This document shows, piece by piece, positions 1-64,000 of a stretch of DNA of 64,000 nt. The DNA comes from a virus. Both the position numbers and the translations under genes were made by a program. The notes below the pieces were generated by a model, which was not told the origin of the DNA, ran no database searches, and saw only the letters and a list, made by a program, of their open reading frames with translations. How positions within the stretch are numbered: position 1 is the stretch's first letter; every line of letters starts with the position of its first letter. Location: positions 11,009 to 75,008 of IMG/VR virus record IMGVR_UViG_3300027881_000008. One strand, written 5' to 3'.

Positions 1-244
1 CGCTGAGAAACTACCCGCTTTGGCTGCTAGCGACCGACGCCGACGAGGCGGGGAGACGCGGCGCCGAGGTTCTCGAACGACGAGCCGCGCGCCTTGGATG
101 CCAGGCGGTTCGCGTCCGCTGGAAGGCGGGAGGCAGCCTTTTCAAGGATGCCAGTGAGGCGTGGGTCGCAGGCGCCCGCCGGGCGACCATGGCCGCCTGC
201 CTTAGTGACGCCTGCCACGCCGCGCTGGGCTACCGGGTCGAGAT

Positions 245-817
245 ATGAGGCCGACGACGCCGGCCCCGCCGCCAGACCCGCCGCTTTCCGTCGAGCAGGA
301 GGACGCCATCAGGCGCGAGCGCCAGCTCGCCGACGACGCTCGGGCTTTGGCGCCAGCTCGGCGGGCGCGCCTTCGGGACCGCCTGAGCATGCGCCCCAAG
401 GAGCAGTTCGTTCGCGACTTCCTCGCTGCGTCGCGAGTGGGGGCCTACCCTGTCGTCGCAGACGAGGTCGCCGATGCCAACGAGGTGGACTACGCGGCTC
501 ACTATCCGGGGGAGTCGCTGGTCACGGTCGTGGAGCGCGAGGTAAGGCGCTGTTACGAGCGCCACCAGTTCCCCGGTCAGTCGGCGCGCTCGGTAGCCTG
601 CGACATCCTAAACAGTTCGTGCGGGTCGTTCCTCTTCTCGTTGCGTGGCTCTCCCGAGACCTCTCTCTCTACGGAGTTGGTCCTGGCCCACCTCGAGACG
701 CTAGGGTTCGGCCTTCCCCCCGCGGTCGCCTTTTCGGTTGCTGTTAGGGTCACACTCGCGCTGCTCAACCGCGACCTGATCAGCGAGGCGAACGGAGAGG
801 ACGCGACGCCGTTTTGA
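245..817 (+). CDS. hypothetical protein
   Basis: 190-aa ORF with normal composition; stop overlaps the next ORF. Confidence 0.6.
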   Translation: MRPTTPAPPPDPPLSVEQEDAIRRERQLADDARALAPARRARLRDRLSMRPKEQFVRDFLAASRVGAYPVVADEVADANEVDYAAHYPGESLVTVVEREVRRCYERHQFPGQSARSVACDILNSSCGSFLFSLRGSPETSLSTELVLAHLETLGFGLPPAVAFSVAVRVTLALLNRDLISEANGEDATPF

Positions 818-1290
818 AGTGGGGGGACCCCAGGGATTTCTTCGCCGAACGCTGTGCTGACACCGAGGACGAGCGGGAGTGGATGAGCGGCGGTACGCTT
901 TACGCGCACTACCGCCGGCGCTGCTTCCGGTGTGGCGTTCGAGCCCTGGGACTGGGGCGCTTCCGCGCCGCGTTGGAGAGGCGCACCGAGGGCGTCGTGG
1001 AAGAGGTCCACGGCCACATCATCTACCCGTTGGAGATTTTGGACGAGGAGCACTGGGAACTCGCCGAGGGACCCCCTACGACGCAGGAGCCCGCTCGCGC
1101 ACGCGCCTCGTTGAGGGTGTTGGTCACTCAGGCGTACCGCGACGTTCCCATGCCAGCGGGGGAGGTGGTGCGGTGGCTTGAGCCCACCTGGGGGGAGAAA
1201 CAACGCTTGGAGCCTGACGACCTGGTGGTGGAGTGGCGGGGTGCTCGGCGCTACATTAAGAGTCGAGCGGCTGAGGTGGTAGACTCGTAG
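814..1290 (+). CDS. winged-helix protein resembling the C-terminal domain of D5/P4-type primase-helicases
   Basis: DFFAERC...LYAHYRRRC..CG...LGLGRFRAAL pattern; coupled to the previous gene. Confidence 0.5.
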   Translation: MKWGDPRDFFAERCADTEDEREWMSGGTLYAHYRRRCFRCGVRALGLGRFRAALERRTEGVVEEVHGHIIYPLEILDEEHWELAEGPPTTQEPARARASLRVLVTQAYRDVPMPAGEVVRWLEPTWGEKQRLEPDDLVVEWRGARRYIKSRAAEVVDS

Positions 1291-1326
1291 CGCCGCGCCG
1301 TGGTACCGCCGTGGTATAGCCACACC

Positions 1327-1818
1327 ATGGGCCAGCTCGTCGACATAGCAAAACGGATTCTTAGCGAGGCGTTCTACCCCGAGGTGGGAGACCTACCTCC
1401 CGCAGACGCATCGCTCGGGGGCGACGTGGCTGACCAGGCCGCCGCCATTTGGGAGCACAAGCGCCTCTCCCGCATCAACGCCGAGTACTTCGTGGTCATT
1501 GAGCGCATGGAGGCAGAGCGCGACGAGTGGAAAGAGATGTTTTTCGAGCAGAGCCGCCAGCACCTTGCGGCCCAGGCTATGTTGTCTCGCCAGCTCGGGG
1601 AATCGCGCCAGCAACTCCGCGCGGCGGTCCAACAACTCAACTTCTACCGAAAATGTGCGGACCACGAGCCGATTAAAGAGCCGGCCGGACTGGATGCGAG
1701 CCCCTCGGCGATCCCCGACGGGTACAAGGCTAAGATGGACGCCCTGGTGGCTGGCGCCCCGGAGCCCACGGACGGGAAAGCTGCGCGCGCCCGCATCGCG
1801 AGCGCTCAAAAGTCTTGA
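1327..1818 (+). CDS. hypothetical coiled-coil protein
   Basis: Helical E/Q/R-rich ORF; ATG 1327 lies 6 nt after GTGGTATAGC (possible leaderless promoter). Confidence 0.65.
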   Translation: MGQLVDIAKRILSEAFYPEVGDLPPADASLGGDVADQAAAIWEHKRLSRINAEYFVVIERMEAERDEWKEMFFEQSRQHLAAQAMLSRQLGESRQQLRAAVQQLNFYRKCADHEPIKEPAGLDASPSAIPDGYKAKMDALVAGAPEPTDGKAARARIASAQKS

Positions 1819-1842
1819 CGGCTGGAGGGAGCCCGGTATGCT
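1815..1842 (+). promoter_or_regulatory. sigma70-like promoter of the structural operon
   Basis: TTGACG (1815-1820), 16 nt spacer, TATGCT (1837-1842). Confidence 0.55.
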
Positions 1843-1860
1843 CGTCACGGATCTACAGTT

Positions 1861-1920
1861 GTTGGCTGCACCTTCGGGTTAAGCGGGGCCAACGCGCTGT
1901 GCCAAGAAAGCACAGGTGCG
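1861..1920 (+). promoter_or_regulatory. structured 5' leader
   Basis: GTTGGC/GCCAAC stem enclosing ACC-TTCG-GGT (cUUCGg tetraloop); second hairpin CTGTGC-CAAGAAA-GCACAG. Confidence 0.5.
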
Positions 1921-1923
1921 TTT

Positions 1924-4335
1924 GTGTCTCGCCGAAGAGCGTTAGCAAAGAAAATTACGCGTAAACAGGCTCGCGCCTACGACCGCACCGTTCCCAATCC
2001 GATGGGCGTCACCGCCATCGCCGCGGTGAACGGCCCGGGTAGCTATGCCCGCCGCTACGAGGCCACTCGCCAGCTTCTTGAGCGCGAGCCCTCCAGCCGA
2101 CGTCGCCCGGTTCGCCCCAACAAGGCCACGCGCCGGCGCATCAAGACTTGGGCCGAGTTCCAAAAGCTGGCGGCCGTGGCCAACGCTCCCCCCAAGAAGC
2201 GCCGGGCGATGTACAGGTCGTACCACCAGAAGCATACCGGCAGGCTCCCGCCCGCCTCGGCTTGGACAGAAGCGAAGCCCAAGGCGAAGCCCAAGGCGAA
2301 GCCCAAGGCCAAGGCCAAGGCCAAGCCCCGGGCGAAAGCGAAGCCCAAGCCTCGCGCAAAGGCTCCCTTGAAGCGAGCCAAGAAGCGCCAGACGAAGGCC
2401 GATTGGGTGCGCATGAAGCGCCGCGAGAAGCCTGGCGCCAGCGACGAGCAACTGAACGCTTGGTGGAACAGCAAAAAAAGAGGAGACGAGCGTCAGCGGG
2501 CTATCAGGGCGTCCAAACAGGGGCGAGCAGCGGTTGCCCGCACTCCCGCTGGCCGTGAGGCCGCGCGTAGGAAGCGGATGCTGGGGGCGCAGAAGAAGAC
2601 CGGCAAGAAGACCGGCAAGAAGACCGGCAAGAAGCGCCAAACGAAGGCCGACTGGGAGCGCGCACAACGGCGCAAACACCCCGGGGTGAGCGACAAGCAG
2701 CTCGCCGCCCGGTGGAAGTTGGGGCAGGCGTCCAAGAAGCGCTACGCAGCTTCAAAGCGCCAGCGAGCCGAGGCCAAGCGAAAGAAGCAGGTCCGGCGCT
2801 ACGGCAAAGGAAAGTTCAAGGCCGCGCGAGCTCGCGTCGGCAGCGGGGTGCCCACCGACTACTGGACCTACATGTACCGGGACAAGGGCGGTCGTATGCG
2901 GAAGATCCCCGTGTGGGCGCTCGCTGGCTACAGCAGTAGCCGCGCCGCGCAGAAGGTACGAGACGAGGGAAGCCCACGCCGCCAAAGGGCGCTGGAGAAG
3001 CGTCTCGAAGCAATCCGAGTACGGCGGGACAAAGCGGTCGCCGTGGCGAAGAGACAGATCGAAAGAGGCACTGGCCGTTACGCCATGTTCTCACCTAACC
3101 AAGAACGCACAATTACCTACGAGGAGTGGGAAGAAGACATGAGAGCAAACAGCCGGCGTCGCCGCCGTAAAAAGTCCACGAAGAAACGGCGCACCCGTCG
3201 CGTTCGCCGCAATCCTGTCCACGCGAGCGCCCGCAAGGCTGCCCCCAAGCGCCGTCGCCGCCGTAAGGCGTCGACCCGCAAGGGAATGGTCCGCACCACG
3301 GCACGTCGAGCTTTCGAGTCGAATCGCCCGAAGCGTAAGCGCAAGCGCAAGAGCACCCGCAAGGGCATGGTGCGCCGCACCTCGCGTCGTGCGTATCGAA
3401 AGAACCAGGCCGCCACGTTCGGTGGGCGCTTCGTAGAGGTGCTTCAGATCGGTGGCGTGGTCGCAGTGGGCTTTGTTGTCCAGAAAGCTGCGACCACCGG
3501 CATCGTGAAGGCAATCGGAGACAAGTTCCCCGAGAGCGTCTTGAAGTTCAAGGGCTCGCTCGTCGGTCTCGGCGTAGCTGCCGCCGGCGTGCTTATTGGG
3601 AGCGGGATGAAGTCCGCGGCGATGCAGAACTTCGCCGCTGGTATGGGCGCCGGCCTCGTGCACACGGTCGCGAAGGAGGCTCTGGCCGCTTTCGCCCCTG
3701 ACTATGCCGACTACCTCGGTGCGCTTCCATCTCAGTACACGAACGCCGAAGGAAACCCGCAGTACAGCGGTTACGGCTCGTATTACGAGTTCAGCCCCCA
3801 TCAGGTTTTTGATGGGGTCGGCGAGTACTACGAGACGGCTCCCGCGGCCGTTCCGACGAGCGGCTTCGGCCAGCTTCCCCAGCTCTACCAGGCTGCGGCG
3901 GCATACGGCCAGGCGCCTCCGGGAATCCCGCAGCTCACGCAACAGGCGGCCGGCTACGGCAACCTGGACGTGAACCAGCTCACGCAGGCGGCAGCTGGAC
4001 TCGGCGCACCGATGCTCACCCAGGCCGCCGCAGGCGCCATGGGCGAGTATGTGGTGAGCGGAGGCAAAGGGATCGGCGAGTACGAGGAGGTCACTCCTGA
4101 ATACCAGAAGCCGACCACCACGGACGAGGGGATCCACCCCGACCTGACGAGCGCCGAATACGCGCTGTCGATTGCGGAAGCGGCGGCTGGCGTCGGCGCG
4201 TTCGGCGACAGCAACGTACCGCTGCAGAGCATCGTCAATCCAACCGGCCACCCCGAGGCCATCCCAGACATGCCAGGCGGCAGCCGAGCTGGCACCTTCG
4301 CTGGCCCCAACGGAGTCTTCGGACCCGGACACTGA
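1924..4335 (+). CDS. Arg/Lys-rich DNA-condensing core-like membrane protein (putative polyprotein)
   Basis: About 490 aa of extremely basic N-terminal sequence (KPKA, KKTG, poly-R), then 2-3 hydrophobic helices, then an acidic Gly/Tyr/Gln-rich C-terminus with repeated GxG motifs. Confidence 0.75.
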   Translation: MSRRRALAKKITRKQARAYDRTVPNPMGVTAIAAVNGPGSYARRYEATRQLLEREPSSRRRPVRPNKATRRRIKTWAEFQKLAAVANAPPKKRRAMYRSYHQKHTGRLPPASAWTEAKPKAKPKAKPKAKAKAKPRAKAKPKPRAKAPLKRAKKRQTKADWVRMKRREKPGASDEQLNAWWNSKKRGDERQRAIRASKQGRAAVARTPAGREAARRKRMLGAQKKTGKKTGKKTGKKRQTKADWERAQRRKHPGVSDKQLAARWKLGQASKKRYAASKRQRAEAKRKKQVRRYGKGKFKAARARVGSGVPTDYWTYMYRDKGGRMRKIPVWALAGYSSSRAAQKVRDEGSPRRQRALEKRLEAIRVRRDKAVAVAKRQIERGTGRYAMFSPNQERTITYEEWEEDMRANSRRRRRKKSTKKRRTRRVRRNPVHASARKAAPKRRRRRKASTRKGMVRTTARRAFESNRPKRKRKRKSTRKGMVRRTSRRAYRKNQAATFGGRFVEVLQIGGVVAVGFVVQKAATTGIVKAIGDKFPESVLKFKGSLVGLGVAAAGVLIGSGMKSAAMQNFAAGMGAGLVHTVAKEALAAFAPDYADYLGALPSQYTNAEGNPQYSGYGSYYEFSPHQVFDGVGEYYETAPAAVPTSGFGQLPQLYQAAAAYGQAPPGIPQLTQQAAGYGNLDVNQLTQAAAGLGAPMLTQAAAGAMGEYVVSGGKGIGEYEEVTPEYQKPTTTDEGIHPDLTSAEYALSIAEAAAGVGAFGDSNVPLQSIVNPTGHPEAIPDMPGGSRAGTFAGPNGVFGPGH
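2272..2349 (+). repeat. coding tandem repeat (AKPK)n
   Basis: GCGAAGCCCAAG x3 followed by degenerate GCCAAG units. Confidence 0.9.
2593..2634 (+). repeat. coding tandem repeat (KKTG)x3
   Basis: AAGAAGACCGGC x3. Confidence 0.9.
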
Positions 4336-4342
4336 AACCACT

Positions 4343-4447
4343 GCGTCCGACGGGGAGCGAGCTGGCCTTACGCTCCTCGTCACATGGCGCAAACAAAAAC
4401 TAGGCCAGGGCCGTAGCGGAACCAGGCCGCTTTATCAACGGAAGCCC
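4343..4447 (+). ncRNA. candidate cis-regulatory RNA with pseudoknot upstream of the putative major capsid gene
   Basis: Stem 4349-4359/4371-4381; loop CTGGCCT (4362-4368) complementary to AGGCCAG (4402-4408) after an A-rich linker; further stem 4408-4447. Confidence 0.45.
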
Positions 4448-4466
4448 AGAGAGAACAGAGAACACC

Positions 4467-5270
4467 ATCCCTAAATTGACAAATGTGCGAGAGCGCGTCC
4501 ATCAGCCCTTTCGCGATACCCTAGTGCGGACGGCCGGTACACAGACCGGTAACGTCAGTGACAACACCAAGCTGTTTACCGTTGCGGGTAAACCAGAAGG
4601 TGCAACGAACTTGCCCAACGGATCGACGCTTCCAAGCGATCAGTCGTTCGTCGTGCTGGCTCTGCGCGTCTTCACATGGTTCCGCAACAGCATCCAGCGT
4701 CCCATGCAGCAGGGCGCGGCCCCAGGCCGGCTCGTCATCCCGCTCCCCGACGGAACCACCATCTTCGCCGGCAACGGCGACTTCAACCTTCCCTTCGGCG
4801 GTGGCCCGGTCACCGGCGCTGCCTTCGCAGCCGTGCTGAACGGGCAGGGAATCGGAGACGTCAACGACGTTCACCGATTGAACTGGCAAGCTGAAGAGCA
4901 GCTCCTATGGAGCTACGGTGCGGGCGATAAATTCTCCCTCACATCCATGCCGTCAGCGTACTTCCCATATGGCGGCGGGCTTCACGGCCAATTGCCCTGT
5001 TCGACGGATTTGATTCTGTGGAACAACGGCATGCCGTCCCAAGAGGGCATCTTGCGTCTGGCAAGAGCAATCTTGATTCCCCCGCGACAGAATATCAAGG
5101 CGGAAGCCAACATTGCGCGCCTCGATACCGGCCCCAATGCGGCGACCCTCGCCACCACCCAGGGAGCGCGTGATATGTTCTCCCTTCGCGACAACCTCAA
5201 TGCCCCGGACCTCATCAACAAGGTTATTAGTCTGACCTTTGACGGCTTGTTCAGCCGCGACGTGCAGTGA
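4467..5270 (+). CDS. putative major capsid protein (single jelly-roll-like); probable ATC start (TTG 4476 alternative)
   Basis: Beta-rich; QPFRDT..LF..TNL..G.LP..QSFVVLALR at the N-terminus and a terminal strand ISLTFDGLFSR; flanked by a structured leader and a terminator; fold is inferred. Confidence 0.5.
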   Translation: MPKLTNVRERVHQPFRDTLVRTAGTQTGNVSDNTKLFTVAGKPEGATNLPNGSTLPSDQSFVVLALRVFTWFRNSIQRPMQQGAAPGRLVIPLPDGTTIFAGNGDFNLPFGGGPVTGAAFAAVLNGQGIGDVNDVHRLNWQAEEQLLWSYGAGDKFSLTSMPSAYFPYGGGLHGQLPCSTDLILWNNGMPSQEGILRLARAILIPPRQNIKAEANIARLDTGPNAATLATTQGARDMFSLRDNLNAPDLINKVISLTFDGLFSRDVQ

Positions 5271-5277
5271 GCCGTTA

Positions 5278-5420
5278 GCAGCGCGCCCGTTTTATATGCA
5301 GCAGAAAAAAAGTAGCAGAACATAACGGCGCGTTGCGCCACACCAAGTCGCCCGGCCTGGCAAGCGCGGGGCCTATTTTCGGGTCCCGACCAAAACCGGG
5401 TCGGGCGCCTCGGTTTTTTT
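5278..5420 (+). terminator. intrinsic terminator/attenuator region
   Basis: Long hairpin 5278-5336; stem AAAACCGGG/CTCGGTTTT running into T7 (5414-5420); competing CCCGACC/GGTCGGG stem. Confidence 0.6.
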
Positions 5421-5482
5421 CTCCGCCTCTTTTGGCGGTGTCGCCCCAGGCAAGACGCGGTCGTGGGGAATGAAGGAGCGTC

Positions 5483-6514
5483 ATGTACGGAAACCAATAC
5501 GACCCAGGCTTCGCCCAAGCAGTGCAGCAGCTGCGCGCAGAGATCAATCGCAACGCGGGCGGCCTTCGCAAGTACACCGACGAGCAGATGGCCAAGATGG
5601 TCGGACGCCTGGACGAGCTGAGCCGCGTGACCAGCGCCATGAGCGCCATCCGCTCGGGGGCCACCAAGGACCCGGGAGTGCGCCTCATCGAGGACATACC
5701 AGGGCGACGGGTGCCCTACGTCATGCTCGTAGATATACCCCTAGGTGCCGACACGACGAGCATTCGAGAAGGGTCCGTCACCATCTCTCAGGAGGGACCG
5801 TTCGTCGCCGTGCGTCGCATGGCCACCTTCCAGTCGGCCTACGAGTTCCAAGTCACCGACCCGGTGAGCAGCCAAGTGGCGCGTTTCGCAGGCCGGTCGT
5901 TCGGGCGCTACCGCCCCATTCACTCTGTCTGTGACACCAACGACAGTCAGCATAATGCGTGGTCCGACGCGAGCCGTTGGTACCTAGCGGCGCTCACCAA
6001 CCCCGACGCGGTGCCAGGCCCCGCGGCCGAACTTCCCTCGGCTGCGCTCAGTCTTCCGAGCAACATGTCGAGCTTCCGCACCATGGAGTTCGATGGGCGT
6101 ATCAGCGTCATCAACGCTGGCTCGAGCTACCCCCGCCAGAACATCAGCGTGCCGTCTAGCTTCTGGGCCAGCGAGTGCAACAGTCCCGTCACCCTAGGCG
6201 CTTTGGACTTCTTCGAGCGCGGTGAAGTGCTGACCGTTCGGGTTCAGCCCAACCATGTGTCGAATCCGCCAGCCGGAAACGTCGATGGCGACTGCATCTT
6301 CCCTAACGCGGCGGCCCCAGGTTGGCCCTTTGTCGAGGGCCAGTACGACTCGCACGAAGGGATTTGTACTCCCGACGCAAGCACCCTCGCTACCATCCGA
6401 CCGTTTGAGCCAGCCCTCATCGCCAACGACCCCGTGGCCCGGCTTCCTGACGGTATCCTCACTATCGCATGGGAAGGCTACCGAATCATTCAGCCTGTTG
6501 GGCCGGTTGGATGA
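5483..6514 (+). CDS. putative second capsid/penton-like jelly-roll protein with N-terminal coiled coil
   Basis: AAGGAG SD; beta-rich GPFVAVRRMATF...FFERGEVLTVRV...LTIAWEGYRII pattern parallels the previous gene. Confidence 0.45.
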   Translation: MYGNQYDPGFAQAVQQLRAEINRNAGGLRKYTDEQMAKMVGRLDELSRVTSAMSAIRSGATKDPGVRLIEDIPGRRVPYVMLVDIPLGADTTSIREGSVTISQEGPFVAVRRMATFQSAYEFQVTDPVSSQVARFAGRSFGRYRPIHSVCDTNDSQHNAWSDASRWYLAALTNPDAVPGPAAELPSAALSLPSNMSSFRTMEFDGRISVINAGSSYPRQNISVPSSFWASECNSPVTLGALDFFERGEVLTVRVQPNHVSNPPAGNVDGDCIFPNAAAPGWPFVEGQYDSHEGICTPDASTLATIRPFEPALIANDPVARLPDGILTIAWEGYRIIQPVGPVG

Positions 6515-7296
6515 GCCATATCCTCGACCGCCGTGCGCCGGAGCAGTTCATCCGTGAGCTGTCCCAAGAGGCGCGCCTCGTCCGTCAGGGCGCGGCAGGA
6601 CAGGAGGCCGGCCCCCCAGGGCTCGGTCCCGAGCCTGCGGTGGTCCATCAGCCGGGGGGCGAGCTCCTCAACAAAATCCAAGACCCGGCGTTCGATACGG
6701 TCGAGCATCTTTTTCGGGCGCTCCCCGAGGACAGTTGGTTCTCCCCTACCACCTCGACCAAGCGCCCCATCAAGTTCGAGTTCGGCGTCTTCACCGTTCC
6801 CCAGAGCCAGTATTTTCTGGTGACCGACTACGAGTTCGTGGCGCTTCGGCAGAGCGGCATCGACCCCTTCGACTTCATGCAGGCGGCGCCGTACCGCTTC
6901 AGCGGCTTCATGGGGTTCGACATCACGCTCGATGGCCGGCGCGTGAGTAACCTCATGTACCAGCTCGACCCCGCCCCAGTGCAGTTCTTCCGTCAGGCGT
7001 TCGCGTCGCCCTTCGATCCTCGCGCGCCCGCCGCGAGCTTCAACCAAGCTGCGGCCAACAGCTTCGGCGCCGTGGCCGGCGAGGGCACGTCGCTCTTGCC
7101 CGTCCGCCCCAACGTACAGGGAAGCCGGAACATGCCCTTCACCATGATCGCCGAGCCTGGCACCAAGGTTGCGCTCTCGTGCGTCATCTTCCGCCGCGTG
7201 ACTGCCGCTCTCGCGGGCCTCCAGGCGAGCGTGTCTGGCTACTCGATCCACGCCAACACTATGAGCGCACTGCTCAACCGAATGAGGCCCAGATGA
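6511..7296 (+). CDS. putative third capsid-like jelly-roll protein
   Basis: ATGA overlap; FEFGVFTVPQSQYFLVTDYEF...PGTKVALSC...ASVSGY beta pattern. Confidence 0.45.
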   Translation: MSHILDRRAPEQFIRELSQEARLVRQGAAGQEAGPPGLGPEPAVVHQPGGELLNKIQDPAFDTVEHLFRALPEDSWFSPTTSTKRPIKFEFGVFTVPQSQYFLVTDYEFVALRQSGIDPFDFMQAAPYRFSGFMGFDITLDGRRVSNLMYQLDPAPVQFFRQAFASPFDPRAPAASFNQAAANSFGAVAGEGTSLLPVRPNVQGSRNMPFTMIAEPGTKVALSCVIFRRVTAALAGLQASVSGYSIHANTMSALLNRMRPR

Positions 7297-7520
7297 TGCA
7301 AGTAGGACCGCCGCCGCGAGGGTTTTATGGGATGGGAACCGACCCGCTTCTGCCGGGAGTCGTCCTCCCTGACTTGCCCGGTTACGTGACCGAGGAAAAA
7401 TGTTCTGCGGCCCAGTTGTCGGCTGAAGAAAAAGCCAAGGGCAGCGTGCTTCCCTGGGCGATTGGCGCCGGAGTCGGCGCCCTGGTTCTAGGACTCGCCA
7501 TAGGAAGGATGAGCAAGTGA
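7293..7520 (+). CDS. small C-terminally anchored membrane protein (FYGMG motif)
   Basis: ATGA overlap; PGYVTEE motif; TM helix then GRMSK. Confidence 0.7.
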   Translation: MMQVGPPPRGFYGMGTDPLLPGVVLPDLPGYVTEEKCSAAQLSAEEKAKGSVLPWAIGAGVGALVLGLAIGRMSK

Positions 7521-7957
7521 TGTACGGACTTGGAGAAAATGGAGCGCCTCCGGGCGGACCACCACCGCCCCCCACCCCCGGTGCCCCACCGGCCATACCC
7601 ACGCCGATCCCCGGGGCCACGGACCAGGCGAGCTGCGCGCAGCACGGCGGAACCTGGCAGGGACTCCCCCCGCCTGCGCCGCCGGGAATGGGCGTGTGTC
7701 TATCGGGCGCGTTGCCCCCCATTCCTGGGGCTCCCCCCGTACCAGGTGGCCTTCCGGCTCTTCCTCCGGGAGTCCAGAAGCCGGAGATCCCGGGATACGT
7801 GACGAAGGAGCACTTAGCCGCGTCGCTTCAGGGCGCCGCCACGCAGTGCAACACCGCGCGCGCCGAATCCAGGCGCATGTCCATCTACGTGGCCGTTGGT
7901 GTCGGCTTGGCGGGCGTGCTCATCGGTGCCGTCGTCGGAAAGAACATGAAGAAGTGA
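7517..7957 (+). CDS. Pro-rich C-terminally anchored membrane protein (MYGLG motif); paralogue of 7293-7520
   Basis: PGYVTKE motif shared with the previous gene; TM helix then KNMKK. Confidence 0.75.
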   Translation: MMYGLGENGAPPGGPPPPPTPGAPPAIPTPIPGATDQASCAQHGGTWQGLPPPAPPGMGVCLSGALPPIPGAPPVPGGLPALPPGVQKPEIPGYVTKEHLAASLQGAATQCNTARAESRRMSIYVAVGVGLAGVLIGAVVGKNMKK

Positions 7958-7959
7958 GA

Positions 7960-8071
7960 TTGACGAGCCGCAAGAGCCGGGCCCTCGGTTTGGTGTTCCG
8001 GGGGCTGTCCGCAAAAGTGATGGCCTTCCTCAGCCGCTCCGGCCGGGAGCTCGACTCTTGCGGCTCGTCGA
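7960..8071 (+). ncRNA. long rod-like intergenic hairpin (RNA-processing site or small RNA)
   Basis: Perfect 15-bp inverted repeat 7962-7976/8055-8069 extended by wobble pairs, with an internal bubble and apical stem-loop. Confidence 0.55.
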
Positions 8072-8090
8072 AACACGCGGGGGAGGCGTA

Positions 8091-9029
8091 ATGTACCGCG
8101 GCATAGGCCGGCCGCTGGGCGCGACCACGCGGGGCCTCGGTGCCCGAGAGTGGGACGACGTCCAGGAGTGGTGTCCTGGGGTGTTTGTGGAGTCCGAGAA
8201 GGACTTCTGTCCTTTTTCGCGCGCGCTTTGGTCGACCGACGAGGTCTACGTCATGCGCTTCCATGTTACTGGACTCGACGGAGGCATTCAGACGGCCTCC
8301 CAGGGGCTCAGGTGGGCGAACGCTTACGGCAACACGCTCATGACGGCGTGCCTGCCCTTCGGCTGTCCTTCCATCGAACGCCAAGACGTCAAGGGGATCG
8401 TGTTTGACAGTCAGGGCGGACCGGGCGTCTACGGCGTCGACCTCGTCGTGACCACGCAGGAGGGCGGTGCGCCCGTCTTTGGTCAGCGGGGGGTGGAAGC
8501 TACCGTTAAGATGCTCAACAAGGACCCGGACCTGCTCAGCGTCTGGCCGAATTTGCACGTAAACGACTTCCAGCCTCTTCTGATGCTCGACGAGACGGCA
8601 GCGCAGAAGGCTAGGATCACCGACTGGCGCGCAGCGCCGACGGTTTGGAGCTGGGAGCTTTGGGAACAGAACGAGGACGCGCCCGAGAGGACCAGGGGAA
8701 AGACCGACGCCTACGGAAAAGGCGAAGGGGTCTGGCTCGGTGGGACGGCGGCGCACCCCCAGGCGCGGCTCAAGCCCAAGGCGCCCACCCCCGTCGGTCC
8801 TCCCACGCCCAAACCTCCCACGCCCAAACCTCCCACGCCCAAGCCTCCCACGCCCAAGCCTCCCGAGCCGGGACCGTTGCCTTCCAAGGCCGGCCTCAAC
8901 GCGGGCACCGTTGCGGGGGTCGCCCTGGTCGCCGGGGTTGGATGGTTCGCTTTCGGCACACGTATTCGAGACCACCTGAGTGGCAAGAAGCAAAAGGAAA
9001 AACAGCATGTCCTACAAAAGCCTTGGTAA
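8091..9029 (+). CDS. virion membrane protein candidate (MYRGIG; PPTPK linker; TM)
   Basis: GGAGG SD; globular domain, (PPTPK)x4, KAGL, TM helix, basic tail. Confidence 0.75.
   Translation: MYRGIGRPLGATTRGLGAREWDDVQEWCPGVFVESEKDFCPFSRALWSTDEVYVMRFHVTGLDGGIQTASQGLRWANAYGNTLMTACLPFGCPSIERQDVKGIVFDSQGGPGVYGVDLVVTTQEGGAPVFGQRGVEATVKMLNKDPDLLSVWPNLHVNDFQPLLMLDETAAQKARITDWRAAPTVWSWELWEQNEDAPERTRGKTDAYGKGEGVWLGGTAAHPQARLKPKAPTPVGPPTPKPPTPKPPTPKPPTPKPPEPGPLPSKAGLNAGTVAGVALVAGVGWFAFGTRIRDHLSGKKQKEKQHVLQKPW
8799..8864 (+). repeat. 15-bp coding tandem repeat (PPTPK)x4
   Basis: CCTCCCACGCCCAAR x4. Confidence 0.9.
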
Positions 9030-9681
9030 CCCGCTCGGGTCTTACTACGAGTTCAGCCCCCACCAGGTTTTCGACGGGGTGGGCGAGTATTACGAAACAG
9101 CGCCCATGAGCGGGCTGGGGTCTTACTACGAGTTCAGCCCCCACCAGGTCTTCGGCGCCTTCGGGGCCGAGACGACCTTCAACGCCCAACAGGTCTGGGC
9201 CGACGCCCAGCTCGGTGGGAGCTGCTTCACGCCGGGAAACCCGAACTGGAAGAACGAGGCGATGCTGGGCACCTGCAACGCCGCTGGCGGGCGCGCCACC
9301 CGCGAAATCCAAGCGGCACTGAACACTCTCGGCTACTCCACTCCGCTCGACGGAAGGTTCCAGGGGGCCACGAGGGCGAACTGGAACAAGTTTATGGCCC
9401 AGCACGGGCTCTCGAGCGCAATCGGAGAGGTGCAGGAGCAGGGTCTCTTGCTTATCGAAGACCAGCTGCGCCAGGGCATCACCCCGGGGCCGGACGAGCC
9501 TAGGAAGACCAAGAAGGTCAACGGCAAGTACATCCCCGTCAACGGCGACTCCAAGGCCGGACTGGGGGCGGTGGCGGCCGTCGCGCTCGTGGGGCTCGCT
9601 GCCTTTGGCGGGTACATGGTCTACAAGAAAAAGAAAGGCGGCGCTAAGTCGCGCCGCCCGTTGGTGAGACTGAAGCCGTGA
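9007..9681 (+). CDS. peptidoglycan-binding-domain membrane protein with two GSYYEFSPHQVF repeats
   Basis: REIQAALNTLGY..LDGRFQGATRA (PG_binding_1-like); KAGL-TM-KKKK. Confidence 0.7.
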   Translation: MSYKSLGNPLGSYYEFSPHQVFDGVGEYYETAPMSGLGSYYEFSPHQVFGAFGAETTFNAQQVWADAQLGGSCFTPGNPNWKNEAMLGTCNAAGGRATREIQAALNTLGYSTPLDGRFQGATRANWNKFMAQHGLSSAIGEVQEQGLLLIEDQLRQGITPGPDEPRKTKKVNGKYIPVNGDSKAGLGAVAAVALVGLAAFGGYMVYKKKKGGAKSRRPLVRLKP

Positions 9682-9687
9682 GAAAGA

Positions 9688-9915
9688 ATGGAAACGAAAC
9701 ACATCATCCAGGTTTTGGAAGCAGCCAACCAGGGCTCGCCTCAGATCCTGCATGCTGCGGGCCGCGTGTTCGGATTGGGCGAGGCGGAGCGGGATGCGCT
9801 GGCGAAGCGGACGTTTCCGGCTTGGGCGGCGGGACTGCTTGGGATCTCGGTGGGGATCCTAGCGGGCGCAGCCATACAGCGGCGTTGGCCGGGGAAGATC
9901 CTTCCGGGGGCCTGA
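9688..9915 (+). CDS. small membrane protein
   Basis: Single TM helix followed by QRRW. Confidence 0.65.
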   Translation: METKHIIQVLEAANQGSPQILHAAGRVFGLGEAERDALAKRTFPAWAAGLLGISVGILAGAAIQRRWPGKILPGA

Positions 9916-9916
9916 T

Positions 9917-10459
9917 ATGAGCTACGTAGGACTAGGAAACGCTTTCGGGTCGACTGTCTCGTTACCAGCAGGGTTCGACGCGGGTAAACTCCCCTATTGC
10001 GGCACTGTGCGGGCCCTTCAAACCACGTTGGGCGGCATCGGCTACGACGTCGGCAAGGTAGACGGTAAGTGGGGGACGAATACGGCCAAGGGGGCCACCG
10101 CCTTCGCGCAGGCTAAGGGTCTGAACGTGAGCGGAGGCATTACCAAGAACTTCTGTCAGGCGCTGCAGAGCGAGTGGGTGGCCTCGATGGCTCCCCCGAC
10201 TCCCTCTGTCCCAGCGCCCCCGGCTCCAGTGCCGGGAGCAAAGGAACCGCCACCGGCGGGAAGGCACCCGGCTCCCCCCGCCGAAAAGGGGGCGGGGCCC
10301 GATCGACTTGACGCCTCGGGTGGCGCGCCCCCACCCCCCGTCAAGGCTGGGCTCTCGACGGGCGCTAAGGTCGCAATTGGCGGCGCGGCGCTCGTGGTCG
10401 TCTTCGGTGTCGTGGCAATCGCCAGCGGCTACGCCGACAAAGGGAGAACATCGCGGTGA
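9917..10459 (+). CDS. peptidoglycan-binding-domain membrane protein (MSYVGLG)
   Basis: VRALQTTLGGIGYDVGKVDGKWGTNT...FAQAKGL; Pro linker; KAGLS-TM. Confidence 0.8.
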   Translation: MSYVGLGNAFGSTVSLPAGFDAGKLPYCGTVRALQTTLGGIGYDVGKVDGKWGTNTAKGATAFAQAKGLNVSGGITKNFCQALQSEWVASMAPPTPSVPAPPAPVPGAKEPPPAGRHPAPPAEKGAGPDRLDASGGAPPPPVKAGLSTGAKVAIGGAALVVVFGVVAIASGYADKGRTSR

Positions 10460-11679
10460 ATTACACAGGAATAGGAATGCCCTTCGGCGCCTTCGGGCGC
10501 GTGCCCGAGGACCAGCCGTGTTGCGAACCGACCTGCGAGCAGCCGTGTCCTTTGGGCACCGGAACGCATTGCGGCAGCGTCTACGCCATGCAGACCATGC
10601 TTGGGGTCTTGGGCTTTCTCCATCCCCTCGACGAGACGAGCATCGACGGAAGGAACGGCCCGAAGACACGCGGGGCCGTGGCGGCCTACGCGCTGGCAAA
10701 AGGGATCCCCGTGGACCCGAACAAGCCGTCGGGCCTCTTCTGCGTGGCCCTGATCGCTGACTACAACGCCTATGTGGATCCTGGTCCCGGTGCGACCGAC
10801 CCCAACGAATGCGCCCCGGGCCAGTGGGGCGCCCCGCCCTTCTGCTTCGGCCAACCGTCGTCGGTGCCGCCCCCCCCCAAGGAGGCTGGCGCCTGCCCCC
10901 CTCCCACCGTGGGGCTCCCGCCTTACTGCGTGACGTTGCCCGGCGGAGGGGCTCCCCCCGTGCCACCGGGCGCCTCGGCGTGTCCACCCGGCACCCTCGG
11001 ACTACCCCCGCATTGTTTCGGCGTGCCTGGTGGCGTCCCTCCCACCACGCCTCCCGGGACTCCGCCAAAGCCCCCCCCAGGGCCAAAGCCCCCAGGGCCA
11101 AAGCCCCCGGGACCCAAGCCCCCGGGACCCAAGCCCCCGGGACCCAAGCCTCCCGCAGGACCCCCGCCCCCGACCCCAGGTCCCGTGCCCGCAAACGGGT
11201 TCTGGGAAAGCCGGAGCGACGGAGAGAAGGCGCTACTGCTAGGCGGCGGCGCTGCTGTCGGCTTGCTCTTGGTGGCTGCTCTGATGTCAGGCAGGCGCCG
11301 AAAGCCCAGCTCTAAGAAGCTCCCCGCGCTGACCTCCAACCCTAGAGGGCGCCGAAAGACGAAGCGCCGCCGGGCAAAGCTGCGCAAGGCTTCCAAGCGC
11401 CGCACCAAACGCCGCACCAAGCGCGTCCGCCGCAAGAAGAAGTGGGCCCAGGCAGTCGACCGGAGCATGCAAGAGCGCGGCACCGTCGGGTCTTTCACCA
11501 AACAGGCCCGCAACGCCGGCTACTCGGACACCATGGAGTTCGCGCGCAAGGTGATGGCCGGCTGGAGAGACGGAAGCAAGACCGTCTACAACAAACGGAC
11601 GCGCCGCAACATGCGGATCACCAAGCGCACCATGTACCGCGCCAACTTCGCTATCAACATCCAGAAGCGTCGGCGTTAG
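10456..11679 (+). CDS. peptidoglycan-binding, Cys/Pro-repeat membrane protein with basic C-terminal domain (MNYTGIG)
   Basis: VYAMQTMLGVLGF...IDGRNGPKTRGAV; three CxPxxxGxPPxC repeats; (KPPGP)n; TM; LTSNP then Arg/Lys-rich domain. Confidence 0.75.
   Translation: MNYTGIGMPFGAFGRVPEDQPCCEPTCEQPCPLGTGTHCGSVYAMQTMLGVLGFLHPLDETSIDGRNGPKTRGAVAAYALAKGIPVDPNKPSGLFCVALIADYNAYVDPGPGATDPNECAPGQWGAPPFCFGQPSSVPPPPKEAGACPPPTVGLPPYCVTLPGGGAPPVPPGASACPPGTLGLPPHCFGVPGGVPPTTPPGTPPKPPPGPKPPGPKPPGPKPPGPKPPGPKPPAGPPPPTPGPVPANGFWESRSDGEKALLLGGGAAVGLLLVAALMSGRRRKPSSKKLPALTSNPRGRRKTKRRRAKLRKASKRRTKRRTKRVRRKKKWAQAVDRSMQERGTVGSFTKQARNAGYSDTMEFARKVMAGWRDGSKTVYNKRTRRNMRITKRTMYRANFAINIQKRRR
11065..11154 (+). repeat. 15-bp coding tandem repeat (KPPGP)n
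   Basis: AAGCCCCCRGGRCCM about 5 copies. Confidence 0.85.
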
Positions 11680-11688
11680 GAGACCCTC

Positions 11689-12378
11689 ATGACCGTACCC
11701 GCATACACCAACATCGCCCACTTTCGAGCCCCTTACAAAAACTCCTACGTCTACACAGGGGTGGGTCAGGACGACGTGCCCGTGGGACCCCCAGGCGGTC
11801 CGCCCCCGCCAGACGATACGGACCCAGCTCAAAAGGAACTGATGAAGCACATCACCGTCGGTAAGAGCGGCGAGCTGAGCTGGAACACCGACACGGCCAA
11901 CCTCATCCGAAAGGCCCTGAAGGGGTACGGAACGGTCCACCTGTCCAACGAGGCGGTCGAGGTTATCCCGTTCACCCCGGTAGAGATCAACGCTGCGATG
12001 ACGGACCCGAAACTGGCCGCCCTCCTCAAGGCCCGTAGCGGGGCCACCTGGGTGGACCAACGCGCCGCAGAAGGGAAGGTGGTCTTCGCCTCCGTGGGGA
12101 TGTTCGTACCAGGCGCAGGGGCCAAGAACCTAGCGGCCCTGGACCCCGGTGACCGCGAGCGAGTGGACGCCACGTCGCGGGTGATGCCCATCGTCGCCCT
12201 GCCTGGCGCCGTCACTCCCCCCACTCCTACGCCAGGAAAGGTTACCCCCACCTCGAAGGCTTCGATCTTCGACAGTCCGACGGCGTTGGCCGTGGGAGTC
12301 GTGGTGGTGGGCACCGTTTCTTTCGTCGTTTACAAGGGCTTCCAGAGTAAGAAGAAGCTCCCCCCCCTCAAGGTTTGA
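11689..12378 (+). CDS. C-terminally anchored membrane protein, paralogue family member 1
   Basis: AGGAG SD; YTGVG motif; Pro/Thr linker; TM; KKK tail. Confidence 0.75.
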   Translation: MTVPAYTNIAHFRAPYKNSYVYTGVGQDDVPVGPPGGPPPPDDTDPAQKELMKHITVGKSGELSWNTDTANLIRKALKGYGTVHLSNEAVEVIPFTPVEINAAMTDPKLAALLKARSGATWVDQRAAEGKVVFASVGMFVPGAGAKNLAALDPGDRERVDATSRVMPIVALPGAVTPPTPTPGKVTPTSKASIFDSPTALAVGVVVVGTVSFVVYKGFQSKKKLPPLKV

Positions 12379-12381
12379 GCC

Positions 12382-13596
12382 ATGGCGTCCCTATCCTCCA
12401 CATCTCGCGCGTCGGACTCCGCTAAGGACGCGGCTGCCCTAGTCGGCCAACTCGTTCAGGTGCGGGCGGAGGGGGCGGCTACGGGGAGCCAAGACGCTGC
12501 GGTCGACGCGGCCATCGGGACCGACTCGAGCCATTGGAGGAAGAATGTGCGCGCCACGTTGGGCCAAACCGTGGCCCAGTCGGGGCGCCAGCAAGCGGCC
12601 GTGACTGCCGGGTACGTGGCGGATACTCTCCGAGGGTCGACGAACATTCCTCAACCCACCGTGGTCGCTATTTTGCGCGCGGACCTAGAGCGAGCCGAGA
12701 GAGAGGTCACCGACGCGGCGGCCGGTGCTTCGCGCTACCAACTGCCGCGCGACTTTGCGAGGGTAAAAATGAAAAACGAAATGACCTCAGAATCAATAGC
12801 TCCAAGCCAGACGGTCGCCACGGCGCGCCTCATCACCCGGCCGTCCACGGTCGCGCTCACCTATCCGGCCACCACCTCAGTACCTTATCCAGGCCCCACA
12901 TCAGACCCCATCGTGGGCGCCAACGGGGGGCTAATCCCCAACGGCAATGGGGGGAGCGACGTCGCTGGGCCCGACCTCAATGGGTTCGAGACCCTCTTCC
13001 CCGGGGGCTTCGCCGCTGGCGTCGTCGAGCCGGCGACGTGCAACGGATTATCCTACATGCGCATCGCTCCAGGTCACGCCGCGGCGGTCGCGCAGACGCT
13101 GAGCCAAGCGATGGCGACCCCCGACTTCTGCTCGGTCGTGCAGTGCCCCCCGGGCAAAGACGGCAAGATCAGCTCGGTGTTCTGTATGGCGGACGCCGAA
13201 GCCATAGCGGCCAACGAGGCGCAGCCGGTCGGACCTCTGCTAGCGAAGCTCCGGGCCGAAGGTCGCGCCTGCGTGCTCATCGCAGCTGAGCCCTTTGGCA
13301 CCTGCCTCGCCGGCGTTCCCCCTACGGGCCTCCCTGACATCGCGGGGAAAGGGTTCCACGCCGTGGTGCTGAGCGAGCCGACGGGGGGCTGGCAGCCGCC
13401 GTGCGGCGGTGCGCCGGTTCCCAAGCCTCCCGCTCCACCGACCCCCACCGCCACAGCGGGGATGAGCACGGGCACGAAGCTCCTCTTGGGGGGGATCGGC
13501 CTGGGCCTGGTGGGCACCGTGGTCTACCTAGCCACCCGCGACATGAAGAAGAAGTCGCCCTCCCTCACCTCCAACCGCCGCCGCCGACGTAGCTGA
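12382..13596 (+). CDS. C-terminally anchored membrane protein, paralogue family member 2
   Basis: Pro linker; AGMS-TM; tail ending LTSNRRRRRS. Confidence 0.75.
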   Translation: MASLSSTSRASDSAKDAAALVGQLVQVRAEGAATGSQDAAVDAAIGTDSSHWRKNVRATLGQTVAQSGRQQAAVTAGYVADTLRGSTNIPQPTVVAILRADLERAEREVTDAAAGASRYQLPRDFARVKMKNEMTSESIAPSQTVATARLITRPSTVALTYPATTSVPYPGPTSDPIVGANGGLIPNGNGGSDVAGPDLNGFETLFPGGFAAGVVEPATCNGLSYMRIAPGHAAAVAQTLSQAMATPDFCSVVQCPPGKDGKISSVFCMADAEAIAANEAQPVGPLLAKLRAEGRACVLIAAEPFGTCLAGVPPTGLPDIAGKGFHAVVLSEPTGGWQPPCGGAPVPKPPAPPTPTATAGMSTGTKLLLGGIGLGLVGTVVYLATRDMKKKSPSLTSNRRRRRS

Positions 13597-13608
13597 TGAA
13601 GGAGTGAG

Positions 13609-14235
13609 GTGAATGTGCATGGGATTGCTGGCATCCAGGGGCTCGGCCAAACGGCGGACCCGAACGCGCGCTTGGGCGCTGCCATGCATTCCGTGGAGCT
13701 TCTCGGACACCAACGCTTTGCCATAAGGCCGAAAGACCGCGACGCGGTCGTCGAGTCCCTGCGGGGGTGGACCCTGGTTAAGACGCTCGACCACGCGGGG
13801 ATAGCGTTCGCGGCTGCCAAACGTGAGGCCCCAGGCGCGTCCCTCTACGAGTGGGCCAGCGGCCAGAACGATACCGGCCGGGGGATCCTTCTGCGGGGAA
13901 ACCCCTTCGCCACGGCACCCAACTCGGAGCTGATGGCGTACGCCACCCGGTACTGGGACCTGGGCTTCGCGGGGCCCGCCGTACCCTACATCCTGCTAGA
14001 CCCTCCCCGGGGGTGGCGCCATAGCAACCTGCCGGACGCCAACGACGACCCTCGGCCGCCCACGTCCCAGGCGGGTGTTGCCTCGGGGCCTAGGTTGGTC
14101 TTCGCGGTGCTCGCCTTCGCCACTGTTGGCTTTTTCGTCTGGGCCTTGGGAAGAACAAAGGGCGCCACCCGAAGCACCTCAGTCAGCACAGGCTCCCGCG
14201 GGGCGCCTCGTTTGAGCCTGACCTGGCCGGCTTGA
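13609..14235 (+). CDS. C-terminally anchored membrane protein, paralogue family member 3
   Basis: AAGGAG SD; IQGLG motif; TM near the C-terminus. Confidence 0.75.
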   Translation: MNVHGIAGIQGLGQTADPNARLGAAMHSVELLGHQRFAIRPKDRDAVVESLRGWTLVKTLDHAGIAFAAAKREAPGASLYEWASGQNDTGRGILLRGNPFATAPNSELMAYATRYWDLGFAGPAVPYILLDPPRGWRHSNLPDANDDPRPPTSQAGVASGPRLVFAVLAFATVGFFVWALGRTKGATRSTSVSTGSRGAPRLSLTWPA

Positions 14236-14265
14236 GCATATCCAGGTAGAAAGAGAAGACTACAA

Positions 14266-14982
14266 ATGCACATCATCGACCGACAACCCGAGCGACACTG
14301 GGGCTCCTACCAGTCCGTTGACCACGGCTACGACAACCGCGTACGCGAGGTGGCCATGGGGACGCCCCCAAGTTTGCCCCCACTGCCGGGGTCGACGCCC
14401 GACCTTAGCGCCCTTGTATCCCCAGAGGTGCGGGGTCAACTCCAGTTCGTCCGCGCCGACCTCCAGCCCCACCTGGTGGCCGCGCTGAACATGACCGACT
14501 TCGTGCCTACGAGCGGGCCCCATGTGACCCAGGGGACGATCCAGCTCACGACTAGCGTGGTGGGCCAGAATTGGCTCCAAGCCGAAGTGGGAGCCGGCGG
14601 GGCCGTCATGGTGGACATCCTCAGCGTCACTCAGGGCCCCGTTACGCCCTCGGGCGGCGCCGCGGGTCCGATGTTCGTGTTGAGCAAGGACCCCCAGGAG
14701 ATCGCCCGCTTCGCGCGGCCAGGTGGTCCTCTCTTGATCGTAGCCATCGCGCCAGGGATGGAGGCCGCTGCCCAGCAGGCGGTTCCCCCCACGCCAGTTC
14801 CCGTGGTCCCGCCGCCCCCGGGCCGGCCCGTGCCCCCTCCGCCAGGGCCGCGCCCCGGTGGACCTCCGGCCCCTCCGCCGCCGTCGGAACTCCCTCCAGC
14901 AGCTATGGTGGGGGGCGGCGTTCTCATCTTGGGCCTCGTCGGCCTCGCCACCTATATGGTCTACACGAGCCGAAGGAAGTAG
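14266..14982 (+). CDS. C-terminally anchored membrane protein, paralogue family member 4
   Basis: Pro-rich linker; TM; SRRK end. Confidence 0.75.
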   Translation: MHIIDRQPERHWGSYQSVDHGYDNRVREVAMGTPPSLPPLPGSTPDLSALVSPEVRGQLQFVRADLQPHLVAALNMTDFVPTSGPHVTQGTIQLTTSVVGQNWLQAEVGAGGAVMVDILSVTQGPVTPSGGAAGPMFVLSKDPQEIARFARPGGPLLIVAIAPGMEAAAQQAVPPTPVPVVPPPPGRPVPPPPGPRPGGPPAPPPPSELPPAAMVGGGVLILGLVGLATYMVYTSRRK

Positions 14983-14988
14983 CCACCC

Positions 14989-15612
14989 GTGATCCAACAG
15001 TTTCTCGGTCAGTTGTTTGGGCAAGCGGCCCAACACGCGGCGCGCCACGGCGGTCTGGAGGACCCCGAGGTACGTCGCGGGTTGCAGGTATTGGGGAATA
15101 TCCAGCAGCACCTCTACGGCCGCTGGCTTCAGGCTCGGTCTACGCGGGTGGCCTGTTCGATCCGCCTCAACCACCCTCAGCACGGGGTGCTCCGCTGCGC
15201 AGAGTCGATGGCTGGCCTGTGCACCGCGTGCGACAATCCCGTGTGCATCGAACACGCTGCCGTCGTGGTGGCGACGGGCGACCCGGTGTGCTTCGCGTGC
15301 ATCGACCTGGCGCGCGCTGCGGTCACCGAGCGCGGACACGCTGTGCCGCCCGGCTCGTCGACCGGCGCGGCTGACGAGATAGACGCCAAGCAACGGACGA
15401 AGCTGCGGCGCAAGTACCTTCGGCGCCTCGGACTGAAAGCCAACGCCGACCAGGCTCAGATAAACGCGGCCTTCAAGAAGAAAGCCGCAGCGGCTCACCC
15501 GGATAAGGCGGCTCCTGGTCCGGCCAGGGACCGAGCGCATGAGCGCTTCGTCGAGCTCGGGCGTGCCCGCGAGTGGCTGCTCGAGGACTTGGAAAAGAGG
15601 GAGGCAGCGTGA
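14989..15612 (+). CDS. zinc-finger plus C-terminal J-domain protein
   Basis: CxxC..CxxH..CxxC cluster; LGL...INAAFKKKAAAAHPDK...FVELGRAREWL (HPD motif). Confidence 0.85.
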   Translation: MIQQFLGQLFGQAAQHAARHGGLEDPEVRRGLQVLGNIQQHLYGRWLQARSTRVACSIRLNHPQHGVLRCAESMAGLCTACDNPVCIEHAAVVVATGDPVCFACIDLARAAVTERGHAVPPGSSTGAADEIDAKQRTKLRRKYLRRLGLKANADQAQINAAFKKKAAAAHPDKAAPGPARDRAHERFVELGRAREWLLEDLEKREAA

Positions 15613-15995
15613 CGAAACGCCGTGCCGAGCTAAAGGATAGTCTGCGCGCAGCGGCCATGTTCCGCGTGTTCCAGCCACTGGACGCGGCGGGGATCGCGCC
15701 GGTTCCCGCACCCATAGGCGTCACCAACTGGGCGGTCTTCGACATCGAGGGATATACGCCCTCGGACGCCGTTGTGACACGCCTCGACGAGCTGGGAATA
15801 GCGACTCTCGATTACGAGCCCCAGCGCGACGACGCCGAGGCGCCTGACGACTTCGACGACTCAGACGCGGCGATTGAAGCGCTTTTGGACGGTTGGTGGC
15901 TGTGCGTCGTGCCCGATACTCTGCGGTCTCCCTATTCCCGCCTCCTGGTGGTGGAGCGGGTGACCCCACCTTCCCGCATAGGAGCGAAACCGTGA
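15609..15995 (+). CDS. hypothetical protein
   Basis: GTGA overlaps at both ends; GGAGG SD. Confidence 0.6.
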   Translation: MTKRRAELKDSLRAAAMFRVFQPLDAAGIAPVPAPIGVTNWAVFDIEGYTPSDAVVTRLDELGIATLDYEPQRDDAEAPDDFDDSDAAIEALLDGWWLCVVPDTLRSPYSRLLVVERVTPPSRIGAKP

Positions 15996-16519
15996 AGTAC
16001 GAATTGTTTTACGCGACCGGCGGCCATGGCGGTCCCTACGAGGGAAAGGCCGCGGCCTTGGAGGCAGCACGCAGACTCGTCGGCGGTGCTAACGGCAGCT
16101 ACATCGACGTCGTCCCCTACTCCCAGCCCTGGGAAGCGACCCCGGTGCGTGACCTGCACCTCCTGCGGGGTGTCGAGCGCGTGTACGCTGCACCTGACGG
16201 CTGGTATTCTGAGGAGTACGAGACTCTAGCCGACAAGATGTTCGCGGAGCGGAACCCAGGCGCGAGAGCGGCGGAGTCCATCTACGTCATGAAGGCCGGG
16301 GAGGGCAACTACTACGCTCGCCGCACCACCAAGCCTCCGAAGTACCTGCGCTGGGAGTTGCAGCTACCCGACCCGCGCTCGTGGGGAGGCGGGATGAAAA
16401 GGGCGCACTACCGCCCGGCCGGCGGAAAGCTCTACTCACGCTCCGGTCTCAGCGCGCGCTTCGAGACCCTCAAAGAGATTAAGAAAGCCTACCCCGGCGA
16501 CTGGCGGAAGGTCCAATGA
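15992..16519 (+). CDS. two-domain hypothetical protein joined by ERNPG
   Basis: AGGAG SD; GTGA overlap. Confidence 0.65.
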   Translation: MKYELFYATGGHGGPYEGKAAALEAARRLVGGANGSYIDVVPYSQPWEATPVRDLHLLRGVERVYAAPDGWYSEEYETLADKMFAERNPGARAAESIYVMKAGEGNYYARRTTKPPKYLRWELQLPDPRSWGGGMKRAHYRPAGGKLYSRSGLSARFETLKEIKKAYPGDWRKVQ

Positions 16520-16794
16520 CCTACTCCCACCAGCAGCAGCAGCAGCACCAGCCCTACGGCCAAATCCCTGGTCTCCCCGTCCCCGGCGCTCCGGTGGGGG
16601 ACGAGGTCTTGAAGGACGTCTCGGTGCGAGCGTTCGAGCATATCTGGCCGCTAATGGAGACGCGCCTCGACGAGAAGCTCGCGCGGGAGCGGTACGTGAC
16701 GTTTGCGATGAGCGGGCTCGCCATGGCGGGATATTTTGCACTGCTGTGGGCGGTGGGCGTCAAGCTCCCGTGGCAGCGGAAATGGCGACGATAG
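16516..16794 (+). CDS. small membrane protein
   Basis: Poly-Q N-terminus, TM, basic C-terminus. Confidence 0.7.
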   Translation: MTYSHQQQQQHQPYGQIPGLPVPGAPVGDEVLKDVSVRAFEHIWPLMETRLDEKLARERYVTFAMSGLAMAGYFALLWAVGVKLPWQRKWRR

Positions 16795-17184
16795 ATGGCA
16801 TCGTACCGACCCAACTACTGGAACAACTACCCCGAGCCTTTCTACGCGGACTGGCAGCAGGAACCGATCCCCGGGTGGGGCGCCCGCCCGGTCATGGCGG
16901 GCCCAGCTCGCGTGGGGGTGGGCGCCATGATCAGCTTGGCCAAAGAGCAGAAGCTTTCGTCGCACCTTACGTTGGCCAGGATAAAGCCCCACACGTTGGC
17001 CAGGATAAATCCCCACGCGATTGTGCGGCTGCCCGGATTCGTGGGAAAGCCGCCGGCCGACGAGGGAGGAGGCGGAACCACCCCTTCAGAGCCGTCGTCC
17101 GGTCTGCGCTGGTTTATCGCGGGTGCGCTCGTCTTGTCGGTCGGCGGCATCGGCTTCTACCGTGGATGGAAGGGAAAGCGATGA
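16795..17184 (+). CDS. C-terminally anchored membrane protein
   Basis: YRPN and VGVG motifs; TM then YRGWKGKR. Confidence 0.7.
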   Translation: MASYRPNYWNNYPEPFYADWQQEPIPGWGARPVMAGPARVGVGAMISLAKEQKLSSHLTLARIKPHTLARINPHAIVRLPGFVGKPPADEGGGGTTPSEPSSGLRWFIAGALVLSVGGIGFYRGWKGKR

Positions 17185-18542
17185 GCTACCAGGGGATAGG
17201 CGCGCCGCCGGGGATGACACTGCTAGGCGGCGGCGCTGGCGCAGTAGGGCGCCGTGACCTCGGCGCAGTCGATGACCGGCCGGGGATGGCACTGCTAGGC
17301 GGCGGCGCTGGCGCAGGCTGTTCGCTCGGGTACGAGCTGTCGGGGATGGACCCGCAGAGCGCTTCGTGCCCCGGGGGCGGTTGCGACTCGGATTATTGCT
17401 GCTCTCCCCGAGACTGGCGCGACTCGGTTTATTGGAAGCTCAAGGGCGCGGTAAACTACGCGTACTTTCAAGAGGCATCTATCCGCAAATCTCTCTACCA
17501 GCTCCTCGACGTCCCTACCCCCACCGGGTTTCCGAGTCGTCTGGACGAGTACGCCTACGACGCCTGCGGGGACGAAGAGGGCCCAGCCTTTACGCAGAGT
17601 CTCGAGGCGCTGCGGGCGCGCCTCAAGCGCGCCGGGTTTAACCTGTGGAATATCTTGCCCCCCGACCGCTGGTCCCGCGAAAAGAAAGGGGTGCGCTCGG
17701 AGTGCCAGAGCGACGGCTGGCTCAGCCAGATGCGTGCTCCCTATCCCTACAAGATCAGCGGCGGGGGCTTCATGGCGCGGTTGGCCTACTGGCGCGACGG
17801 CCCCATCGAGGGAGAGCGGGCGAAGTCCGTCTACAACGTTACGGGCGGCCATCCTGGCGCCTTCAAGGACTGGCTGGCCGACAAGGCGATTCCCCTGATC
17901 GCGACTTCGCCGACGAGCACTCGTATCGAGAACTCGTCCTTCAACCCGGATGGATACGACTCTGGCGGCGACCCTAGGTGGAAGGCCAAGGCGCCGTGGG
18001 CGCTGGTGGACCGTTGGATAGGCACCACCGCGCCGGCAGAGATAGCCCCGCTCATGCTCACCTGCGGTCCCAACTCCCGCCTGGGGGGCTGCTCCGGGTG
18101 CGAGGCCCCACCCGACCGTTGGGCGGCGCAGCACGGCGGCGACCCAGGCAACCGAGTCACGATGCGCGATATGGGGAAAGCCCCCTCGATGCGCTGGTGG
18201 GCTCGCTTCTTGGACGTGTTCGCCCCTTTGCCCGACGTGGGCTGGGAGCCTGCGACGAAGGCCGGTCGCGCTGCCCAACAAAGCCGCTTCGTTCTCGCTA
18301 AAACGCCGGGGCGGGTGGCGGCCCACAGCGCTTCTCTTCCTTCGCTGATGGCGGTTAGGAAGCCAGCCCCTAGGTTCGTGGCTTCGGACGAAGGGATCGA
18401 GCGGCGCGTCGGGGGCGGCACCCCGCCGGCACCGCCGGGCAAAAGCGCCACACAAGGAGCTGTCCCATGGGTCCTGGCGGGACTTGTTGGGGCGGGCTTG
18501 GTTGGCGGCGGCGTGTGGTATTGGAGGAGCAGGGATGTATAG
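17181..18542 (+). CDS. Cys-rich surface/spike-like membrane protein, paralogue A (MSYQGIG)
   Basis: ATGA overlap; C-terminal TM + WYWR; near-identical blocks shared with the next gene. Confidence 0.75.
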   Translation: MSYQGIGAPPGMTLLGGGAGAVGRRDLGAVDDRPGMALLGGGAGAGCSLGYELSGMDPQSASCPGGGCDSDYCCSPRDWRDSVYWKLKGAVNYAYFQEASIRKSLYQLLDVPTPTGFPSRLDEYAYDACGDEEGPAFTQSLEALRARLKRAGFNLWNILPPDRWSREKKGVRSECQSDGWLSQMRAPYPYKISGGGFMARLAYWRDGPIEGERAKSVYNVTGGHPGAFKDWLADKAIPLIATSPTSTRIENSSFNPDGYDSGGDPRWKAKAPWALVDRWIGTTAPAEIAPLMLTCGPNSRLGGCSGCEAPPDRWAAQHGGDPGNRVTMRDMGKAPSMRWWARFLDVFAPLPDVGWEPATKAGRAAQQSRFVLAKTPGRVAAHSASLPSLMAVRKPAPRFVASDEGIERRVGGGTPPAPPGKSATQGAVPWVLAGLVGAGLVGGGVWYWRSRDV

Positions 18543-18955
18543 AGCAGTGGGAAAGCCGCCAGGGGTCGGTTTGGGATCGTTTGGTCCCGGCACCGCAGGC
18601 GCAGGCCCCGGCTGCAGCTTGGGCTACGAGAGGGGGGGGATGGAGCCCGAGAGCAAGGACTGCCCTACCGGGGGGTGCGACAGCGAGTTCGGCGACGCGA
18701 GGGACTGTTGCGGCGTCTCACATTGGCGAGATTCTGTCTACCACAGGATCAAGGGGGGGCAAGCCTATCAGTACTTCCAAGAGGCGGCCATTCGGAGGGC
18801 CCTTTACGACCTGCTCGACGTCCCTACCCCCACCGGGTTTCCGAGTCGTCTGGACGAGTACGCCTACGACGCTTGCGGGGACGAAGAGGGCCCAGCCTTT
18901 ACGCAGAGTCTCGAGGCGCTGCGCGCGCGCCTCAAGCGCGCCGGGTTTAACCTGT
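17505..18955 (+). repeat. 142-bp near-identical direct repeat (17505-17646 and 18814-18955)
   Basis: CTCGACGTCCCTACC...TTTAACCTGT with 2 mismatches by eye. Confidence 0.9.
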
Positions 18956-20097
18956 TCTCGATCCTTCCCCATAGCCGATGGTTCGTGGACGCCACCGGGA
19001 CCAAGAGTCCCAAAGCCATCGACGTCGTGCACTTGGCCCCGTGTAGCGACTCTCAAGAAGACGGCTGGTACAGCAAGCGTCGCGTGTACCCCTACCTGAA
19101 CGACGACTTCGTTCGGGTCAAGGTGAAAGGAAACGACGGCAAGTACCGGTGGGTCGTGAAGCCTCGCGGCACGACGACGGAAAACAAGAAGTATCCGTGG
19201 GACACGGGAGAAAGGGAAGGGGGGGAGCCCGTTTGCGCCCGGCAGGACGGGGGTTGGACCGCGCACCCCGCCATGTCCACCATACCCGGTGGGAGTAATC
19301 TGTTCGGCCCTGAAAACTCGGAACTCAAAAAGGGCTTCAAGAACCCCTGCATCGGGGGCGCGCCGACCGTCAACAAAGAGATGGCGATATTTAACGTCAC
19401 GGGCGGCAAGCCGGCCAAGTTCTGGGACTGGTGGGAGGACTTCGGAAAACCCCTCATTCGTTTCTCCCCCATCAGCAGCAGGGAACACCACTATGGGGGA
19501 CACCGAGACGCCTCTGCGACGCCGCGCTGGAAAGCGTGGAACCCCGAGCAAACGGAGAAACGGTTCACGGGCACCGTAGGTCCGGCTGAGGTGGCCCACC
19601 TCATGCTCACCTGCGGGCCCAGTTCGCGCTATGGAGCCTGCTCCGGGTGCGAGGCGCCAGCCGACCGTTGGGCGGCGCAGCACGGCGGAGACCCAGGCAA
19701 CCGAGTCACGATGCGCGACATGGGGAAAGACATCTCGATGCGCTGGTGGTCGAGGTTCTTGGACGTTTTCGCCCCTATGCCTGACGTGGGCGGCGGCGCC
19801 CCGAAAATCGACACGAGCAAGCTGAAGGCCGGGCTGAAGTTGTTCACCGCGCCGAAGAAGGGAGCGACTGGGATTTCTATCCACGGGCAGATCGCTCCAG
19901 GTGCATTAAAAGCTGCGAGCATGGCTGTTTCGAGGCGGCCTGCCCCGGTGTTAGTGGCCCACGACGAGGGCTCCGTAGACGCCCCTCCACTGCCCCCAGC
20001 GCCTGCTCCCAAAAGCAACGTCCCCTACATTCTGGGTGGCATCACGGCGGTCGGCCTGGTCAGCGTAGGGGTCTGGTATTGGAGGAAGGATGTATAA
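18535..20097 (+). CDS. Cys-rich surface/spike-like membrane protein, paralogue B (MYRAVG...GLG)
   Basis: GGAGG SD; same constant blocks; longer variable middle; TM + WYWR. Confidence 0.75.
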   Translation: MYRAVGKPPGVGLGSFGPGTAGAGPGCSLGYERGGMEPESKDCPTGGCDSEFGDARDCCGVSHWRDSVYHRIKGGQAYQYFQEAAIRRALYDLLDVPTPTGFPSRLDEYAYDACGDEEGPAFTQSLEALRARLKRAGFNLFSILPHSRWFVDATGTKSPKAIDVVHLAPCSDSQEDGWYSKRRVYPYLNDDFVRVKVKGNDGKYRWVVKPRGTTTENKKYPWDTGEREGGEPVCARQDGGWTAHPAMSTIPGGSNLFGPENSELKKGFKNPCIGGAPTVNKEMAIFNVTGGKPAKFWDWWEDFGKPLIRFSPISSREHHYGGHRDASATPRWKAWNPEQTEKRFTGTVGPAEVAHLMLTCGPSSRYGACSGCEAPADRWAAQHGGDPGNRVTMRDMGKDISMRWWSRFLDVFAPMPDVGGGAPKIDTSKLKAGLKLFTAPKKGATGISIHGQIAPGALKAASMAVSRRPAPVLVAHDEGSVDAPPLPPAPAPKSNVPYILGGITAVGLVSVGVWYWRKDV

Positions 20098-21787
20098 AGG
20101 TATCTGGGTGCCGCCGGGGATGGGCGCGTACGACGACTCTCCCGACGAGGCGGACTGGGGACATCGCAAGGTGCCCTCGCCAGCCTACCCTTGGGACGGG
20201 TGGGACAAAACTGGCAAGCACCCTGACGCGGCGGACTTCGGCTACGACACCGCCTCGGCCTATAGCCTTCTTGACGACGGCTTCCTCAACGAACAGACGA
20301 AGATCGCGCTACCCGGGATGCCAAACACCGGCGAGTTGATACAGCTGGTGGGACCACCTTCCCAGTCTGCGGTTCTCGGCGTCAGGTCGGCTCTCGAAGG
20401 GGCGACGGGGCTGCCCGTGGACAAGATCGCTTCTACCATGGGGGTCGACCTCGGCCTCATGGGGTCGATGGTGGGCAATCTGGTAAGAGGAGAGACCGAG
20501 GTCGCCCAACAACAGGCGCTCCAAATGGGAAAGGGGATCCTGAAGGCGGGGCTAGACCTCGCCTTTGGAAACATCCCAATCGTCGGGCAGATCGTAGGGA
20601 TCGCCGCCGACGTCGTGTTCGCTTTGCTGGGAAACGCGGCGAAGTTCCAAGCGGAAAAAATTCACAAGGCGACGCTCGATCAGGTGAGGAAAGAGCTGCA
20701 GAGCCGCTGCGACACGCTTTACTCGATAGGCCAAAATCCCGTGAAGACGGGGATCTCACTAGGGGACGGTTCCCTGATGGCCACGCCCTCCGACTTGTTC
20801 CGCCCGGTGAGGGAAGCCTACGAATCTGGGAGCGGCGTATTGCCGATGACACCCGCGTCTGTCTACGTGCTCCTGTGCGGCGCGGAGAGCCAAGGGTTTG
20901 GCTTCTCCCGCCAGGAATGGGAACAAAAGAACGCGGGCTACGGCATCACAATACCGCCCCCGGTCCAGCGGCGGATGTGGAAGTGCATCAAAGCGATCTT
21001 CTCAGCGGTCCAACATCCCAGTGCGCAGTACGTTCCGGGCGACGGCGGCAAGTCGTCTTACATGGTCGTCCAAGAACTGGTGCGTACGCAGAGGGAGTCA
21101 AACAACTTCTCCGAAAGATCGATCTGGATGCTCGCCACCGAGCTCGCCGCCCGCGTCACCTATTGGCACCCTGACCCCAAGAAGGAAGAATGGGGCCCTT
21201 CAGGAGCCGGCGAGTACAACCGATACTACGGGGGAAACTGCTCCGGCACCGTGATGTGGCACGGCGCGGGCGGTCAGGGGGAGGAGTGCTTCAAGCGTGG
21301 CGGCTGCCAGACCCCCCAGGTGGTCTTCAAGAAGACGCGCGGGCGCTACATGGAGTGGGAGAAGGCCGAGAAAATCTCGGGCCCGACCGATTTCGCAGTA
21401 GCTCCTCTCGTGCGCGCCATAGCATCTCCTCAGACGGGCACCTTCTGGGTCGGTCAGGGCAAGTGGGCCGCGCTCATGCGCGAAGCTTACAGGGACCCCA
21501 AAAGCGGGCGCTTGGGCCTTTACCCGAACGAGAAGTTCGTGGCCGCACAGGGTCTCGACCAGCCCCGGGAGGCCAACAGCAAGCTGACTTTGAGCCTCGC
21601 GGGCACCCAACACCTCGTCATGAACCTGAAGAAGTCCATCGACGTTCAGGACGAGGGAGCCGAGGGGGAAGAGGAAGGCCCCAGCTTGGTTCCGTGGGTG
21701 TTGGGCACCGCCGTTCTTGGCACCGGAGCCTACTTCGGGGCCCGACAGCTGGGGCGGATGGGACGGAAAAAGGGCTGGGGGAGATAA
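20090..21787 (+). CDS. large membrane-anchored protein with internal hydrophobic hairpin (possible membrane-penetration/ejection protein)
   Basis: MYKGI..PGMG start; NIPIVGQIVGIAADVVFALLG segment; C-terminal TM. Confidence 0.65.
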   Translation: MYKGIWVPPGMGAYDDSPDEADWGHRKVPSPAYPWDGWDKTGKHPDAADFGYDTASAYSLLDDGFLNEQTKIALPGMPNTGELIQLVGPPSQSAVLGVRSALEGATGLPVDKIASTMGVDLGLMGSMVGNLVRGETEVAQQQALQMGKGILKAGLDLAFGNIPIVGQIVGIAADVVFALLGNAAKFQAEKIHKATLDQVRKELQSRCDTLYSIGQNPVKTGISLGDGSLMATPSDLFRPVREAYESGSGVLPMTPASVYVLLCGAESQGFGFSRQEWEQKNAGYGITIPPPVQRRMWKCIKAIFSAVQHPSAQYVPGDGGKSSYMVVQELVRTQRESNNFSERSIWMLATELAARVTYWHPDPKKEEWGPSGAGEYNRYYGGNCSGTVMWHGAGGQGEECFKRGGCQTPQVVFKKTRGRYMEWEKAEKISGPTDFAVAPLVRAIASPQTGTFWVGQGKWAALMREAYRDPKSGRLGLYPNEKFVAAQGLDQPREANSKLTLSLAGTQHLVMNLKKSIDVQDEGAEGEEEGPSLVPWVLGTAVLGTGAYFGARQLGRMGRKKGWGR

Positions 21788-21811
21788 CCAACCACCTGTA
21801 AGGAGCGAACA

Positions 21812-22054
21812 ATGAGCGAAAAAATGAACTGGATACAAAAGCTGTCACATAGGAAAGACCCGGGGCGAGACGCCTTCGACGCGGCCCAGAAGGCGGCCCA
21901 GGAGGCGGCCGGTAAGGCGCCTGTCCAAGAGGCCGAGGCTGACCCTGTCGTGGTAGCCGAGCCCGATCCGGCTCCCGAGCCCGAACCCCCAGTTGAGGTG
22001 GCGCCCGAGCCCGAGCCCGAAAAGCCCAAGCGCGGCAGGTCGCGAAGGCGGTGA
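21812..22054 (+). CDS. small Glu/Pro-rich protein with basic tail
   Basis: AAGGAG SD; EPEP repeats; KPKRGRSRRR. Confidence 0.7.
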   Translation: MSEKMNWIQKLSHRKDPGRDAFDAAQKAAQEAAGKAPVQEAEADPVVVAEPDPAPEPEPPVEVAPEPEPEKPKRGRSRRR

Positions 22055-22590
22055 GTTACGTCGGAGTGGGCAAGCCCCCCGGCGGCGGTGGCCGTGGCGG
22101 CGGTGGCCGTGGCGGCGGTGGCCGTGGCGGTGGAGGGCACGCGGGTATGGGTCCCGGTCCTGGTCCTGGGCCGCATCCTGGGCCCCATCCTCACCCTCAC
22201 CCTCATCCCGGGCCCGGCCCCCATCCTCACCCGGGCCCTCACCACCGGCCTGGCTGGGGTAGGCGCCGTCGGCGGCTACGGTGGGGCGGCTATGCGCCGC
22301 CTGGCTACTACGACACCACGCCGTGGTACTTCACAACCGGCGACCAGTGCAGCTACTACGGAGGCCGGAAACAATGCGTATTGGCGGGTCCCAACGACTA
22401 CGGGGGCGACCCCTTCTGCGACCCTGGTTGGGTGAGGCGGTGCATCGTACCGCTCGGCAGTTGCGCCAGTCTGGGCGGGTACAAGCAGTGCATCCCTCTC
22501 CTTGCCGGCGACCCGCCTGATCCTCTATGTCCAACCGGGAACTCACGCCAGTGCGTGCTCCCTCCGCTTCGAGGCGGCTACACATGGTAG
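22051..22590 (+). CDS. Gly/Arg, His/Pro and Cys-repeat protein (MSYVGVG)
   Basis: (GGGGR)x3, (GPHP)n, poly-R, two C..GG.KQC...DP.C..G..R.C repeats. Confidence 0.7.
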   Translation: MSYVGVGKPPGGGGRGGGGRGGGGRGGGGHAGMGPGPGPGPHPGPHPHPHPHPGPGPHPHPGPHHRPGWGRRRRRLRWGGYAPPGYYDTTPWYFTTGDQCSYYGGRKQCVLAGPNDYGGDPFCDPGWVRRCIVPLGSCASLGGYKQCIPLLAGDPPDPLCPTGNSRQCVLPPLRGGYTW

Positions 22591-22603
22591 GAAGGCCGAA
22601 AAG

Positions 22604-23218
22604 ATGAAACCAGCCGGTCCCACCGCCTCCTACCGGGCCTACATCCGAGGGCTCCAGAAGCAGGCCGCACAGCTGGAGGCGTCCCTGGTGGACCTCGGCG
22701 CTCGCCGCCCCCGCCCCCCGCCGGGACTGGGGGTGCCTTGGTTGGGGGAGGCATACCAAAAAGTGAGGGAAGCAGGGGCGTACCTGGAACTGGAAGCGAC
22801 GATGGGCCAGCCCGGCGACTACGACGAGGACACGCCTGCTCGGGAAGAGTACTGGGACCAGGTCGGAGAAGCCGAGCGCGCAGAGGAGGCGGTTCGCGCG
22901 GCCATGATACGCCTGCGCCCCAAAAACCCGAAGAGCCGCACGGTCCATCCCATCAAGCCGGCCACTATTCGGTCCCAGGTATTCTCCTCTTGGCTATTCC
23001 CGTACCGTGGGCACGGCGCCGTCGAGCCCACGCCGCTTGTCGTCTACGTGTTCACGGAGTCGGGGAACCTCCGCGACCCCTACAGCTACGGCCTAGCGCC
23101 CTACTTCGGCCGGGTAGCGGAGGCCCTCCGAAAGGACCCTCTCTATGGAGACGCTGGGTGGGACAGCGTCAACGCCGCCATCAGCTACTTCTGGCTTGAG
23201 CCGGAGGCGCTCGCGTGA
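22604..23218 (+). CDS. two-domain hypothetical protein joined by RPKNP
   Basis: ORF with normal composition; coupled to the next gene. Confidence 0.6.
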   Translation: MKPAGPTASYRAYIRGLQKQAAQLEASLVDLGARRPRPPPGLGVPWLGEAYQKVREAGAYLELEATMGQPGDYDEDTPAREEYWDQVGEAERAEEAVRAAMIRLRPKNPKSRTVHPIKPATIRSQVFSSWLFPYRGHGAVEPTPLVVYVFTESGNLRDPYSYGLAPYFGRVAEALRKDPLYGDAGWDSVNAAISYFWLEPEALA

Positions 23219-23403
23219 CCAAGAAGGAGCTGAAAGAGATTGCGATCACCGCCGCCATCACGGCCGCCGCCTCGAGCGTGGCCTCGATCATAGCTAGCGG
23301 CGCAGTGGCCTACTTCATAACGCGGGCCAGCGCGAAAAAGGAGGAGGCGCGCGCGGCCCAGATGACCACCGAAGGAATGTGGCCTGAATGGCCGCCGGGC
23401 TGA
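23215..23403 (+). CDS. small membrane protein
   Basis: GGAGG SD; Ala/Ile hydrophobic stretch. Confidence 0.65.
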   Translation: MTKKELKEIAITAAITAAASSVASIIASGAVAYFITRASAKKEEARAAQMTTEGMWPEWPPG

Positions 23404-24068
23404 TCGCGCGCGCCCTGGTGCGCAACGACGCGGGCCTGGTACTAGCCGTGGCCCCGCACCGCCGGCCAGGGCGCCTTACGCTACCCGGAGGGTTCGTGGA
23501 CCCCGGCGAGTCGGTAGCTGAGGCCGCAGCGCGTGAGCTTCACGAGGAAACGGGGCTTGTCGCTGAGTCGATGGAGCCGCTGCTAGTGGTCGAGACCGCC
23601 CGGCGCCACACCGTGTTTTTCGCGGTAGCCGCTCGGGGGCGGTTACGCGGGAGCCCAGAAGGGCGCCCGGTCTGGGTGGAGCCAGCCAAGCTTCTGGGCA
23701 CCAACCGTTACGCTGCATCGCACCGCGCGGTCTTCGACGCAGCTGGCATGCGCCCCAACCCGGGACGCGTGCGCGGCTACAAGGTTATGGCGCTGGCGGG
23801 CGACCGCCTGGTGTCGGGGGCGAACGCGCGTCTTTCCTTCCCAGCGCGAGAGGGGGCGGTCTTGAGAATGCCGGGCAACGGAATCTACCTCAGCCCCAAC
23901 AGGGACTACGTGCTCGATTACTACAGCGGCTTGGCGGAGGACGAGGTGCTGCTCACCCTCGGCTTCCGAACGGCCGACATAAAGTGGGGGAACCTCTCGG
24001 ACCGAGAGTCCGAAGTGGGAGTTAGCCCCGTCACCGTTATCTCCATCGAGCGCATAGACCCAGGCTAA
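23388..24068 (+). CDS. Nudix hydrolase fused to a second domain
   Basis: Nudix box LPGGFVDPGESVAEAAARELHEETGL; MRPNP junction. Confidence 0.9.
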   Translation: MAAGLIARALVRNDAGLVLAVAPHRRPGRLTLPGGFVDPGESVAEAAARELHEETGLVAESMEPLLVVETARRHTVFFAVAARGRLRGSPEGRPVWVEPAKLLGTNRYAASHRAVFDAAGMRPNPGRVRGYKVMALAGDRLVSGANARLSFPAREGAVLRMPGNGIYLSPNRDYVLDYYSGLAEDEVLLTLGFRTADIKWGNLSDRESEVGVSPVTVISIERIDPG

Positions 24069-24073
24069 GCGGG

Positions 24074-24104
24074 GTTGACTTGGTGGCAACTGCTGAGGCA
24101 TTCT
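24074..24104 (+). promoter_or_regulatory. promoter overlapped by a 17-bp operator-like palindrome
   Basis: TTGACT-18 nt-CATTCT, 7 nt before ATG; GTTGAC-TTGGT-GGCAAC at 24074-24090. Confidence 0.55.
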
Positions 24105-24111
24105 GCGGGCC

Positions 24112-24843
24112 ATGGCTGAACACCTCACGGATACGGCGCCCGACGCCGCTGACACCGAGCCCTCTTTGCGGGAGCCCGACTTTGACATACCCGAAGGTGA
24201 GCACCCGGATTTGGCCCTCACGCCCGGCGAGCTCGCTGCAGCGACGGCGCATCTGAGCGGCGACACCTCCACTCCCATCCCTGACGCGAAGCGCGGGCCC
24301 GACGTGTTCGTCAAGTTCGCGTCAGCCACCACCAGCGCACACGACGACATGATGTCCGCTGCTGTCGAAGACGGCGACCGCCGGCGGGCTGAAGCCGACG
24401 CCGAGCGCGCCACCGCACGCGCGAAGGGGTTGGGCAACGACCCGAACGAAGTCGCGAGCCAACACACCAGCCTCTTCACTGATCATCCCGAGGTCGAGGA
24501 AGGGAAGGTGCATCTGTTTTACATCTCCCGCTTCGGCACCGAGGTGGAGTTCGAGGGGGTCGGCGACATCGTCATCCCCGACGAGCCGGCGTTCGAGGGC
24601 GAGCGGATGCTCATGCTCTTCTGTCCGCGCTGCCTAGAGAGGTACCCGGCAGCTCACTGCATCATCCAGGTGCGGCAGAGCAACAGGTTCTGGGCCCTAG
24701 ACGAGAAGACCACGGGCGACCCTTTCGTGTTTGAGGACGAGCACTACGTGAGCGCGGGCATGATCATGGAATCGGAGGAGTTCACCTGCGGTCGGTGCTC
24801 GTGGGCAGCGAATATCGACAAAAACCGAGTGAGGCCGCGATGA
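24112..24843 (+). CDS. acidic protein with C-terminal zinc ribbon
   Basis: CPRC ... CGRC pairs. Confidence 0.7.
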   Translation: MAEHLTDTAPDAADTEPSLREPDFDIPEGEHPDLALTPGELAAATAHLSGDTSTPIPDAKRGPDVFVKFASATTSAHDDMMSAAVEDGDRRRAEADAERATARAKGLGNDPNEVASQHTSLFTDHPEVEEGKVHLFYISRFGTEVEFEGVGDIVIPDEPAFEGERMLMLFCPRCLERYPAAHCIIQVRQSNRFWALDEKTTGDPFVFEDEHYVSAGMIMESEEFTCGRCSWAANIDKNRVRPR

Positions 24844-26144
24844 CTGACCCGCAGGCCGCCGATGTTGGCGTCGTCGAACAGATGGCTCCCTACGCCCAGG
24901 CAGAGGCAAACGTGGGTTTCATCATGAAAGAGGGCACCCCCGCTACGCACGACCGCGGCGTCCTCTTCTTGGGTCCGTGGCAGAAGGCAGGCGACGGCTT
25001 TTCCGAGCACGTCCGTCGGCAAGCTCGGGCGCTCTCTTTGGCCGACGTGCCCGTCCACCTGCGCGCCCCAGCCGCCCGGGTGCAGGAGACGACGAAGGAT
25101 GAGCGGGCGCTGATGGCCGCTTACCAGGACTTGGCGATGAAAAGCGTAGGCACCTACGGCGCACAGGTGAACATGGTGGTGCCCCACAGCGACTACCTGA
25201 CCAAGCTGGTGCGCGGCTCGCTGCGCCACTACTCCGTCGACCAGCAGGCCCACATCAACGCCCACCGAGCGGTCTATACGGTTTGGGAGCGCCAAGCCGG
25301 GATGTCCCCCGGCGACGTCGCCGCGTTCAACGCTTGCGGTCAGGCGTGGGTAGCTAGCAACCAGGCTAAGGCGCTGCTGGCCAGTTCGGGCGTTGAAACC
25401 GACACTCGGGTCTTCCCGTGCCCCTTCTTTCCTGACGACCCACATCTCGCATTCAACGAGAGGGAGCGTTCTCGGGGCCCAGTGACCTTCTACCACGTCG
25501 GCAAGTGGGAGCCGCGTAAGGCTCAACACCAGATGCTCGGGAGCTTCTTGAGGGCTGTGAAGCCCGGCGAGGCGCTGTTTGTGCTCAAGACCTCCTCCCG
25601 CTTCCCCGTTACCGACGGCGAGTACCCTGACAGCCCCGCCGATAGCCTCGCTCATTGGCTCGATAACGACGCGGCGGTGAGAGCGAACGGCTGGTCCCGA
25701 GAGAGCATCAATAGGGGGGTCATCCTGATCGCCAGTTTCATCTCCGAGGAGAAGATGCTCGCACTTCACCGCACTGGCGACGTCTACCTCACGTTGAGTC
25801 GCGGCGAGGGGTTCGACATGCCGGCCTTCGACGCCAAGCTCTCGGGCAACCTCATGGTTTACACGCCGAGCGGTGGCCCACAAGACTTCGCGGGCGAACT
25901 GGACCAGCGGGTAGAGTCCACCGGAACGGTGCCGGCCGACCCTTTTTACGACTGGCCCGAAGACGCTACCTACCTCGACTACGACATGGACGCGGCTGCC
26001 GCAGCGATCCAGGCAGCCATGAAAGAGGTGCGTGACGGGCGCCGGATCCGGGGCGTCTCGCTAGCCGGTTTCGAGGCGCACTCGGTAGGGGCCGCGATGG
26101 CGCGCGCCTTGGACGAGATAGGGTGGCGAGGGGATCCAGGGTGA
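24840..26144 (+). CDS. glycosyltransferase, GT-B/GT4-like
   Basis: FYHVGKWEPRK; DVYLTLSRGEGFDMPAFDA. Confidence 0.9.
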   Translation: MTDPQAADVGVVEQMAPYAQAEANVGFIMKEGTPATHDRGVLFLGPWQKAGDGFSEHVRRQARALSLADVPVHLRAPAARVQETTKDERALMAAYQDLAMKSVGTYGAQVNMVVPHSDYLTKLVRGSLRHYSVDQQAHINAHRAVYTVWERQAGMSPGDVAAFNACGQAWVASNQAKALLASSGVETDTRVFPCPFFPDDPHLAFNERERSRGPVTFYHVGKWEPRKAQHQMLGSFLRAVKPGEALFVLKTSSRFPVTDGEYPDSPADSLAHWLDNDAAVRANGWSRESINRGVILIASFISEEKMLALHRTGDVYLTLSRGEGFDMPAFDAKLSGNLMVYTPSGGPQDFAGELDQRVESTGTVPADPFYDWPEDATYLDYDMDAAAAAIQAAMKEVRDGRRIRGVSLAGFEAHSVGAAMARALDEIGWRGDPG

Positions 26145-27910
26145 CAGGCGATCACGTTCCCGTGCGTGTGGCGATGATGGCGTGCGACCGTGAGGGGGCG
26201 TACGTGGCCGAGAGCCTGCGGGGAATTTTTGCGGCCGAGCCGTCCCTCCGGCAGGTGGACATAGTCATCGACGGCGCGGACGCCGCCTTTCTGGGGCGCT
26301 GGGCCACGGACAAGCGCGTGGTGCTCCACCTCCTCGACGACCTTCCACGCGACGATGAGGGAACAGAGTGGAGGACCGTACGCACCTTTCGCCGCTGTTT
26401 GGAGCTTCACCAATCCAAGCAGGACGCGGCGCACCCCGCCTGGCGAGGCCACCACCTGGTGGTGGTCCAAGACGACGTCGAGTTCGCGCCGGGATGGTTA
26501 ACGAAGACGCGCGCTGGCCTGTCCTGGTGCGAGAACAACGCACCTAACGCTGCCCCTTGGGTTCTCCAGGTCTACACGCCCTTTGGCCTGCACGACCTCC
26601 CTGTTCACCAGCTCGACGTCGACCTTTATTATGCCAACGTCGGCTTAGCGATCCCCTGTGGGATTGTAGGCTCCCTGATGGAGCATGTCGGCGCCCCGGG
26701 CGTCCCCCGCGCTGACGACATGGCGGTGGCCCATTACCTGAAGGTGAAGGGCGGCGCGTACCTGGCCCTTAATCCGAGCGTGGTCCAGCATACAGGCGAC
26801 GTGAGCGCCCAGGTGGGGAGAGAAGAAGAGGACTTCGGGCCCCGCCGGAGCCCGACATTTGGGCCTCTACCCAGCCGGCCTTCGTTCCGCGTTTACGGGT
26901 TGACCAAGGGGCACGGAAGCTTCCGGCGTCTCACCGACGGGGTCGTTGGCGCGCTCGGGAAGCTCGAACGGGGCGGCGAGCTTTTTGCCTACGACGACCT
27001 CGACGGTAACGCCTCCGAGGGGGCCGCCCACCCTTGCGGTATCTTAGTGGGACCAGCGGGTTGCGTGGGCGCCATGACGAGCCGAGGGCGGCACCGTCGC
27101 CAGTTTGCCGTGGTCGCCCCCAACAGCGAGTGGCTCCCCCGCAAGCTCATGGAGAGCGTGGACTCCCATGCCCAGCTCGTAGCGCCCAGCGAATGGGGCG
27201 CGCAGGTGTTGGCGCGGTACGTTAGCGGCGGGCGCCAAGTCCCCCCGTTCCGTCACGGAGTAGACGGCGCCTTCAGGCCGGACCCGGACGCTGTCAGGGA
27301 CCCGGAGTCCTTCCGGGTGCTTCATCTGTCGTCCACCGACCGCGAGCGCAAGAGCACGCGCGAGCTTCTGGAGGCGTGGGTGCAGCTCGTCGACAGCGGG
27401 GCGTTGGTGTCCCCGCGCCCGCTCCTCACTGCGGTTGTCGACGCGGCCACCGGCACCTACGGGGCCCTGGGTGAGCACCCGGCCGTGAACCTTGTCTACC
27501 GGCATCTCAACCTAGACCACGAGGGCATGGCCGCCCTGTATCGGAGCGTGGACGTGGTGTGCCAGCCTAGCCGGGCCGAGGGTTTCGGCTTGTGTCCCCT
27601 TGAGGCGCGGGCGTGCGGGACCGTTGTGGTGGCTACGGCCTGCACGGGTCACGCCGACCACATCGCTCCTGGCGACCCGGGCGTGGTGGTCGTGCCCCAC
27701 GGCCCTCACGCCCCCATCGACGACGCGCCGAGCCGGGCGGCCACCGCTCCGACCGTGCGGGTGGACGACATTGCCTCGGCGTTGCTACAGGCGCACGAGC
27801 GCTTCGCCGAACTCGACGTCGAAGCCAAAGCCGCCGCCGCCGCCATAGGAGAAAAGTGGGCGTGGCCGGTAGTGACCAGGCAGTGGCTTCAAGAGATGGA
27901 TCTCTGGTGA
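26141..27910 (+). CDS. GT-A (GT2-like) plus GT4 glycosyltransferase fusion
   Basis: VVVQDDV and PSVVQHTG in the N-half; DVVCQPSRAEGFGLCPLEARACG in the C-half. Confidence 0.85.
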   Translation: MTGDHVPVRVAMMACDREGAYVAESLRGIFAAEPSLRQVDIVIDGADAAFLGRWATDKRVVLHLLDDLPRDDEGTEWRTVRTFRRCLELHQSKQDAAHPAWRGHHLVVVQDDVEFAPGWLTKTRAGLSWCENNAPNAAPWVLQVYTPFGLHDLPVHQLDVDLYYANVGLAIPCGIVGSLMEHVGAPGVPRADDMAVAHYLKVKGGAYLALNPSVVQHTGDVSAQVGREEEDFGPRRSPTFGPLPSRPSFRVYGLTKGHGSFRRLTDGVVGALGKLERGGELFAYDDLDGNASEGAAHPCGILVGPAGCVGAMTSRGRHRRQFAVVAPNSEWLPRKLMESVDSHAQLVAPSEWGAQVLARYVSGGRQVPPFRHGVDGAFRPDPDAVRDPESFRVLHLSSTDRERKSTRELLEAWVQLVDSGALVSPRPLLTAVVDAATGTYGALGEHPAVNLVYRHLNLDHEGMAALYRSVDVVCQPSRAEGFGLCPLEARACGTVVVATACTGHADHIAPGDPGVVVVPHGPHAPIDDAPSRAATAPTVRVDDIASALLQAHERFAELDVEAKAAAAAIGEKWAWPVVTRQWLQEMDLW

Positions 27911-28362
27911 GAGACAACCGGCTGACCAGGAGCGCCAGCGTGGTAGCGCCACGGCTCCTTCAAGGAGGGCGTGCCCCCACGGGCGGGTCCATCGCAGAAG
28001 CGGGGGTGGACCTTTTGGTCCTCGCTGCCCGTGAGCACCAGCCCCCCGCCTCGAGCTTCCCCGGAGTGGACGTCATCCACGTCCCGCTCGACGACGTGAA
28101 CCGTCCCCTTACGCAGCGCCAGCGGCTGGCGGTCAGGCGGGCCAGTCACGAGGTCGCCGAGCGCCTCAAGGCCGGCGAGCGAGTGCTCGTTACCTGCCAG
28201 ATGGGGCTGAACCGCAGCGGGCTTATCGCCGCCGCCGCGTTGACCGAAGCCTACGAACTTCCCCCGTGCGTGGTAGTCGCCCAGATCCGGTCTAGGCGCA
28301 GTTCTTTTGCGCTCAGCAACCGCGCCTTCGTCCGCGAGCTCACCGGCGGGCGCGACTGTTAG
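27907..28362 (+). CDS. dual-specificity (Cys-based) protein phosphatase
   Basis: HVPLDD acid loop; VLVTCQMGLNRSG CX5R motif. Confidence 0.9.
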   Translation: MRDNRLTRSASVVAPRLLQGGRAPTGGSIAEAGVDLLVLAAREHQPPASSFPGVDVIHVPLDDVNRPLTQRQRLAVRRASHEVAERLKAGERVLVTCQMGLNRSGLIAAAALTEAYELPPCVVVAQIRSRRSSFALSNRAFVRELTGGRDC

Positions 28363-28393
28363 TCCCAACTCCAGCGAACCTCGGAGTTGACTT

Positions 28394-28930
28394 TCAGTCC
28401 ACCCAGGCGATGCCCGTATGAGGGACGGAAAACGAGTTGTGGCCTTGCCAGAGGTGGGGAGACGGGGCGACTGGCCAGCGGTGGGAGGGAGCGGGTGAAA
28501 TCTTCCGCCACATGGGCGGACTATGGGGAGCAAGGTTGCGCTTTGCCCATGCCTCCACGAGGCGGGGCGGCTCGTAGGAGGTGTCGAAAATGGCGAAGGT
28601 GGTGCCGCTCGACGCGAACGTCGAGTAGCTCGAGTAGAGGTCGCTCTTACCAGGTACAAACGGGTAGGGGTTCTTGGCGTTTCCGCTGGCAGGATTGAGC
28701 CACGCTTCGACGTCCTTGGCAGGCGGTGGCGCGTGGAAAAACCACACGGCTCCCCGTCCCTTTGGTCGCCCGAGACCATTGAGCCAGGTGGGCTCCTCGA
28801 AGACCGCCATGTAACGCGCAGGGGGACGGCGCCGGAGCGACGGTTTTCCCCAACGCGACATAACGCTGAAGGGGACGCCGCGTCGGCGCGGCTTGCGGGG
28901 AAGGTGCGAAAAGCGAAAAGGGAACGGCAT
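28394..28930 (-). CDS. hypothetical protein
   Basis: AGGA SD; follows the transglycosylase gene; contains NGLG and KNP. Confidence 0.5.
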   Translation of the reverse strand: MPFPFRFSHLPRKPRRRGVPFSVMSRWGKPSLRRRPPARYMAVFEEPTWLNGLGRPKGRGAVWFFHAPPPAKDVEAWLNPASGNAKNPYPFVPGKSDLYSSYSTFASSGTTFAIFDTSYEPPRLVEAWAKRNLAPHSPPMWRKISPAPSHRWPVAPSPHLWQGHNSFSVPHTGIAWVD

Positions 28931-28939
28931 GGGGAGGTC

Positions 28940-29845
28940 CTATTGGGTAGACGCGCGTCCGGGCGCGCCGGATGCGAGTGAGTCCCACAGTTCGGCCGCT
29001 GCGTAGCCCAGCAGAGCGGCTGCGGCGACGACTGCGACGTCGCGGCCAAGGTCGGCCACCGGGATGGGGGGCGCCGCGGGAGGAGGTAGCGGGGGCGGCT
29101 TGGGTTCGGGTGGTTTAGGGAGGGGCGCGCCGATGAAATTGGTCACCGCGGAGTTGTTCATCTTCATCGCGTTGAGAGGATAGTTGACCGCGCAGTTGAA
29201 CTTTCCCGGTACCGCCGCGCTGGGCGCGCAGACGAGGCTCTTGGCAGGCGTGTTGCGCCTGACGCACCCTTGAACCACCCCGAACTGGTCACGCGGGCAC
29301 GGCTCTTTGGGGGCGCTGAAGGTGGTGCTTCCCCCGCACCGGATACTACCCGCGTTGTAGGCCACCGCCCCGTGGACGAAGTCGCCGCCGTAACGGTCCA
29401 TTTGGTGGCGTAGGTACTTCGCTCCGAGGTCGACGTTGAGGTCGTTGTTGTTGCGCAGCTCGTGTTCCGTCAGCCCCTGGCCGTCGTTCATGAACTTGGC
29501 CGTCGTGAGCGTGACGGCCATGAGGCCCATCCCCTCGCGGTGGTTGCACTGGCCGCCGTGGTTGCAGCCTGCCACTCCTTCGCGGTTCTTTGGGCATTTG
29601 AGGCAGAGTCCAGGTCGACCCCCGCTTTCGATCCCCATCACTGCCGCGAGCTGGTGGGGCTGAAGCCCGTGTTTCGCGGCCTTTTCGTTGATGAGGTCGC
29701 GCCACTGGTTGATCTCGGGCGGCCAGCTTCGGTCGGGGAAAGAACCGTCGAGCTCGACGCGCCCGTCGTTGGTGTAGCGCCAGCGGCCATCCCCGCACTT
29801 TTGGCCCTTGTCGTTGGCGAAACTGACGAAGTCTGTGGCTGCCAT
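28940..29845 (-). CDS. lytic transglycosylase (SLT) with C-terminal membrane anchor
   Basis: LAAVMGIESGG, GMGLM, NVDLGAKYL, AVAYNAG motifs; Pro linker + TM. Confidence 0.9.
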   Translation of the reverse strand: MAATDFVSFANDKGQKCGDGRWRYTNDGRVELDGSFPDRSWPPEINQWRDLINEKAAKHGLQPHQLAAVMGIESGGRPGLCLKCPKNREGVAGCNHGGQCNHREGMGLMAVTLTTAKFMNDGQGLTEHELRNNNDLNVDLGAKYLRHQMDRYGGDFVHGAVAYNAGSIRCGGSTTFSAPKEPCPRDQFGVVQGCVRRNTPAKSLVCAPSAAVPGKFNCAVNYPLNAMKMNNSAVTNFIGAPLPKPPEPKPPPLPPPAAPPIPVADLGRDVAVVAAAALLGYAAAELWDSLASGAPGRASTQ

Positions 29846-29870
29846 GGTGCCATGGTAGGCTACCACGGCT

Positions 29871-30398
29871 TTGGAGCCGCAGAAACGAAACTGGATCTAC
29901 GGCGGCCTGGCGCACCCTCCGAGCGTGGCTCTGGCCCACCCTCGCACGCGCCGAAGGCTGCCGCCGGGGAGCACCCTGCTCGTGGCGGGCGACGACCATG
30001 CGTGGGGTCTTGCTCCTTTTCTCAAGCGGCTGGGGGACGACTCGAAGGTGACCACCGTGGTGGACGTCCAGCCCCAGGGGGCCGAACTGCGCGCCTGGAC
30101 CAAGTCGGGCCGCCTGGGGGCGGTGGCTACGCGCACGCAGCCTACCATCATCTTGTTGAGCCTCCCTTTTGCTGCTTCTTGCGAGGCGGACCTGGCCGAG
30201 CTTCGGCGCCAAGCGGGTGCGGCCACTCTGGTCTGGGTACGGCCGCCAGGGAGCGAGCCGGGGCTCCGCCGGGCGCTCGACCGGGCGAAGGTCCCTTCTT
30301 TCCATTCCGAGGCCCTTCCCATCCCCACCGCAGGCAGCGCCGTCACTGCTCGTGGGTACGCGGGATGGGCCGGCGCCCTTTGGCGTTGGATCGGGTAA
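29871..30398 (+). CDS. SGNH/GDSL-fold-like protein, apparently degenerate
   Basis: LLVAGDDHAWGL (GDS motif altered), PTIILLSL, LVWVRPP, TARGYAGWA. Confidence 0.55.
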   Translation: MEPQKRNWIYGGLAHPPSVALAHPRTRRRLPPGSTLLVAGDDHAWGLAPFLKRLGDDSKVTTVVDVQPQGAELRAWTKSGRLGAVATRTQPTIILLSLPFAASCEADLAELRRQAGAATLVWVRPPGSEPGLRRALDRAKVPSFHSEALPIPTAGSAVTARGYAGWAGALWRWIG

Positions 30399-30745
30399 TC
30401 CCCCTGCGACCTCTCGGCAACGCCACCGGAATGCGCTACGATGCGGCTCGCATGGACAATTGTGGGCCAGACGGGCGCTACCGGCCCGGAGACAGCCAGG
30501 CCCCGGTCGACATATGGACTGGTTGGCACGCGGCCATCGGGGTGGCGTACGGAGCCGTAGGGGTGCCGTGGGAGTACGCGTTGGGCGCTTCGGTCCTGTG
30601 GGAGGTGGTGGAAAACCCCCTGAAGGACCGGCTGCCGGAGGTCTTCCCCGACGCTTGCCACGACACGCTCGGCAACGCGGTAGCCGATGTGGCGGCCGTG
30701 ATGGTAGGATACGCTCTGGGGCGGTATTGGAGAAAAGGACGCTGA
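30398..30745 (+). CDS. small integral membrane protein (possible ATC start; ATG alternatives downstream)
   Basis: DIWTGWH...LWEVVE...GNAVADV H/E/D-containing helices; TAATC overlap. Confidence 0.6.
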   Translation: MPLRPLGNATGMRYDAARMDNCGPDGRYRPGDSQAPVDIWTGWHAAIGVAYGAVGVPWEYALGASVLWEVVENPLKDRLPEVFPDACHDTLGNAVADVAAVMVGYALGRYWRKGR

Positions 30746-30987
30746 TGGCAACGATAGGCACTGTGACGCGGACGATGGGCGACACCTACGCCAGTTCTAC
30801 GCAGACATTCCAGGGCAACAGGGGCGCCTTTGTCGCGCGCAACGCCGCCGGAGTGACTATCGGGTTCTTTCGATCTGCTGCGGGGGCTCAGGCGGCGGTT
30901 TCAGCCGGACACGGGATCCTCCTGCGATGGACGCGCAAGGACCTGCGTGGCGACATCGAACAGTACATCGCCGACGACGGTTCATGA
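30745..30987 (+). CDS. hypothetical protein
   Basis: TGATG overlap; AAGGA SD. Confidence 0.6.
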   Translation: MATIGTVTRTMGDTYASSTQTFQGNRGAFVARNAAGVTIGFFRSAAGAQAAVSAGHGILLRWTRKDLRGDIEQYIADDGS

Positions 30988-31544
30988 CGGCGCAGCGGCT
31001 CATCGTGCCCGACGGCACCGACGTCTTCTTCAAGGAGGGAATGATCTACCTGGCGGCTATCGACAGCCCCCCTTCGATCATCGCGTCCGAAGAGGACATC
31101 GTCGAGGAACTCGAGAAGCGCCGCTTTCAGGTCATCAATTTCTGGGAGTGCGAAGGCCAGGGAGCCCCCTTCAGGGCGCCCGGAAAATGCGGCGATGAGT
31201 ACGACTACCTCGGACTGGCGCGCAAGCTCGCGCCGTCGGAGATGCTCCCTGTGCCCGACCTCGGGGTAGCGGGTGGCGTGGCCTGGATCATGGAGATGGA
31301 TCCCGCGCCTCCTCCTCAGCCGCCAGGCCCTCAGCCGCCAGGCCCTCAGCCGCCAGGCCCTCAGCCGCCAGGCCCTCAGCCGCCAGGCCCCCAGCCCTCA
31401 GGCCCTCAGCCCTCAGGCCCTCAGCCGACGGCCCCGGTCCGCGTATCCCTTGCGGGGCCCGCGAGCGCTCGGATCCTTGTGTTCGGAGTTGGAGCGGCCG
31501 TCGCCTACGGCGCGCTAGGGATGCGGCAGCGGAGGTCGCGCTGA
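30984..31544 (+). CDS. C-terminally anchored membrane protein with (PQPPG)n linker
   Basis: ATGA overlap; 15-bp repeat; TM + RQRRSR. Confidence 0.75.
   Translation: MTAQRLIVPDGTDVFFKEGMIYLAAIDSPPSIIASEEDIVEELEKRRFQVINFWECEGQGAPFRAPGKCGDEYDYLGLARKLAPSEMLPVPDLGVAGGVAWIMEMDPAPPPQPPGPQPPGPQPPGPQPPGPQPPGPQPSGPQPSGPQPTAPVRVSLAGPASARILVFGVGAAVAYGALGMRQRRSR
31314..31427 (+). repeat. 15-bp coding tandem repeat (PQPPG/PQPSG) x7
   Basis: CCTCAGCCGCCAGGC x5 plus 2 variants. Confidence 0.9.
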
Positions 31545-31627
31545 TGTGGCTGTTGCCGGTCCTCGGGTTCGTGTTGGTGGTGTGGGGTACGTGGGCGGTG
31601 TTCCGCTACGAAGGGAGCGATGGATGA
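31544..31627 (+). CDS. 27-aa membrane peptide (absent from the ORF track)
   Basis: MWLLPVLGFVLVVWGTWAVFRYEGSDG; GGAGG SD; TGATG and ATGA overlaps. Confidence 0.6.
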   Translation: MWLLPVLGFVLVVWGTWAVFRYEGSDG

Positions 31628-31776
31628 ATTTCGAGATGCCAAAATACGACCTGGGGCGTTTTCACCCCTTTCTCAAGGGCACGGATGCCGTCAATTTGGC
31701 GGTGATCGCTCTGACCAGCGTGTTTGGGGTAATGATCATCACCGGGGACTTCCCCTGGGACCAAAAGGGCTACTAG
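31624..31776 (+). CDS. 50-aa membrane protein
   Basis: MNFEMPK...; GGGAG SD; one TM. Confidence 0.6.
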   Translation: MNFEMPKYDLGRFHPFLKGTDAVNLAVIALTSVFGVMIITGDFPWDQKGY

Positions 31777-31777
31777 C

Positions 31778-31993
31778 GTGAACGGAAAAGGTTCAAAACA
31801 GCGCCCCCGAGCGGTGTGCCGTAACCAGTGGGAGCGAAACTGGAACGCGGCCTTCGGCCAACTGACGTGCGCCGCGTGCAAAGGAACGGGCACGGTAAGC
31901 GCTGGCGGGTGGCGTGGCGCTCGCGCTGGGTGTCAAGAGTGCCGCCAAGCGGGCGCGGGCGAGAAGCGCGGACACGGCGGCGACGCCTCCTGA
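31778..31993 (+). CDS. small phage-type protein with zinc finger
   Basis: GKGSKQRP...NWNAAFG plus CAACKGTG..CQEC. Confidence 0.55.
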   Translation: MNGKGSKQRPRAVCRNQWERNWNAAFGQLTCAACKGTGTVSAGGWRGARAGCQECRQAGAGEKRGHGGDAS

Positions 31994-32034
31994 GCTACGC
32001 CGTTCTTGGCCAGCTATGACCTGGTCTGTCATAC

Positions 32035-32727
32035 CTAGCAGAGGCCGTAAACGGCGCACGCATCGCCGTACCATGCGGCGAAGTCGTCGAGAGAGTCGCT
32101 CACCACGACGCCGTCCTCAAGCTGGCGGTGGTGCGCGACGCCCCAGGCGTTGTCGGCCTCCGAGAGGCCCCCTGTTTGGTACGCGCAGAACAAGAGCAGC
32201 GGGTCGCCGCGGAGGTCCAGGCGAGCGCTGGCGTCCCGCGCCCACGCGGCAGCGAGCGCGAGCGCGGTTGTGGGGTCGCGGAGGATCCCTCGCCACACCT
32301 CTGGAGCCCCTCCGGCGGGCACCGGTTCCGGCGTTACAGTGGGGAACTCGTGCGGGCGGCTCCGGGCGGTCTTGCGCGCCGTGGCTGTCCGCATTTTGGC
32401 CAGGCCGATCCCCCAGTCTTTGGCTCTTTCGTCGAGCTTCTCTGCGCGCTCGTCACCTCGGCTCTGGGTAGCGACCAGAGCGGCCAGGAACTGTTCGCTG
32501 ACGGCGAAACGGTCGGCGCAGGCCAGGATGATGTCGGCGTGGGCCTCGACGACCTTGCGCATCAGGAGCGGCTCTCCCGGGCTGCGCCTCACGTCGCCCT
32601 CGCCGAACACCAGGATCCCCTCGTCGAGGACGCGCCAATGGTTCCAATCCTCGTCCTCGGCCGCGAGCTCGCGGCCATGGAAGCGGCTTGGCTCCCAATC
32701 GTCACTGTCGGCCAGCTCGATCCTCAC
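32035..32727 (-). CDS. SLT-fold protein lacking the catalytic Glu
   Basis: LAALVATQSRG (Q for E), GIGLAKM, LRDP...LAAAW, CAYQTG. Confidence 0.65.
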   Translation of the reverse strand: MRIELADSDDWEPSRFHGRELAAEDEDWNHWRVLDEGILVFGEGDVRRSPGEPLLMRKVVEAHADIILACADRFAVSEQFLAALVATQSRGDERAEKLDERAKDWGIGLAKMRTATARKTARSRPHEFPTVTPEPVPAGGAPEVWRGILRDPTTALALAAAWARDASARLDLRGDPLLLFCAYQTGGLSEADNAWGVAHHRQLEDGVVVSDSLDDFAAWYGDACAVYGLC

Positions 32728-32751
32728 GCGGCCGTGTTAGCACGGCCCGGC

Positions 32752-33006
32752 TTAGTCGTCGCCTAACACGCCCGGGTAGCGCTCCTTGAGCACGGCGATC
32801 ATCGCCGCGTGGCCGTTGTCCTCGGCCGACCCCAAGGCCGCCTGCATCCGTGCGACGGTGTCCTGGGCGTACGCGGCGCGTGCGGCCTGGAGGGCCTCCT
32901 CGCGCCTCTCCTCTTCGGAGGTTGGCTGGGGGGTTGAGCGGTTCCAGCAGCCGCTCGTACGGCAACACTCGTGCAGCCCAACCCCGAAGCAGAAGCCGCA
33001 GGTCAT
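32752..33006 (-). CDS. hypothetical Cys-containing protein
   Basis: GAGG SD; ATGA overlap. Confidence 0.5.
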   Translation of the reverse strand: MTCGFCFGVGLHECCRTSGCWNRSTPQPTSEEERREEALQAARAAYAQDTVARMQAALGSAEDNGHAAMIAVLKERYPGVLGDD

Positions 33007-33614
33007 GGGGCCTCTCCCGGCTCATCGGCGACCACGGCCCACTCCGCCCAATAGGCGTCTACGCCTTGAGCCCGTGAGCGGATCTCGTCCGCGCTCCACT
33101 CCAACGCCTCGCGGTTGCCGCCGGCGAGGTTGGACACGAACCGCTCAGAAGAGAGCGGGGACGGGGGGCCCGACGAGGCGAGCACGGCGACGACGACGTG
33201 GGTGACGCCATCCTCTACGTGCTCAACGAACTCCTCGCCCTCCGCGTCGACATCCGGGTCGGCCCCGTAGGCGTCCAGGCTGTAGACGACAACGGCCAAG
33301 CTGTCCGTCTGGGCGGCGTGGGCCCGGCGGAGGAAGGCGTCCGTCCGCCCCCGGTGCTCCCGCACCACGAAGTCGGCCGGGTCGCGCCCGACGCGGCTCC
33401 CAACGCCGGCCGAAACCGCTCGGTGCGCGCGCTCTGGGAGTGGCAGGAAGTGCTGGCCCGGGACGCGGTCCTCGCTCGGGTCGTGCGCCTCCAGCGCGAG
33501 CGCCAACTCGCCAAAAAAAGCGGCCCGGTCGACGACCCGACTCCCGACGACGCTCGCGTCGAAAGCTGAGCAAACGGAACTGACTCCGAAGCTGAAACGG
33601 TGCTGGTCGGTCAC
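33003..33614 (-). CDS. conserved hypothetical protein (DUF3228-like)
   Basis: AGGAGG SD; LAVVVYS...THVVVAVLA...FVSNLAGGN. Confidence 0.55.
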   Translation of the reverse strand: MTDQHRFSFGVSSVCSAFDASVVGSRVVDRAAFFGELALALEAHDPSEDRVPGQHFLPLPERAHRAVSAGVGSRVGRDPADFVVREHRGRTDAFLRRAHAAQTDSLAVVVYSLDAYGADPDVDAEGEEFVEHVEDGVTHVVVAVLASSGPPSPLSSERFVSNLAGGNREALEWSADEIRSRAQGVDAYWAEWAVVADEPGEAP

Positions 33615-33862
33615 GACGCCACCTCCTGTGGGAGCAGCGAAGAGCCGGGGAAAGCGCGGCGCAGGCGCCGCTGCTGGGGCGCGCTCAACTCCCCCCACTG
33701 CCGCCAGCGTCGGCCAGCGCAGTAGAGCGAGTGCCCGTCCGAATTGGTGTTCACCGCGACCGCGACGAACTGCGCCCGCGGCCCGTAGCGCTGCCACCGA
33801 GGCAGGCGCGCGCCGCAGTCCATGGGCCGCCCCAGGCCCCCGTAGAAGACGTCGTAGAGCAT
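33611..33862 (-). CDS. hypothetical protein
   Basis: AGGAGG SD; TGATG overlap. Confidence 0.55.
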   Translation of the reverse strand: MLYDVFYGGLGRPMDCGARLPRWQRYGPRAQFVAVAVNTNSDGHSLYCAGRRWRQWGELSAPQQRRLRRAFPGSSLLPQEVAS

Positions 33863-34143
33863 CAGGACCCCTCCTGGGGAGGGAAGCCGTGAAGTAGGCC
33901 CTCCAAGGCCGACTCGGACAGGACGCTGTTGCGCTCGACGAGAGCCTCCCACTCGTCGTCGCTGAGCCCAGCGCCAGCGTCGGGGGCGCCCCCGAAGGGG
34001 TGGTCCTGTTGGGCCGCTCCTGGGAGCGGCACCTCGCCGTGCAGGTCCACCCGGAGGCCGGCAGCCAGGAGCGGCCGGAGCATGTCGCCCAGGTCGCGCG
34101 CGTTGAAGCGCGCGTACTCGGCGGTTAGGTCTTCTTCAGTCAT
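33862..34143 (-). CDS. hypothetical protein
   Basis: AGGAG SD; ATGA overlap. Confidence 0.6.
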   Translation of the reverse strand: MTEEDLTAEYARFNARDLGDMLRPLLAAGLRVDLHGEVPLPGAAQQDHPFGGAPDAGAGLSDDEWEALVERNSVLSESALEGLLHGFPPQEGS

Positions 34144-34448
34144 TCGTTCGTGGTCTCCTGCCTACTAGACGTCGCGTCGGCCGCTTTCTGACACCCTAAC
34201 GTGATTTTTTTGTAGAGCCGCTCGATGCCGCAGTCGTTGCACTGCGAGCGGGGCAGCTGGTGGTCGATGCGCCGCCCGGCGGCGTCGGTCAGGGTGTAGC
34301 CGGTGCGCTTGCCGGGGTAGTAGTTGCCGCGCCGGTAGCGCGAGGGCTGCTCGGCGTAGCGCTCGCGGGCCTCGATGGGGAGACCCAGCGAGCCGCAACG
34401 AGGGCATTGACGGCGCACCGTCACCAGGCGGTCGATCTCAGTGGGCAC
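34140..34448 (-). CDS. zinc-ribbon protein
   Basis: CPRC ... CNDC; GAGGAG SD. Confidence 0.6.
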   Translation of the reverse strand: MPTEIDRLVTVRRQCPRCGSLGLPIEARERYAEQPSRYRRGNYYPGKRTGYTLTDAAGRRIDHQLPRSQCNDCGIERLYKKITLGCQKAADATSSRQETTNE

Positions 34449-34677
34449 AGTAGTGCTCCTCGGCCACCTCGGCCACCTCGGCCACCTCGGCCTCGTCGTC
34501 GTGCCAGTCCGTCGGGGCGGTCGCCCCAGCAGCTGGCGGCGCGGTCGTTGGCAGGGGCAGAACGGTGGGCAGATGGGCTGCAGCCCGCGCCTTGGGAGCG
34601 GGGGGCGGCGACGCCATGAGCAGGGCTCCCACGGCCCCTAGCGCCAGCGCTAGGACGGCTAGCGGGCGCGCTAGCAC
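34438..34677 (-). CDS. small exported/membrane protein
   Basis: GTG start after GGAGG; hydrophobic N-terminus; (AEV)x3 repeat. Confidence 0.5.
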   Translation of the reverse strand: MLARPLAVLALALGAVGALLMASPPPAPKARAAAHLPTVLPLPTTAPPAAGATAPTDWHDDEAEVAEVAEVAEEHYCAH

Positions 34678-35030
34678 TGTCCCCCCTCCAGCTCGGCGCG
34701 TCGCGGCAGACCGCGCGCGAGAGCCTCGTCTGTGTCCGCCTCTACGCATGCGTGCAGGCCAGAATGATAGCGCGGCTCCTGGCAAGCCTCAAAGCGGAGG
34801 CGGTCGGTTACGGCCAGCAGCCGCCAGGCGGCGCACTCGTCCTCGGCGCGCGCCACGGTGGCCACGTACGAGTAGTCGTACGCTTCCGGGGCCGTAGTCC
34901 ACCACCAGCTGAGTTCGGGCCCCAGCTCGGGCTGCAGCTCGCGCACGCTCACGAGAGCACCTCTTCCACCCGCACGGCGTTCGATGGCGACGGCCGCGTC
35001 GAAATCGGGGTGGTGGTAGAGGCGGCTCAT
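34671..35030 (-). CDS. hypothetical protein (MSRLYHHPDF)
   Basis: GAGGAGG SD; ATGA overlap. Confidence 0.65.
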   Translation of the reverse strand: MSRLYHHPDFDAAVAIERRAGGRGALVSVRELQPELGPELSWWWTTAPEAYDYSYVATVARAEDECAAWRLLAVTDRLRFEACQEPRYHSGLHACVEADTDEALARGLPRRAELEGGQC

Positions 35031-35479
35031 GGCGCCTCCTCGTGAGCCCCGGGCACCTCGGGCACGTCGCGCACCACCTCCATCTCAAGTGGAAGCAGCG
35101 CTTGCGCGAGCGCCGCGTAAAAGTGCTCGCTGGCGTCGTCCGCGCGTTTCGCGGCTACGAGGCGCCACGCGCCCGCCTTGAGCTGCAGATCGAACAGGGC
35201 GTAGTGGGCGCCGCTTGTCCACCATTCGACGGTCGCGTGCCCCGCCACTGGGGGGCCCTCGGTGCAGAGCCGCACACGCATGCTCGCGGGGCGACCGAAC
35301 GCGCACTCTGCTGTAATGACGGCGCTCACCTCGGCCCCGTAGGGGGACTTCCCCACTTCAAGGAGTCGCGTCACGGTCTCCCAGTCGGTCAACCGGCAGC
35401 ACCACGGCAGCTGGAACTCCTCGCTGAGGAGTCCTGCCGCCTCTTCCCAGGCGGGGTGGTTTCGGTGCGTGTTATCCAT
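35027..35479 (-). CDS. hypothetical protein
   Basis: GGAG SD; ends EVPGAHEEAP as does 36451-36723. Confidence 0.6.
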   Translation of the reverse strand: MDNTHRNHPAWEEAAGLLSEEFQLPWCCRLTDWETVTRLLEVGKSPYGAEVSAVITAECAFGRPASMRVRLCTEGPPVAGHATVEWWTSGAHYALFDLQLKAGAWRLVAAKRADDASEHFYAALAQALLPLEMEVVRDVPEVPGAHEEAP

Positions 35480-35504
35480 ATCTTTGCTCCGGTGAGTTGT
35501 GGTC

Positions 35505-35533
35505 GGGGCGCGGCCCGCGGTGAGCCGCGCCCC
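35505..35533. other. GC-rich hairpin
   Basis: GGGGCGCGGC/GCCGCGCCCC 10-bp inverted repeat in an intergenic gap. Confidence 0.6.
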
Positions 35534-35543
35534 TAGGGGGTGG

Positions 35544-36392
35544 TCAGGCGTTGAGCAGCGCGGGCGAGCCCCACGCGAGCAGGATGCCCGCCTCCTGCAC
35601 GTCGGTGACCTTGCTCTTGCCCGCTGCGATTAGTCTTGCAGCGAGGTCGCGCGCGGCCGTCAGGGGCCTCGGTCGCGGCTTTCGGCCGACCGAGGCGAGG
35701 ATCTTGTTGCTGTCGCAGCTGAGCACCAAGCCGGGCGCCAGCTCGGCGACGAGCGCTTGGATGCGGGGCAGGCGCCGGTTGCGCTCGCCCAGGCCCAGGA
35801 GGTGCAGGGCTCGGGGCGGTCGCTCGGTGAGCAGCTCGCGCACCTCAGCGTCCGTCGTAGCGCCCTTCTTGCAGGGCAGGGCGCGGACGAAATCGAAGCC
35901 AAGCTCCGCTTCGCAGCACCGGTCCATCTCGCTCAGACTGAGCAGGCCGCGCTGCAGGGCGACGAGGACGTGCGCTCCCAGTTCGTGCAGCTCGCGCACC
36001 TCGTCGGCGTAGTCGTGCAGGCGCACCAGCGTGGACGCTTGGCAGCCGACGAGGTCGGGTGCGACGACGTGGAGCTGGCTGCCCAGAGCCACCGCGAGGC
36101 GGCGGTAGAGGGCGAGCGTACGGACCCAGCGTTCGTGGGTGTAGGGCTTCACGACGACGAGCCGGCCCGCGTGGGGGCAGAACTGCACCTCGCCGAACGC
36201 GCCGCTGTCCACGAACACGGGGACGCCCGTGCCGGCCAACGCGACGAGCGCGGCCTCGGCGCTGGGTCCGACCTCGGTCGCGGCCACGCCGATGGGCTGG
36301 CCGAGGCGCGAGAAGGCGCGGATTTCGCAGGCCCGGTTGGAGCCGGACGCGAAGTAGAGTGGTGGAGCAGGGTGGTTTCGGTGCTGGTTCAT
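35544..36392 (-). CDS. TGT/DpdA-like base-exchange transglycosylase (putative DNA deazaguanine modification)
   Basis: VFVDSGAF, VAPDLVG, LVALQ, LHLLG, SCDS motifs in TGT-barrel order. Confidence 0.7.
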   Translation of the reverse strand: MNQHRNHPAPPLYFASGSNRACEIRAFSRLGQPIGVAATEVGPSAEAALVALAGTGVPVFVDSGAFGEVQFCPHAGRLVVVKPYTHERWVRTLALYRRLAVALGSQLHVVAPDLVGCQASTLVRLHDYADEVRELHELGAHVLVALQRGLLSLSEMDRCCEAELGFDFVRALPCKKGATTDAEVRELLTERPPRALHLLGLGERNRRLPRIQALVAELAPGLVLSCDSNKILASVGRKPRPRPLTAARDLAARLIAAGKSKVTDVQEAGILLAWGSPALLNA

Positions 36393-36454
36393 CGGTCGGT
36401 CCCTTCGATGGCGACCGCCGCGTCGAAATCGGGGTGGTGGTAGAGGCGGCTCAT
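36389..36454 (-). pseudogene. truncated copy of the 34671-35030 N-terminus (MSRLYHHPDFDAAVAIEGTDR)
   Basis: 21-codon remnant inside the 84-bp repeat; ATGA-coupled to the DpdA-like gene. Confidence 0.7.
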
Positions 36455-36723
36455 GGCGCCTCCTCGTGAGCCCCGGGCACCTCGGGCTGCAGCGCTGCCA
36501 AGGCGTGGCCGACAAGATCGACGAAGTTCCTGTCGAGCACGCTTCCTTCTTTCATGACCTCAAGAGCGTCATCCTCTGTGTCGCAGATTGCGATCACGGG
36601 AGCAGCCTGTAAGACTTCCCATGACCAATTCTTGTTGTAGGCCCGGACAATCCAAGCCTGATTAATGGGTGAGTACTGAGCTATCTGCCCGCTCAAGTAC
36701 AGGCTGCGTCGTTTGCGTGTCAT
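36451..36723 (-). CDS. hypothetical protein, first gene of the leftward block
   Basis: AAGGA SD; visibly lower GC than neighbours. Confidence 0.7.
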   Translation of the reverse strand: MTRKRRSLYLSGQIAQYSPINQAWIVRAYNKNWSWEVLQAAPVIAICDTEDDALEVMKEGSVLDRNFVDLVGHALAALQPEVPGAHEEAP

Positions 36724-36823
36724 GTTGTGTCCTTCTGCCCCTCCCTCGTTCGCCGAGGGGGGTGTCGAGCCAGCCTCGAGTTGAGGTGGCTCTACCTATT
36801 GGTCATTCGCGTAGGGGGACCAT

Positions 36824-36899
36824 TTAGCGTACGGATAATTAAAAAATATCCGTACGCTAAGAATAGGTGCGTACGGATAATAGGGTATTATCCGTACGC
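36824..36899. promoter_or_regulatory. twin palindromic sites GCGTACGGATA-N9-TATCCGTACGC at the divergence point
   Basis: Copies at 36827-36857 and 36869-36899; AT-rich spacers; 42-bp period. Confidence 0.85.
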
Positions 36900-37260
36900 T
36901 GCTAGAGGGTCGCCGCGAGCCAACACTGGTTGAGGCCGCTGCCACGATGCAGCCGCCCACCGAGCTCCTCTCAATTCGGAGGCGAGCCGGTCCCAGACAC
37001 CCCACAGGAGGTGGAGCAGAGTCGCTGTGCCGCACCGGGCCCCATGGCCACGGTAACCCGGCGCAAGCTAGCCAACGAGGAGACCTCTCCGGGCCATCGT
37101 TGTCGACCGAACGCCTAGCCGCCAGCTCCCGGGAGCTGGCCCCGCCAAGGCACAACCGACGACGGCGCCGAGAGCCCCCACGGCTACCGGGCACAGCGAC
37201 TCTGCTCCGCACCCTGACCAGACCCCCACCGCGAACCACCACCAGGCAGGAGACCCCGCC

Positions 37261-37650
37261 ATGAACAGCGACAGACACGACAAGACGCGCCCCCTTCGAT
37301 GGGGCCTGCAGCCCCCGACCCAGGCCCCCGCCCCGGGCGACCCCCAACCGACCAACCAGCTCAGCGCGGTCGGCCTGGTCCGCCGCGTCGCCGCCTTGCT
37401 CCGCGAGGCCGCCGCCACCCACCGCGACCCCTTCTTTCTGGTGGGCGAGGTGGCTAGCCTGGGTCGCCAGGCACGCCGCCGCGCCGAGTACCGCGGCAGC
37501 GCGGACTTCGCGGACGCCGCCGACGCTGCGGCCGACGCATGTCGCGCGCTGCTGGAGTGCGCCTCGCACTCGGCTCCGCTGGCTGCCCACGCCCGGGTGG
37601 GGTGCGGCCTTCTCGCCGCCTCCTTCGACCGGCTTTGGGGGGCGTCATGA
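37261..37650 (+). CDS. hypothetical protein
   Basis: AGGAG SD; coupled to the methyltransferase. Confidence 0.55.
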   Translation: MNSDRHDKTRPLRWGLQPPTQAPAPGDPQPTNQLSAVGLVRRVAALLREAAATHRDPFFLVGEVASLGRQARRRAEYRGSADFADAADAAADACRALLECASHSAPLAAHARVGCGLLAASFDRLWGAS

Positions 37651-38585
37651 TGCGCACGGCGGATCTCTTCGCCGGGGCCGGCGGCTTCACCGCTGGGGCC
37701 GCGCTGGCGGGCGCCACCCCTGTGTACGCGGCCAACCACCTGCCGTTTGCCGTGGCCACACACAGCCTCAATCACCCCGGCGAGCACGTCTGCCAAGACC
37801 TGCGCCAGGCGGACTGGGCGGCGCTACCGGAGTACGACGTGCTGCTCGCCAGCCCGGCGTGCCAAGGCCACAGCAACGCGAGCCAGCCCAACAGGCGGCG
37901 GCGTCACTCGCAGGACCGGGCGACCGCTTGGGCGGTCATCGACTGCGCCGAGGTCACGGCGCCCTACGCCATCCTGATCGAGAACGTGCCGCAGTTTGCC
38001 GACTGGAAGCTGTACCCGCGCTGGCGGGCGTGCCTCGAAGACATCGGCTATCACGTCGAGACGCACGTCCTCGACGCGGCCAACTTCGGCGTCCCTCAGC
38101 GAAGGCGGCGCCTGTTCGTAGCGGCTACGCTCGACCGCTTCGGTCCCCTCAGCTACGCCCCACCAACGGGAGTGGAGCAGCCGTTTGGCCCCTGCATCGA
38201 CTGGGACGCGGACGCCCGCTGGCTGCGTGTCGCCGACGCGACTGACGGTATCCAGGCCCGCATCGCAAAGGGCAGGCGCAACCACGGCGCCGTCTTCCTT
38301 TCTCAGCATGTCACCGGCCACCCCGGCGTCAGCCTGGATCAGAGCATCCGAACGGTGACGACAAAGGCGCAGTGGAACGTGGTGCGCGGGTCGGTGTACC
38401 GTCCGCTCACCGTGCTCGAACACGCCCGAGCCATGGGCTTCGCCGACGACTACCGCTGGCCGCGGGGCGCCAGCAAGACGGACTGCATCAAGGGACTGGG
38501 CAACGCAGTTTGCCCCCCCGTCGCCGCGTCGCTGGTCGGCGCGCTCGCCGACCACCTGCAACTGAACCTGGCCGCTGCGGCCTGA
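37647..38585 (+). CDS. C5-cytosine DNA methyltransferase
   Basis: DLFAGAGG, SPACQGHS, ENV, GVPQRRRR, LGNAV motifs. Confidence 0.95.
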   Translation: MMRTADLFAGAGGFTAGAALAGATPVYAANHLPFAVATHSLNHPGEHVCQDLRQADWAALPEYDVLLASPACQGHSNASQPNRRRRHSQDRATAWAVIDCAEVTAPYAILIENVPQFADWKLYPRWRACLEDIGYHVETHVLDAANFGVPQRRRRLFVAATLDRFGPLSYAPPTGVEQPFGPCIDWDADARWLRVADATDGIQARIAKGRRNHGAVFLSQHVTGHPGVSLDQSIRTVTTKAQWNVVRGSVYRPLTVLEHARAMGFADDYRWPRGASKTDCIKGLGNAVCPPVAASLVGALADHLQLNLAAAA

Positions 38586-38596
38586 AAGGACACACG

Positions 38597-38770
38597 ATGA
38601 TAGGGAAGACAAAGGCCGTCGCGGTTCCGTGCGACGAGGAGGACGAGGCTGGTGGCCCCGTCCGCACCTGGGACGTCGTCTACCGCGACCGCGTCGTTGA
38701 GCAGGGCTACCGCACCCGTCGCCAGGCGCGGGCGGCAGCAGCGGCTTTCGCCAGGGGGGCGAGGCCGTGA
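38597..38770 (+). CDS. small hypothetical protein (MIGKTK...)
   Basis: AAGGA SD; GTGA overlap with the next gene. Confidence 0.55.
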   Translation: MIGKTKAVAVPCDEEDEAGGPVRTWDVVYRDRVVEQGYRTRRQARAAAAAFARGARP

Positions 38771-39579
38771 TCACCAACGTCAACCAGCGCTGGCGCGAGC
38801 GCCGCGCGAGCTACCGCCCGGCGGGCGAGCCCATCGATACCTCGCGCTTCGAGGTGGGGCCCCTGCAGGCCGACCTGGCCGAGGCTCGCGCCTTCGTCGG
38901 GCGCCATCACTACCAGCGGACGTGGCCAGCTGCGCGTGAGAGCTTCGGGCTCTACCGCTCCGACCAACTCGTGGGCGTGGCCGTCTTTGGTGTGCCCATG
39001 CAGTCAAAAGTGATCACCGGGTGCCTGCCTGGCGACCCCCTCGACCACGTCGAGCTGAGCCGCTTCGTGCTGCTCGACGAAGTGCCGGGCAACGGCGAGA
39101 GCTGGTTCCTCGCGCGTTGCTTCGCCCTACTCCGCCTCCACGGGTACCGGGGCGTCGTCAGCTTCTCCGACCCGCTGCCCCGCAGCGACAGCGCAGGCCG
39201 GGTCACGACGCCTGGGCACGTCGGGTGCATCTATCAGGCGCACAACGCCGTCTACCTCGGGCAGCGAGCGCGCAAGACGATCTACGTGCTCCCCGACGGA
39301 CGCACGTTCAACGGCCGAACGATGAGCAAGCTCCGGGGAGGCGAACAGGGGTGGCGCGGAGCCGCCCGGCAGCTCCAAGCCTACGGCGCCCCCGAACTGG
39401 GGCGCAGGCCCAGCGACAGCGCGCGACGCGCCTGGGCAACGCGCTGGCTCGGCCAGCTCACGACCCGGGTGCGTCACCCCGGTAACCACAAATACGCCTG
39501 GGGCCTCGACCGCGTCACCAAGCGCCACCTCCCCCAGTCCCTCCCCTACCCAAAGCGGCACGCTTCTCTAGCGGCCTGA
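38767..39579 (+). CDS. Mom-family (GNAT) adenine DNA-modification protein
   Basis: FVGRHHY, LVGVAVFGVP, ELSRFVL, ESWFLARC, VVSFSDP, HVGCIYQAHN. Confidence 0.85.
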   Translation: MITNVNQRWRERRASYRPAGEPIDTSRFEVGPLQADLAEARAFVGRHHYQRTWPAARESFGLYRSDQLVGVAVFGVPMQSKVITGCLPGDPLDHVELSRFVLLDEVPGNGESWFLARCFALLRLHGYRGVVSFSDPLPRSDSAGRVTTPGHVGCIYQAHNAVYLGQRARKTIYVLPDGRTFNGRTMSKLRGGEQGWRGAARQLQAYGAPELGRRPSDSARRAWATRWLGQLTTRVRHPGNHKYAWGLDRVTKRHLPQSLPYPKRHASLAA

Positions 39580-39590
39580 AAGGACACACC

Positions 39591-39818
39591 ATGACGTTTT
39601 ATCTCATCTACGCGGCGGACGGCGCCCCCGTGCGCCTTTGTCGTCCGCTCGCCCTCACCTTCGCGTCGGCCGACGAGGCCAACGCTGCCTGCGAGCGCGT
39701 CTTCGGCGCTGCAGCCGTCAACAACACCGTGCTCGTGGCGGCCTTCGGCGACGACGAGGACGAGGCCCCGAGCCCGAGCCGCGAGCAGTGGCTTGCCCTG
39801 GCGGGAGGTGCGTCATGA
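39591..39818 (+). CDS. hypothetical protein
   Basis: AAGGA SD. Confidence 0.6.
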   Translation: MTFYLIYAADGAPVRLCRPLALTFASADEANAACERVFGAAAVNNTVLVAAFGDDEDEAPSPSREQWLALAGGAS

Positions 39819-40633
39819 GCCTCCACGAATGGGAGGTGGGGGAACGCCCGCGCCGGGTGCGCCGCCGCCTCGAACGGGGCGACCAGCCGCTTACTGTGCT
39901 GCTCGCCGAGGGCGCCCACCGCGCCAACATCAAGCGGCACGTGCGCGACCAGGCGCTACGCCTCCTGGCCTGCGAGCGCGTCCCGCGCGGTCTGCTGCCG
40001 CGTCTGCACGCAGCCCGCGAACTGTGGCTGCAGCGCGAGGCCGTCCGCCACGCGCGCCGAGACCCCCTAGCCGAGCCGGCCGCAACGCGGCTCCCGCGTC
40101 TGCTGCTCGCGGTGCTCACCGGCGAGGTGGAGCGGCGCGGCGGTGAGACCACCATCGACGAGGAGCGCCGCACGGTGCATCTGGCCGTCGTGGGCTCTCC
40201 ACAGCTCACGCCGACGGGGCGCGCGTACTTGCTCCGGTGCGAGGGGTGGCGCCACTACAGCGGTCGCTTCGGCGCGCGCCGAGCCACGCTGGCCTACCTC
40301 GCGGGCCGCGACGACGGAGGCCGCTGGGCCGCCCGCGTGCCCGGGACGATGGGGTCGGCAGCCGAGGCCCTCGCTTGGTTGGAGCCCGCCGCCGTCCGCA
40401 AGGCCCGCCAGGCGGGGCGCCGGGTCGTGCGCCAGGGGGACGTCTACGCCGTCGAGACCACCTCGGCGCACGACGGCAAGGGCGAGCTGCCCGAGGACCA
40501 CCATTGGGACGCCGAGCGGCGCACCCTGACTCACCACACCCACCACCACCTGCGCATCGAACACCCGGTGCGTTTTTTCGCCCAGTCCGTACTGGCCATG
40601 GGCCGCACTGGCGGCCGACAACGAGGAGACTGA
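39815..40633 (+). CDS. hypothetical phage protein (RQGDV and His motifs)
   Basis: GGAGG SD; ATGA overlap. Confidence 0.65.
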   Translation: MSLHEWEVGERPRRVRRRLERGDQPLTVLLAEGAHRANIKRHVRDQALRLLACERVPRGLLPRLHAARELWLQREAVRHARRDPLAEPAATRLPRLLLAVLTGEVERRGGETTIDEERRTVHLAVVGSPQLTPTGRAYLLRCEGWRHYSGRFGARRATLAYLAGRDDGGRWAARVPGTMGSAAEALAWLEPAAVRKARQAGRRVVRQGDVYAVETTSAHDGKGELPEDHHWDAERRTLTHHTHHHLRIEHPVRFFAQSVLAMGRTGGRQRGD

Positions 40634-40634
40634 A

Positions 40635-41066
40635 ATGAATCTCACCACGCTCATCCGAATGCTGCAGGCCCATCGCGACAAGGGCCACGGAGACGTCCCC
40701 GTCGCCGTTCACGTCTCGGCCGAGGCCGGCTGGGGGCTGGTTCCGCTGCTCGACCAAGTCGGCGCGCTGGGTAGCCTCGACGAGCCCGACGCCATCCTGC
40801 TGGCGGCGCAGGCCGACCAGCTCAACCCCTACGACGACGCCGACCCGCCGTCGGGCACCGCGCGGCTCATCCGCGACGCCCTCGCGCGCTGCGAGTCCTG
40901 CAGTCTCGACGACCCCGCCGACCTGGAGCGCGTCGCGCAGGTCGTCGAGAACATCTTCGCCGAGCTGGTGGACGCCCAGGCCAAGGAGCGCGTCGCGGAG
41001 CTGCGCGCTATCGAGTGCGCGTTGCCCGAGCCGCACGGGCACTGGTGCTGCGGGGGGAGGGCGTGA
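40635..41066 (+). CDS. hypothetical protein
   Basis: AGGAG SD; MNLTTLIRMLQ...GDVPV phage-like start. Confidence 0.65.
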   Translation: MNLTTLIRMLQAHRDKGHGDVPVAVHVSAEAGWGLVPLLDQVGALGSLDEPDAILLAAQADQLNPYDDADPPSGTARLIRDALARCESCSLDDPADLERVAQVVENIFAELVDAQAKERVAELRAIECALPEPHGHWCCGGRA

Positions 41067-41227
41067 GCGCCTCCCGGGGGCTCGACTGGGCCCAGGCCGT
41101 GGACGGCGCGCTAGCCGTGGCCGCCGCCGAGCTGGCGGCGCTAGGGCCCCAGGGGTGGGTGCAGCTTGGCTGCATCGCCGTCGTGTCGTGGCTGGGCACT
41201 CGCGCGATCACGGGGAGCGCCCGATGA
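41063..41227 (+). CDS. small membrane protein
   Basis: GTGA/ATGA overlaps; hydrophobic. Confidence 0.45.
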   Translation: MSASRGLDWAQAVDGALAVAAAELAALGPQGWVQLGCIAVVSWLGTRAITGSAR

Positions 41228-41478
41228 CCGAGCGCCGCTACCGCGGTCGCGTCTACGTCCAGATCGACCCCGGCGAGCTGGTCGAGGGCGACGTGGTCGA
41301 GTACCAGGACCGCGGCTTCCGCGTCGGCCGCGTCGAGGCCGTCCACCACGGCCGGAAGCGCCACTGGGTCCGGGTGGCGGCCATCACCTACAACGGCGCG
41401 GTGGTGCGCCCCCGGCGCAAGTTAGAGCTGCGCGAGGTGCAGACCGCCTGGCGGCGCCGGACGGAGGCGGGGTCGTGA
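41224..41478 (+). CDS. small beta-barrel hypothetical protein
   Basis: GGGAG SD; ELVEGDVV motif. Confidence 0.55.
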   Translation: MTERRYRGRVYVQIDPGELVEGDVVEYQDRGFRVGRVEAVHHGRKRHWVRVAAITYNGAVVRPRRKLELREVQTAWRRRTEAGS

Positions 41479-42239
41479 GCATCGTCGACAAAGTGGCTGC
41501 CCTCCTGCGTCTCGCCGAGGGGCGCGGGACCACCGCAGCGGAAGCAGCGACGGCCGCGAGCGTCGCCCAGCTGCTCATGGCGCGGCACCGCATCACGCGG
41601 GCCGAACTTCACAGCGGTGACCCGGACCCGATCCGCCACCACCTCGAGCCCCTGCACGAAGGCGCGCGGCTGGTGAGCTGGCGCCGCCGGCTGATCGCAG
41701 GGATAGCTCGAATAAACGGATGCCGCGTCGTCATACGCCAGCGTGGCAGCTGGCGCTCGCTCGAACTCGTGGGGCGCGACGGCGACGCCAAGGTCGCTCG
41801 GTATCTGGTGGAATACGTCGCCCGCGAAATCGACCGCCTCGCCCGTCGAGCTGTCGCCGAGCGGCGCGAACTGGGGGCGGCGGGAGGCGCACGCGCCTTT
41901 GGCAGCAGCTTCCGCCTTGCCGCTGTCGCCGAAGTGGTGGGGCGGCTGGAGCGCGACACCCGCGCAGCGCCGGCGGGCACGTGCGTAGCGATCATAAACG
42001 TCGCGAGGGACGGAGAGGCGCTCGACAAGTTCGTCGCGTCGGTGGCGACCGGCACCGAGGCGCGATGGTCCCCCAGCGGCGAACAGGACCGGGGCGGACG
42101 CGCCGCTGGCCGCAGAGCAGGCCGTTCGCTCCCGCTTCGCCGCGGGGTCCCCGGCGGCGACGACGCACCGCCACGGCCGCTTCTTCCGCAGAAGTGTTGC
42201 CCCCCTGGCAACACTTGCGATACAAGGGGTGAGTCATGA
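41475..42239 (+). CDS. DUF2786-domain protein
   Basis: DKVAALLRLAE...EAATAASVAQLLMARHRI. Confidence 0.85.
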   Translation: MSIVDKVAALLRLAEGRGTTAAEAATAASVAQLLMARHRITRAELHSGDPDPIRHHLEPLHEGARLVSWRRRLIAGIARINGCRVVIRQRGSWRSLELVGRDGDAKVARYLVEYVAREIDRLARRAVAERRELGAAGGARAFGSSFRLAAVAEVVGRLERDTRAAPAGTCVAIINVARDGEALDKFVASVATGTEARWSPSGEQDRGGRAAGRRAGRSLPLRRGVPGGDDAPPRPLLPQKCCPPGNTCDTRGES

Positions 42240-42469
42240 GCTACTCCGAATGCCCCAGCTGCCAGCGCAAGGGCTGGCACCGCCCGTCCGCAGCAAAGGC
42301 CCAGCGCGCATGGGGCGCCGTAAGCGGGGCCCCGCAGTTCAGGCGTTGCCGCTACTGCGGGCACGACAACCGCCTGCTGCTCGCCGAGCGAGCGCTCCAG
42401 GCCACTTTCGATGCCGCGCATCGAAAGCTCGCCCGGACGTTAGACAAGAATAAGGAGAACGGAAAATGA
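42236..42469 (+). CDS. zinc-ribbon protein
   Basis: CPSC ... CRYC. Confidence 0.6.
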   Translation: MSYSECPSCQRKGWHRPSAAKAQRAWGAVSGAPQFRRCRYCGHDNRLLLAERALQATFDAAHRKLARTLDKNKENGK

Positions 42470-42666
42470 GAAAACCAAGAACATTCCACTTGCGTTACGT
42501 CACGGCCGTCGACCCCGGAGAGGTGGTGGAACAGACCGTCACGGCCGTCGACCCCGCATGCGCTCTCGGCCTGTTGCTCGACGAGTCCGACGAGGACGAC
42601 CTGCAGCTGAAGTGGGTCGCGATCAGCCGAGAGCCCTTCAGGCACTGGCCAGAGGAGACATTATGA
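42466..42666 (+). CDS. hypothetical protein
   Basis: AAGGAG SD. Confidence 0.6.
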   Translation: MRKPRTFHLRYVTAVDPGEVVEQTVTAVDPACALGLLLDESDEDDLQLKWVAISREPFRHWPEETL

Positions 42667-43067
42667 GCGACATGGAACAAGTAGCACGGCGAGCAGTGGA
42701 CTGTGAGGGCTGGCGCTGTATGCGAGGTATGCTGTGTCTCACCGACGAGGACGGATACGCAGCGCGAATACTTCACGTCAGCCGTTTCAGCTACCACGCT
42801 GCTCTGCCCGACCTCGCCGACCCTGCAACGCTCGGGTGCCTTCTCCATTTGGTTAGAGAGGCGTGGAAGGATGAAGGGCTCACCGCCGTGGTTGCCAACT
42901 ACGATCACGAGAATGGGTATCAATGGCGGGTTGTCGGTGGTCATCACCATGGCTCAACCTTCATGGCAATGGGCCAAAAAAGGTATTCGACCGAAGCAGA
43001 GGCCTTGGTCACAGCGCTGGAGGCAGCAGTTGCGCTCGACGCAAGAGAACGGGTTGAATCCGCATGA
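42663..43067 (+). CDS. hypothetical phage protein
   Basis: GAGGAG SD; LPDLADPATLGCLLHLVREAW...TEAEALVTALEAA. Confidence 0.7.
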   Translation: MSDMEQVARRAVDCEGWRCMRGMLCLTDEDGYAARILHVSRFSYHAALPDLADPATLGCLLHLVREAWKDEGLTAVVANYDHENGYQWRVVGGHHHGSTFMAMGQKRYSTEAEALVTALEAAVALDARERVESA

Positions 43068-43169
43068 ATGGCTGGTCTGTCCCCGCCAAACGCACCCAGG
43101 CCCCCTCTCGGCGCCGTTCCGCCGCGAGCGACGATTGGATCTAGCCCGAGATTGGGTTAGGGATGTACC

Positions 43170-43367
43170 GTGAAACGGTTTGTCGTGCGCGGTAAAGTGA
43201 CGCTCGACGTCTCTACGATGGTGGAGGCGGACGACCAGGAGCGGGCCGTGGACGAGGCTGTTTGCGCGTTGGTGGCAGAGCGCGTCCGCGGGATGGGGTA
43301 TCCTACCGACATGGTCGTCGAAGCTACCGCGATGCGAGCGCGCGAAATCCCGCCGCGCCCCAGGTGA
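43170..43367 (+). CDS. hypothetical protein
   Basis: GTGA-coupled to the helicase. Confidence 0.5.
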   Translation: MKRFVVRGKVTLDVSTMVEADDQERAVDEAVCALVAERVRGMGYPTDMVVEATAMRAREIPPRPR

Positions 43368-45061
43368 GCAGTGTCGCCCGGGTGACCGGGCGCGTCGTGC
43401 TCGTTCGGCCCGACCAGCTTGGCTCGAGTTTCTCGGTCACCGTTGGTCCGCCGCCCGATCTGTTCTGGTTCCGCTGTTCGCGCAAGCCCCCCAAGCTGGG
43501 GCAGAAGGTGCGGGTAACCGGCGAGCTGGGCGACAAGAGGGACATCGGCACCAGCTCCGTGCCCGCGTCGATCACGACTCTCCACCATGCGCGCCACGAG
43601 GTGCTGCCCGACGCGCACGACACGCGCGTCGTTCCCCCGGCGTGGCTCAAGCGCGTACAGGATGTGATGGCGCGCCCGCTCTATCCTTACCAAGCCGAGG
43701 GCGCCGGCTGGATCTGCTCTCGCCTGTCGAGCGGCGGAGCTATCCTTGGCGACGACCCCGGCCTCGGAAAGAGCGCGCAGACCGTGGCGGCCATCTGCGC
43801 CATGCGCTCGTTCCCCGTCGTCGTCTGCTGCCCCAGCTCGCTCAAGCCGCACTGGGCACGCGAGTTCGGGTTCGCCAATGACGTGCCCCAGATCCAGGTC
43901 GTACACGGGAAAAAGGGGCCCCTGTACCAGGCGGACGTTTACGTCATCAACTACGAGCTGCTCCGCTCCCGCGAGGCCGAGCTCAAAGCCTTGAGGCCGC
44001 GCTTGTACGTCTTCGACGAGGCCCAGGCCCTCAAGTCCCCGCTCGCGCGCGGCAAACATCGAGCGGCAGTCGCGACCCGGCTCGTGCGTGAGACGCGCGG
44101 AGCGGTGCTGCTCTCGGGCACTCCCGTGGTCAACAGGCCCAACGAACTGTGGAGGCTGCTTCACCTCTGCGACCCCAAGGAGTGGCCGTCGTTCGCCGAC
44201 TACAAACACCGGTACCTGGAGGGGCGCAAAGGCAAAGAGGTGGGGCGTTCGGTGAGGACCGCAGCGGGCAAGGTCGAGCGCCTCGACGAGCTGCACGCCA
44301 AGGTCGGCCCCTTCCTCTTGCGGCGCCTCAAGAGCCAGGTGCTCACCGACCTGCCGCCCAAGAGTCGCCGGAGCGCGCTGGTGCGGCTGGCGGAGGCGGA
44401 TATGGCTCACTACCGGCGCGCGGAGAAGGACGTCGTAGGTTGGCTTCGGTCCATAGGGCACCTGCGCCGGGCGGCCAACGCTCAACGCGCCGAGAGCATC
44501 GTGCGGCTGACGATGCTGCGGCGCATAGCCGCCATGGGCAAGCTCCGCACCGCCATCCCCAATTACCTGCGCACCTGGTTCGCGCGCAGCGAGGCGGCTC
44601 CGCTCGTCCTCTTCGGCTATCACCGCGAGGTGATCAAGGGCCTTTGGCGCATCTGTCAGTCGATGGGACTCCGCGTCACGGGGATCGGAGGAGCGGAGGG
44701 GCCTGACAAGCGCCAGCGCCAGGTTGACGCGTTCATGGACGGACTGGCCGACGTGTTCATCGCCCCGATTGCAACGGCCGGAGTTGGACTCAATCTGCAG
44801 CGCGCGGCCGACGCTCTCTTCGTGGAGCGAATTTGGACCCCGAGCGGGATGATCCAAGCGGAGGACCGCATCTGGCGCCTGGGGCAGCGTCGCCCGGTTA
44901 CAATCACCTACCTGGACGCTGCCGGCACGGTAGACGAACACGTCGCCCAGGTGATCGATGCAAAGCAGCGTTTGATCAACGCCATCGTCGAAGACGCAGG
45001 GGGCGCGGAGTCCATGAAAACGGTCGCGGAGGTCGCTCAGAGGCTCCAAGAGGCGAGCTGA
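43364..45061 (+). CDS. SNF2-family (SMARCAL1/HARP-like) helicase
   Basis: LYPYQ, GDDPGLGKS, FDEAQ, LSGTP, GVGLNL, QAEDRIWRLGQ. Confidence 0.93.
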   Translation: MSSVARVTGRVVLVRPDQLGSSFSVTVGPPPDLFWFRCSRKPPKLGQKVRVTGELGDKRDIGTSSVPASITTLHHARHEVLPDAHDTRVVPPAWLKRVQDVMARPLYPYQAEGAGWICSRLSSGGAILGDDPGLGKSAQTVAAICAMRSFPVVVCCPSSLKPHWAREFGFANDVPQIQVVHGKKGPLYQADVYVINYELLRSREAELKALRPRLYVFDEAQALKSPLARGKHRAAVATRLVRETRGAVLLSGTPVVNRPNELWRLLHLCDPKEWPSFADYKHRYLEGRKGKEVGRSVRTAAGKVERLDELHAKVGPFLLRRLKSQVLTDLPPKSRRSALVRLAEADMAHYRRAEKDVVGWLRSIGHLRRAANAQRAESIVRLTMLRRIAAMGKLRTAIPNYLRTWFARSEAAPLVLFGYHREVIKGLWRICQSMGLRVTGIGGAEGPDKRQRQVDAFMDGLADVFIAPIATAGVGLNLQRAADALFVERIWTPSGMIQAEDRIWRLGQRRPVTITYLDAAGTVDEHVAQVIDAKQRLINAIVEDAGGAESMKTVAEVAQRLQEAS

Positions 45062-45162
45062 GCTTACGTCGCTTAGGTCGCTTACGTCGCTTAGGTCGCT
45101 TAGGTCGCTTCCGTCGCTTACGTCGCTTACGTCGCTTAGGGGCTCCAAGAGGCGAGCTGAGC
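45042..45162. repeat. 9-bp tandem array (GCTTASGTC x8+) bracketed by a 22-bp direct repeat
   Basis: Units at 45062-45140; GGCTCCAAGAGGCGAGCTGAGC at 45042-45063 and 45141-45162. Confidence 0.95.
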
Positions 45163-45178
45163 GTGGTAAGCTTCGCCC

Positions 45179-45841
45179 ATGGCCGAACTAGTCCTTTACG
45201 CGAACCCGTACGAATACGGCGCGAGCGGGTTCTACTTTCGCTCCGCTGAGGAGTACGAGAAGGCGTTCGACAAGCACCGCCCCGTCGAGGAGTATTCGCT
45301 GGAGTTCATCAACGGGTCGAGCGAAGACGTGGACCTGTTCAAGGTGCTCGAGGTGGACGCCTCCAACCTCGAACAGTTCTTCACGTTCGCCGAGGACATG
45401 GACGACAGCCAAAAGGCCGCCCTGTTTTACCTGATCGCCCACCGCGGGAAGGGTCCTGGGGAGACGGTGGACGACCTCATCGAGAAGTCGGAAGACGTGA
45501 GTGTACACCCCGGAGACGTGGGCGACTGGGCCGAGAGCTTCATCGAAGACCAGGGAGGAGTTGCGGAGTTCCCGCGCGAGTTCATCGAGCAACACTTCGA
45601 CTACGCGGCCTACGGAAAGCTCATCAAAGAGGACATGGAAGAGGGCGACTACCGCGCGGATATGAGCGACGAGGATGCGGGGTACGAGTTCGTGGACGAC
45701 GTTGGGATCAAAAACATCCCCAAAGCGGACCTCGAATACCACTTCGACGTCGACTCGTGGGTGAGGGACCTCGCTGCGGGCAGCGACGTAACCGCGTTCG
45801 AGTTCGGCGGGGCGCAATACGCCACCGACTACTCCGGCTGA
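45179..45841 (+). CDS. ardA: ArdA-like antirestriction protein (acidic DNA mimic)
   Basis: Very acidic; LYANPY..G.SGFYF, EEYSLEFING, HFDYAAYG and YHFDVDSWVRDL. Confidence 0.75.
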   Translation: MAELVLYANPYEYGASGFYFRSAEEYEKAFDKHRPVEEYSLEFINGSSEDVDLFKVLEVDASNLEQFFTFAEDMDDSQKAALFYLIAHRGKGPGETVDDLIEKSEDVSVHPGDVGDWAESFIEDQGGVAEFPREFIEQHFDYAAYGKLIKEDMEEGDYRADMSDEDAGYEFVDDVGIKNIPKADLEYHFDVDSWVRDLAAGSDVTAFEFGGAQYATDYSG

Positions 45842-46743
45842 GGCACCGTCCACGCCAGCCGCACGATGCCCCCATCAAGACCGATTTGGGCCTCGCCGAC
45901 CAAAATCCTCTGACCGAAATTAAATCGGACACCGCCCGTGCTTGTCCTTTCAGCCCAACGTGGCGAAACGCAGGCGCGCCAGCGGCGACGGCCTCGTTCG
46001 CGAGCAGCCCTATTACGTCTATCACGAGCGTCCCTTAGGCGTGCCTTCATCGTAGCCGCGAAACGCGCGGACGAGCGACCCAACGGCCCGCTACGCGCCA
46101 GCGAGCACTTTTCGGCATTCCAGGCATTCCATTCGGCGTCGCTACGGCGACGGCCGTGGTATCCCTCTTCCACGCACCTGGGACAAGGGCGCTTGCGCGT
46201 GAGACGTGACGTGGGTTCCCAGTTGAAAGGGTCGTCCACCGCAGCGCTCGCTCGGATCTCAGCTAAGGGAACCCCTTCAAGTGCGCGAGCCTTCCCGTCG
46301 TCCACCGGGTGGGTGTGGTAAATCTCCACGGCTGCCTGGATGTGGCCGCCCTTTAGAACGGCGACATCTACGACCCTTGCGTTTGGAAGCCGGTGCTCCA
46401 CCGCGACCACGCTTGAAGCGGCGGGTCGAAAATCCGAGGTCCAACTGCCTCCGCACCCGTGTTCGGAGCAGCTGCGGCGGACGCGGATGGCTTCGCCCCC
46501 GTCTCGGGCCACCTCAAGCGCCCAGGCCACCCGCATCTTCGCAACCCGGTGGACGATGCTCTCGTGCGAGCAACCCGAGCCGAGGTGAGCGAAGTGTCGA
46601 CACACCTGCGTATCCGGGCCCCCTCGTACCATGAGCTTGCAGCGGCAAGCAGGACATACCAGCTCCTCGGTGTCGCGACTGTCCCCAGGAGGGACAAGGG
46701 TTCCGAGAGAGTCGAGCCCAAATGGAACCTTTAGCTCCTTCAT
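45829..46743 (-). CDS. CoiA-like PD-(D/E)xK nuclease with zinc finger
   Basis: CPAC...HFAH...C.HESIVH; VEHRL..RVVDVAV...AVEI. Confidence 0.8.
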   Translation of the reverse strand: MKELKVPFGLDSLGTLVPPGDSRDTEELVCPACRCKLMVRGGPDTQVCRHFAHLGSGCSHESIVHRVAKMRVAWALEVARDGGEAIRVRRSCSEHGCGGSWTSDFRPAASSVVAVEHRLPNARVVDVAVLKGGHIQAAVEIYHTHPVDDGKARALEGVPLAEIRASAAVDDPFNWEPTSRLTRKRPCPRCVEEGYHGRRRSDAEWNAWNAEKCSLARSGPLGRSSARFAATMKARLRDARDRRNRAARERGRRRWRACVSPRWAERTSTGGVRFNFGQRILVGEAQIGLDGGIVRLAWTVPQPE

Positions 46744-46747
46744 TTTC

Positions 46748-46960
46748 TTATGACGACCCCCTCTGGGCGAACCCCTGGGGCCGGAGCCTGCGCACTACGC
46801 AGGGGGGCATCGCGCGAACTACCTCCTCGAACGCTTCGGCCTCCGCCTGCTCGCGCGGAGTCCCGCTCTCCTGCTTTATCGCGGCGCGCTCCTCCAGCAG
46901 GTACGCGAGCTCGGCCTCGTCGTGGGACCGGACCACGTCCGGCGAAAGCTGGCGCGTCAC
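46748..46960 (-). CDS. small hypothetical protein (EERAAI motif)
   Basis: LLEERAAIKQESGTPREQAEAEA; AGGAG SD. Confidence 0.65.
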   Translation of the reverse strand: MTRQLSPDVVRSHDEAELAYLLEERAAIKQESGTPREQAEAEAFEEVVRAMPPCVVRRLRPQGFAQRGSS

Positions 46961-47511
46961 CAGAGCGACTCCTGGCTACCGGGCGCCGGGGTTCCGCTTT
47001 CTAGGGCCGACACGACGGCTTCGTGAGCGTCGCGAGCGGCGGAGCCCTTGCAACAAGTCTTGAACGACGCGGCTGCACCTAGGAGGGCGCCGCGCAGGTC
47101 GTCCTCCGAGGCATCCGGGTCAAGAGCGAGCATGGCCCACGCATCGACGTCGGTCCGCGCCGGCAGTTCGGGGCACGCGGCAGCGAAATAGACGGACGCC
47201 TGTGGGCCGCGCTCCCACGAGCCGAGACGTTGGCAGAAAGGGCTCATCCTCTCCCCGCACTTCGGGCACGCGACGACGACGCCCAGGGCTATCTTTACTA
47301 CTGCTGGGGGCGCGGGCGGCGCGGGCGCTACGGGCGGCGGCGGCGGCTTCGCAAACGCTGGCGCTCGCCTTATCTGCTCGCTGCAGCCATCGGCCGCCCG
47401 CGCCGCGCTTCGGCGCGCTGCGCTGGGCGCGGGCGCTGCGGTGGACGGCCACTCGTGGGGCGCCTCCATCCGGCGGCGCGGGCGACCGCCCCTGTTGGAA
47501 AAAGCGGTCAT
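46957..47511 (-). CDS. hypothetical zinc-finger protein
   Basis: Pro/Ala linker, CPKC; GTGA-coupled to the next gene. Confidence 0.5.
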   Translation of the reverse strand: MTAFSNRGGRPRRRMEAPHEWPSTAAPAPSAARRSAARAADGCSEQIRRAPAFAKPPPPPVAPAPPAPPAVVKIALGVVVACPKCGERMSPFCQRLGSWERGPQASVYFAAACPELPARTDVDAWAMLALDPDASEDDLRGALLGAAASFKTCCKGSAARDAHEAVVSALESGTPAPGSQESLW

Positions 47512-47522
47512 GTGACGTTTCT

Positions 47523-47912
47523 TCACTTCCGGTCCCCGCACACCACGCCGAAAAAGGTGCCCGGCACGGCAGGAGGGAACGGTGAAACCGAGCACATTAC
47601 CGCAGCGACCGGCGCCGCAATAAGGACGTGGCCGCCGGTAGGTGGGCGTTTTACGACGTCGCCCTCTCGCCGTCGGCCTCTTCCAGCCTGCACCTGAGAG
47701 ACTGAGCGCACAGTGGGAGGGACACCGGCGAGGTGCCGGAGACGGCTTTTGTAATACCACTTCTCCTCGCGTGGAGCGCAGTCGATGCACCCGCCGCCCG
47801 CGTCCCCGCAGCTGAAGCAAAGAGGCTCCTCGTCGCGAAAAGCGAACGGCTCTTCGCGCAGAAAGGCCGCCGCGCGTTCGACGCAGTCCTTGGGTACCTC
47901 GCTCAAATCCAC
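47523..47912 (-). CDS. hypothetical Cys-rich protein
   Basis: CFSC...CIDC; overlaps the XRE gene end. Confidence 0.5.
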   Translation of the reverse strand: MDLSEVPKDCVERAAAFLREEPFAFRDEEPLCFSCGDAGGGCIDCAPREEKWYYKSRLRHLAGVPPTVRSVSQVQAGRGRRREGDVVKRPPTGGHVLIAAPVAAVMCSVSPFPPAVPGTFFGVVCGDRK

Positions 47913-48112
47913 ACCTCGGAACTGACCTGCAACAGGCTGCGCAGGCTCCCCATGTGCTGGCGATCAGGAACGCGGGTGCCCGCCAGCCACCGGGTGACGG
48001 TGGAGGGGGACACCTCAAGCCGGCGGGCCAGCTCGCGCTGACTCCACCCTTTTTGTTGTAGAGCCAGCGCGAGCGCCTTAGCCCCGGCGTTGGTGTTTTC
48101 TGGTTCAGCCAC
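47903..48112 (-). CDS. XRE/Cro-family helix-turn-helix regulator
   Basis: KGWSQRELARRLEVSPSTVTRWLAGTRVP. Confidence 0.92.
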   Translation of the reverse strand: MAEPENTNAGAKALALALQQKGWSQRELARRLEVSPSTVTRWLAGTRVPDRQHMGSLRSLLQVSSEVWI

Positions 48113-48117
48113 GCCCC

Positions 48118-48197
48118 ATGGTGCCCAGTTGTTGCCTTCAGGTCAACAACCTTGACCTCGGCGATCTCTAGGTCCATGATGTTGCCTTGGTGGCAAC
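48118..48197. promoter_or_regulatory. divergent promoters with two 17-bp operators
   Basis: + strand TTGACC(48152)-17-CATGAT; - strand TTGACC(48146)-17-CACCAT; GTTGCC-N5-GKCAAC at 48131-48147 and 48181-48197. Confidence 0.7.
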
Positions 48198-48243
48198 GCC
48201 GGTCGCGAGCCGCCCACACAACCGCAAAGAATGGAGCCTGAAA

Positions 48244-48834
48244 ATGAAAATGGAATTGATGTTCCCCTCGAAATATCTGCGCGCTGTCGACCTCGACGGC
48301 GAGCGCCTGGTAACAATCGCCGACGTCGTCATGGATGAACTCGTCATGCGAGGAGGTCGGCGGGAGGAAAAGCCGGTCATCCACCTGAAGGGGGACGACA
48401 AGATGCTCGTCCTCAACAAGACGAACGCAGAGACCATCGCCGGCTTGTACGGAGGCGAGAGCGACGAGTGGCGAGGGAAGGAACTCGTTCTTTTCCCGAC
48501 CGACGTCACGTTTGGTCGCGAGCGGGTGCTCGCGATCCGGGTGCGCGCTCCTGGGGGCGCAAAGCAGGCCGAGAGCGGCGCTCCTTTTGGCGCCGACGAG
48601 GACGACTGGGCGGCTGCCGACGCCGAGGGGGCGCCTGACTGGTTCGGAGAGGTGGCCGCGTCCCTTTGGCTGCCGTTGGCCGCCGCCTTCGACGCAGACG
48701 AACTCGCGCGCACGGGGAGCGCCGTGAAAGAGGCTTGGGGGCGCAAGCGGATCAACCAGAACGAGCGCGACGCGCTCAAGAAGAAGTTCGTGGAGGTGCG
48801 CCGCGCTCTCCACAATGAGAGAAACTCCGCGTAG
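48244..48834 (+). CDS. putative phage ssDNA-binding (OB-fold-like) protein
   Basis: FPSKYLRAVDL...LVLNKTNAETIAGLYG...W.GK...AIRVR; acidic linker; function inferred. Confidence 0.6.
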   Translation: MKMELMFPSKYLRAVDLDGERLVTIADVVMDELVMRGGRREEKPVIHLKGDDKMLVLNKTNAETIAGLYGGESDEWRGKELVLFPTDVTFGRERVLAIRVRAPGGAKQAESGAPFGADEDDWAAADAEGAPDWFGEVAASLWLPLAAAFDADELARTGSAVKEAWGRKRINQNERDALKKKFVEVRRALHNERNSA

Positions 48835-48854
48835 GAGGTGGTAGGCTGGCTTTC

Positions 48855-51800
48855 GTGAGCCAAGCCGCTATCGACATCCACCGCCCCGAGGCGCAGTTAA
48901 GCCGCACGGTGTTGGAGCTAAAGCAGCTCGCGACCGTGTGGGGGAGGAGCGCCAAGGGGCGGAGCTATGTGGAGGCACTTCTCACGTTCCTCAACCGAAA
49001 GCAGAACCACAACACTCAGCGGGCGTACGCTTTTGGTCTTCTTGAGTTCTTCGGCTGGTACGAGCTGAAAAAGGGACGGACGCCCCTGCCCGAAGAGGTA
49101 CGGCGCGTAGACGCGTATGCGTTCAGCGATTACCTGCAGAAGCGAGACATTGGGCTCGACGAGCAGCGCCTTGCCCAGGACCCGGACCACGCGCTTGACC
49201 TCGCCATCTACCGTTACGTCAAGGGTCACCCGTCGGCGCGGATTAGCGCCATCCGCAAGAAGCTCGTCGCGGACCACCGGTTCACCCAGACTGTCGAGTT
49301 CGAGGCTGGGGGCCGCAAACAGAGCCTGCGGGTGCTCAGCATCGAGGCCGATGACCTTCGTGGCGACGCCTTGGCGGCCTACGTTGCGAAGCACGGCTTC
49401 GCTCCGCCGGACCCCCTCGACGAGCGCCTCGCGTGCATGGTCGACCACAACCTCTTGCGCAGGACCCCGACGATACGCCGCGTACGAAGCGGCGACGCCG
49501 GACTCGGCCTGGAGCACCCGAGCCGCGCCCAGCTCGACTTCCGTGTCGACCCCGAGGTTTTCTCGTATTTTGTGGACGTCCACACCACCGCGTCTGGCGC
49601 CGAGCGCGCCAATAGCGTAGTGACCCGGCTCAGTGCGTTAGCGAGCTTCTGGACCTACCTGATCACCGAATCAGCGGAGAACGCCGCGGGGAGCGAGCCC
49701 CTCCTCAAACACAACATTTGGACCGAGCCCCGCGCGCAGCTCATGGGCGCAGCCAAGAGCCGCAGCCGTGCCTCGCGCGAGCTGAAGACGCCGTCTCGTG
49801 AGCTGTTTTTAAGGGTCTTGGCGACGACGTTCGTGCGCAGTCACGAGGGCCAGGAGCTGCAGGCGGCCAGCGCGTTTCTCGAAGGCGCCGACGTCAGCGG
49901 GTCTTCCAGCGGGGAGGCCGGCATTTACGACCTGCGTGACCGGGCGCTGATGGTTTTCGCCTATTGGACCGGCGCGCGCGCCGAGGAGATGCGGTCGCTG
50001 TCTCGCGACGCGGTGCAGCCTGACGGCCTCGTAACGGTGCTGGGGAAAGGAGACAAAACCCGTTCTTTTGCCGTGCCCCCTCCGGCTCTGCGCGCGATCT
50101 CCGACTTCCAGGCAGAGCTTGACGCAAGGTCCGAGGGTTCGTCCGACCCCAATGCCCTGGTCCACAAGCTCACCGCGTCCGCGGCGCCGCTGTTCCCGCC
50201 CCTGAAGCTTTGGGGCCACAACCGAGGAGCCCAGTTGGTGGGACTCTCCGCCGACTCTTTCTCGAAGATGATGCGGCACCGGGGCCTCCGCGCAGGGGTG
50301 GGGCGACAGAGCGCCGAGTGGAAGAAGCTCCACGCCCATGGGGTGCGACACCTGGCCGCGCTCGAAGCCCGGCAAAGGGGGGTCGACCTCGCCACCATCC
50401 AGGGCACCCTCGGTCACTCCAGCCTGTCCACCACGGGGATCTACATCGAGGTGCGCGACCCCCTGAAACGGTCTCTCATGCCTGCGCGCTCCGCCCCCGG
50501 CGGCGCTCCCCCCTTCCAGCGGCGCGCCCCAGGGCACGAGCACCCCGAGGCGGAGGAGGTGATCGAGGAGATAGAGATCGACGAAGAGCCGGGGCTGGTC
50601 GGGGTGGGCGGCCAACCCGAGGTCCCACCTGGCCTCTACGAGGAGGACGAGGAAGCTGGCGACGAGCCTTTCCCACTTGATGAAGAGGAAGAGGAGGCGC
50701 CCGAAGAGGACGCCCTGACGCTCGTCCACCGGGACGCCGAAGAACTCGTGGCGGAGACCGATGCGGTCGAGAAGCTTCTCCAGGTCTACCGGAGCAACTG
50801 GGGCGAAACGGGGAAGCGGGCCAAGCTGGTGGATGCGAAGGGCCTGTTGGGGAGCACGTACGCGGGGCGACCTACGGGGCTTCCGTGGTGGCAGGGCGCG
50901 GCGGGCGCTATGAACGCCTCCTACTCCTACGTTCCCAACGAGGCAGAGACGACGAAGTTCCCGGCCATGCCAGTGATAGGGCCCCAGCAATTCGTGATGG
51001 AAGCCGGGTGGGGCGAAGAAGACTGCGACGAGCCTCTCTGCCAGGCGCTCGGCGAGCTTTATTCGCAGTGGCTCCAGGACCCCGAGCGCGGGCCCACAGC
51101 CGCGGCGGCGTTGACAGAATGGATCTTCACCTCAGCGATGGTGACGCTCGAAGTGGATGCGGTGGTGCGCGAGCGGTCAGGCCACTGGGTGGCGTTCGAC
51201 TCCCCGCTCGAAGACACAAAGAGCGGCCAGGGAAAGCCTCGGGTGTTGCGCGAGCACCTCAACGACGCTGTGGTGAGCTGGTTCGAGCGGACGGCATGGC
51301 AGTTCCGCCGCAGCGCCGACAGCGCCACCGCTCGCGGCTCCGAGCTCACCGTCCCTGCCTGGTACTCAAAGAAAGACCCGCTGCTCGACATCCCCGCTCC
51401 TGAGCGCGCCGAACTCATCGACTGGCTGCAGGTTTTCGTGGGCCTTCCCCCACTCGACAAGACGCCGCGCTTCGACCACGGCGCCTCGCGGGCCAAGGTG
51501 GGAAAGCTGCTGGGCACCCTGTGCGCGTACGACACTCTGGCGACCGACCCCGACCGCACCCGCAAGCGCGAGCAAAAAGAGATCCTCAGCGCCGTGGAAG
51601 ATCAGATCACCGCCGACGTGAAGCGAGCAACCAAGGGGCGCGTCGCGGATTTCCGCTACGGCGACACCAAGAAGCGCCGCAAGATCGAAACCGTCCAGGC
51701 CGAAATGGCGCGCGAAAAATCCAAGAGAGAGGGCAGCGAAGAAGCCGCCGAGGCTTCTACCAAATACTCGAAATACCTTGCGACCCACCTCATGGAGGTC

Positions 51801-52451
51801 GTGGGAGAGGTCTTCGGAAAGAAGGCAGCTGAAGACCCAATCCTCAGCCTATACGCTCTATGCACGGCCGGAGCGCCGCTCAAGTCGCGCGCCGACAAGT
51901 ACAAACCACTGTTCCGGGCGGGGGGCGGAACCATCGAGCACACTCCCGAGTTCGCCGAGCAGTTCGCCCAGGAGACGGGCACTCACTCCGAATGCGTGGC
52001 GCGCCGTCTGGCGCGGCACATCTACGAGGAGGGACGCGCCCCCAAATGGTACAAGCTCCGCAACTGGCCGCGTGACGTTATCCCTTACCTCGAGTCGCTT
52101 TCCGCCTACCGCGTTCCGTGCCCGTCGAGCCAAGAACACGAACTCCGAAAGCGACTCAAAAGCGAAGAGCCACTTCCCGTCTACAGGCGGTGGCGCGAGG
52201 CTAGCCAGCGACTTCTGGGGACATCGGTTCCAGAGTCCACCGAGGTGGAAGAGATGTTCGCGGAGGAGGCGGGGCGGGGAGCGCCCATCCAGGCTTTCCG
52301 CCCGAGGGACGCAGAGGACTACGAGACGCGTCAGGTCTCCTCCGAAGAGAGCGCCGGGGGCCCAGGCGTGGTGGTTCGCCGCCGCCTCGCGACCCCCAAC
52401 GGGATGCAGCTGCTCCCGCTCTTGTTCGCGATGAAAAGGGCACGAGGATGA
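48855..52451 (+). CDS. giant tyrosine recombinase/integrase with long unknown C-terminal region
   Basis: RDRAL...TGARAEE (R), GKGDKTR (K), HGVRH (HxxR), LGHSSLSTTGIY (H, Y). Confidence 0.9.
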   Translation: MSQAAIDIHRPEAQLSRTVLELKQLATVWGRSAKGRSYVEALLTFLNRKQNHNTQRAYAFGLLEFFGWYELKKGRTPLPEEVRRVDAYAFSDYLQKRDIGLDEQRLAQDPDHALDLAIYRYVKGHPSARISAIRKKLVADHRFTQTVEFEAGGRKQSLRVLSIEADDLRGDALAAYVAKHGFAPPDPLDERLACMVDHNLLRRTPTIRRVRSGDAGLGLEHPSRAQLDFRVDPEVFSYFVDVHTTASGAERANSVVTRLSALASFWTYLITESAENAAGSEPLLKHNIWTEPRAQLMGAAKSRSRASRELKTPSRELFLRVLATTFVRSHEGQELQAASAFLEGADVSGSSSGEAGIYDLRDRALMVFAYWTGARAEEMRSLSRDAVQPDGLVTVLGKGDKTRSFAVPPPALRAISDFQAELDARSEGSSDPNALVHKLTASAAPLFPPLKLWGHNRGAQLVGLSADSFSKMMRHRGLRAGVGRQSAEWKKLHAHGVRHLAALEARQRGVDLATIQGTLGHSSLSTTGIYIEVRDPLKRSLMPARSAPGGAPPFQRRAPGHEHPEAEEVIEEIEIDEEPGLVGVGGQPEVPPGLYEEDEEAGDEPFPLDEEEEEAPEEDALTLVHRDAEELVAETDAVEKLLQVYRSNWGETGKRAKLVDAKGLLGSTYAGRPTGLPWWQGAAGAMNASYSYVPNEAETTKFPAMPVIGPQQFVMEAGWGEEDCDEPLCQALGELYSQWLQDPERGPTAAAALTEWIFTSAMVTLEVDAVVRERSGHWVAFDSPLEDTKSGQGKPRVLREHLNDAVVSWFERTAWQFRRSADSATARGSELTVPAWYSKKDPLLDIPAPERAELIDWLQVFVGLPPLDKTPRFDHGASRAKVGKLLGTLCAYDTLATDPDRTRKREQKEILSAVEDQITADVKRATKGRVADFRYGDTKKRRKIETVQAEMAREKSKREGSEEAAEASTKYSKYLATHLMEVVGEVFGKKAAEDPILSLYALCTAGAPLKSRADKYKPLFRAGGGTIEHTPEFAEQFAQETGTHSECVARRLARHIYEEGRAPKWYKLRNWPRDVIPYLESLSAYRVPCPSSQEHELRKRLKSEEPLPVYRRWREASQRLLGTSVPESTEVEEMFAEEAGRGAPIQAFRPRDAEDYETRQVSSEESAGGPGVVVRRRLATPNGMQLLPLLFAMKRARG

Positions 52452-52924
52452 GACGCGGGTACCTGCGCCTCTACGTCTACGCCAAGAACGGCGAGCGCAT
52501 CGTCGCCAGCCCGATTTTGTCGGCGGCGCTTCTTCCCTCTACCACCATCCCTGGGCTTCCCGGCGAAGCTTGGGAGCTGGCCGATAGGAACGAGGAGGGC
52601 CTCCGGCGCGCGGCCGTCGAGCTGCTCGTCCACCGCCGCAAGCGCTCCAACAGCCGCGTGTACGGGATAGCCTTGGTAAAAGGCCCCGCAAGAAGGAACT
52701 CCGCCTACCTCTCGCGGGCCGCGGGCCGCCCGGTGAGCCTCACTGCAACGAACAGTTACATTGCCGCGTTCGCGGCTGTCGGCGACAGCAACACCGTGTG
52801 GGCCGGGGATGCGCAACGAGAGACGCTTAGCGACCTGGTGACCCACCTGGGGCGCTGCGTCCGGCACGTACGTACCGAAGAGACCCAGGAGCCCGGGATG
52901 TTCGCGCCTGCTCTGGAGAGATGA
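52448..52924 (+). CDS. hypothetical protein coupled to the recombinase
   Basis: ATGA overlap. Confidence 0.65.
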   Translation: MRRGYLRLYVYAKNGERIVASPILSAALLPSTTIPGLPGEAWELADRNEEGLRRAAVELLVHRRKRSNSRVYGIALVKGPARRNSAYLSRAAGRPVSLTATNSYIAAFAAVGDSNTVWAGDAQRETLSDLVTHLGRCVRHVRTEETQEPGMFAPALER

Positions 52925-52982
52925 AGGTGGAGCCCTGGACGCGAGGCAATCGGACAGGCTTTTGAGCGCGCTCCGAGAGCAC

Positions 52983-53414
52983 TCACGGGAGTGCGGAGGA
53001 GTGGTGGTTGGCGATCTGCCAATGGCCCGTGCGGGAGGGGTCGACGAGGACGTAAGAGAACCTGGCGGCTGCGCTGTTCGATGGAGGCCAGCGAAAGTGG
53101 TAGAGCCCGGAGACCACCACCGCCCCGCCGGGTAGCGACTGCACGACCACCGTCGTCGGGTCGATGGCGCCGCACAGGCCGGGACGCTCACCCAGGAAAC
53201 GGACGAAGTATGCCCCGATGGCCCGGTGCCCCTGAAGGACCTCAGACCCGAAGGTAGGGATGAGAACGGCGCGCCGGCCGTACAGGCTCAGGGGCGAAGC
53301 CGGGTCGCCGCTGCACACCGCGCGCATCCACCGCGAGAGGAACGCAGTGGCGGCCTCCTCCCGCTGTCCCTGGTTGTGGAGGAGCACTCCCTGCCTTCCG
53401 TATGTGGCGCTCAT
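52983..53414 (-). CDS. NTF2-like (DUF4440/CaMKII-association-domain-like) protein
   Basis: W..AV.SGDP...LY...AVLIPTF...IGAYFVRFL...SGLYHF...ARFSYV...WQIANHHSSALP. Confidence 0.85.
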   Translation of the reverse strand: MSATYGRQGVLLHNQGQREEAATAFLSRWMRAVCSGDPASPLSLYGRRAVLIPTFGSEVLQGHRAIGAYFVRFLGERPGLCGAIDPTTVVVQSLPGGAVVVSGLYHFRWPPSNSAAARFSYVLVDPSRTGHWQIANHHSSALP

Positions 53415-55009
53415 TTCTCCGCCTCTTCGCGCACCATTCCTAGGAACTGCTCCCAGGGGAAGTTGGGCCCGGGATCGTAGTGGTCGCTTTTGCCAAAAGC
53501 CTTGGTGCCGTCTACGTGGCCGCAGAAGCCGCTCTTTCCCGAGCGCATGTCGGTGGGTCCGATCTTCTCGATAGGGATCCCCCACCGCGTGGCAGCGTCG
53601 GAGGCCACCTTGGCCGCGCGCCGGAGCATCTTCTGGCTGAAGTCGTCCGACCAATCCTCGGCCGATTGTTTTGCGTATCCCGCGAGCTCGATGTGCACGG
53701 AATAAGTATTTGCGCCGCCACAACCATAGGCAATATCATGCTCGAAAACGCAGCCGATGGTGTTCTCGGAGTCCAGGCACCAATGAGCACTGGCAACAGG
53801 CGCCGAGGCGCCGGACGCAAACCACCTACTTACCGCGAGAGCAGTCGATGGCTTCTCGCTTGCCTCCATGGTGTGGCACATGAGCCAGCGCACGTCGGTG
53901 CGGTTTGCCGGGCGGTAGTTCGTGGCCTGGATGAACTGGTCAGCGTTTTCGTCGGGTCCCTCCGGGTCGCCAAAGAGAGCCGCCCGAGTGGCTGCTCCTA
54001 CGACACCGTCGACCACCAAAGAGGGGGTCTGTACCGCCTGGAACTCGCGCACGCGGGAGTCAGTGAGCGCTCCAAAGTCACCGTCCGCGCCGTAAGGGCT
54101 GAGGTCGTACCCCAGCTCCGAAAGCCGCTCCTGAAGGTCCTTCACGTCGTCGCCCTTCATCCCCTTTTTGAGCGGGCTGCGCCAATCGGCGCCAGGCTCA
54201 GGCTCGGGCGTAGGCCCAGGAGGAGGCGGGTCCGGATTGTCCGGGTGCCCGGGGCCGTGGGTGGCCGTCCGCGGGTAAGTGGTCCCCGGGAGGGGGCCCT
54301 CGCTGGAGACGAGGCCAGCAAGGTCGGGGTCGACCAGGATGTCCGCGAGGTCGGCCTCAGCGCCGTCGAGGTAACACCGGCGGCGAACGAGCCCTGTCAC
54401 GAGCTGCGAATAGTCGGCGAACGTGTCCACATGCGCTGTAGCGAGGGGCTGCAGCACTAGGACACCTGGGGTCACACCTGTGTACTTGCTCCCGCTCTCG
54501 ACGTGCCAACCGTAGTTTGCCGCCTTGCCCTCGCCGGTCCCGAAGACGCGGGGTGAAAGGACGAAGGACTTCCCGACGGTCCAGAGGAGCCCGCACCGGC
54601 CGGCGCGCTCCTGGTCGATGGACTTACTCTCCTCTACGAAGCGGCTGGTGTACGCCATCTCGGCGTCCGGCGTCTGGGTGCAGGGCCTAAGAACCACCCC
54701 GCCACCACCTCTGACGCGCATCCAGATTAGGTCGCAAATCTTGGCGGTGGGGAGCAGGCAGTCGAGCTGCTCCGCGATTGCGCTGGCCGTCAAGGCGTTG
54801 CAGGCGACCCGCACGCTGTCCCCCGGCACGCCTATCTGGAGCGCGTCGGTGGCGACGTCCAAGCGCAGGGTGTGGCCGTCGGCTACCACTTCGAGGGGGG
54901 TGAACATCACGAGCGCGCCGCCTTCAAGGACCGCGTCGAAGATCTGGTCCTCGCGTTGCTGGCCGGGTTGTTCGGGGAGAGTAGGGATCCATGCGCTCGC
55001 GGTAATCAT
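53411..55009 (-). CDS. modular endolysin: unknown N-domain + peptidoglycan-binding + Amidase_2
   Basis: LKKGMKGDDVKDLQERL...DGDFGALT; CHTME, SAHW, IELAG, CGHVD, HYDPG. Confidence 0.9.
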   Translation of the reverse strand: MITASAWIPTLPEQPGQQREDQIFDAVLEGGALVMFTPLEVVADGHTLRLDVATDALQIGVPGDSVRVACNALTASAIAEQLDCLLPTAKICDLIWMRVRGGGGVVLRPCTQTPDAEMAYTSRFVEESKSIDQERAGRCGLLWTVGKSFVLSPRVFGTGEGKAANYGWHVESGSKYTGVTPGVLVLQPLATAHVDTFADYSQLVTGLVRRRCYLDGAEADLADILVDPDLAGLVSSEGPLPGTTYPRTATHGPGHPDNPDPPPPGPTPEPEPGADWRSPLKKGMKGDDVKDLQERLSELGYDLSPYGADGDFGALTDSRVREFQAVQTPSLVVDGVVGAATRAALFGDPEGPDENADQFIQATNYRPANRTDVRWLMCHTMEASEKPSTALAVSRWFASGASAPVASAHWCLDSENTIGCVFEHDIAYGCGGANTYSVHIELAGYAKQSAEDWSDDFSQKMLRRAAKVASDAATRWGIPIEKIGPTDMRSGKSGFCGHVDGTKAFGKSDHYDPGPNFPWEQFLGMVREEAEK

Positions 55010-55695
55010 CGCGAGGAAGAGTACAACGACGAGGCCACGTAGCCAATGGCCACCCCTAGGACCAAGGGCACAAAGAAGGGAAGGGGCGCCTCGGAGCCCG
55101 GCGGGGGAGACACAGGAGGGCCGGGCTGAGGCGGCACGGGGGGAGTCGGCCCGGGGGCGCCGAGATGGGGGTAGAGCGACGTCTCAGCTGCGGCGCCGGA
55201 AGGCGAGAAGGTGATGTGGACGTGGTCGCGATGGGGGCTGGGGCCGTTGTAGGGGCGCCACTCTTTGGAACCGGCGCTCCAAATGCGACGGTCCCAGATG
55301 ACGTACCGAATGCCTGCTCGACGGAGGTTAGCGTGGGGCTCCCCGTTAGGGCCTGGAGCGAAGAGCCAGTGGAAGAAGAGGTTCACCCGCTCGACGTCGG
55401 CAGGGTTGTTTACGTTGACTTTCCAGTCCCAGGCGCGCCCCTCGTTGTGCTCGCTCTTTGCGGGCTTCCCCTCGCACCCGCGACAAATCCCGCTGTCGCC
55501 ACCGCCTAGGTGTTCCAAGATGAACTTGCGGAAGAGCACAGCGCCGGGCTGGGGTCCCTTGAGACACTTCGTAGCCTTCACCGACGTGGCGTACCCGTCC
55601 ACGGGCCCCGGGAACGAAGGAAGGGCTCCCGTGGGGGCGAGCCCGACCAAATCCTTGGGGAAGAACATGCAAGCTGGTCGGGAAAGGTCGGGCAT
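55006..55695 (-). CDS. zinc-peptidase-like (M15-type) cell-wall hydrolase with C-terminal TM
   Basis: SEHNEGRAWDW (HxxxxxxD), HRDHVH; Pro linker + TM; AGGAGGA SD. Confidence 0.75.
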   Translation of the reverse strand: MPDLSRPACMFFPKDLVGLAPTGALPSFPGPVDGYATSVKATKCLKGPQPGAVLFRKFILEHLGGGDSGICRGCEGKPAKSEHNEGRAWDWKVNVNNPADVERVNLFFHWLFAPGPNGEPHANLRRAGIRYVIWDRRIWSAGSKEWRPYNGPSPHRDHVHITFSPSGAAAETSLYPHLGAPGPTPPVPPQPGPPVSPPPGSEAPLPFFVPLVLGVAIGYVASSLYSSSR

Positions 55696-55704
55696 TGCTC
55701 CTCC

Positions 55705-58275
55705 TTAAAACAGGTCTGCGTCCACCCACTCGATTGTGGGGAACGCCCGCTGACGGGGGTTCTGGCTCATTTCGGCCAGCCCATCAGTGAGCCCAAACAT
55801 TCGCCCAAACACGTAGTCCTCGGCTTCGTCCTGCGTGAGGTCGAGTCCGTCGATCCGCTCGGCGATGGTCGCCTGTTTGTCGACCAGCATGGCGGCGATC
55901 ACCCCGTCCACCGTGTTCTCTGCCTGGATATAGGTGATAGTGCATTTGTTCTCCTGCCCGATCCTCCAGATACGGTCCTCGGCCTGCACCTGGTCCATGG
56001 GCCGCCAGGTACGCTCGAGGAACAGAGTCTCGCTAGCGGCGGTGAGAGTGAGCCCCGCGCCCGCCGCGGGTATCGAGCAAACCAACACGTCGAGTTCGCC
56101 GGCTTGGAAGGCGTCCTTGTACGCCGTACGGCGAGCTTCCGCGACGCCTCCAATGATCTGGCCGACGCGGAGCTTTCGGGTGACCCCGGCGTGCTCGACC
56201 TCCGTCTCCTTCAAGAGCTTGGTCAGGCCCTCGGTGACGTCGCGGTGGTAGGCCATCACCACCAACGGTCGGCCCGTGGATTCGTAGTGGCCCGTGATCC
56301 ACTCGACCGCGTAGGGGATCTTTCCCACGGCGGCGAGCTTGCGCAGAGCGGTCATCTTGGTGATCGCTTGAGCGCGCATGTGTTTCTCCACCGCCTCGGG
56401 ACCGCCTTTGGTTCCCACCCAGTCGATGAAATCCTTAGCCGCCCGCTTGTACTCTTTAGCGGTCTTAGGCTCCAACGCGATGAGCTTGGTCTGGCGTGAC
56501 TTAGGAGGAAGGGGCAAGATGTCCTTGGTCCTGCGCAACATGTAGTTCTCCGTCAGCACCGAGAACAGTTCCTTGCCGTTGCTGGCGCCGTCGAAGTTCC
56601 ACGTCTTGATGATGCGCCCGCCCCGGCAACGGCTGCGTGCGCAGGAGGCGGGAGGCTTGAAGCAGCGCCCGCATTTTGTTTCGAGGACGCCGTCGCAATA
56701 GCGAAGACCGAATTTTTGGTAGCTATCCCACCGCTCAGCGTCCAAAAAGTGCAAAAGAGGCCAAAGCTCCTTGGGACGGTTCATGAGCGGGGTAGCCGTG
56801 AGTAGGAAGACGCGCCCGGCGTCCTGCGACAGCTCGATGAACGCCTTGGCTCGATTGCTTCCCACGTATTTGCCGCGCTGCTGGCGGAGAGTCTTTAGGT
56901 AATGCGCCTCGTCAGCGATGAGGGTGGCGATCCGAAGCTTGCCCAACATTTTTGCGTGGGATGGGAGCACGTCGTAATTGATGACCACAACGTCAGCGGC
57001 CTTGTACTTGGCCAGCTTGTAGGGTTTGCGCCCCGCCACCACCATTACCGAAAATTCGCTGCGCCACTTCCCCATCTCGCGAAGCCATTCGACTCGTAGG
57101 GTGGCGGGGCACACCACGACCACGGGGGCGTCGGCTGCGACGCAAGCTTGGAGCGTCTTGCCTAGACCCGGCTCGTCGGCCAACAGCCCGCTGCGCTTCT
57201 TGTCGAGCCAGCTGATCCCTTCGACCTGGTACGGAAAGGCCACAGATGGAACGGAGCGGGCAGGAGCAGACGGCGCCGGCGCTGGCGCGTTTTCTTTCTT
57301 AGCGTCGGCGGAGGCCGCCTTCAGTTCGGACTTCTGGTCCTTGTCGTTGGAGACCATCTTCAGCTCGCGGTACGAGAAGAAGGTGAGCCCCCCGCTCACG
57401 CCCTTGTAGCCGAGACCCACGCGGGGCGACCCGTCGCGGTTCGTCCCCACCCATCGCACTACGCCCTCGCGGCCCTCGGGGTCGATTACCCGCTCCCCCT
57501 TCTGGAGGGCCTTGCGGGCCTCCTCGATGGTCCAGGCGTCGGTCTCGTTGGTGGCGCTCGTCGGAGGCCCCGCAGGAGGCGTCACAGGCGGAGGAAACTG
57601 CACGTCCCGGGGCACCACCGCCATGTTCCCCTCGAGGTCAAGCATGAGCTGGCCCGCGAAGGCGACGCTAAGAGCGGCGATGAGGTGGTCGATCTTATCT
57701 TCAGGTACGCACCACACCTTCTGGTGGCCCACCCACACGCGCCCGGGAACCGACTTCACCGCCTTGATGAAATCGGCGTTGAAGGGAGTCTTCGCACAAA
57801 TCCTTCCGGGCCCGACACGCACCAGCTTGATCTCGGAACCGGCGCGCTGGCCTTCGACGTAAAAGGAACGAAAGCGCCCAGCCGTTGCCCAGAAGCCGCA
57901 CCCCGCGGCGACCTTCTCGGCGGCGGCCACGACCACCTTCCAGTCGGGCCCCGTGTAGCTCGCCGCCATCGCCGCGTGCCAGATCGCTTTGTTGGTTGCC
58001 GCGCGGTAGTCGCCGACCGAGGCGGCGCTCGCAATGGAGGCTCGCATCTCCTCGGGAGCCATCGCGATCCCCTGGGCCAAGAGGTCCAGGTCCGGAGACC
58101 CCACCTCGCCGGCCTCCACCCCGAACTTCTCCTCGCAGATCGGGCCGATGCCCAGTTCGACGCTTCGCGCGTCGCGGAGCGGCCGGTTGCACATGCAGCA
58201 GTGAGTCGCCAGGAGCTTGGTCGATACAGCGTCCTCGTAGCCGTTTGGAGTGTAGGGGGCCTGCGTCACTGTCAT
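55705..58275 (-). CDS. SNF2/SMARCAL1-like helicase with N-terminal DUF6011-like zinc finger and HARP-like domain
   Basis: CCMCNRPLRDARSVELGIGPIC; PFNADFIKAVKSVPGRVW; ADEPGLGKT, DEAH, QAEDRIWRIGQ. Confidence 0.92.
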   Translation of the reverse strand: MTVTQAPYTPNGYEDAVSTKLLATHCCMCNRPLRDARSVELGIGPICEEKFGVEAGEVGSPDLDLLAQGIAMAPEEMRASIASAASVGDYRAATNKAIWHAAMAASYTGPDWKVVVAAAEKVAAGCGFWATAGRFRSFYVEGQRAGSEIKLVRVGPGRICAKTPFNADFIKAVKSVPGRVWVGHQKVWCVPEDKIDHLIAALSVAFAGQLMLDLEGNMAVVPRDVQFPPPVTPPAGPPTSATNETDAWTIEEARKALQKGERVIDPEGREGVVRWVGTNRDGSPRVGLGYKGVSGGLTFFSYRELKMVSNDKDQKSELKAASADAKKENAPAPAPSAPARSVPSVAFPYQVEGISWLDKKRSGLLADEPGLGKTLQACVAADAPVVVVCPATLRVEWLREMGKWRSEFSVMVVAGRKPYKLAKYKAADVVVINYDVLPSHAKMLGKLRIATLIADEAHYLKTLRQQRGKYVGSNRAKAFIELSQDAGRVFLLTATPLMNRPKELWPLLHFLDAERWDSYQKFGLRYCDGVLETKCGRCFKPPASCARSRCRGGRIIKTWNFDGASNGKELFSVLTENYMLRRTKDILPLPPKSRQTKLIALEPKTAKEYKRAAKDFIDWVGTKGGPEAVEKHMRAQAITKMTALRKLAAVGKIPYAVEWITGHYESTGRPLVVMAYHRDVTEGLTKLLKETEVEHAGVTRKLRVGQIIGGVAEARRTAYKDAFQAGELDVLVCSIPAAGAGLTLTAASETLFLERTWRPMDQVQAEDRIWRIGQENKCTITYIQAENTVDGVIAAMLVDKQATIAERIDGLDLTQDEAEDYVFGRMFGLTDGLAEMSQNPRQRAFPTIEWVDADLF

Positions 58276-58592
58276 ACCCCGTTGTTTTTGGCGACGACGA
58301 ATGCGGCGTACAGTTGTTCGTAGACGCCGAGCAAAAGGTTGGCGTCCTTGAGCAGGTCCCCGCCGCGAGGACTGTCGCCCTTGATGCGAGCGGAAGCTTC
58401 GGCCTTGGACCCCGCCGCGGTCAGGACGGCATCGCAGAGCGCCAGGATAGGCTCGGCGAAGCCGTGGGCGTCCCCGTCGCGATGGAGCGCAGCGGCCAGC
58501 TCCCGCACCCGCTTGGGGCGGCTGGCGAGGAGCGTCTCGTTTACCCGGAGGGCCTGGGTGATCTGGGACGAGGTGTTGCGGGTGTCGACCAT
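58272..58592 (-). CDS. hypothetical helical protein
   Basis: ATGA-coupled to the helicase. Confidence 0.6.
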   Translation of the reverse strand: MVDTRNTSSQITQALRVNETLLASRPKRVRELAAALHRDGDAHGFAEPILALCDAVLTAAGSKAEASARIKGDSPRGGDLLKDANLLLGVYEQLYAAFVVAKNNGV

Positions 58593-58594
58593 GG

Positions 58595-59068
58595 CTAAAT
58601 GTCGATCACTTCCCAGGGGACGTCCACCCCCACGCCGTCGTCCCCCACCACGGGAGACCCAAAGGCGCTGCGGAGGTCCCTAGAAATGGCTCGGGAGAGG
58701 AGGACGAGCTGGAGCATCTCGGGGTCGCTGAGGCCCCCGGCTCCGAGCGCCCCGGTGCGCTCGTTCATGTAGTTGGTCCCCCAGATGACGTTGAACTCGA
58801 TGTTCTGCCGCTTGGGAGCGCTCAGCTTCACCTTGGCGAGCGCGCCGAAGATGGCGCCTCTAGCCATCACCATGCGGGCGCCTATCCACCGAGCGGCGCA
58901 GGACTCGAAGGTGCCCGCGTGAACGGCGGGGGGCGCGCGGAACGAAAAACGACGAGCCGGGGGTTGGCGAAGCGCCGGCGCAGCGAGAGAGCGCCACGGT
59001 GAGCTTCGCGGGCGGGCCAAATGGAGAGCCATCTTGTGCTTAGTCGGGATGGGCAGGATAGGGACCAT
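58595..59068 (-). CDS. hypothetical protein
   Basis: AAGGA SD; fills the operon gap. Confidence 0.5.
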   Translation of the reverse strand: MVPILPIPTKHKMALHLARPRSSPWRSLAAPALRQPPARRFSFRAPPAVHAGTFESCAARWIGARMVMARGAIFGALAKVKLSAPKRQNIEFNVIWGTNYMNERTGALGAGGLSDPEMLQLVLLSRAISRDLRSAFGSPVVGDDGVGVDVPWEVIDI

Positions 59069-60026
59069 GAGCTTTCCTTTCGCGCCTTGTAGCAGGCGCA
59101 GAGTCGCGGACCAGGGGGACGTCCAGACCTAGCCATTGCGGAGAGATCACCACCATGTTCCCTGGGTCGGTGATGGCGAAGTCCCAGTCGTCAGGGTCGG
59201 CGTAGTCGCCTGTTGCTTCGTCCCAATCGTCCCCCACCTCTCCCACGTTGCCGGGATGGACATCGGAGAGGACCATCCCCTTGTCTAAGTAGTAGCGAAG
59301 GGCGGTGCCAACGGACGACCCGAGAACGAGTTTCGTCATCATCTCGCTCACCTGATAGAGGCGGTGAACCTCCCAAGCGAGCCTATCAGTGAGGGCCAGG
59401 AACTCCGCGTTTGTGGGGTGGTCTAGGTCCATGATGTCCAGCGAGACAAACGGGCGCTCAGGGGGCGCCGCCTCTTGCACGCGCTCCCAGAGCCGGCGCA
59501 CAAGGGGCTCCCGTTCCGGCCACGCCAACATCAAGTCAAAGACGTTGCCCGCGTGGGCCAAGAAATCGTAGAGCAGGGCGACGAAGGCGCCTACCGATTT
59601 GGGGCCCGCCGTATTTTTGTATTGCCTCACACGCTTCCCGGCCGCCCCAAGAACGCCCACGTTGAAAGCCTCTTCGCGCCATACCAGAAACACAGGCCGG
59701 TGCTCGAACTTCTCGGGAAGCGCCAGCGCCGTGTAGTACTCCACGATCCCCGGAGGCCAGATCCCCTCAGCGCGTGCAAGCTCCATTGCGCCCTGGGCGA
59801 AGAACGCTTCGCTGCCGTCGGTCGTGATCTTGAGGACGGTCCCGGGGTCGCCCGTCGCCAAGACGCACCCGTAGGCGCCGCAGCCGAGTTCTTCCATCAC
59901 CCCGCCGGTCTCGACGGGCAGCGGCCCCGCCTCGGCAGACGCAACGATGGCGTCCCAGTTGCGCGCGAGCATCTGGTCCACCCAGTCGGGGTTGGGCTTC
60001 GCCCTTTTCTTCTTCCGCTTGGGGAT
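59040..60026 (-). CDS. protein-kinase-like (PK/APH fold) enzyme; probable ATC start
   Basis: LGCGAYGCV, VLKIT..SE, SDVHPGNVG, ITDPG; GAGGAG SD 6 nt before ATC 60026. Confidence 0.8.
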   Translation of the reverse strand: MPKRKKKRAKPNPDWVDQMLARNWDAIVASAEAGPLPVETGGVMEELGCGAYGCVLATGDPGTVLKITTDGSEAFFAQGAMELARAEGIWPPGIVEYYTALALPEKFEHRPVFLVWREEAFNVGVLGAAGKRVRQYKNTAGPKSVGAFVALLYDFLAHAGNVFDLMLAWPEREPLVRRLWERVQEAAPPERPFVSLDIMDLDHPTNAEFLALTDRLAWEVHRLYQVSEMMTKLVLGSSVGTALRYYLDKGMVLSDVHPGNVGEVGDDWDEATGDYADPDDWDFAITDPGNMVVISPQWLGLDVPLVRDSAPATRRERKAHGPYPAHPD

Positions 60027-60027
60027 G

Positions 60028-60294
60028 TCAAGCTCCTCGCTCGGAGGCCATCTTTCGGATGCATGCCGCCAAACGTGGGTGGTTGTTGAGCTCGGCGGCA
60101 CGAGCGGTGGCAAGCATATCGGCGACCGAGGTCCCCTTCCCCTTCCCCGCCAGGTACGCTTTCACCGTGGGCAGTTCTTCGGGCTTGATGTTGGTGTCCA
60201 GGCACCCGGCCGCTGAGCCCTTGCGGGTAAGCAGCAGGCCGACTCCCACCACCGCTCCAGCCAGGAGCAAAAGAGACATGTTGCGTTGGTCCAT
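60028..60294 (-). CDS. small N-terminally anchored membrane protein
   Basis: LLLLAGAVVGVGLLLTRK. Confidence 0.65.
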   Translation of the reverse strand: MDQRNMSLLLLAGAVVGVGLLLTRKGSAAGCLDTNIKPEELPTVKAYLAGKGKGTSVADMLATARAAELNNHPRLAACIRKMASERGA

Positions 60295-60299
60295 GGGGC

Positions 60300-60593
60300 T
60301 CACGAGACTACCGTCAGTTCGTTGTCGACGATGCCCCAAGCAGCGAGCTGCGCGAGGTAGTCACCCATCTCGTCTGGGTGGACGTCGAATTTTTCCTCCA
60401 AGATTTCTCGCCAGTCGTCCTCCGAGTAGCGCGAGACGTCGCCCCCCGAGGTCTGGAACTGGACCATGAACTCCGAAAGAGCGGCGCCGCTGTCCACCAC
60501 TTCGACCACGCAGCTCTTCGCCCGGTTCGGGGTGTAGTCCGAGCCCCCGTGAAAAAATTGACCCACCAAAGTATCCAGTTCTTTTGACGCCAT
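60300..60593 (-). CDS. hypothetical acidic protein
   Basis: GAGGAG SD; YTPN motif. Confidence 0.65.
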   Translation of the reverse strand: MASKELDTLVGQFFHGGSDYTPNRAKSCVVEVVDSGAALSEFMVQFQTSGGDVSRYSEDDWREILEEKFDVHPDEMGDYLAQLAAWGIVDNELTVVS

Positions 60594-60595
60594 GA

Positions 60596-62407
60596 CTAAT
60601 GCTCCTCGTAAAACACGACCAAGTCGTGGTAGCGGCCGTCGCTCCCGTTCCAGCAAGCGCGGCAACCGTGCTCCCCGTCGGGGCCCAGCGCAGTGATGCA
60701 CGTTCCCCCCACGCCCTTCTGGCTCCGAGGGTCGAGGCGAATGGCTCCCCCGCCGCCGGTCCAGTGCTCATAAGCTGGGCACTTGTAGTCATTTTTGGTC
60801 GGCGTCTCCGGGGCCGACCCGCTCGCCGCCGAAAGACCTCCCCCGCGCCCTTTCTTGAAGGCGGGGAGCTTGAGGGTGTTGTGGAGGTACGCGGACGTCG
60901 GAGCCTCGTCGCGGAAGTGGAGCGTGGACGGACGCAGGGCGAGGTTCTCCGGCACCTCCTTGAGGGTGACGTCCCGAAGCGTCCCCGCGAACGCCCACAT
61001 CCGCGTGGGCGCCCAGAACCTCACGTCATCCGCAAAATGCCTGCACACGTCCAGCCACGCCCGGAAGTAGGGGTCGCTGTACATGTCGCCGGCGTCGTGA
61101 ATGCGGAAATAGCCTGGGTCGGGTAGCTGCCAGTCAGCATAGAGCTTCTTGTACTTGGGGCGCGTGGACGTGAACTCGTCAACCGAGGCGTTGGCGAGGA
61201 CGACGTCCGCCGCGATCTGGGCCTTCAGCTTGGCGCGAGCTTTTCCGGCGGACTTCGGCAGCTTTTTGAGGCTGCGCTTCACGCGTTTCTTTGCCCAGTG
61301 CCACGTCTCGATGTCTTGCGTGCGCTGGTACTCGGCCGCGGTGTACTTGAAGTGTTTGAGCTTCGCGCGCCGCTCGCTCACCTTTATGCGCGCCTCCGTG
61401 AAGGCCGCGACGATCAACTCGCTAAACGACACCGCTAAGGGCTGGCACGCGCCTTCGGCCAAGTCGGGGTAGGTGGCGCCGAAGGTTCCGCTCTTCAACA
61501 CCCTTCCCGTCTTGCCTCGGGGTTTCGCGGCGCGGTAGTCCTCAGCGGACACAACGAATAAATTTTTCTGGGCCTCCCGAGACGACGGTCCCTTCCCCTC
61601 GTTCTTCATCAGCTTCTCGACGAGGTACAGGCGGATCCCCATCTCCAATACGATGGAGGGATTGCCGTAGGCGTTCTTGATAGCGTAACAGCCGTTGCAG
61701 ATGAACGTCTCCGGGTCGATGACGACGTTCTTGTCCCGCTTGCCCTTCTGAGCCTTGAGCAGCTCACCCACCGGGCTGTACATGAACCCTATGGTAGACG
61801 CCGGACACGTCCCGCCTAGCTTGGGGGGACCGGCGGGCAGGTTGAAGGAGTAGCACCCCATTTTACTGGTGTTGGTGAGCAGCCCAATGGTCCCCATGGC
61901 CGTGTCGGGCTCCTTCGGGACCTTCGTGGGGTACCCGGCGCGCTCGAACATCTGCTGTACATCGCCGCGCGTGAAGGGGGGCACGACGGCGACCCGGACG
62001 GGCTGGTCGAGGTCGCGGTCCATGTAGACCACCACGTCGCGGTCCTTCAGCTCTTTCTCGATCTGGTCGCGGATGCTCACCGCAGACGCTGGCGCGTCCC
62101 ACTGAGTGGCGGCGACGTGCCTGTTGAGGCTCATCATGCTCGTACGAGCGCCCGGAGGAAGAGGCACGTCCGCTGCCCCGCTCACCTGGAGCATCTTGAG
62201 GCGCACCTTGTATTTCGAGTTGTAGTCGCGGGGGAGGATGAGCGCGTCGGCCAACACCAGCTTGGGATCGAGCTTCTTGGGGCGCCCTGAAGAGGTGGTA
62301 AGCGTCGGGAGCAGCAGGCCCTTGGTGCGCTTGACGGCCTCGTCGTAACGGTATCCGAGGGCATCCTCGCCCTCCTGGGGGTGCTTGTTGGGGCGATATG
62401 GGCTCAT
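60596..62407 (-). CDS. Gp88-like (radical-SAM-related) Fe-S protein with insertions
   Basis: TSKMGCYSFNLPA, TCP...CNGCYA, YFRIHDAGD, FWAPTR, CPAY...CRACW. Confidence 0.7.
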   Translation of the reverse strand: MSPYRPNKHPQEGEDALGYRYDEAVKRTKGLLLPTLTTSSGRPKKLDPKLVLADALILPRDYNSKYKVRLKMLQVSGAADVPLPPGARTSMMSLNRHVAATQWDAPASAVSIRDQIEKELKDRDVVVYMDRDLDQPVRVAVVPPFTRGDVQQMFERAGYPTKVPKEPDTAMGTIGLLTNTSKMGCYSFNLPAGPPKLGGTCPASTIGFMYSPVGELLKAQKGKRDKNVVIDPETFICNGCYAIKNAYGNPSIVLEMGIRLYLVEKLMKNEGKGPSSREAQKNLFVVSAEDYRAAKPRGKTGRVLKSGTFGATYPDLAEGACQPLAVSFSELIVAAFTEARIKVSERRAKLKHFKYTAAEYQRTQDIETWHWAKKRVKRSLKKLPKSAGKARAKLKAQIAADVVLANASVDEFTSTRPKYKKLYADWQLPDPGYFRIHDAGDMYSDPYFRAWLDVCRHFADDVRFWAPTRMWAFAGTLRDVTLKEVPENLALRPSTLHFRDEAPTSAYLHNTLKLPAFKKGRGGGLSAASGSAPETPTKNDYKCPAYEHWTGGGGAIRLDPRSQKGVGGTCITALGPDGEHGCRACWNGSDGRYHDLVVFYEEH

Positions 62408-63264
62408 GCGTATTCTCCTGCTAGTTTCTCTACCACTAAAACCGTCCCGTACCCGATGGCGCCGCCGACAATCAGCGCGGCGACGACCATGTAGGGCTCG
62501 GCCGGGGGACGCGAAAGCAGCGGCGGCAAGACCGGGACCGGCGGGGCGGGCGGAACAGGGGGCACCGGGGGCGCGTGGCGATCCTTGACCCAGGGCTGCA
62601 GCACCTGTTTCCAAAAGTCGGGCGCCATCTTGGGGTGGTGCTTGTGGCCGCCGCCAATCCCCCCATAGGTGGCGAAAATGACGTTGCCGTTGGGCGACGT
62701 GTGAAGCTCCAGCGGCTGGTCCGGCACGGGAAGAGAGCCGCCGGTGCGAAAAGCAACGCCACTGCGCTCTTCGATTTCCCGCCGCGTCGCGGCTAGCACC
62801 TGGTCTGCGGATCCCCGAGTGCCATTGGGCGACGAGCTCGACGTGGCCACGAACAGTTTGTTCGGGTCGCTCATGACATCGAGGGCGTATTTGGTAAACT
62901 CCTCGATGGGCTTGGGGTTCTTGATGCTCCCCCCCGAGTAGGTGGCGTCGTGGAGCATGAGCGCGGTGATCTTAGCTCGGTCGGCGGGGTGCTTGAGTAC
63001 GTGCTTCCAGGTCGACCCTCCCGCGCTGAAAGCGCCCAGGTAGATGTCGCCGACCTCCTCTTCGGTCAGGCCGAGGACCGCGAGAAGCTGGGGTAGCGCT
63101 CGCCCCTCGGCGTCCACCCAACTGCGTCCGAGCGACGGGCAATGCACATGCGGCCCTTGGTCGCCCCGGCACGAAAGAAAAACCTCCTTGGCGCCAGGTA
63201 CCGTCGCCCCGGGCACCTGGTAATTCGCCACGGGGCCCGCCCAAAGAACGAGGTCCTGCTTCAC
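62404..63264 (-). CDS. alpha/beta-hydrolase-like protein with Pro linker and C-terminal TM
   Basis: LGAFSAGG nucleophile elbow, LHDATY, HKHH; TM. Confidence 0.75.
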   Translation of the reverse strand: MKQDLVLWAGPVANYQVPGATVPGAKEVFLSCRGDQGPHVHCPSLGRSWVDAEGRALPQLLAVLGLTEEEVGDIYLGAFSAGGSTWKHVLKHPADRAKITALMLHDATYSGGSIKNPKPIEEFTKYALDVMSDPNKLFVATSSSSPNGTRGSADQVLAATRREIEERSGVAFRTGGSLPVPDQPLELHTSPNGNVIFATYGGIGGGHKHHPKMAPDFWKQVLQPWVKDRHAPPVPPVPPAPPVPVLPPLLSRPPAEPYMVVAALIVGGAIGYGTVLVVEKLAGEYA

Positions 63265-63461
63265 TTGGCCACCCGACCACGAAGCCCATGGGAGTGCAGC
63301 TGGGCGTACCGCAGCACCCACTGGTTCGTTCGCTCGGGCCGGAAGCATTGTTTGCGCCAGCGGTCCCCACAGTGGCTGCAAGCGCAGTGGATCCACCACT
63401 GGCCCGTGTTGTCTGGGCCCGCCTGGTAGGTGGCGTAAGGGTGATTAGGTACGGGTTGCAT
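63261..63461 (-). CDS. small zinc-finger protein
   Basis: CSHC...C...H; GTGA-coupled. Confidence 0.6.
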   Translation of the reverse strand: MQPVPNHPYATYQAGPDNTGQWWIHCACSHCGDRWRKQCFRPERTNQWVLRYAQLHSHGLRGRVAK

Positions 63462-63473
63462 TAGGGCTGGTCG

Positions 63474-63998
63474 CTATGAGAGCCGGTAATAGCTGTCGTC
63501 GAGGCTGCCGAGCACGTCCTGCACGTCGCTCGCCGCCCAGAACGCTCGCCTCCCGGAGTCCTGGATGGCCTCGTGGCTCTGCAGGTCACCCAACAAGAAG
63601 TCCTGCAGGCGATTGTTGCGCCACCGGAGAATGGCGACCACGTCGTCGCCTACATCCCGGCCCTTCATCTTCGCGCCAGCTCCAATGGGCAGCGTGAACA
63701 CCGCGTCGCCGTCGTCGTCGAGACGGAACGGTAGCACGTACGACCCGCCGCCCCAGTCAGCGACCACCTCGTTCGCCTGACGGCGCGTCTTGGTATAAAG
63801 CGGAGCCACCTCCCAGGGCTCTTGGACAGCCAGGAAGCGGTAGCCCTTTGAGTACATCTGCCGGCGCTCATCCGGGTTAAGCTTGTACTGGCTGAGCCAG
63901 TGCTTCGCGCCCTTCATCATCTTCCAGGTGCCAGCGCCCTGCCGATAGCTGCGTCCCTTGCGGCGCTGCTTGTAGATGAACTGGTCGCGCGTAACGGG
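63474..63998 (-). CDS. hypothetical protein, 5' end beyond the window
   Basis: Frame is open upstream of ATG 63920 to the window edge (PVTRDQFIYKQRRK...). Confidence 0.6.
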   Translation of the reverse strand, partial: PVTRDQFIYKQRRKGRSYRQGAGTWKMMKGAKHWLSQYKLNPDERRQMYSKGYRFLAVQEPWEVAPLYTKTRRQANEVVADWGGGSYVLPFRLDDDGDAVFTLPIGAGAKMKGRDVGDDVVAILRWRNNRLQDFLLGDLQSHEAIQDSGRRAFWAASDVQDVLGSLDDSYYRLS

Positions 63999-64000
63999 GT

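What the first reader, a model, noticed from the sequence alone, without database searches (positions are those of the whole stretch)
1924..23403. Candidate undescribed large tailless, membrane-containing virus: core protein, three jelly-roll-like capsid genes and about 16 membrane-anchored virion proteins
Seen: a 21-kb co-directional, translationally coupled block with a hyper-basic protein, three beta-rich proteins sharing a similar terminal strand (LTFDGLF, IAWEGYR, ASVSGYS), then a long run of small membrane proteins. The window has phage-type accessory genes (Mom-like, ArdA-like, lysins, Cro, integrase) but no recognisable terminase, portal, HK97 capsid or tail gene. Established: tailless inner-membrane viruses with single jelly-roll capsid proteins (SH1, P23-77) have adjacent paired capsid genes plus many small membrane proteins, and genomes of only about 17-31 kb. 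Inference: a much larger (>64 kb) relative infecting a peptidoglycan-bearing high-GC host. Myxococcota is a guess from GC content and the Cys/Pro-rich style. The packaging ATPase would have to lie outside the window.
Basis: partly seen in the sequence, partly recalled or inferred. Interest (0 to 1): 0.92.

Follow-up and report, generated by a model that had tools for sequence, protein, structure and literature searches.

The report
Large tailless-type marine virus, unknown lineage
The block is the conserved particle-building module of an undescribed group of large (75-180 kb) marine and environmental bacterial viruses. They carry none of the known capsid, portal or DNA-packaging motor genes and probably build a membrane-containing shell from two small jelly-roll-like proteins around DNA condensed by a hyper-basic protein.

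Summary
The contig is an IMG/VR virus record of 75,008 bp, about 52% complete. Window 245-28,362 is one co-directional gene run, and the finding's block lies inside it. The block holds an 803-aa protein of pI 11.3, three beta-rich orphan proteins and about 15 C-tail-anchored membrane proteins.

The 264-aa and 343-aa genes are the hallmark. They lie side by side in 15 IMG/VR contigs of 38-182 kb, most of them over 110 kb. The 343-aa protein has more than 645 metagenomic relatives. Shorter forms (191-212 and 207-210 aa) lie next to a hyper-basic protein in a sister clade of 75-86 kb genomes.

I examined nine relatives with terminal repeats, eight of them rated complete. Pfam searches found no terminase, portal, HK97 capsid or FtsK-type ATPase in them, and no Pox_A32 in the four searched for it. 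No P-loop protein other than replication proteins is shared among the four large complete genomes. The two sister-clade genomes read in full have no canonical Walker A ATPase at all.

So the reading "novel tailless-type virus" is supported. [quoted passage not shown] is not. First-stage readers noted the same triplet in two other genomes; those notes are unchecked.

The parts
1924..4335 (+). Hyper-basic, membrane-anchored 'core' protein (803 aa, pI 11.3). It has a conserved N-terminus, about 500 aa with 23% K+R, two hydrophobic helices, and an acidic Gly/Tyr-repeat tail.
   Evidence: Orthologues with the same layout are in all 5 large genomes (pI 11.3-12.0). A 460-aa analogue (pI 12) sits in the same position in the sister clade.
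4476..5270 (+). Capsid candidate 1 (264 aa). It is conserved from the first to the last residue and ends in DGLFSRDVQ.
5398..5416 (+). Terminator-like hairpin plus T-run, lying between the 264-aa gene (4476-5270) and the 343-aa gene (5483-6514).
   Evidence: Consensus scan. This is weak: 30 such sites were found against 16 expected.
5483..6514 (+). Capsid candidate 2 (343 aa): an N-terminal helix of about 50 aa followed by a beta domain at residues 67-343.
6511..7296 (+). Third beta-rich protein (261 aa), with less conserved sequence.
   Evidence: 27-50% identity in 14 of 15 loci. The ESM Atlas's own model has pTM 0.51. The nearest named cluster is the PM2 capsid family P2_N/P2_C at a score of only 0.76. 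hhalign against PM2 P2 gives 0.8%.
7517..14982 (+). Run of nine C-tail-anchored membrane proteins: 7517-7957, 8058-9029, 8980-9681, 9917-10459, 10456-11679, 11689-12378, 12382-13596, 13609-14235 and 14266-14982. Several begin M-x-Y-x-G-[ILV]-G, and three carry PG_binding_1.
   Evidence: The same kind of cluster flanks the capsid genes in all 7 genomes that I gene-called.
14989..15612 (+). Cys-rich protein with a C-terminal J-domain (DnaJ). It belongs to the 5/5 core set of the large genomes.
   Evidence: Pfam DnaJ, E 1.8e-9. Core clustering.
16516..16794 (+). Small tail-anchored membrane protein (92 aa).
17166..21787 (+). Hypervariable cassette of three large Cys-rich, C-tail-anchored proteins: 17166-18542 and 18484-20097 (paralogues) and 20090-21787. 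They are candidate host-recognition proteins.
   Evidence: Strains in runs X6 and X7 are about 97-99% identical up to 16925 and then differ until about 21802. Run X2 has a joint 17615>18925 between the paralogues.
21812..23403 (+). Tail of the block. It holds an acidic 80-aa protein, a Gly/His/Pro- and Cys-rich 179-aa protein beginning MSYVGVG, a 238-aa protein, and a 62-aa membrane protein.
24112..27910 (+). Core genes just beyond the finding's end: a zinc-ribbon protein (243 aa), a glycosyltransferase-like protein (449 aa) and a GT4 glycosyltransferase (589 aa).
   Evidence: Present in 5/5 large genomes. Pfam hits.

Best explanation
The block is the virion-building module of an undescribed lineage of large dsDNA viruses of peptidoglycan-bearing bacteria. 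Genomes are 75-180 kb and circular or terminally redundant. This strain is marine.

Shown:
- The adjacent 264-aa and 343-aa genes are the lineage's hallmark. They are kept in order in two clades.
- A hyper-basic protein with membrane helices always precedes them.
- A dense cluster of C-tail-anchored membrane proteins surrounds them.
- A further conserved set lies upstream of the window: a coiled-coil protein of about 800 aa, a protein with a Cys-His-Asp motif, and other orphans.
- No known capsid, portal, terminase or FtsK-type packaging ATPase gene was found in relatives rated complete.

Inferred:
- The two proteins are single jelly-roll shell proteins that form the capsomers of an icosahedral shell.
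- The shell lies over a lipid membrane filled with the tail-anchored proteins.
- The basic domain of the 803-aa protein condenses the genome on the inner face of that membrane, and its tail reaches the other side.
- The particle therefore assembles by wrapping condensed DNA rather than by pumping DNA into a preformed head, as proposed for the archaeal virus SPV1.
- The variable Cys-rich proteins at 17.2-21.8 kb recognise the host.
- The PG-binding proteins and lysins deal with the cell wall.
For: Lineage and synteny:
- The contig is an IMG/VR virus record rated 52% complete.
- The triplet is syntenic in 15 IMG/VR contigs of 38-182 kb.
- The 343-aa protein has more than 645 relatives, and the 264-aa family has 128 clusters at 50% identity.
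- The core set shared by 5/5 large genomes consists almost entirely of orphans that lie in one block in G003-G005.
- The sister clade (75-86 kb, with terminal repeats) keeps the order: coiled-coil protein, Cys-His-Asp protein, hyper-basic protein, 191-212-aa protein, 207-210-aa protein, then tail-anchored proteins.

Missing hallmarks:
- Terminase_6N, TerL_ATPase and FtsK_SpoIIIE were absent from nine relatives with terminal repeats. Terminase_3, Phage_portal, Phage_capsid and Pox_A32 were absent from the four searched for them.
- No shared Walker A protein other than replication proteins exists. G006 and G007 have no canonical Walker A ATPase at all.
- The core orphans have no PHROG family.

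Fold:
- The structural neighbours of both models are mostly vertical jelly-roll capsid proteins.
- The minimal sizes of 191 and 207 aa fit single jelly rolls.

Not chromosomal:
- Only 2 tiny MAG contigs were found among 185,579 species genomes.

Habitat and host type:
- Near-identical DNA occurs in seawater and marine metagenomes of about 10 further studies.
- Lysins and PG-binding domains point to a bacterial host.
Against: - No particle, lipid or proteome data exist.
- A jelly-roll sandwich also occurs in spikes, pili and enzymes.
- The three proteins show no mutual profile similarity.
- Absence of an ATPase rests on Pfam models, canonical motifs and BLAST-level core analysis. A very divergent or host-supplied motor cannot be excluded.
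- Pfam and PHROGs scans of whole proteomes list only the top 25 families.
Confidence: 0.52

Rival explanations
1. It is a virus of the same new lineage, but with a different particle plan. The particle would be enveloped or pleomorphic, or a nucleocapsid wrapped by an outer membrane. The 264-aa and 343-aa proteins would act as matrix, nucleocapsid or spike proteins rather than as an icosahedral shell.
For: - Many tail-anchored membrane proteins, a DNA-condensing protein and no packaging motor fit budding or wrapping equally well.
Against: - The 264-aa protein is conserved end to end, at 50-68% identity where its neighbours fall below 35%. That is what lattice-forming shell proteins show.
- The neighbour lists are dominated by vertical jelly-roll capsid proteins.
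- Paired adjacent genes of about 190 and 210 aa mimic known two-protein jelly-roll shells.
Confidence: 0.2
2. It is an enlarged member of the known single-jelly-roll viruses (Helvetiavirae: SH1, P23-77 and kin), with the packaging ATPase simply outside the window.
For: - Adjacent paired capsid-like genes followed by small membrane proteins.
Against: - FtsK_SpoIIIE was found in 0 of 9 relatives with terminal repeats and Pox_A32 in 0 of the 4 searched. phmmer with the P23-77 and PM2 ATPases finds only unrelated kinases.
- hhalign against VP16, VP17 and VP11 gives less than 1%.
- Genomes are roughly 2.5-11 times larger than the 16-31 kb of that group.
Confidence: 0.1
3. It is not a virus. It would be a large plasmid-like element whose conserved block builds a cell-envelope or vesicle apparatus, for example plasmid-carrying membrane vesicles.
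For: - There is no recognised virion hallmark.
- There are many membrane proteins and glycosyltransferases.
- The ends only show that the assemblies are circular.
Against: - No partition ATPase, relaxase, VirB4-like or FtsK-like transfer ATPase was found.
- Amidase and SLT lysins, Mom, methylases and a NUDIX hydrolase are typical phage cargo.
- The element is essentially absent from 185,579 species genomes.
- IMG/VR classes these records as viral.
Confidence: 0.12
4. It is a very divergent tailed phage whose head, portal, terminase and tail genes are unrecognisable.
For: - Three G001 proteins hit PHROG 4577, annotated 'tail protein' (E down to 2e-15).
- The genome size is typical of large tailed phages.
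Against: - The PHROG hit covers only the start of a beta-helix, pectate-lyase-like domain. The proteins are specific to G001.
- Four terminase families, the portal family and the HK97 capsid family are all absent.
- No conserved large protein or P-loop protein could be a terminase.
- The models gave no HK97 neighbours.
Confidence: 0.05

Closest known systems
Portogloboviridae (Sulfolobus polyhedral virus 1, SPV1)
   Same: - SPV1 has an outer shell of two single jelly-roll proteins (VP4 and VP10), an inner lipid layer with many small membrane proteins, and DNA condensed by a basic protein (VP1) into a nucleoprotein core. The only enzymes assigned in its genome are a glycosyltransferase and a methyltransferase, so no packaging ATPase is listed (PMC8459092).
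   Different: - SPV1 infects hyperthermophilic archaea and has a 20-kb genome. Here the host is a bacterium with a cell wall and the genome is 75-180 kb.
- The basic protein here is 460-835 aa and membrane-anchored.
- No sequence comparison was possible, because the SPV1 record is not in the collections.
- The fold matches are not significant.
Helvetiavirae, now realm Singelaviria (P23-77, SH1, HHIV-2, HCIV-1)
   Same: - Two adjacent major capsid genes with vertical single jelly rolls, an internal membrane and a following run of small membrane proteins.
- P23-77 also carries lysins.
   Different: - Those viruses have a conserved FtsK/HerA-type packaging ATPase next to the capsid genes and genomes of 16-31 kb. 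Here no such ATPase was found, and there is no profile similarity to VP16, VP17 or VP11.
Double jelly-roll membrane phages (PRD1, PM2; Bamfordvirae)
   Same: - Tailless, with an internal membrane and many small membrane proteins.
- PRD1 P3, PRD1 P5 and D13-type proteins appear among the structural neighbours.
- The PM2 capsid family is the nearest named ESM cluster for the 261-aa protein, at a score of 0.76, which is only a lead.
   Different: - Those genomes are 10-15 kb, with a single double-barrel capsid protein and a packaging ATPase.
- hhalign against PM2 P2 gives 0.8%.

Membership tests
Caudoviricetes (tailed phages) | HK97-fold major capsid protein | tested here: not met
   - Pfam Phage_capsid was found in 0 of 5 genomes, 4 of them rated complete.
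- The core orphans have no PHROG family.
- No HK97 neighbour appeared for either model.
Caudoviricetes (tailed phages) | Large terminase subunit and portal protein | tested here: not met
   - Terminase_6N and TerL_ATPase were found in 0 of 9 relatives with terminal repeats.
- Terminase_3 and Phage_portal were found in 0 of the 4 large complete relatives.
- There is no conserved P-loop protein apart from replication proteins.
Helvetiavirae / Singelaviria (P23-77, SH1) | Two vertical single jelly-roll major capsid proteins encoded side by side | tested here: inconclusive
   - Adjacent conserved genes of 264 and 343 aa (191 and 207 aa in the sister clade).
Helvetiavirae / Singelaviria (P23-77, SH1) | Sequence or profile homology to VP16/VP17-type capsid proteins | tested here: not met
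   - hhalign of A2, A6 and A7 against P23-77 VP16, VP17 and VP11 gives probability of 0.3% or less.
- There is no PDB profile hit.
Helvetiavirae / Singelaviria (P23-77, SH1) | FtsK/HerA (A32-like) genome-packaging ATPase | tested here: not met
   - FtsK_SpoIIIE was found in 0 of 9 relatives with terminal repeats, and Pox_A32 in 0 of the 4 searched.
- phmmer and tblastn with the P23-77 and PM2 ATPases gave only a dNMP-kinase-like chance hit.
Portogloboviridae (SPV1) | Basic nucleocapsid protein that condenses the DNA, and no packaging ATPase | tested here: inconclusive
   - A hyper-basic protein (pI 11.3-12, 23-28% K+R) is conserved directly upstream of the capsid genes in both clades, and no ATPase was found.
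- DNA condensation itself cannot be tested here.
Portogloboviridae (SPV1) | Homology of the shell proteins to VP4 and VP10 | tested here: inconclusive
- The SPV1 sequence record was not available.
Bamfordvirae (PRD1, PM2) | [quoted passage not shown] | tested here: inconclusive
   - No protein was modelled as a double barrel.
- The 261-aa protein was not modelled by me. The ESM Atlas lead to PM2 P2_N/P2_C scored 0.76.
- hhalign against PM2 P2 gives 0.8%.
Internal-membrane viruses in general | Lipid membrane in the particle | not testable with these tools
   Only the genes can be seen: 15-25 tail-anchored membrane proteins cluster around the capsid genes in all 7 genomes that I gene-called.

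The most novel reading that the evidence does not exclude
These genomes represent a realm-level new lineage of bacterial viruses. They would enclose 75-180 kb of dsDNA without any ATP-driven packaging motor. A membrane-anchored protamine-like protein would condense the genome, and a membrane and a shell of two unrelated small jelly-roll proteins would then assemble around it. That would be a bacterial counterpart of the archaeal SPV1 plan at up to nine times the genome size, and it would include a maturation or sorting system that reads the N-terminal M-x-Y...G-x-G tag on the tail-anchored proteins.
Probability: 0.35. Interest if true: 0.93.

Novelty: new variant of a known kind. Interest (0 to 1): 0.86.

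Why it matters
From my own knowledge I recall no cultured tailless phage much larger than that.

A widespread lineage of 75-180 kb genomes would do three things:
- Enlarge the known range of bacterial virus architecture. The lineage has hundreds of metagenomic relatives and recurs in marine metagenomes, yet shows no hallmark gene of any established realm.
- Show that virus-detection pipelines mislabel such genomes. In the ESM Atlas taxa, the phylum most often recorded for them is Uroviricota (tailed phages).
- Give a testable case of motor-free packaging of a large genome.

It also supplies two new candidate capsid protein families that could serve as markers for virus discovery.

Tried and rejected
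- Complex prediction on the 343-aa and 264-aa proteins gave no verdict (score 0.00).
- No RNA run was listed as a holder. The one possible RNA run (X20) gave only short, diverged contigs.
- tblastn of the 343-aa and 565-aa proteins against 50,697 phage records found nothing.
- Foldseek against BFVD found nothing significant.
- Profile searches against PDB sequences for the three proteins and for the Cys-His-Asp protein found nothing. The protease or transglutaminase-like reading of that protein therefore rests on a motif only.
- hhalign among the three capsid candidates showed no paralogy, only a shared PRQN[IV] motif.
- The second ESM Atlas look returned only unnamed viral clusters.
- The SPV1 record is not in the collections.
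- ARAGORN called a tRNA-Gly at 3955-4031 on the minus strand. It lies antisense inside the 803-aa gene and has no Rfam support, so it is probably false.
- Three literature searches found no description of this group.
- The host could not be identified. MAG labels on relatives (Gemmatimonadota, Methanomicrobiales, 'Deltaproteobacteria') are inconsistent and sit on small contigs.

Full report
**What the DNA is.**
The window is bases 11,009-75,008 of a single 75,008-bp contig, which is an IMG/VR virus record. It has no terminal repeat, and ORFs run off both ends. CheckV rates it 52% complete. The full genome should therefore be about 144 kb. GC content is 62-73% along the window.

**Checking the observation.**
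My codon-usage gene calls give an unbroken + strand gene run from 245 to 28,362, with many 4-base overlaps.
- The first gene of the finding (1924-4335) encodes 803 aa with pI 11.3 and 23% Lys+Arg. It has two hydrophobic helices and an acidic Gly/Tyr-rich tail.
- Three beta-rich proteins follow at 4476-5270, 5483-6514 and 6511-7296.
- The 264-aa gene starts at TTG 4476. Homologues carry ATG, GTG or TTG at exactly that codon and align from residue 1.
- About 15-17 proteins in the block have a single C-terminal membrane helix followed by a basic tail.
- Apart from weak PG_binding_1 hits in three proteins and a J-domain in one, nothing in the block matches Pfam or PHROGs.
- Over the whole contig the listed families are replication, modification and lysis genes: DnaB, primase, SNF2, C5-methylase, Mom, NUDIX, GT4, SLT, amidase_2, and a 1198-aa tyrosine recombinase. 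No head, portal, terminase or tail family is listed.

**Relatives.**
- The 343-aa protein has more than 645 relatives in metagenomes, the best 120 at 52-81% identity and none with a Pfam domain.
- IMG/VR holds 15 contigs of 38-182 kb with a relative. The 264-aa and 343-aa genes are in the same order in all of them, and the 261-aa gene follows in all but one truncated locus.
- Identity is highest for the 264-aa protein (50-68%) and the 343-aa protein (33-62%), lower for the 261-aa protein (27-50%), and mostly undetectable for the neighbours.
- Four of these relatives have direct terminal repeats and are rated 100% complete: G001 143.7 kb, G003 179.4 kb, G004 135.4 kb and G005 136.2 kb. I fetched them whole.

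**Core genes.**
All-against-all BLASTP of my gene calls gives a small core shared by all five genomes:
- the basic protein and the three beta-rich proteins;
- the J-domain protein, a zinc-ribbon protein and two glycosyltransferases;
- a 175-aa protein;
- four orphans that lie upstream of the window on the contig: a coiled-coil protein of 795-934 aa, a 208-aa protein with an invariant Cys...His...Asp pattern, and proteins of 286 and 253 aa.

In G003-G005 all of these lie in one co-directional block of about 30-40 kb. The morphogenesis module is therefore larger than the finding's coordinates. In this contig it is split into a leftward and a rightward arm.

**A sister clade.**
A full HMMER search with the 264-aa profile found 128 clusters, including full-length forms of 190-250 aa. 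These lead to IMG/VR genomes of 75-95 kb, of which at least five have terminal repeats and four are rated complete. In the two that I fetched whole (G006 and G007) the order is the same:
1. a coiled-coil protein;
2. the Cys-His-Asp protein;
3. a 460-aa protein of pI 12 with membrane helices;
4. a 191-212-aa homologue of the 264-aa protein;
5. a 207-210-aa protein;
6. a run of tail-anchored proteins.

The 207-aa protein is homologous to the 343-aa family (hhalign 90.5%, E 1.4e-6). The conserved pair therefore has a minimal size of about 190 plus 210 aa.

**Missing hallmarks.**
- Pfam Terminase_6N, TerL_ATPase and FtsK_SpoIIIE were absent from nine relatives with terminal repeats, eight of them rated complete. 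Terminase_3, Phage_portal, Phage_capsid and Pox_A32 were absent from the four large complete relatives. All of these families but Terminase_6N were also sought in this contig, and none was found. The control genomes gave hits.
- Motif scans show Walker A proteins only among DnaB, DnaC-like, SNF2, MoxR-type and kinase-like proteins. None of these is shared as a packaging candidate.
- G006 and G007 have no canonical Walker A ATPase at all.
- The P23-77 and PM2 packaging ATPases find nothing.

**Fold evidence.**
- AlphaFold2 with a 45-row alignment gives the 343-aa protein pLDDT 65.7 and pTM 0.50. The model has a helix of about 50 residues followed by a beta domain.
- With 16 rows, the 264-aa protein gets pLDDT 58.5 and pTM 0.56, an eight-strand-type sandwich with inserted helices.
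- Foldseek gives no significant match. Even so, both hit lists are dominated by jelly-roll capsid proteins: D13, Sputnik, SGIV, SPV1, PCV2, p72, PBCV-1, P23-77 VP17, PRD1 and STIV.
- There is no sequence or profile similarity to any solved structure, to P23-77 VP16, VP17 or VP11, or to PM2 P2, or among the three proteins themselves.

**Mechanism proposed.**
The closest working model is SPV1. [quoted passage not shown] Here the basic protein is far larger and carries its own membrane anchor. It could therefore tie condensed DNA to the inner face of a membrane while its tail reaches the shell side.
- The coiled-coil protein of about 800 aa is a candidate size-determining or scaffolding protein.
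- The J-domain protein may recruit host Hsp70.
- The Cys-His-Asp protein may process the shared N-terminal tag.

All of these roles are inferred.

**Variation between strains.**
Near-identical DNA is present in seawater and marine metagenomes of about ten further studies. Contigs from two runs are about 97-99% identical from 1924 to 16,925. They then differ until about 21,802, exactly over the three large Cys-rich anchored proteins. This is what host-recognition genes tend to do.

**Not chromosomal.**
Among 185,579 species genomes, only two contigs of 2-4 kb in MAGs carry a relative.

**Comparison and verdict.**
- The element fails the tested defining features of tailed phages.
- It lacks the ATPase and the sequence kinship that define the SH1/P23-77 group, now realm Singelaviria (PMC12714852).
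- It works most like SPV1, but in bacteria and at 4-9 times the genome size.
- Three literature searches found no description of it.
- I rate it a new variant of a known kind (a tailless, membrane-containing, jelly-roll virus). There is a substantial chance that it deserves a lineage of its own at the highest rank.
- First-stage notes of this scan report the same triplet on two other genomes. I did not check those records.

Noticed in passing
window 16926-21801: Hypervariable cassette. Strains in two other sequencing runs match at about 97-99% identity up to 16925 and again from about 21802, but not over the three large Cys-rich tail-anchored proteins. One run shows a recombinant joint 17615>18925 between the two paralogous genes.
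   Followed up: partly
window 7517-22590; also G001, G003-G007: Many tail-anchored proteins begin with M-(S/T/A)-Y followed within a few residues by G-x-G or G-D. Examples are MSYVGLG, MNYTGIG, MSYQGIG, and MSYFRSPFGDG in the sister clade. In internal 15-aa windows the strict motif occurs in 0.27% of cases.
   Followed up: partly
L001:2255-2881 (-), upstream of the window: A core 208-aa protein has invariant D-C-D, H-V and D residues, spaced as in transglutaminase-like or papain-like cysteine proteases. It has no Pfam, PHROG or PDB-profile hit.
   Followed up: partly
window 3775-3843 and 9035-9103 (approx.): An identical 23-aa peptide (GSYYEFSPHQVFDGVGEYYETAP) occurs in the tail of the 803-aa protein and near the N-terminus of the 233-aa PG-binding protein. 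Related G-[LM]-G-E-Y-F repeats fill the tails of the basic proteins in all relatives.
   Followed up: partly
window 5080-5095 and 6131-6145; C-termini of both genes: The 264-aa and 343-aa families share two invariant short motifs in the same order: P-R-Q-N-[IV], and a terminal [FW]-[DE]-G-[LY]. Overall profile similarity is absent (hhalign P 0.037 for the first motif).
   Followed up: partly
L019:16875-19769, L026, L020:1310-2755 (G001): There are three adjacent beta-helix (pectate-lyase-like) proteins. They share an N-terminal module of about 60 aa that also heads at least three other G001 proteins. This looks like a common particle-anchor domain on exchangeable spikes. PHROG 4577 'tail protein' matches only the start of the beta helix.
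   Followed up: partly
L068:60-1731: One IMG/VR relative (90 kb) carries two tandem copies of the 264-aa gene.
   Followed up: no
window 3955-4031 (-): ARAGORN calls a tRNA-Gly(GCC) antisense inside the 803-aa gene. Rfam finds no tRNA there, so it is probably a false call.
   Followed up: yes
window 48855-52451: The 1198-aa tyrosine recombinase has a 1222-aa counterpart in G001 that gives the same integrase hits. The oversized form is therefore a feature of the group and not an artefact.
   Followed up: partly
window 23388-24068, 27907-28362, 14989-15612: A NUDIX hydrolase, a dual-specificity phosphatase (in 4 of 5 large genomes) and a J-domain protein (5 of 5) sit in or beside the morphogenesis block.
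   Followed up: no

Follow-up and report, generated by a model that had tools for sequence, protein, structure and literature searches.

In adenoviruses, the core precursors pVII and pre-mu (pX) are cut by the viral protease at sites of the form (M/I/L)XGX-G or (M/I/L)XGG-X. Arg-rich nucleic-acid-binding domains are also found in the protamines and in the hepatitis B core protein, whose C-terminal domain carries SPRRR repeats. Internal proteins of phage T4 carry a capsid-targeting sequence, an N-terminal leader some 10 aa long which the prohead protease cleaves off behind (L/I)xE. Self-cleavage at Asn has precedents in reovirus mu1 (Asn42-Pro43), in the nodavirus coat protein and in the NPTH motif of FlhB/YscU. 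Finally, helix-capping motifs (Schellman, alpha-L, Pro C-capping, Asn N-cap) were reportedly set out by Aurora and Rose in 1998 and by Prieto and Serrano in 1997. The processing of adenovirus core precursors [PMC3386624] and phage assembly [PMC3185693] have been reviewed; for Arg-rich core proteins of membrane-containing phages, our literature search returned general reviews only.

We analyzed a window of 64,000 nucleotides from an uncultured virus (IMG/VR record IMGVR_UViG_3300027881_000008, positions 11,009 to 75,008), which appears to be a bacterial virus because it encodes PG-binding and SLT domains. A preliminary description had listed 17 pentapeptides, summarized as [YFMLVA]xxN[PRGQ], and had taken them for one tag. 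All 17 are indeed present in frame at the Asn codons and on the strands named there. Genes were called with a crude, GC3-based procedure, and 16 of the 17 sites lie in frame within these calls, the exception being YTPNR (60525); the sites are found at residues 11, 41, 76, 121, 142, 295, 392–494, 839 and 1182 of their proteins. The summarizing pattern holds for 14 sites but not for MRANS, YRPNK and RPKNP, the last because of its Arg at -3.

The core protein and its Asn/Arg unit

Five sites lie in the Arg-rich region (3088..3408, + strand) of an Arg/Lys-rich protein of 803 aa (1924..4335, +), referred to here as the core protein: FSPNQ (3088-3102), MRANS (3139-3153), VRRNP (3202-3216), FESNR (3313-3327) and YRKNQ (3394-3408), all on the + strand. 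A conserved N-terminal block (..TVPNPMGVTAIAAVNGPG..) is followed by basic repeats, hydrophobic segments and a GEY-repeat tail, and neither Pfam nor PHROG searches returned a match for the protein. Orthologs were found in the related genome G001 (mafft alignment) and in 11 family loci (tblastn).

Directly downstream lies the gene of a conserved 264-aa protein, a jelly-roll-like beta-sandwich (4476..5270, +) which adjoins the core gene in the related loci examined and anchors the virus family, with 27 related IMG/VR loci at 31–68% identity. Its AF2 model (pTM 0.71) gave no significant match in Foldseek, and with VIA-align TNF/C1q-like and viral jelly rolls scored best (Z up to 7.5), a generic likeness that is not decisive. 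For the 565-aa protein at 20090-21787 there is a single homolog (P0002, 40%), and searching viral, metagenome and genome contigs turned up no locus.

Of the 6 Asn residues that lie in basic segments of the window's core protein, 5 are preceded at -3 by a hydrophobic residue or His, against a background of 12% (p=1e-4), and the G001 ortholog shows FTPNK, ARHNP, ARRNP and MHRNG laid out alike. The rule was then counted over 23 core sequences, all distinct, from the window, G001 and the family loci (related viral contigs of 110–180 kb); their basic regions consist of 25% R and 15% K. At least 69% of the 264 basic-region Asn have M, H, L, V or Y at -3, compared to 13% expected (M46, H40, L37, V32 and Y26, where 5–10 each were expected), and Arg occupies -2 in 107 cases against 65 expected. 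The residue following Asn is variable (R, A, G, P, S, K; mostly Arg, Ala, Ser), with Pro in 22 of the 264. The unit is h-x-x-N, then an Arg run. It is repeated in tandem in some family members (SRRRRSRRTS[VM]RRN five times in L192, YTANRRRRS in L182), several orthologs have [FYL]R[RK]NQ as their last unit ahead of the hydrophobic domain, and where the core gene is split (L187-L191) a 232-aa protein opens with an Arg leader and MRRNP. The h-x-x-N/Arg unit is real, conserved and tied to Arg runs in the core family, and the suggestion that hydrophobic-x-x-Asn segments the Arg-rich core protein is borne out in the window as well as in the 23-sequence family.

Basic tails, integrase, helicase and Nudix sites

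Two further sites stand where a TM protein passes into an Arg tail, as had been described. In the membrane-anchored protein 10456-11679, the basic C-terminal tail (11329..11679, +) runs from the TM helix through KK..LTSNP and RGRRKTKRRR into about 110 aa of basic sequence, and the membrane-anchored protein 12382-13596 ends in ..KKKSPSLTSNRRRRRS-stop (13564..13596, +). Both tails, LTSNPRGRRK and LTSNRRRRRS, match the unit of the core protein. In relatives, unrelated membrane proteins carry long Arg tails that match it too; tails alike to the second one read ..AMAANRRRGRARR, ..LARNRRR and ..ALASNRRHRRRRRRA. A hydrophobic residue at -3 of Asn was counted 4 times in the contig's tails after TM helices (1.1 expected) and 6 times in 37 such tails from 26 related loci (1.0 expected), while the controls are almost devoid of post-TM basic tails. 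Among TM-anchored basic tails, those without the motif are in the majority, namely 3 of 5 in the contig and 32 of 37 in relatives.

The recombinase is an integrase (Pfam Phage_integrase, residues 359-534) for whose gene megablast against phages gave no match. Its C-terminal tail RRRLATPNGMQLLPLLFAMKRARG (52389..52451, +) holds ATPNG, in the order Arg run, h-x-x-N-G and short hydrophobic segment. The orthologous tails read ..ATKNPKRRSSMRINPIKLLFASSLMKAAPR (G002) and ..RRYVSNHVPFWFAARMVRNAYR (L090); the site at the recombinase C-terminus is part of a conserved integrase tail.

A conserved terminal tail also holds MSQNP (55756..55770, - strand), at the end of the SNF2 helicase 2 (55705-58275). 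In alignment A2, 11 of 13 helicase homologs retain [ML]xxNP (once NG) with R, Q or S behind it; the motif is found in L089 and L090 too (46–95% identity), and a conserved [IV][DE]W..F end comes after it. A single-sequence helicase scan of viral contigs produced no match. AF2 models were made for helicase 2, with its two listed sites, and for the 264-aa protein, which has none. In the helicase model, the tail with MSQNP is disordered, residues 829-856 having a pLDDT below 50. The second site, YTPNG (58240..58254, -; residues 8-12), is kept as [YFL]x[PA]NGYE only in homologs of at least 56% identity; residues 1-10 are predicted to be disordered and the first helix to span 12-18, which would place N11 directly before a helix.

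MRPNP (23748..23762, +) does lie between fused domains, at the seam of a Nudix domain (residues 7-113, Pfam) and a mobile C-terminal module of about 100 aa. The homology of P0125 and P0126 comprises the Nudix domain and [ML]RPNPG, with complete divergence right after RPNPG. The C-module has 225 homologs, which range in length from about 100 aa, where it stands alone, to 3,899 aa, and it is also found with other partners. An NP no more than 4 residues from its border was counted in 6 of 85 flanks on the upstream side and in 9 of 86 on the downstream side, where a background-rate estimate gives about 1; more than 80% of the 34-aa flanks are without NP. The recurrence of the module in varied architectures is reminiscent of the polyvalent multi-domain proteins described from phages and from conjugative elements [Iyer et al. 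2017]; unlike these, the window protein is a two-module fusion only.

Frequency, position and conservation of the pattern

Taken as a class, [YFMLVA]xxN[PRGQ] has 53 matches in the window against 40.2±6.0 by shuffling, and the looser pattern as actually used has 81 against 67; as 17 of these 81 were listed, the list is a hand-picked quarter. Over the whole 75-kb contig, 66 matches compare with 46 by shuffling (ratio 1.44, z about 3.1), and the ratio is unchanged when shuffling is confined to 12- or 24-residue windows. The controls, a set of GC-rich loci without relation to this virus (viral and metagenome, 64k to 134k aa), gave ratios of 1.19–1.24 themselves, so that the excess over ordinary protein grammar amounts to about 10 sites.

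In the contig, NP (39 vs 37.6) and N[PG] (85 vs 81.4) are at chance, and profiles of 468 Asn revealed no single residue enriched at -3 or +1. At the DNA level, no nucleotide word is common to the 17 sites beyond the Asn and Pro codons. The postulated preference for termini or linkers was not significant (24 of 66 sites within 45 aa of a terminus, 31% expected, p=0.22). Extra conservation was not found, the share of ortholog comparisons in which the residue is kept being 51% for motif Asn, 45% for other Asn and 49% for all other residues (Fisher p=0.41). A general rule that Asn in any basic segment follows a hydrophobic residue at -3 was rejected as well, since it is not significant in the contig and relatives outside the core protein (5 of 15 basic-segment Asn, 19% background, p=0.14), nor in the controls.

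These results speak against one tag common to all 17 sites, as the class has neither terminal bias nor extra conservation and the -3 rule is not significant outside the core. The proposed cargo-sorting code is likewise not supported because the listed sites mix one real Arg-linked signal with ordinary Asn-Pro/Asn-Gly turns; a code for kinase, Nudix, helicase and recombinase rests on loose-pattern matches which behave as ordinary protein grammar.

This grammar is probably that of helix caps and Asx-Pro turns, as hydrophobic-x-x-Asn-Gly/Pro comes near to a textbook helix-end signature. Against shuffles, the controls are enriched 1.19–1.24x for hxxN[PRGQ], 1.40x for hxxN[PG] and 1.34–1.41x for NP, and in the one predicted helicase model the Asn is located at a helix end for N11 and for N474, which starts helix 474-485. 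What sets the core family apart from helix caps is the near-obligatory hydrophobic residue at -3 together with Arg at -2 beside Arg runs. In this lineage, a narrower pattern does exceed the controls. The pattern h[RKT]xNP, which was chosen post hoc and many of whose family matches are orthologous core sites, has 7 matches in the contig (2.2 expected), 20 in four relatives (2.9) and 45 in 26 family loci (14.7), compared to 17 in the controls (12.2), and the hxxNP subset is enriched 2–4x in each of the four relatives. Along with the NP at C-module borders, these counts would allow for a genuine Asn-Pro seam signal of broader reach.

Possible functions of the sites

We consider it somewhat more probable than all other readings together that the 17 sites fall into three groups, comprising the Arg-linked unit, ordinary turns and a remainder assigned to neither class. 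The first group would consist of lineage-specific protamine-like segments built from h(M/L/V/Y/F/H)-x(often R or T)-x-Asn with a flanking Arg run; it would fill the core protein and include the LTSNP/LTSNR Arg tails and, less surely, the integrase tail. The Arg runs might bind the packaged DNA, while h-x-x-N at each junction might be a fixed hinge, a fixed cap or a site of recognition. If functional, the unit would define how DNA is condensed and membrane proteins are tethered to it in widespread uncultured large bacterial viruses, and would amount to a protamine- and adenovirus-core-like solution in genomes of 110–180 kb; we know of none described for bacterial viruses. It would also be a simple sequence marker by which the core protein and DNA-facing tails of this group could be recognized in metagenomic contigs.

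Judged by sequence, the tandem short Arg blocks with fixed spacers (SRRRRSRRTS[VM]RRN), encoded beside the jelly-roll-like gene, resemble protamines and the hepatitis B core protein, and the Ser-rich spacers could be phosphorylated, a kinase-like protein being encoded by the element. Unlike those proteins, the spacer here is hydrophobic-x-x-Asn, and it also occurs on the tails of membrane-anchored proteins. An analogy may be drawn to adenovirus pVII and pre-mu, whose Arg-rich DNA-condensing blocks are also bounded by a brief signature in which a hydrophobic residue precedes a small, invariant one at constant spacing; there, too, the motif is found on other internal proteins. The invariant residue is Asn here and Gly there, however, only the hydrophobic offset being common and the adenain consensus absent; moreover, this virus appears bacterial.

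This analogy underlies the second reading, which we regard as unlikely though the best of the alternatives: h-x-x-N (with or without P) as a maturation cut code, by which a viral protease would cleave a core polyprotein into protamine-like Arg peptides and trim Arg tags and linkers off membrane and other virion proteins, in a setting like adenovirus core maturation within a lineage of large (110–180 kb) uncultured bacterial viruses. Several observations are consistent with such a code: the fixed format, in that almost all borders of Arg blocks in the 23 core sequences have an invariant Asn with a hydrophobic residue at -3; the occurrence of the unit at junctions of unrelated membrane proteins; the retention of MRRNP where the core gene is split; and the NP at module seams. 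The protease might be a conserved transglutaminase/papain-like Cys-His-Asp protein encoded upstream (L168:2255-2881; 64–67% identical in G001), but this candidate has no Pfam match and its triad was spotted by eye only. Pfam revealed no clan-CE protease, nor any other protease, among the 48 proteins scanned, the contig covering about half a genome. In addition, the position behind Asn is variable, most proteases do not favour a Pro that follows the scissile bond, removal of six C-terminal residues (LTSN|RRRRRS) has no obvious purpose, and the majority of TM-anchored basic tails are without the motif. T4 targeting is similar in concept, in that unrelated proteins reach the capsid interior by means of one short peptide which they share and which is later cleaved away; the sites here differ from the T4 leader in being N-terminal, internal or C-terminal, in the Asn and in that none has Glu at the key position. 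As a variant of the cut code, the invariant Asn may be read as the acceptor of an enzyme-made isopeptide cross-link.

We hold it improbable that every site is a random match picked out by the observer. The pattern is loose (6–7 residues allowed at -3 and 4–6 at +1), many more matches exist than were listed, and the single-position profiles around Asn are flat, as are position and conservation at the class level. On the other hand, the -3 rule of the core family, significant in the window alone, and the conservation of MSQNP, ATPNG-like and [ML]RPNPG positions in diverged orthologs argue against chance, which is refuted for the core protein and the tails and is left standing only for the sites assigned to neither class.

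Self-cleavage at Asn as in asparagine lyases, which would free membrane-active or DNA-binding peptides without a protease, is very improbable: the invariant Asn, the N-P bond of several sites (VRRNP, LTSNP, MSQNP, MRPNP) and the short hydrophobic peptide that the integrase tail would release agree with it, but Pro follows Asn only rarely in the core family, none of the sites has an NPTH-like context, and cleavage in the known cases depends on the surroundings of a folded active site, in contrast to the low-complexity or, as with MSQNP, disordered sequence found here.

Under the division into three groups, the second group would comprise Asn-Pro/Asn-Gly turns or helix caps bordering secondary structures and domains, of a kind found in any proteome, for example YTPNG ahead of the first helicase helix and MRPNP between Nudix domain and module; some members, e.g. 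the helicase C-tail motif, would be conserved locally for reasons of their own. Listed under none of the three groups, AKPNP (59988..60002, -) follows KRKKKR and precedes the first ATG in the kinase-like ORF 59040-60113, for which reason it would be translated only from a TTG, GTG or ATC start, making its translation uncertain.

The third group, assigned to neither class, would consist of AERNP, RPKNP, YTPNR, YRPNK and YKLNP. AERNP (16244..16258, +) belongs to a 208-aa protein (15893-16519) for which the Pfam scan gave no family match, and RPKNP (22916..22930, +) to a 238-aa protein (22502-23218). On the - strand, YTPNR (60522..60536) lies in ORF 60300-60701, which is without Pfam match, and YRPNK (62384..62398) occupies residues 73-77 of a 672-aa protein with a GP88 domain. 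YKLNP (63873..63887, -) is located in ORF 63474-63998, which runs off the contig end; a 137-aa protein of G001 contains the string SWFKLNPNG, which resembles YKLNP by string likeness alone.

Arg-rich segments of the core protein

The h-x-x-N unit, an Asn with a hydrophobic residue (in the core protein M, L, V, Y, F or H) at position -3, exists, is conserved and is tied to Arg runs. The core protein is the 803-aa Arg/Lys-rich product of window 1924-4335 (+), in which five of the six Asn of basic segments follow the -3 rule (p=1e-4). For the comparison with relatives, the gene preceding the 264-aa marker was taken from each related locus, yielding 23 distinct sequences with 264 Asn in basic regions. 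At -3 of these Asn we found M 46, H 40, L 37, V 32 and Y 26 times, where 5-10 of each are expected, and at -2 Arg 107 times vs 65 expected; Pro is in excess at -1, as are Gly and Pro at +1. The suggestion that the motif segments the Arg-rich core protein thus proved correct, and this segmentation is conserved.

The related contig G001 encodes a core ortholog that is 43% identical in the mafft alignment (tblastn: 35%). Its FTPNK, ARHNP, ARRNP and MHRNG are laid out like FSPNQ, VRRNP and YRKNQ of the window protein, and the basic blocks between the motifs have diverged and were independently duplicated. Tandem units are found in L192 (SRRRRSRRTS[VM]RRN) and L182 (YTANRRRRS-YRRNG), and [FYL]R[RK]NQ, represented in the window by YRKNQ, is the last unit ahead of the hydrophobic domain in several orthologs.

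The Arg runs would bind the genome inside the particle, much as protamine-like core domains of viruses do, and at each junction h-x-x-N would serve as a fixed hinge, as a cap or as a recognition point. Alternatively, h-x-x-N may be a protease site, in parallel to pVII and pre-mu of adenovirus, and upstream of the window there is a conserved Cys-His-Asp protein; the residue after the Asn is variable and the motif is absent from most basic tails. In this 208-aa protein (L168:2255-2881, -) Cys, His and Asp follow a transglutaminase/papain-like order (..DCDESAMMAATMALAIG..THVAV..LMDS..). Pfam gave no match, and identity to the G001 counterpart is 64-67%; the protein is a candidate for a virion protease or a cross-linker.

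Several other features of the core gene were observed. Its most conserved Asn-Pro, which was absent from the preliminary description, lies in an N-terminal block at window 1993-2043 (+), ..TVPNPMGVTAIAAVNGPG.., taking the form [YML]R[PSA]NP(M)GVT..VNG in most orthologs. The C-terminal third (window 3700-4335, +) and its orthologs in L170-L195 carry a second conserved repeat, G-E-Y.. / QAAAG.., with LGEYFAQNG occurring four times in L175, and the C-terminus ..GSRAG.F.G.NGVFGP is conserved as well. In the L187-L191 subgroup the gene is split into one for a ~900-aa basic protein and one for a 232-aa protein, the latter starting with its own Arg leader and MRRNP, followed by a conserved hydrophobic domain. 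Ser/Thr recur within the Arg blocks (window 3139-3408, +), as in STRKGMVR, which occurs twice, and in SRRRRSRRTS of relatives; a kinase-like protein (59040-60113, -) is encoded by the same element, and by analogy to protamines or the HBV core tail, phosphoregulation of the Arg blocks is conceivable.

The best family marker is the 264-aa protein of window 4476-5270 (+), which as a query retrieved 27 related IMG/VR loci (31-68% identity, contigs of up to 182 kb), with the Arg-rich core gene located directly upstream of it in the relatives. Its AF2 model is a jelly-roll-like beta-sandwich (pTM 0.71), whose best structural matches are TNF/C1q-like proteins and jelly rolls of viruses, PRD1 P5 and a PR772 chain among them. 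With Z values of at most 7.5 this weak structural similarity is suggestive, not decisive. The protein may form part of the capsid or its vertices in a group of large bacterial viruses that is so far undescribed.

Membrane-protein tails and enzyme termini

Eleven window proteins end with a TM helix, of which five meet the basic-tail criterion, and two of these five tails carry the motif (LTSNPRGRRK.. and LTSNRRRRRS). In 26 related loci 37 such basic tails were found, five with h-x-x-N (..AMAANRRRGRARR, ..LARNRRR, ..ALASNRRHRRRRRRA and ..LRQNRLRQNRLRRRR among them), the Arg run following directly or, once, being replaced by a basic/acidic stretch. A hydrophobic -3 residue precedes 6 of the 10 Asn in the relatives' tails (1.0 expected) and four Asn in those of the contig (1.1 expected). 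From these tail counts we conclude that the unit recurs next to Arg tails on unrelated proteins of the lineage, in a minority only. Asn in basic segments outside the core protein generally does not follow the -3 rule (contig 5/15 vs 19% background, p=0.14; relatives 12/42 vs 21%; controls 25/106 vs 20%).

Helicase 2 (DUF6011+SNF2 by Pfam/PHROG search; 55705-58275, -) has a graded series of full-length homologs with 95-44% identity. Its C-terminal MSQNP takes the form [ML]xxNP (once NG) with R, Q or S as the next residue; 11 of 13 homologs have it, and so do the metagenome loci L089 and L090, within a tail that is otherwise variable up to the conserved end [IV][DE]W..F. The resulting short motif at window 55705-55770 (-), [ML]xxNP[RQ]-x(5-6)-[IV][DE]W-x2-[AS][DE]xF-COOH, is conserved, and in the AF2 model MSQNP falls in a disordered tail (pLDDT <50 from residue 829). 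This short motif resembles a partner-binding peptide. YTPNG at the other end is retained only down to 56% identity, and its N11 directly precedes the first helix (residues 12-18) in the model; the G001 and G002 helicases are shorter and lack both ends.

The tyrosine recombinase identified by the same search (1198 aa, 48855-52451, +) ends with RRRLATPNG-MQLLPLLFAMKRARG, the counterparts being ATKNPKRRSSMRINP-IKLLFASSLMKAAPR in the related contig G002 and RRYVSNH-VPFWFAARMVRNAYR in L090; all three tails run from an Arg run through h-x-x-N to a short hydrophobic end. The recombinase orthologs in L090 (1194 aa) and G002 (1379 aa) are full-length and have the long C-terminal extension and the basic-hydrophobic tail too, so the extension is conserved.

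In the kinase-like ORF, AKPNP comes before the first ATG and therefore needs a TTG, GTG or ATC start. The start of this ORF is ambiguous (window 59972-60113, -), with a basic KRKKKRAKPNP preceding the first ATG and an in-frame ATC 6 nt after GAGGAG.

The 17 pentapeptides as a class

The viral contig (IMG/VR, 75,008 bases), of which the window takes up 11009-75008, is about half complete (CheckV estimate) and has a GC content of 64-70%. Third-position GC was used to call genes, 70 within the window and 78 on the contig, most of them without a Pfam/PHROG match. Besides the two enzymes, these searches identified a Nudix domain and a GP88-domain protein; SLT and GT4 glycosyltransferase domains were also matched, PG-binding domains matched weakly, below the Pfam cut-off, and a DnaB-like helicase is encoded upstream of the window. 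The 599-aa product of 43262-45061 hits the SNF2 helicase loci matched by helicase 2 and is therefore another helicase of the SNF2 type.

The preliminary description had listed 17 Asn pentapeptides under the pattern [YFMLVA]xxN[PRGQ] as a single cleavage or packaging tag. All 17 occur at the positions reported, 16 of them in frame within called genes and one, YTPNR, in an ORF outside this set; three (MRANS, RPKNP and YRPNK) do not match the pattern. The pattern is loose. Within-protein shuffling predicts 40+-6 matches in the window vs 53 observed, and 67 vs 81 for the pattern as actually used; in the contig there are 66 vs 46 expected, a ratio of 1.44 that local shuffles reproduce. Controls (unrelated GC-rich viral and metagenome loci of 64k and 134k aa, same gene caller) reach 1.19-1.24x over shuffles, and 1.40x for hxxN[PG]. 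Because the controls are also enriched, most of the excess is ordinary protein grammar, leaving a lineage-specific surplus of about ten sites in the contig.

The strings themselves and the core and tail subset stand; their unity as one class is not supported. Sites are not biased toward termini (24/66 within 45 aa vs 31% expected, p=0.22), and among orthologs from G001 (54 kb), G002 (28 kb), L089, L090, P0002 and eight helicase homologs the motif Asn is no better conserved than others (51% of comparisons vs 45% for other Asn and 49% for all other residues, p=0.41). NP and N[PG] do not depart from chance in the contig, neither -3 nor +1 of the 468 Asn is enriched in any residue, and the sites share no nucleotide word. 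About 7-9 of the 17 are part of a real, apparently undescribed punctuation of putative DNA-binding Arg-rich segments; the remaining sites are heterogeneous or unsupported. Of the proposed interpretation, the part concerning Asn in Arg-rich segments is retained and the shared tag for the remaining sites is not. The two-tag cargo-sorting system, of which this tag and GLG were to form the halves, finds no support in the window.

Asn-Pro and the Nudix seam

The narrower h-[RKT]-x-N-P, a pattern picked after hits were seen, is enriched in the lineage, with 7 observed vs 2.2 expected in the contig, 6 vs 1.3 in G001, 6 vs 0.5 in G002, 3 vs 0.5 in L089, 5 vs 0.4 in L090 and 45 vs 14.7 in 26 family loci, compared to 17 vs 12.2 in controls. 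Many hits are orthologous core sites, i.e. the N-terminal block and basic repeats, and others belong to textbook motifs of helicases (UvrD LNPxQ and VINNPSRGLG; SNF2). The signal leaves room for a broader Asn-Pro seam.

MRPNP, described as lying between fused domains, does lie at such a seam: the homologs P0125 and P0126 (Nudix parts 93% and 81% identical) retain [ML]RPNPG, beyond which they diverge completely. A module of ~100 aa without a Pfam name follows the Nudix domain at window 23763-24068 (+), GYKV..SGADSR..MPGNGIYLSPN..YVLDYYSGLAD. Across the family of this module, 6 of 85 flanks on the upstream side and 9 of 86 on the downstream side carry NP at most 4 residues from the border, the estimated expectation being about 1; more than 80% of the flanks are without NP. 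Among the 225 homologs of the module are stand-alone proteins of ~100 aa as well as giant multi-domain ones of as many as 3,899 aa.

Follow-up and report, generated by a model that had tools for sequence, protein, structure and literature searches.

Start-codon turnover, in which a start is lost and a nearby in-frame start is gained, is a general evolutionary pattern, and we know of no named family of turnover of this sort. Initiation, including that from near-cognate codons, has been quantified across all 64 codons (Hecht et al., 10.1101/063800), and in E. coli UUG initiates at 10–100% of the level of AUG and AUC at 1–2% (10.1101/063800). In Sinorhizobium meliloti, an ATC-initiated uORF located before hfq has been described from ribosome profiling and a weak reporter signal (PMC13285730).

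The DNA examined here comes from an uncultured marine phage that is present in many marine samples, and we refer to the whole stretch that was analysed, 64,000 nt in length, as the window. A first-pass annotation had proposed that translation in the window begins repeatedly at ATC, including on a putative major capsid gene. All four ATC triplets were located at the positions it gave (4467, 23403, 30398 and, on the minus strand, 60026), and their bases hold up, but initiation at ATC mostly failed as a claim, with the sites at 4467, 30398 and 23403 explained otherwise. The reading that we prefer, to which we assign a probability of roughly 0.6, is that one of the four is a credible ATC start, that of a kinase-like gene, while the start of a capsid-like gene has shifted to TTG and the remaining two genes begin conventionally at ATG. 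The proposed pattern of ATC followed by CCN is present at three sites, but could be explained at only two of them, by homologue N-termini of the form (M)PK... or (M)xAPK....

The features that surround the credible case are as follows:

59040..60026, minus strand: protein-kinase-like gene, 328 codons from ATC (public call: ATG 59972, 310 aa)
60024..60026, minus strand: ATC, proposed start of the kinase-like gene, based on sequence, homologue N-termini, the coding-potential switch and contigs from other studies
60033..60038, minus strand: GAGGAG, Shine-Dalgarno (SD)-like, 6 nt before the ATC, formed within CGA-GGA, two rare codons in the upstream ORF
60028..60294, minus strand: upstream small ORF, publicly called at 83–88 aa and containing a hydrophobic stretch

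The arrangement described in the first-pass annotation was borne out, in that GAGGAG (60038-60033) is followed by a 6-nt spacer and then by ATC (60026-60024), with the upstream TGA (60030-60028) ending 1 nt before the ATC. The kinase frame is also open upstream of this ATC and holds an in-frame TTG (60113) and GTG (60101), both absent from that annotation, and a start at either would overlap the upstream ORF by 74–86 nt. Between the upstream stop (60028) and a conserved NPDWVD motif there is no ATG, GTG or TTG, and ATC 60026 is the sole near-cognate start in this interval. The AGGAG 6 nt from the ATC falls inside the 4–8 nt spacing of this genome's strong starts, and the two codons that it touches are infrequent, this genome using CGA for 10% of Arg and GGA for 15% of Gly. 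Because GAGGAG is common genome-wide (97 copies, 0.00065 per nt), the SD adds evidence at no better than about p = 0.01, the chance of finding this motif at 6-nt spacing being about 0.4–0.9% at a given codon. Coding potential in the kinase frame turns on exactly at the upstream stop and is negative upstream of 60030: the codon score from TTG 60113 to 60027 was −3.7, compared with +2.4 for the frame of the upstream ORF over the same stretch, and it reached +7.2, with a GC3 of about 0.95, over the 18 codons from the ATC to ATG 59972. Contigs of four runs in four other studies span both 60026 and the SD with no difference, a DNA-level comparison that covers only strains >99% identical; the runs listed as holding this stretch included no RNA run.

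At the protein level, homologues of the kinase begin 4–16 codons before a conserved NPxW(V/T) motif, which in the window lies upstream of GTG 59981 and ATG 59972, the first downstream canonical codons, a start at either of which would give a truncated protein. This motif is part of the fold, since residues 11–30 (helix 14–22) were modelled by AlphaFold at a pLDDT of about 93 (88.9 for the protein model). More distant relatives have ATG, GTG or TTG starts, and P0006 (a 66% relative), P0013 and P0014 are called from the equivalent internal Met. The hallmarks of kinases of the ePK or aminoglycoside phosphotransferase (APH) type were found (Gly-rich loop, catalytic Lys, Glu, D-x-H-x-x-N and D-x-G), with G48/G50/G53, K66, E73, D255/H257/N260 and D287-P288-G289 invariant in 48 sequences, and the top Foldseek matches were all kinases or APH enzymes (E from 6e-4). 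The protein had no Pfam match, the kinase profile matched none of the PDB sequences searched, and a single-protein kinase pattern found nothing in the viral contigs. G001 and G002 are without the kinase and have only the structural module in common with this genome, and the neighbours of the relatives' kinase genes showed no homology to the window's neighbours. A second genome scan gave one distant kinase match with a GTG start, in a Sandaracinus MAG, which is too weak for naming the host.

Judged from sequence, ATC 60026 is most likely a credible rare AUC start of the kinase-like gene, because of the placement of the NPxW motif, the switch in coding potential, the spacing of GAGGAG and the retention of these bases in four other studies. 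Translation of the gene would begin at AUC 60026 (minus strand), with the GAGGAG 6 nt upstream positioning the ribosome on this codon, and the ribosome would probably be delivered through coupling to the small ORF, whose stop lies 1 nt ahead of it. From the geometry, conservation and coding signal, we infer that the AUC is used, that the initiator tRNA would put Met there with low efficiency, and that, as a result of this inefficient initiation, little of the kinase would be produced.

The second gene for which homologues were informative is on the plus strand:

4467..4469, plus strand: ATC at the ancestral start position of a jelly-roll capsid-like gene (ATG or GTG in homologues; same base in L107)
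4476..5270, plus strand: capsid-like gene from TTG 4476, its most likely present start (public call: GTG 4485)

As had been noted previously, an in-frame TAG (4401-4403) lies upstream of ATC 4467 with no ATG, GTG or TTG between the two, and TTG 4476 and GTG 4485 lie downstream. Among 84 homologue starts, the position matching 4467 holds ATG in 74, GTG in 7, ATC in 2 and ACG in 1, and with ATG or GTG at this codon in 81/84 the ATC replaces an ancestral start. The two ATC cases are the window and its near-identical twin, L107. A canonical start able to take over from the ATC is present nearby in the form of a derived TTG three codons downstream: across 69 distinct homologue contexts, 6/67 canonical contexts have TTG at codon 4 (Fisher p = 0.012), compared with both non-canonical lineages, whose closest relatives, 11 for each non-canonical lineage, have CTN or TTA at this codon. 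In the ACG-bearing L050, a strong SD (TAAGGAG) is found 9 nt before the ACG and 18 nt before the TTG, a spacing that may allow some initiation at the degenerate codon. The protein is capsid-like, a putative member of the single jelly-roll capsid proteins found in membrane-containing tailless viruses. Its jelly-roll model had its best fold match in the capsid protein of SPV1 (Z 6.9; rmsd 3.9 across 135 residues), followed at Z 5–6, under the level that stands out, by numerous further jelly-roll coat proteins. Residues 1–4 of the model have a pLDDT below 50. The protein had no Pfam match, and Rfam gave no match on 4300-4520. Going by the homologue alignments, the start of the capsid-like gene has most likely shifted to TTG 4476; the gene has lost its ancestral ATG, now ATC 4467, and initiation at the TTG would remove three residues from the N-terminus, which is flexible. 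Homologues thus do carry ATG at this position, but the derived TTG looks like its replacement, an outcome that counts against an ATC start on this gene by the first-pass annotation's own account.

The remaining two triplets belong to genes on the plus strand:

30365..30745, plus strand: small membrane-like protein gene, starting at ATG 30365, with ATC 30398 as an internal Ile codon
23388..24068, plus strand: Nudix-domain gene, starting at ATG 23388, with ATC 23403 as internal codon 6

We consider both to be internal Ile codons of ordinary genes starting at ATG 30365 and ATG 23388, the conserved in-frame ATGs that are taken by the public calls P0102 and P0004. The TAATC overlap proposed at the first of these exists (TAA 30396-30398, ATC 30398-30400), but its role as a start fails, the annotation having missed that the same frame holds ATG 30365, located 11 codons ahead of the ATC; two further ATGs are found downstream, at 30431 and 30452. 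The ATC sits in a six-codon segment (IPLRPL) that is absent from the closest relative, P0098 (88% identical by BLASTP), which also begins at this upstream ATG, as MGRR, and no Pfam match was found for the protein. At 23403, the in-frame ATG five codons upstream is present as the annotation had recorded, but the proposed ATC start does not hold, with the public call using that ATG.

Across the genome, nearly every gene has an ATG, GTG or TTG no more than a few codons away from the stop upstream of it, according to a rough model of about 72 ORFs. ORFs 41388-42233 and 33078-33569, which seemed to be without a canonical start, probably just shadow genes that lie in another frame or on the other strand, and ORF 60596-62971, which gave the same impression, has its real start at ATG 62407, where it overlaps the preceding gene's stop. 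In this genome ATC accounts for 2.2% of codons and is not enriched behind SD-like motifs (41 seen vs. 44 expected), so several in-frame ATCs near the approximately 85 gene junctions are to be expected. ARAGORN detected no tRNA in the genome that resembles an initiator and has the anticodon GAU; it reported a single doubtful tRNA-Gly within a coding region, and relaxing the threshold added no credible tRNA. The idea of a host with relaxed initiation is unsupported, because the other genes are almost all canonical, ATC lacks SD enrichment and no AUC-reading initiator tRNA is encoded; phage and host would use canonical starts elsewhere. Broad searches of INPHARED phages (DNA and protein) and of PHROGs (8 proteins) returned nothing.

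It is somewhat unlikely that neither ATC is used, with the kinase made from ATG 59972 or GTG 59981, or else from GTG 60101 or TTG 60113, and the capsid-like protein from TTG 4476 or GTG 4485. Public gene calls do take ATG 59972 and GTG 4485, the calls for P0006, P0013 and P0014 do the equivalent, and AUC is poor as a start in E. coli; however, starting the kinase downstream would break into a conserved helix that is confidently modelled and leave 18 codons of strong coding signal untranslated, and the upstream kinase starts lack an SD, score negatively for coding and have no homologous counterpart extending any of the relatives. The view of the first-pass annotation, narrowed to two of its sites, would be that ATC 4467 and ATC 60026 are both working starts, chosen for translational control. 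We find this very unlikely, even though each ATC lies exactly where homologues start and is fixed in more than one assembly, and the SD spacing in L050 suits the degenerate ACG and not the TTG, since a capsid protein is needed in large amounts while AUC gives about 1–2% of AUG initiation in E. coli, and the derived codon-4 TTG in both lineages without a canonical start argues for replacement.

Each ATC is a single base away from ATG, yet the chance that they are assembly or sequencing errors is negligible: a separate contig, L107 (2 mismatches and 1 gap over 3218 nt), carries an identical ATC 4467, and ATC 60026 is present in the contigs of four other studies. Error is ruled out so far as assemblies can show. 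A prfB-type +1 frameshift near the upstream ORF's stop, which would fuse that ORF to the kinase and need no start codon, would fit with an SD-like GAGGAG directly before the stop, with a kinase frame that is +1 relative to the upstream ORF and with relatives (L020-L022, L033) whose kinase is fused to long N-terminal regions. We regard it as highly improbable, as the P-site codon is GCU (frame-0 codons GGA GCU UGA) where a slippery CUU U would be needed, the SD directly adjoins the site and is not set 3 nt back from it, close homologues begin independently at this point, and the fused relatives share no similarity with the window's upstream ORF. The AUC reading could also be extended, such that the kinase family of these marine phages repeatedly uses near-cognate starts as a built-in throttle, which we think unlikely; the AUC is fixed in the window's population, and P0006, P0013 and P0014 are called as if they had no canonical start. 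Were this true, a predicted SD-sequestering hairpin would tie expression to whether the upstream membrane-protein ORF is being translated and to the IF3 stringency of the host.

With an AUC start for the kinase-like gene and a TTG start for the capsid-like gene as the preferred reading, the practical consequence is that gene finders, which accept only ATG, GTG and TTG, cut 18 conserved residues, with half of the N-terminal helix, from the kinase-like protein and six residues from the capsid-like protein, so that expression or modelling from public calls would use truncated versions of both. An AUC start that is fixed in nature and preceded by a strong SD would provide an extra case for start-codon stringency outside E. 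coli, and the capsid gene would be a clean example of start-codon turnover, occurring twice in one family. Neither case alters current understanding.

Like the AUU starts of E. coli infC (IF3) and pcnB, the kinase-like gene has a near-cognate AUH codon behind a normal SD where relatives have AUG, and at this codon the initiator tRNA would be expected to insert Met, infrequently and subject to checking by IF3. It differs from them in having AUC and not AUU, in being a phage kinase-like gene without a link to IF3, in starting 1 nt after an upstream stop, and in being known here from sequence alone. The S. meliloti hfq uORF similarly has an ATC start in a high-GC bacterial setting, but is a 19-aa regulatory uORF, whereas the start described here would be that of a 328-aa enzyme. 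The kinase locus resembles the prfB (RF2) +1 frameshift in having an SD-like element before an in-frame UGA and a downstream gene in the +1 frame; unlike prfB, it has no CUU-U slippery codon, its spacing is wrong and its homologues start independently. The capsid-like gene, on the evidence of 69 distinct homologue contexts, would correspond to start-codon turnover, with ATG lost and TTG gained three codons downstream, twice independently in the family.

We found that the kinase-like gene, read on the minus strand, has only three in-frame candidate starts 5′ of the sequence encoding its NPDWVD motif (ATC 60026, GTG 60101 and TTG 60113), and that it likely starts at AUC 60026, with a probability that we put at about 0.65. 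The ATC is located 1 nt past a TGA that ends a small ORF, one also present in the public calls, and it follows at a distance of 6 nt a GAGGAG motif, a Shine-Dalgarno-like (SD) sequence composed here of the rare codons CGA and GGA; the strong starts of this genome use spacings of 4–8 nt. GAGGAG occurs in 97 copies in the genome, and the chance of such a placement is approximately 0.4–0.9% per codon. The first-pass annotation had described this arrangement, and its bases were confirmed in contigs of four runs from four other studies, where the ATC and the SD were unchanged and 11 other positions differed over 2.4 kb. An error is thereby excluded and the allele shown to be fixed in a widespread population, in strains too close to the window to reveal selection on the ATC codon itself. 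Folding of the surrounding RNA yielded the following feature:

Window 59986–60085, minus strand: predicted RNA fold (−31.3 kcal/mol, z = −2.3)

In this predicted fold, GAGGAG is partly base-paired, in a hairpin formed within the end of the upstream ORF, and the AUC falls in the loop (7 nt) of a hairpin with a 5-bp stem (GCUUG-ACAUCCC-CAAGC); such a fold would fit translational coupling.

For the product of this gene, 48 homologues have in common a Gly-rich loop, Lys, Glu, a DxHxxN loop and a DPG motif, and the leading Foldseek matches to its structural model (pLDDT 88.9) were all protein kinases or aminoglycoside phosphotransferases. In nearly all homologues the N-terminus lies 4–16 residues ahead of a conserved NPxW(V/T) motif. 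The public call for the window's gene (P0005) uses ATG 59972, yet an internal start there or at GTG 59981 is unlikely: NPDWVD is encoded 5′ of both codons and would be dropped, and either start would cut helix 14–22 of the model, in which residues 11–30 have a pLDDT of about 93. Starts farther upstream, at GTG 60101 or TTG 60113, are somewhat less likely again, since neither is preceded by an SD, the 29 added residues match nothing in any kinase homologue, and the kinase-frame codon-usage score is negative upstream of 60030 (−3.7 for 60113–60027, across which the upstream ORF's frame scores +2.4). Immediately past 60030 the kinase-frame score turns strongly positive (+7.2, third-position G+C of about 0.95, for the 18 codons from the ATC to 59972). 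A +1 frameshift fusing the upstream ORF to the kinase-like gene is very improbable, as the site lacks a slippery codon. Three homologues (P0006, which is a 66% relative, P0013 and P0014) are called from a Met aligned with ATG 59972 and miss the conserved NPxW N-terminus of their relatives; their genes may likewise lack a canonical start.

For the capsid-like gene, we compared 84 homologue starts, which came from 79 metagenome loci and two relatives in IMG/VR. Their N-termini hardly vary (M-(A/P)-K-L-T-N-V-R-E-R), and the codon aligned to 4467 is ATG in 74 cases, GTG in seven, ATC in two and ACG in one. The second ATC comes from L107, a distinct contig of 3.2 kb that matches the window at 99.8% identity, so the codon is not an assembly error. 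As judged from this alignment, ATC 4467 occupies the start-codon position of the family; the proposal that it is the current start fared less well, and the simplest reading, which we consider quite likely, is that the start has shifted three codons to TTG 4476. TTG stands at codon 4 in both lineages that lack a canonical start, the window and L050 (ACG), and in 6 of 67 distinct canonical contexts (Fisher one-sided p = 0.012); it is derived in both lineages, given that codon 4 is CTN or TTA in the eleven nearest relatives of each. In E. coli, UUG initiates at 10–100% of AUG and AUC at 1–2% (10.1101/063800). The purine-rich leader has no predicted pairing, and the first four residues of the protein model are disordered. 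The public call, from GTG 4485, lacks six residues that are conserved and is probably truncated.

The L050 gene (L050:4995, OBEQ012740144.1), a 63% relative with ACG at the family start and a well-spaced TAAGGAG before it, is an independent second case of canonical start loss. Its strong SD is spaced to suit the ACG and not the TTG, which leaves room for some partial initiation at the degenerate codon.

Upstream of the capsid-like gene lies the following element:

Window 4415–4446, 5′ of the capsid-like gene: hairpin, AGCGG-AACCAGG-CCGCT

Its loop is kept in relatives as AACCAGG, AACCAAG or AACCAGA, and its stem covaries (GGGG/CCCC, GAGG/CCTC). Beyond it, approximately 27 nt 5′ of the start, come a run rich in A and an ACGG(T/A)AG motif; in relatives that are more distant, GGGACGACACCC takes its place. 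The hairpin had no Rfam match and may be a late-gene regulatory element.

The 264–267-aa product was modeled as a beta sandwich (pLDDT 80) whose top structural matches were jelly-roll coat proteins, with the SPV1 capsid protein first (Z 6.9). These matches are suggestive, not conclusive; they make "capsid-like" a fair name and stop short of the putative "major capsid" named in the first-pass annotation. Several relatives (L002:1641-2834; L045, L046, L047, L056) have two tandem copies of the gene, one L002 copy bearing a Cys-rich insertion of ~130 aa in a surface loop.

The two remaining proposed ATC starts gave way to in-frame ATGs. In the Nudix gene, ATG 23388 lies five codons 5′ of ATC 23403 and is preceded, at a distance of 11 nt, by AAGGA; the Pfam match begins at residue 7 of the protein read from this ATG, and for the 75,008-base contig the public collection contains this very protein (226 aa), making ATC 23403 an internal Ile codon. 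In the small membrane-like protein gene, the TAA/ATC overlap is indeed present, but an ATC start at 30398 is not supported: the frame is open far upstream, ATG 30365 lies eleven codons 5′, and the 126-aa public call (P0102) begins there. P0098, which is the closest relative (88% identity in BLASTP), begins MGRR at the equivalent position and lacks IPLRPL, the six-residue segment containing ATC 30398. Coding potential leaves the frame of the upstream gene for this one at ~30370–30400, and another relative begins at a Met aligned with ATG 30452.

In a rough gene model, built from codon usage solely to place gene junctions, nearly every gene other than the kinase-like and capsid-like genes has an ATG, GTG or TTG no more than a few codons from the preceding stop. 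Genome-wide, ATC was not enriched behind SD-like motifs, and no initiator-like tRNA was found in the genome; these results do not support the suggested host with relaxed checking of start codons. Three ORFs apparently without starts were shadow frames or had a coupled ATG. In the 1198-aa recombinase-like gene (window 48832–48857), AGGAGGTG precedes an in-frame CTG (48846) by 5 nt and the public start, GTG 48855, by 14 nt; the CTG is a possible further non-canonical start, adding three residues. ARAGORN called a tRNA-Gly (GCC) at window 3955–4031 on the minus strand, within an 803-aa plus-strand gene, and this call is probably spurious.

The window spans bases 11009–75008 of a single virus record of 75,008 bases (G+C ~65%). 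Neither DNA nor protein searches of the INPHARED phage collection gave a relative for it, and eight window proteins had no PHROG match. Besides the Nudix domain, Pfam recognised two SNF2 helicases, a GP88 domain and, in the 1198-aa protein, a tyrosine-recombinase domain. The phage occurs widely, with near-identical DNA in metagenome runs of 14 studies (2018–2025; samples from seawater, marine settings and cold seep, and several labelled by organism); these runs contain at least half of the sampled words of window 58500–61500, and contigs of the four runs examined were at least 99% identical to that segment. The sole kinase-family match in species-representative genomes, 33% identical and with a GTG start behind GGAGGTG, was in a Sandaracinus sp. 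MAG (CAIKNO010000226.1), a weak hint of a myxobacterial host or of a binned phage contig.

Near-cognate AUU starts are known from infC and pcnB. In E. coli, initiation has been quantified for every codon (10.1101/063800), and in Sinorhizobium a uORF is reported to start at ATC (PMC13285730). An AUC start in the kinase-like gene would add another case of near-cognate initiation to these.
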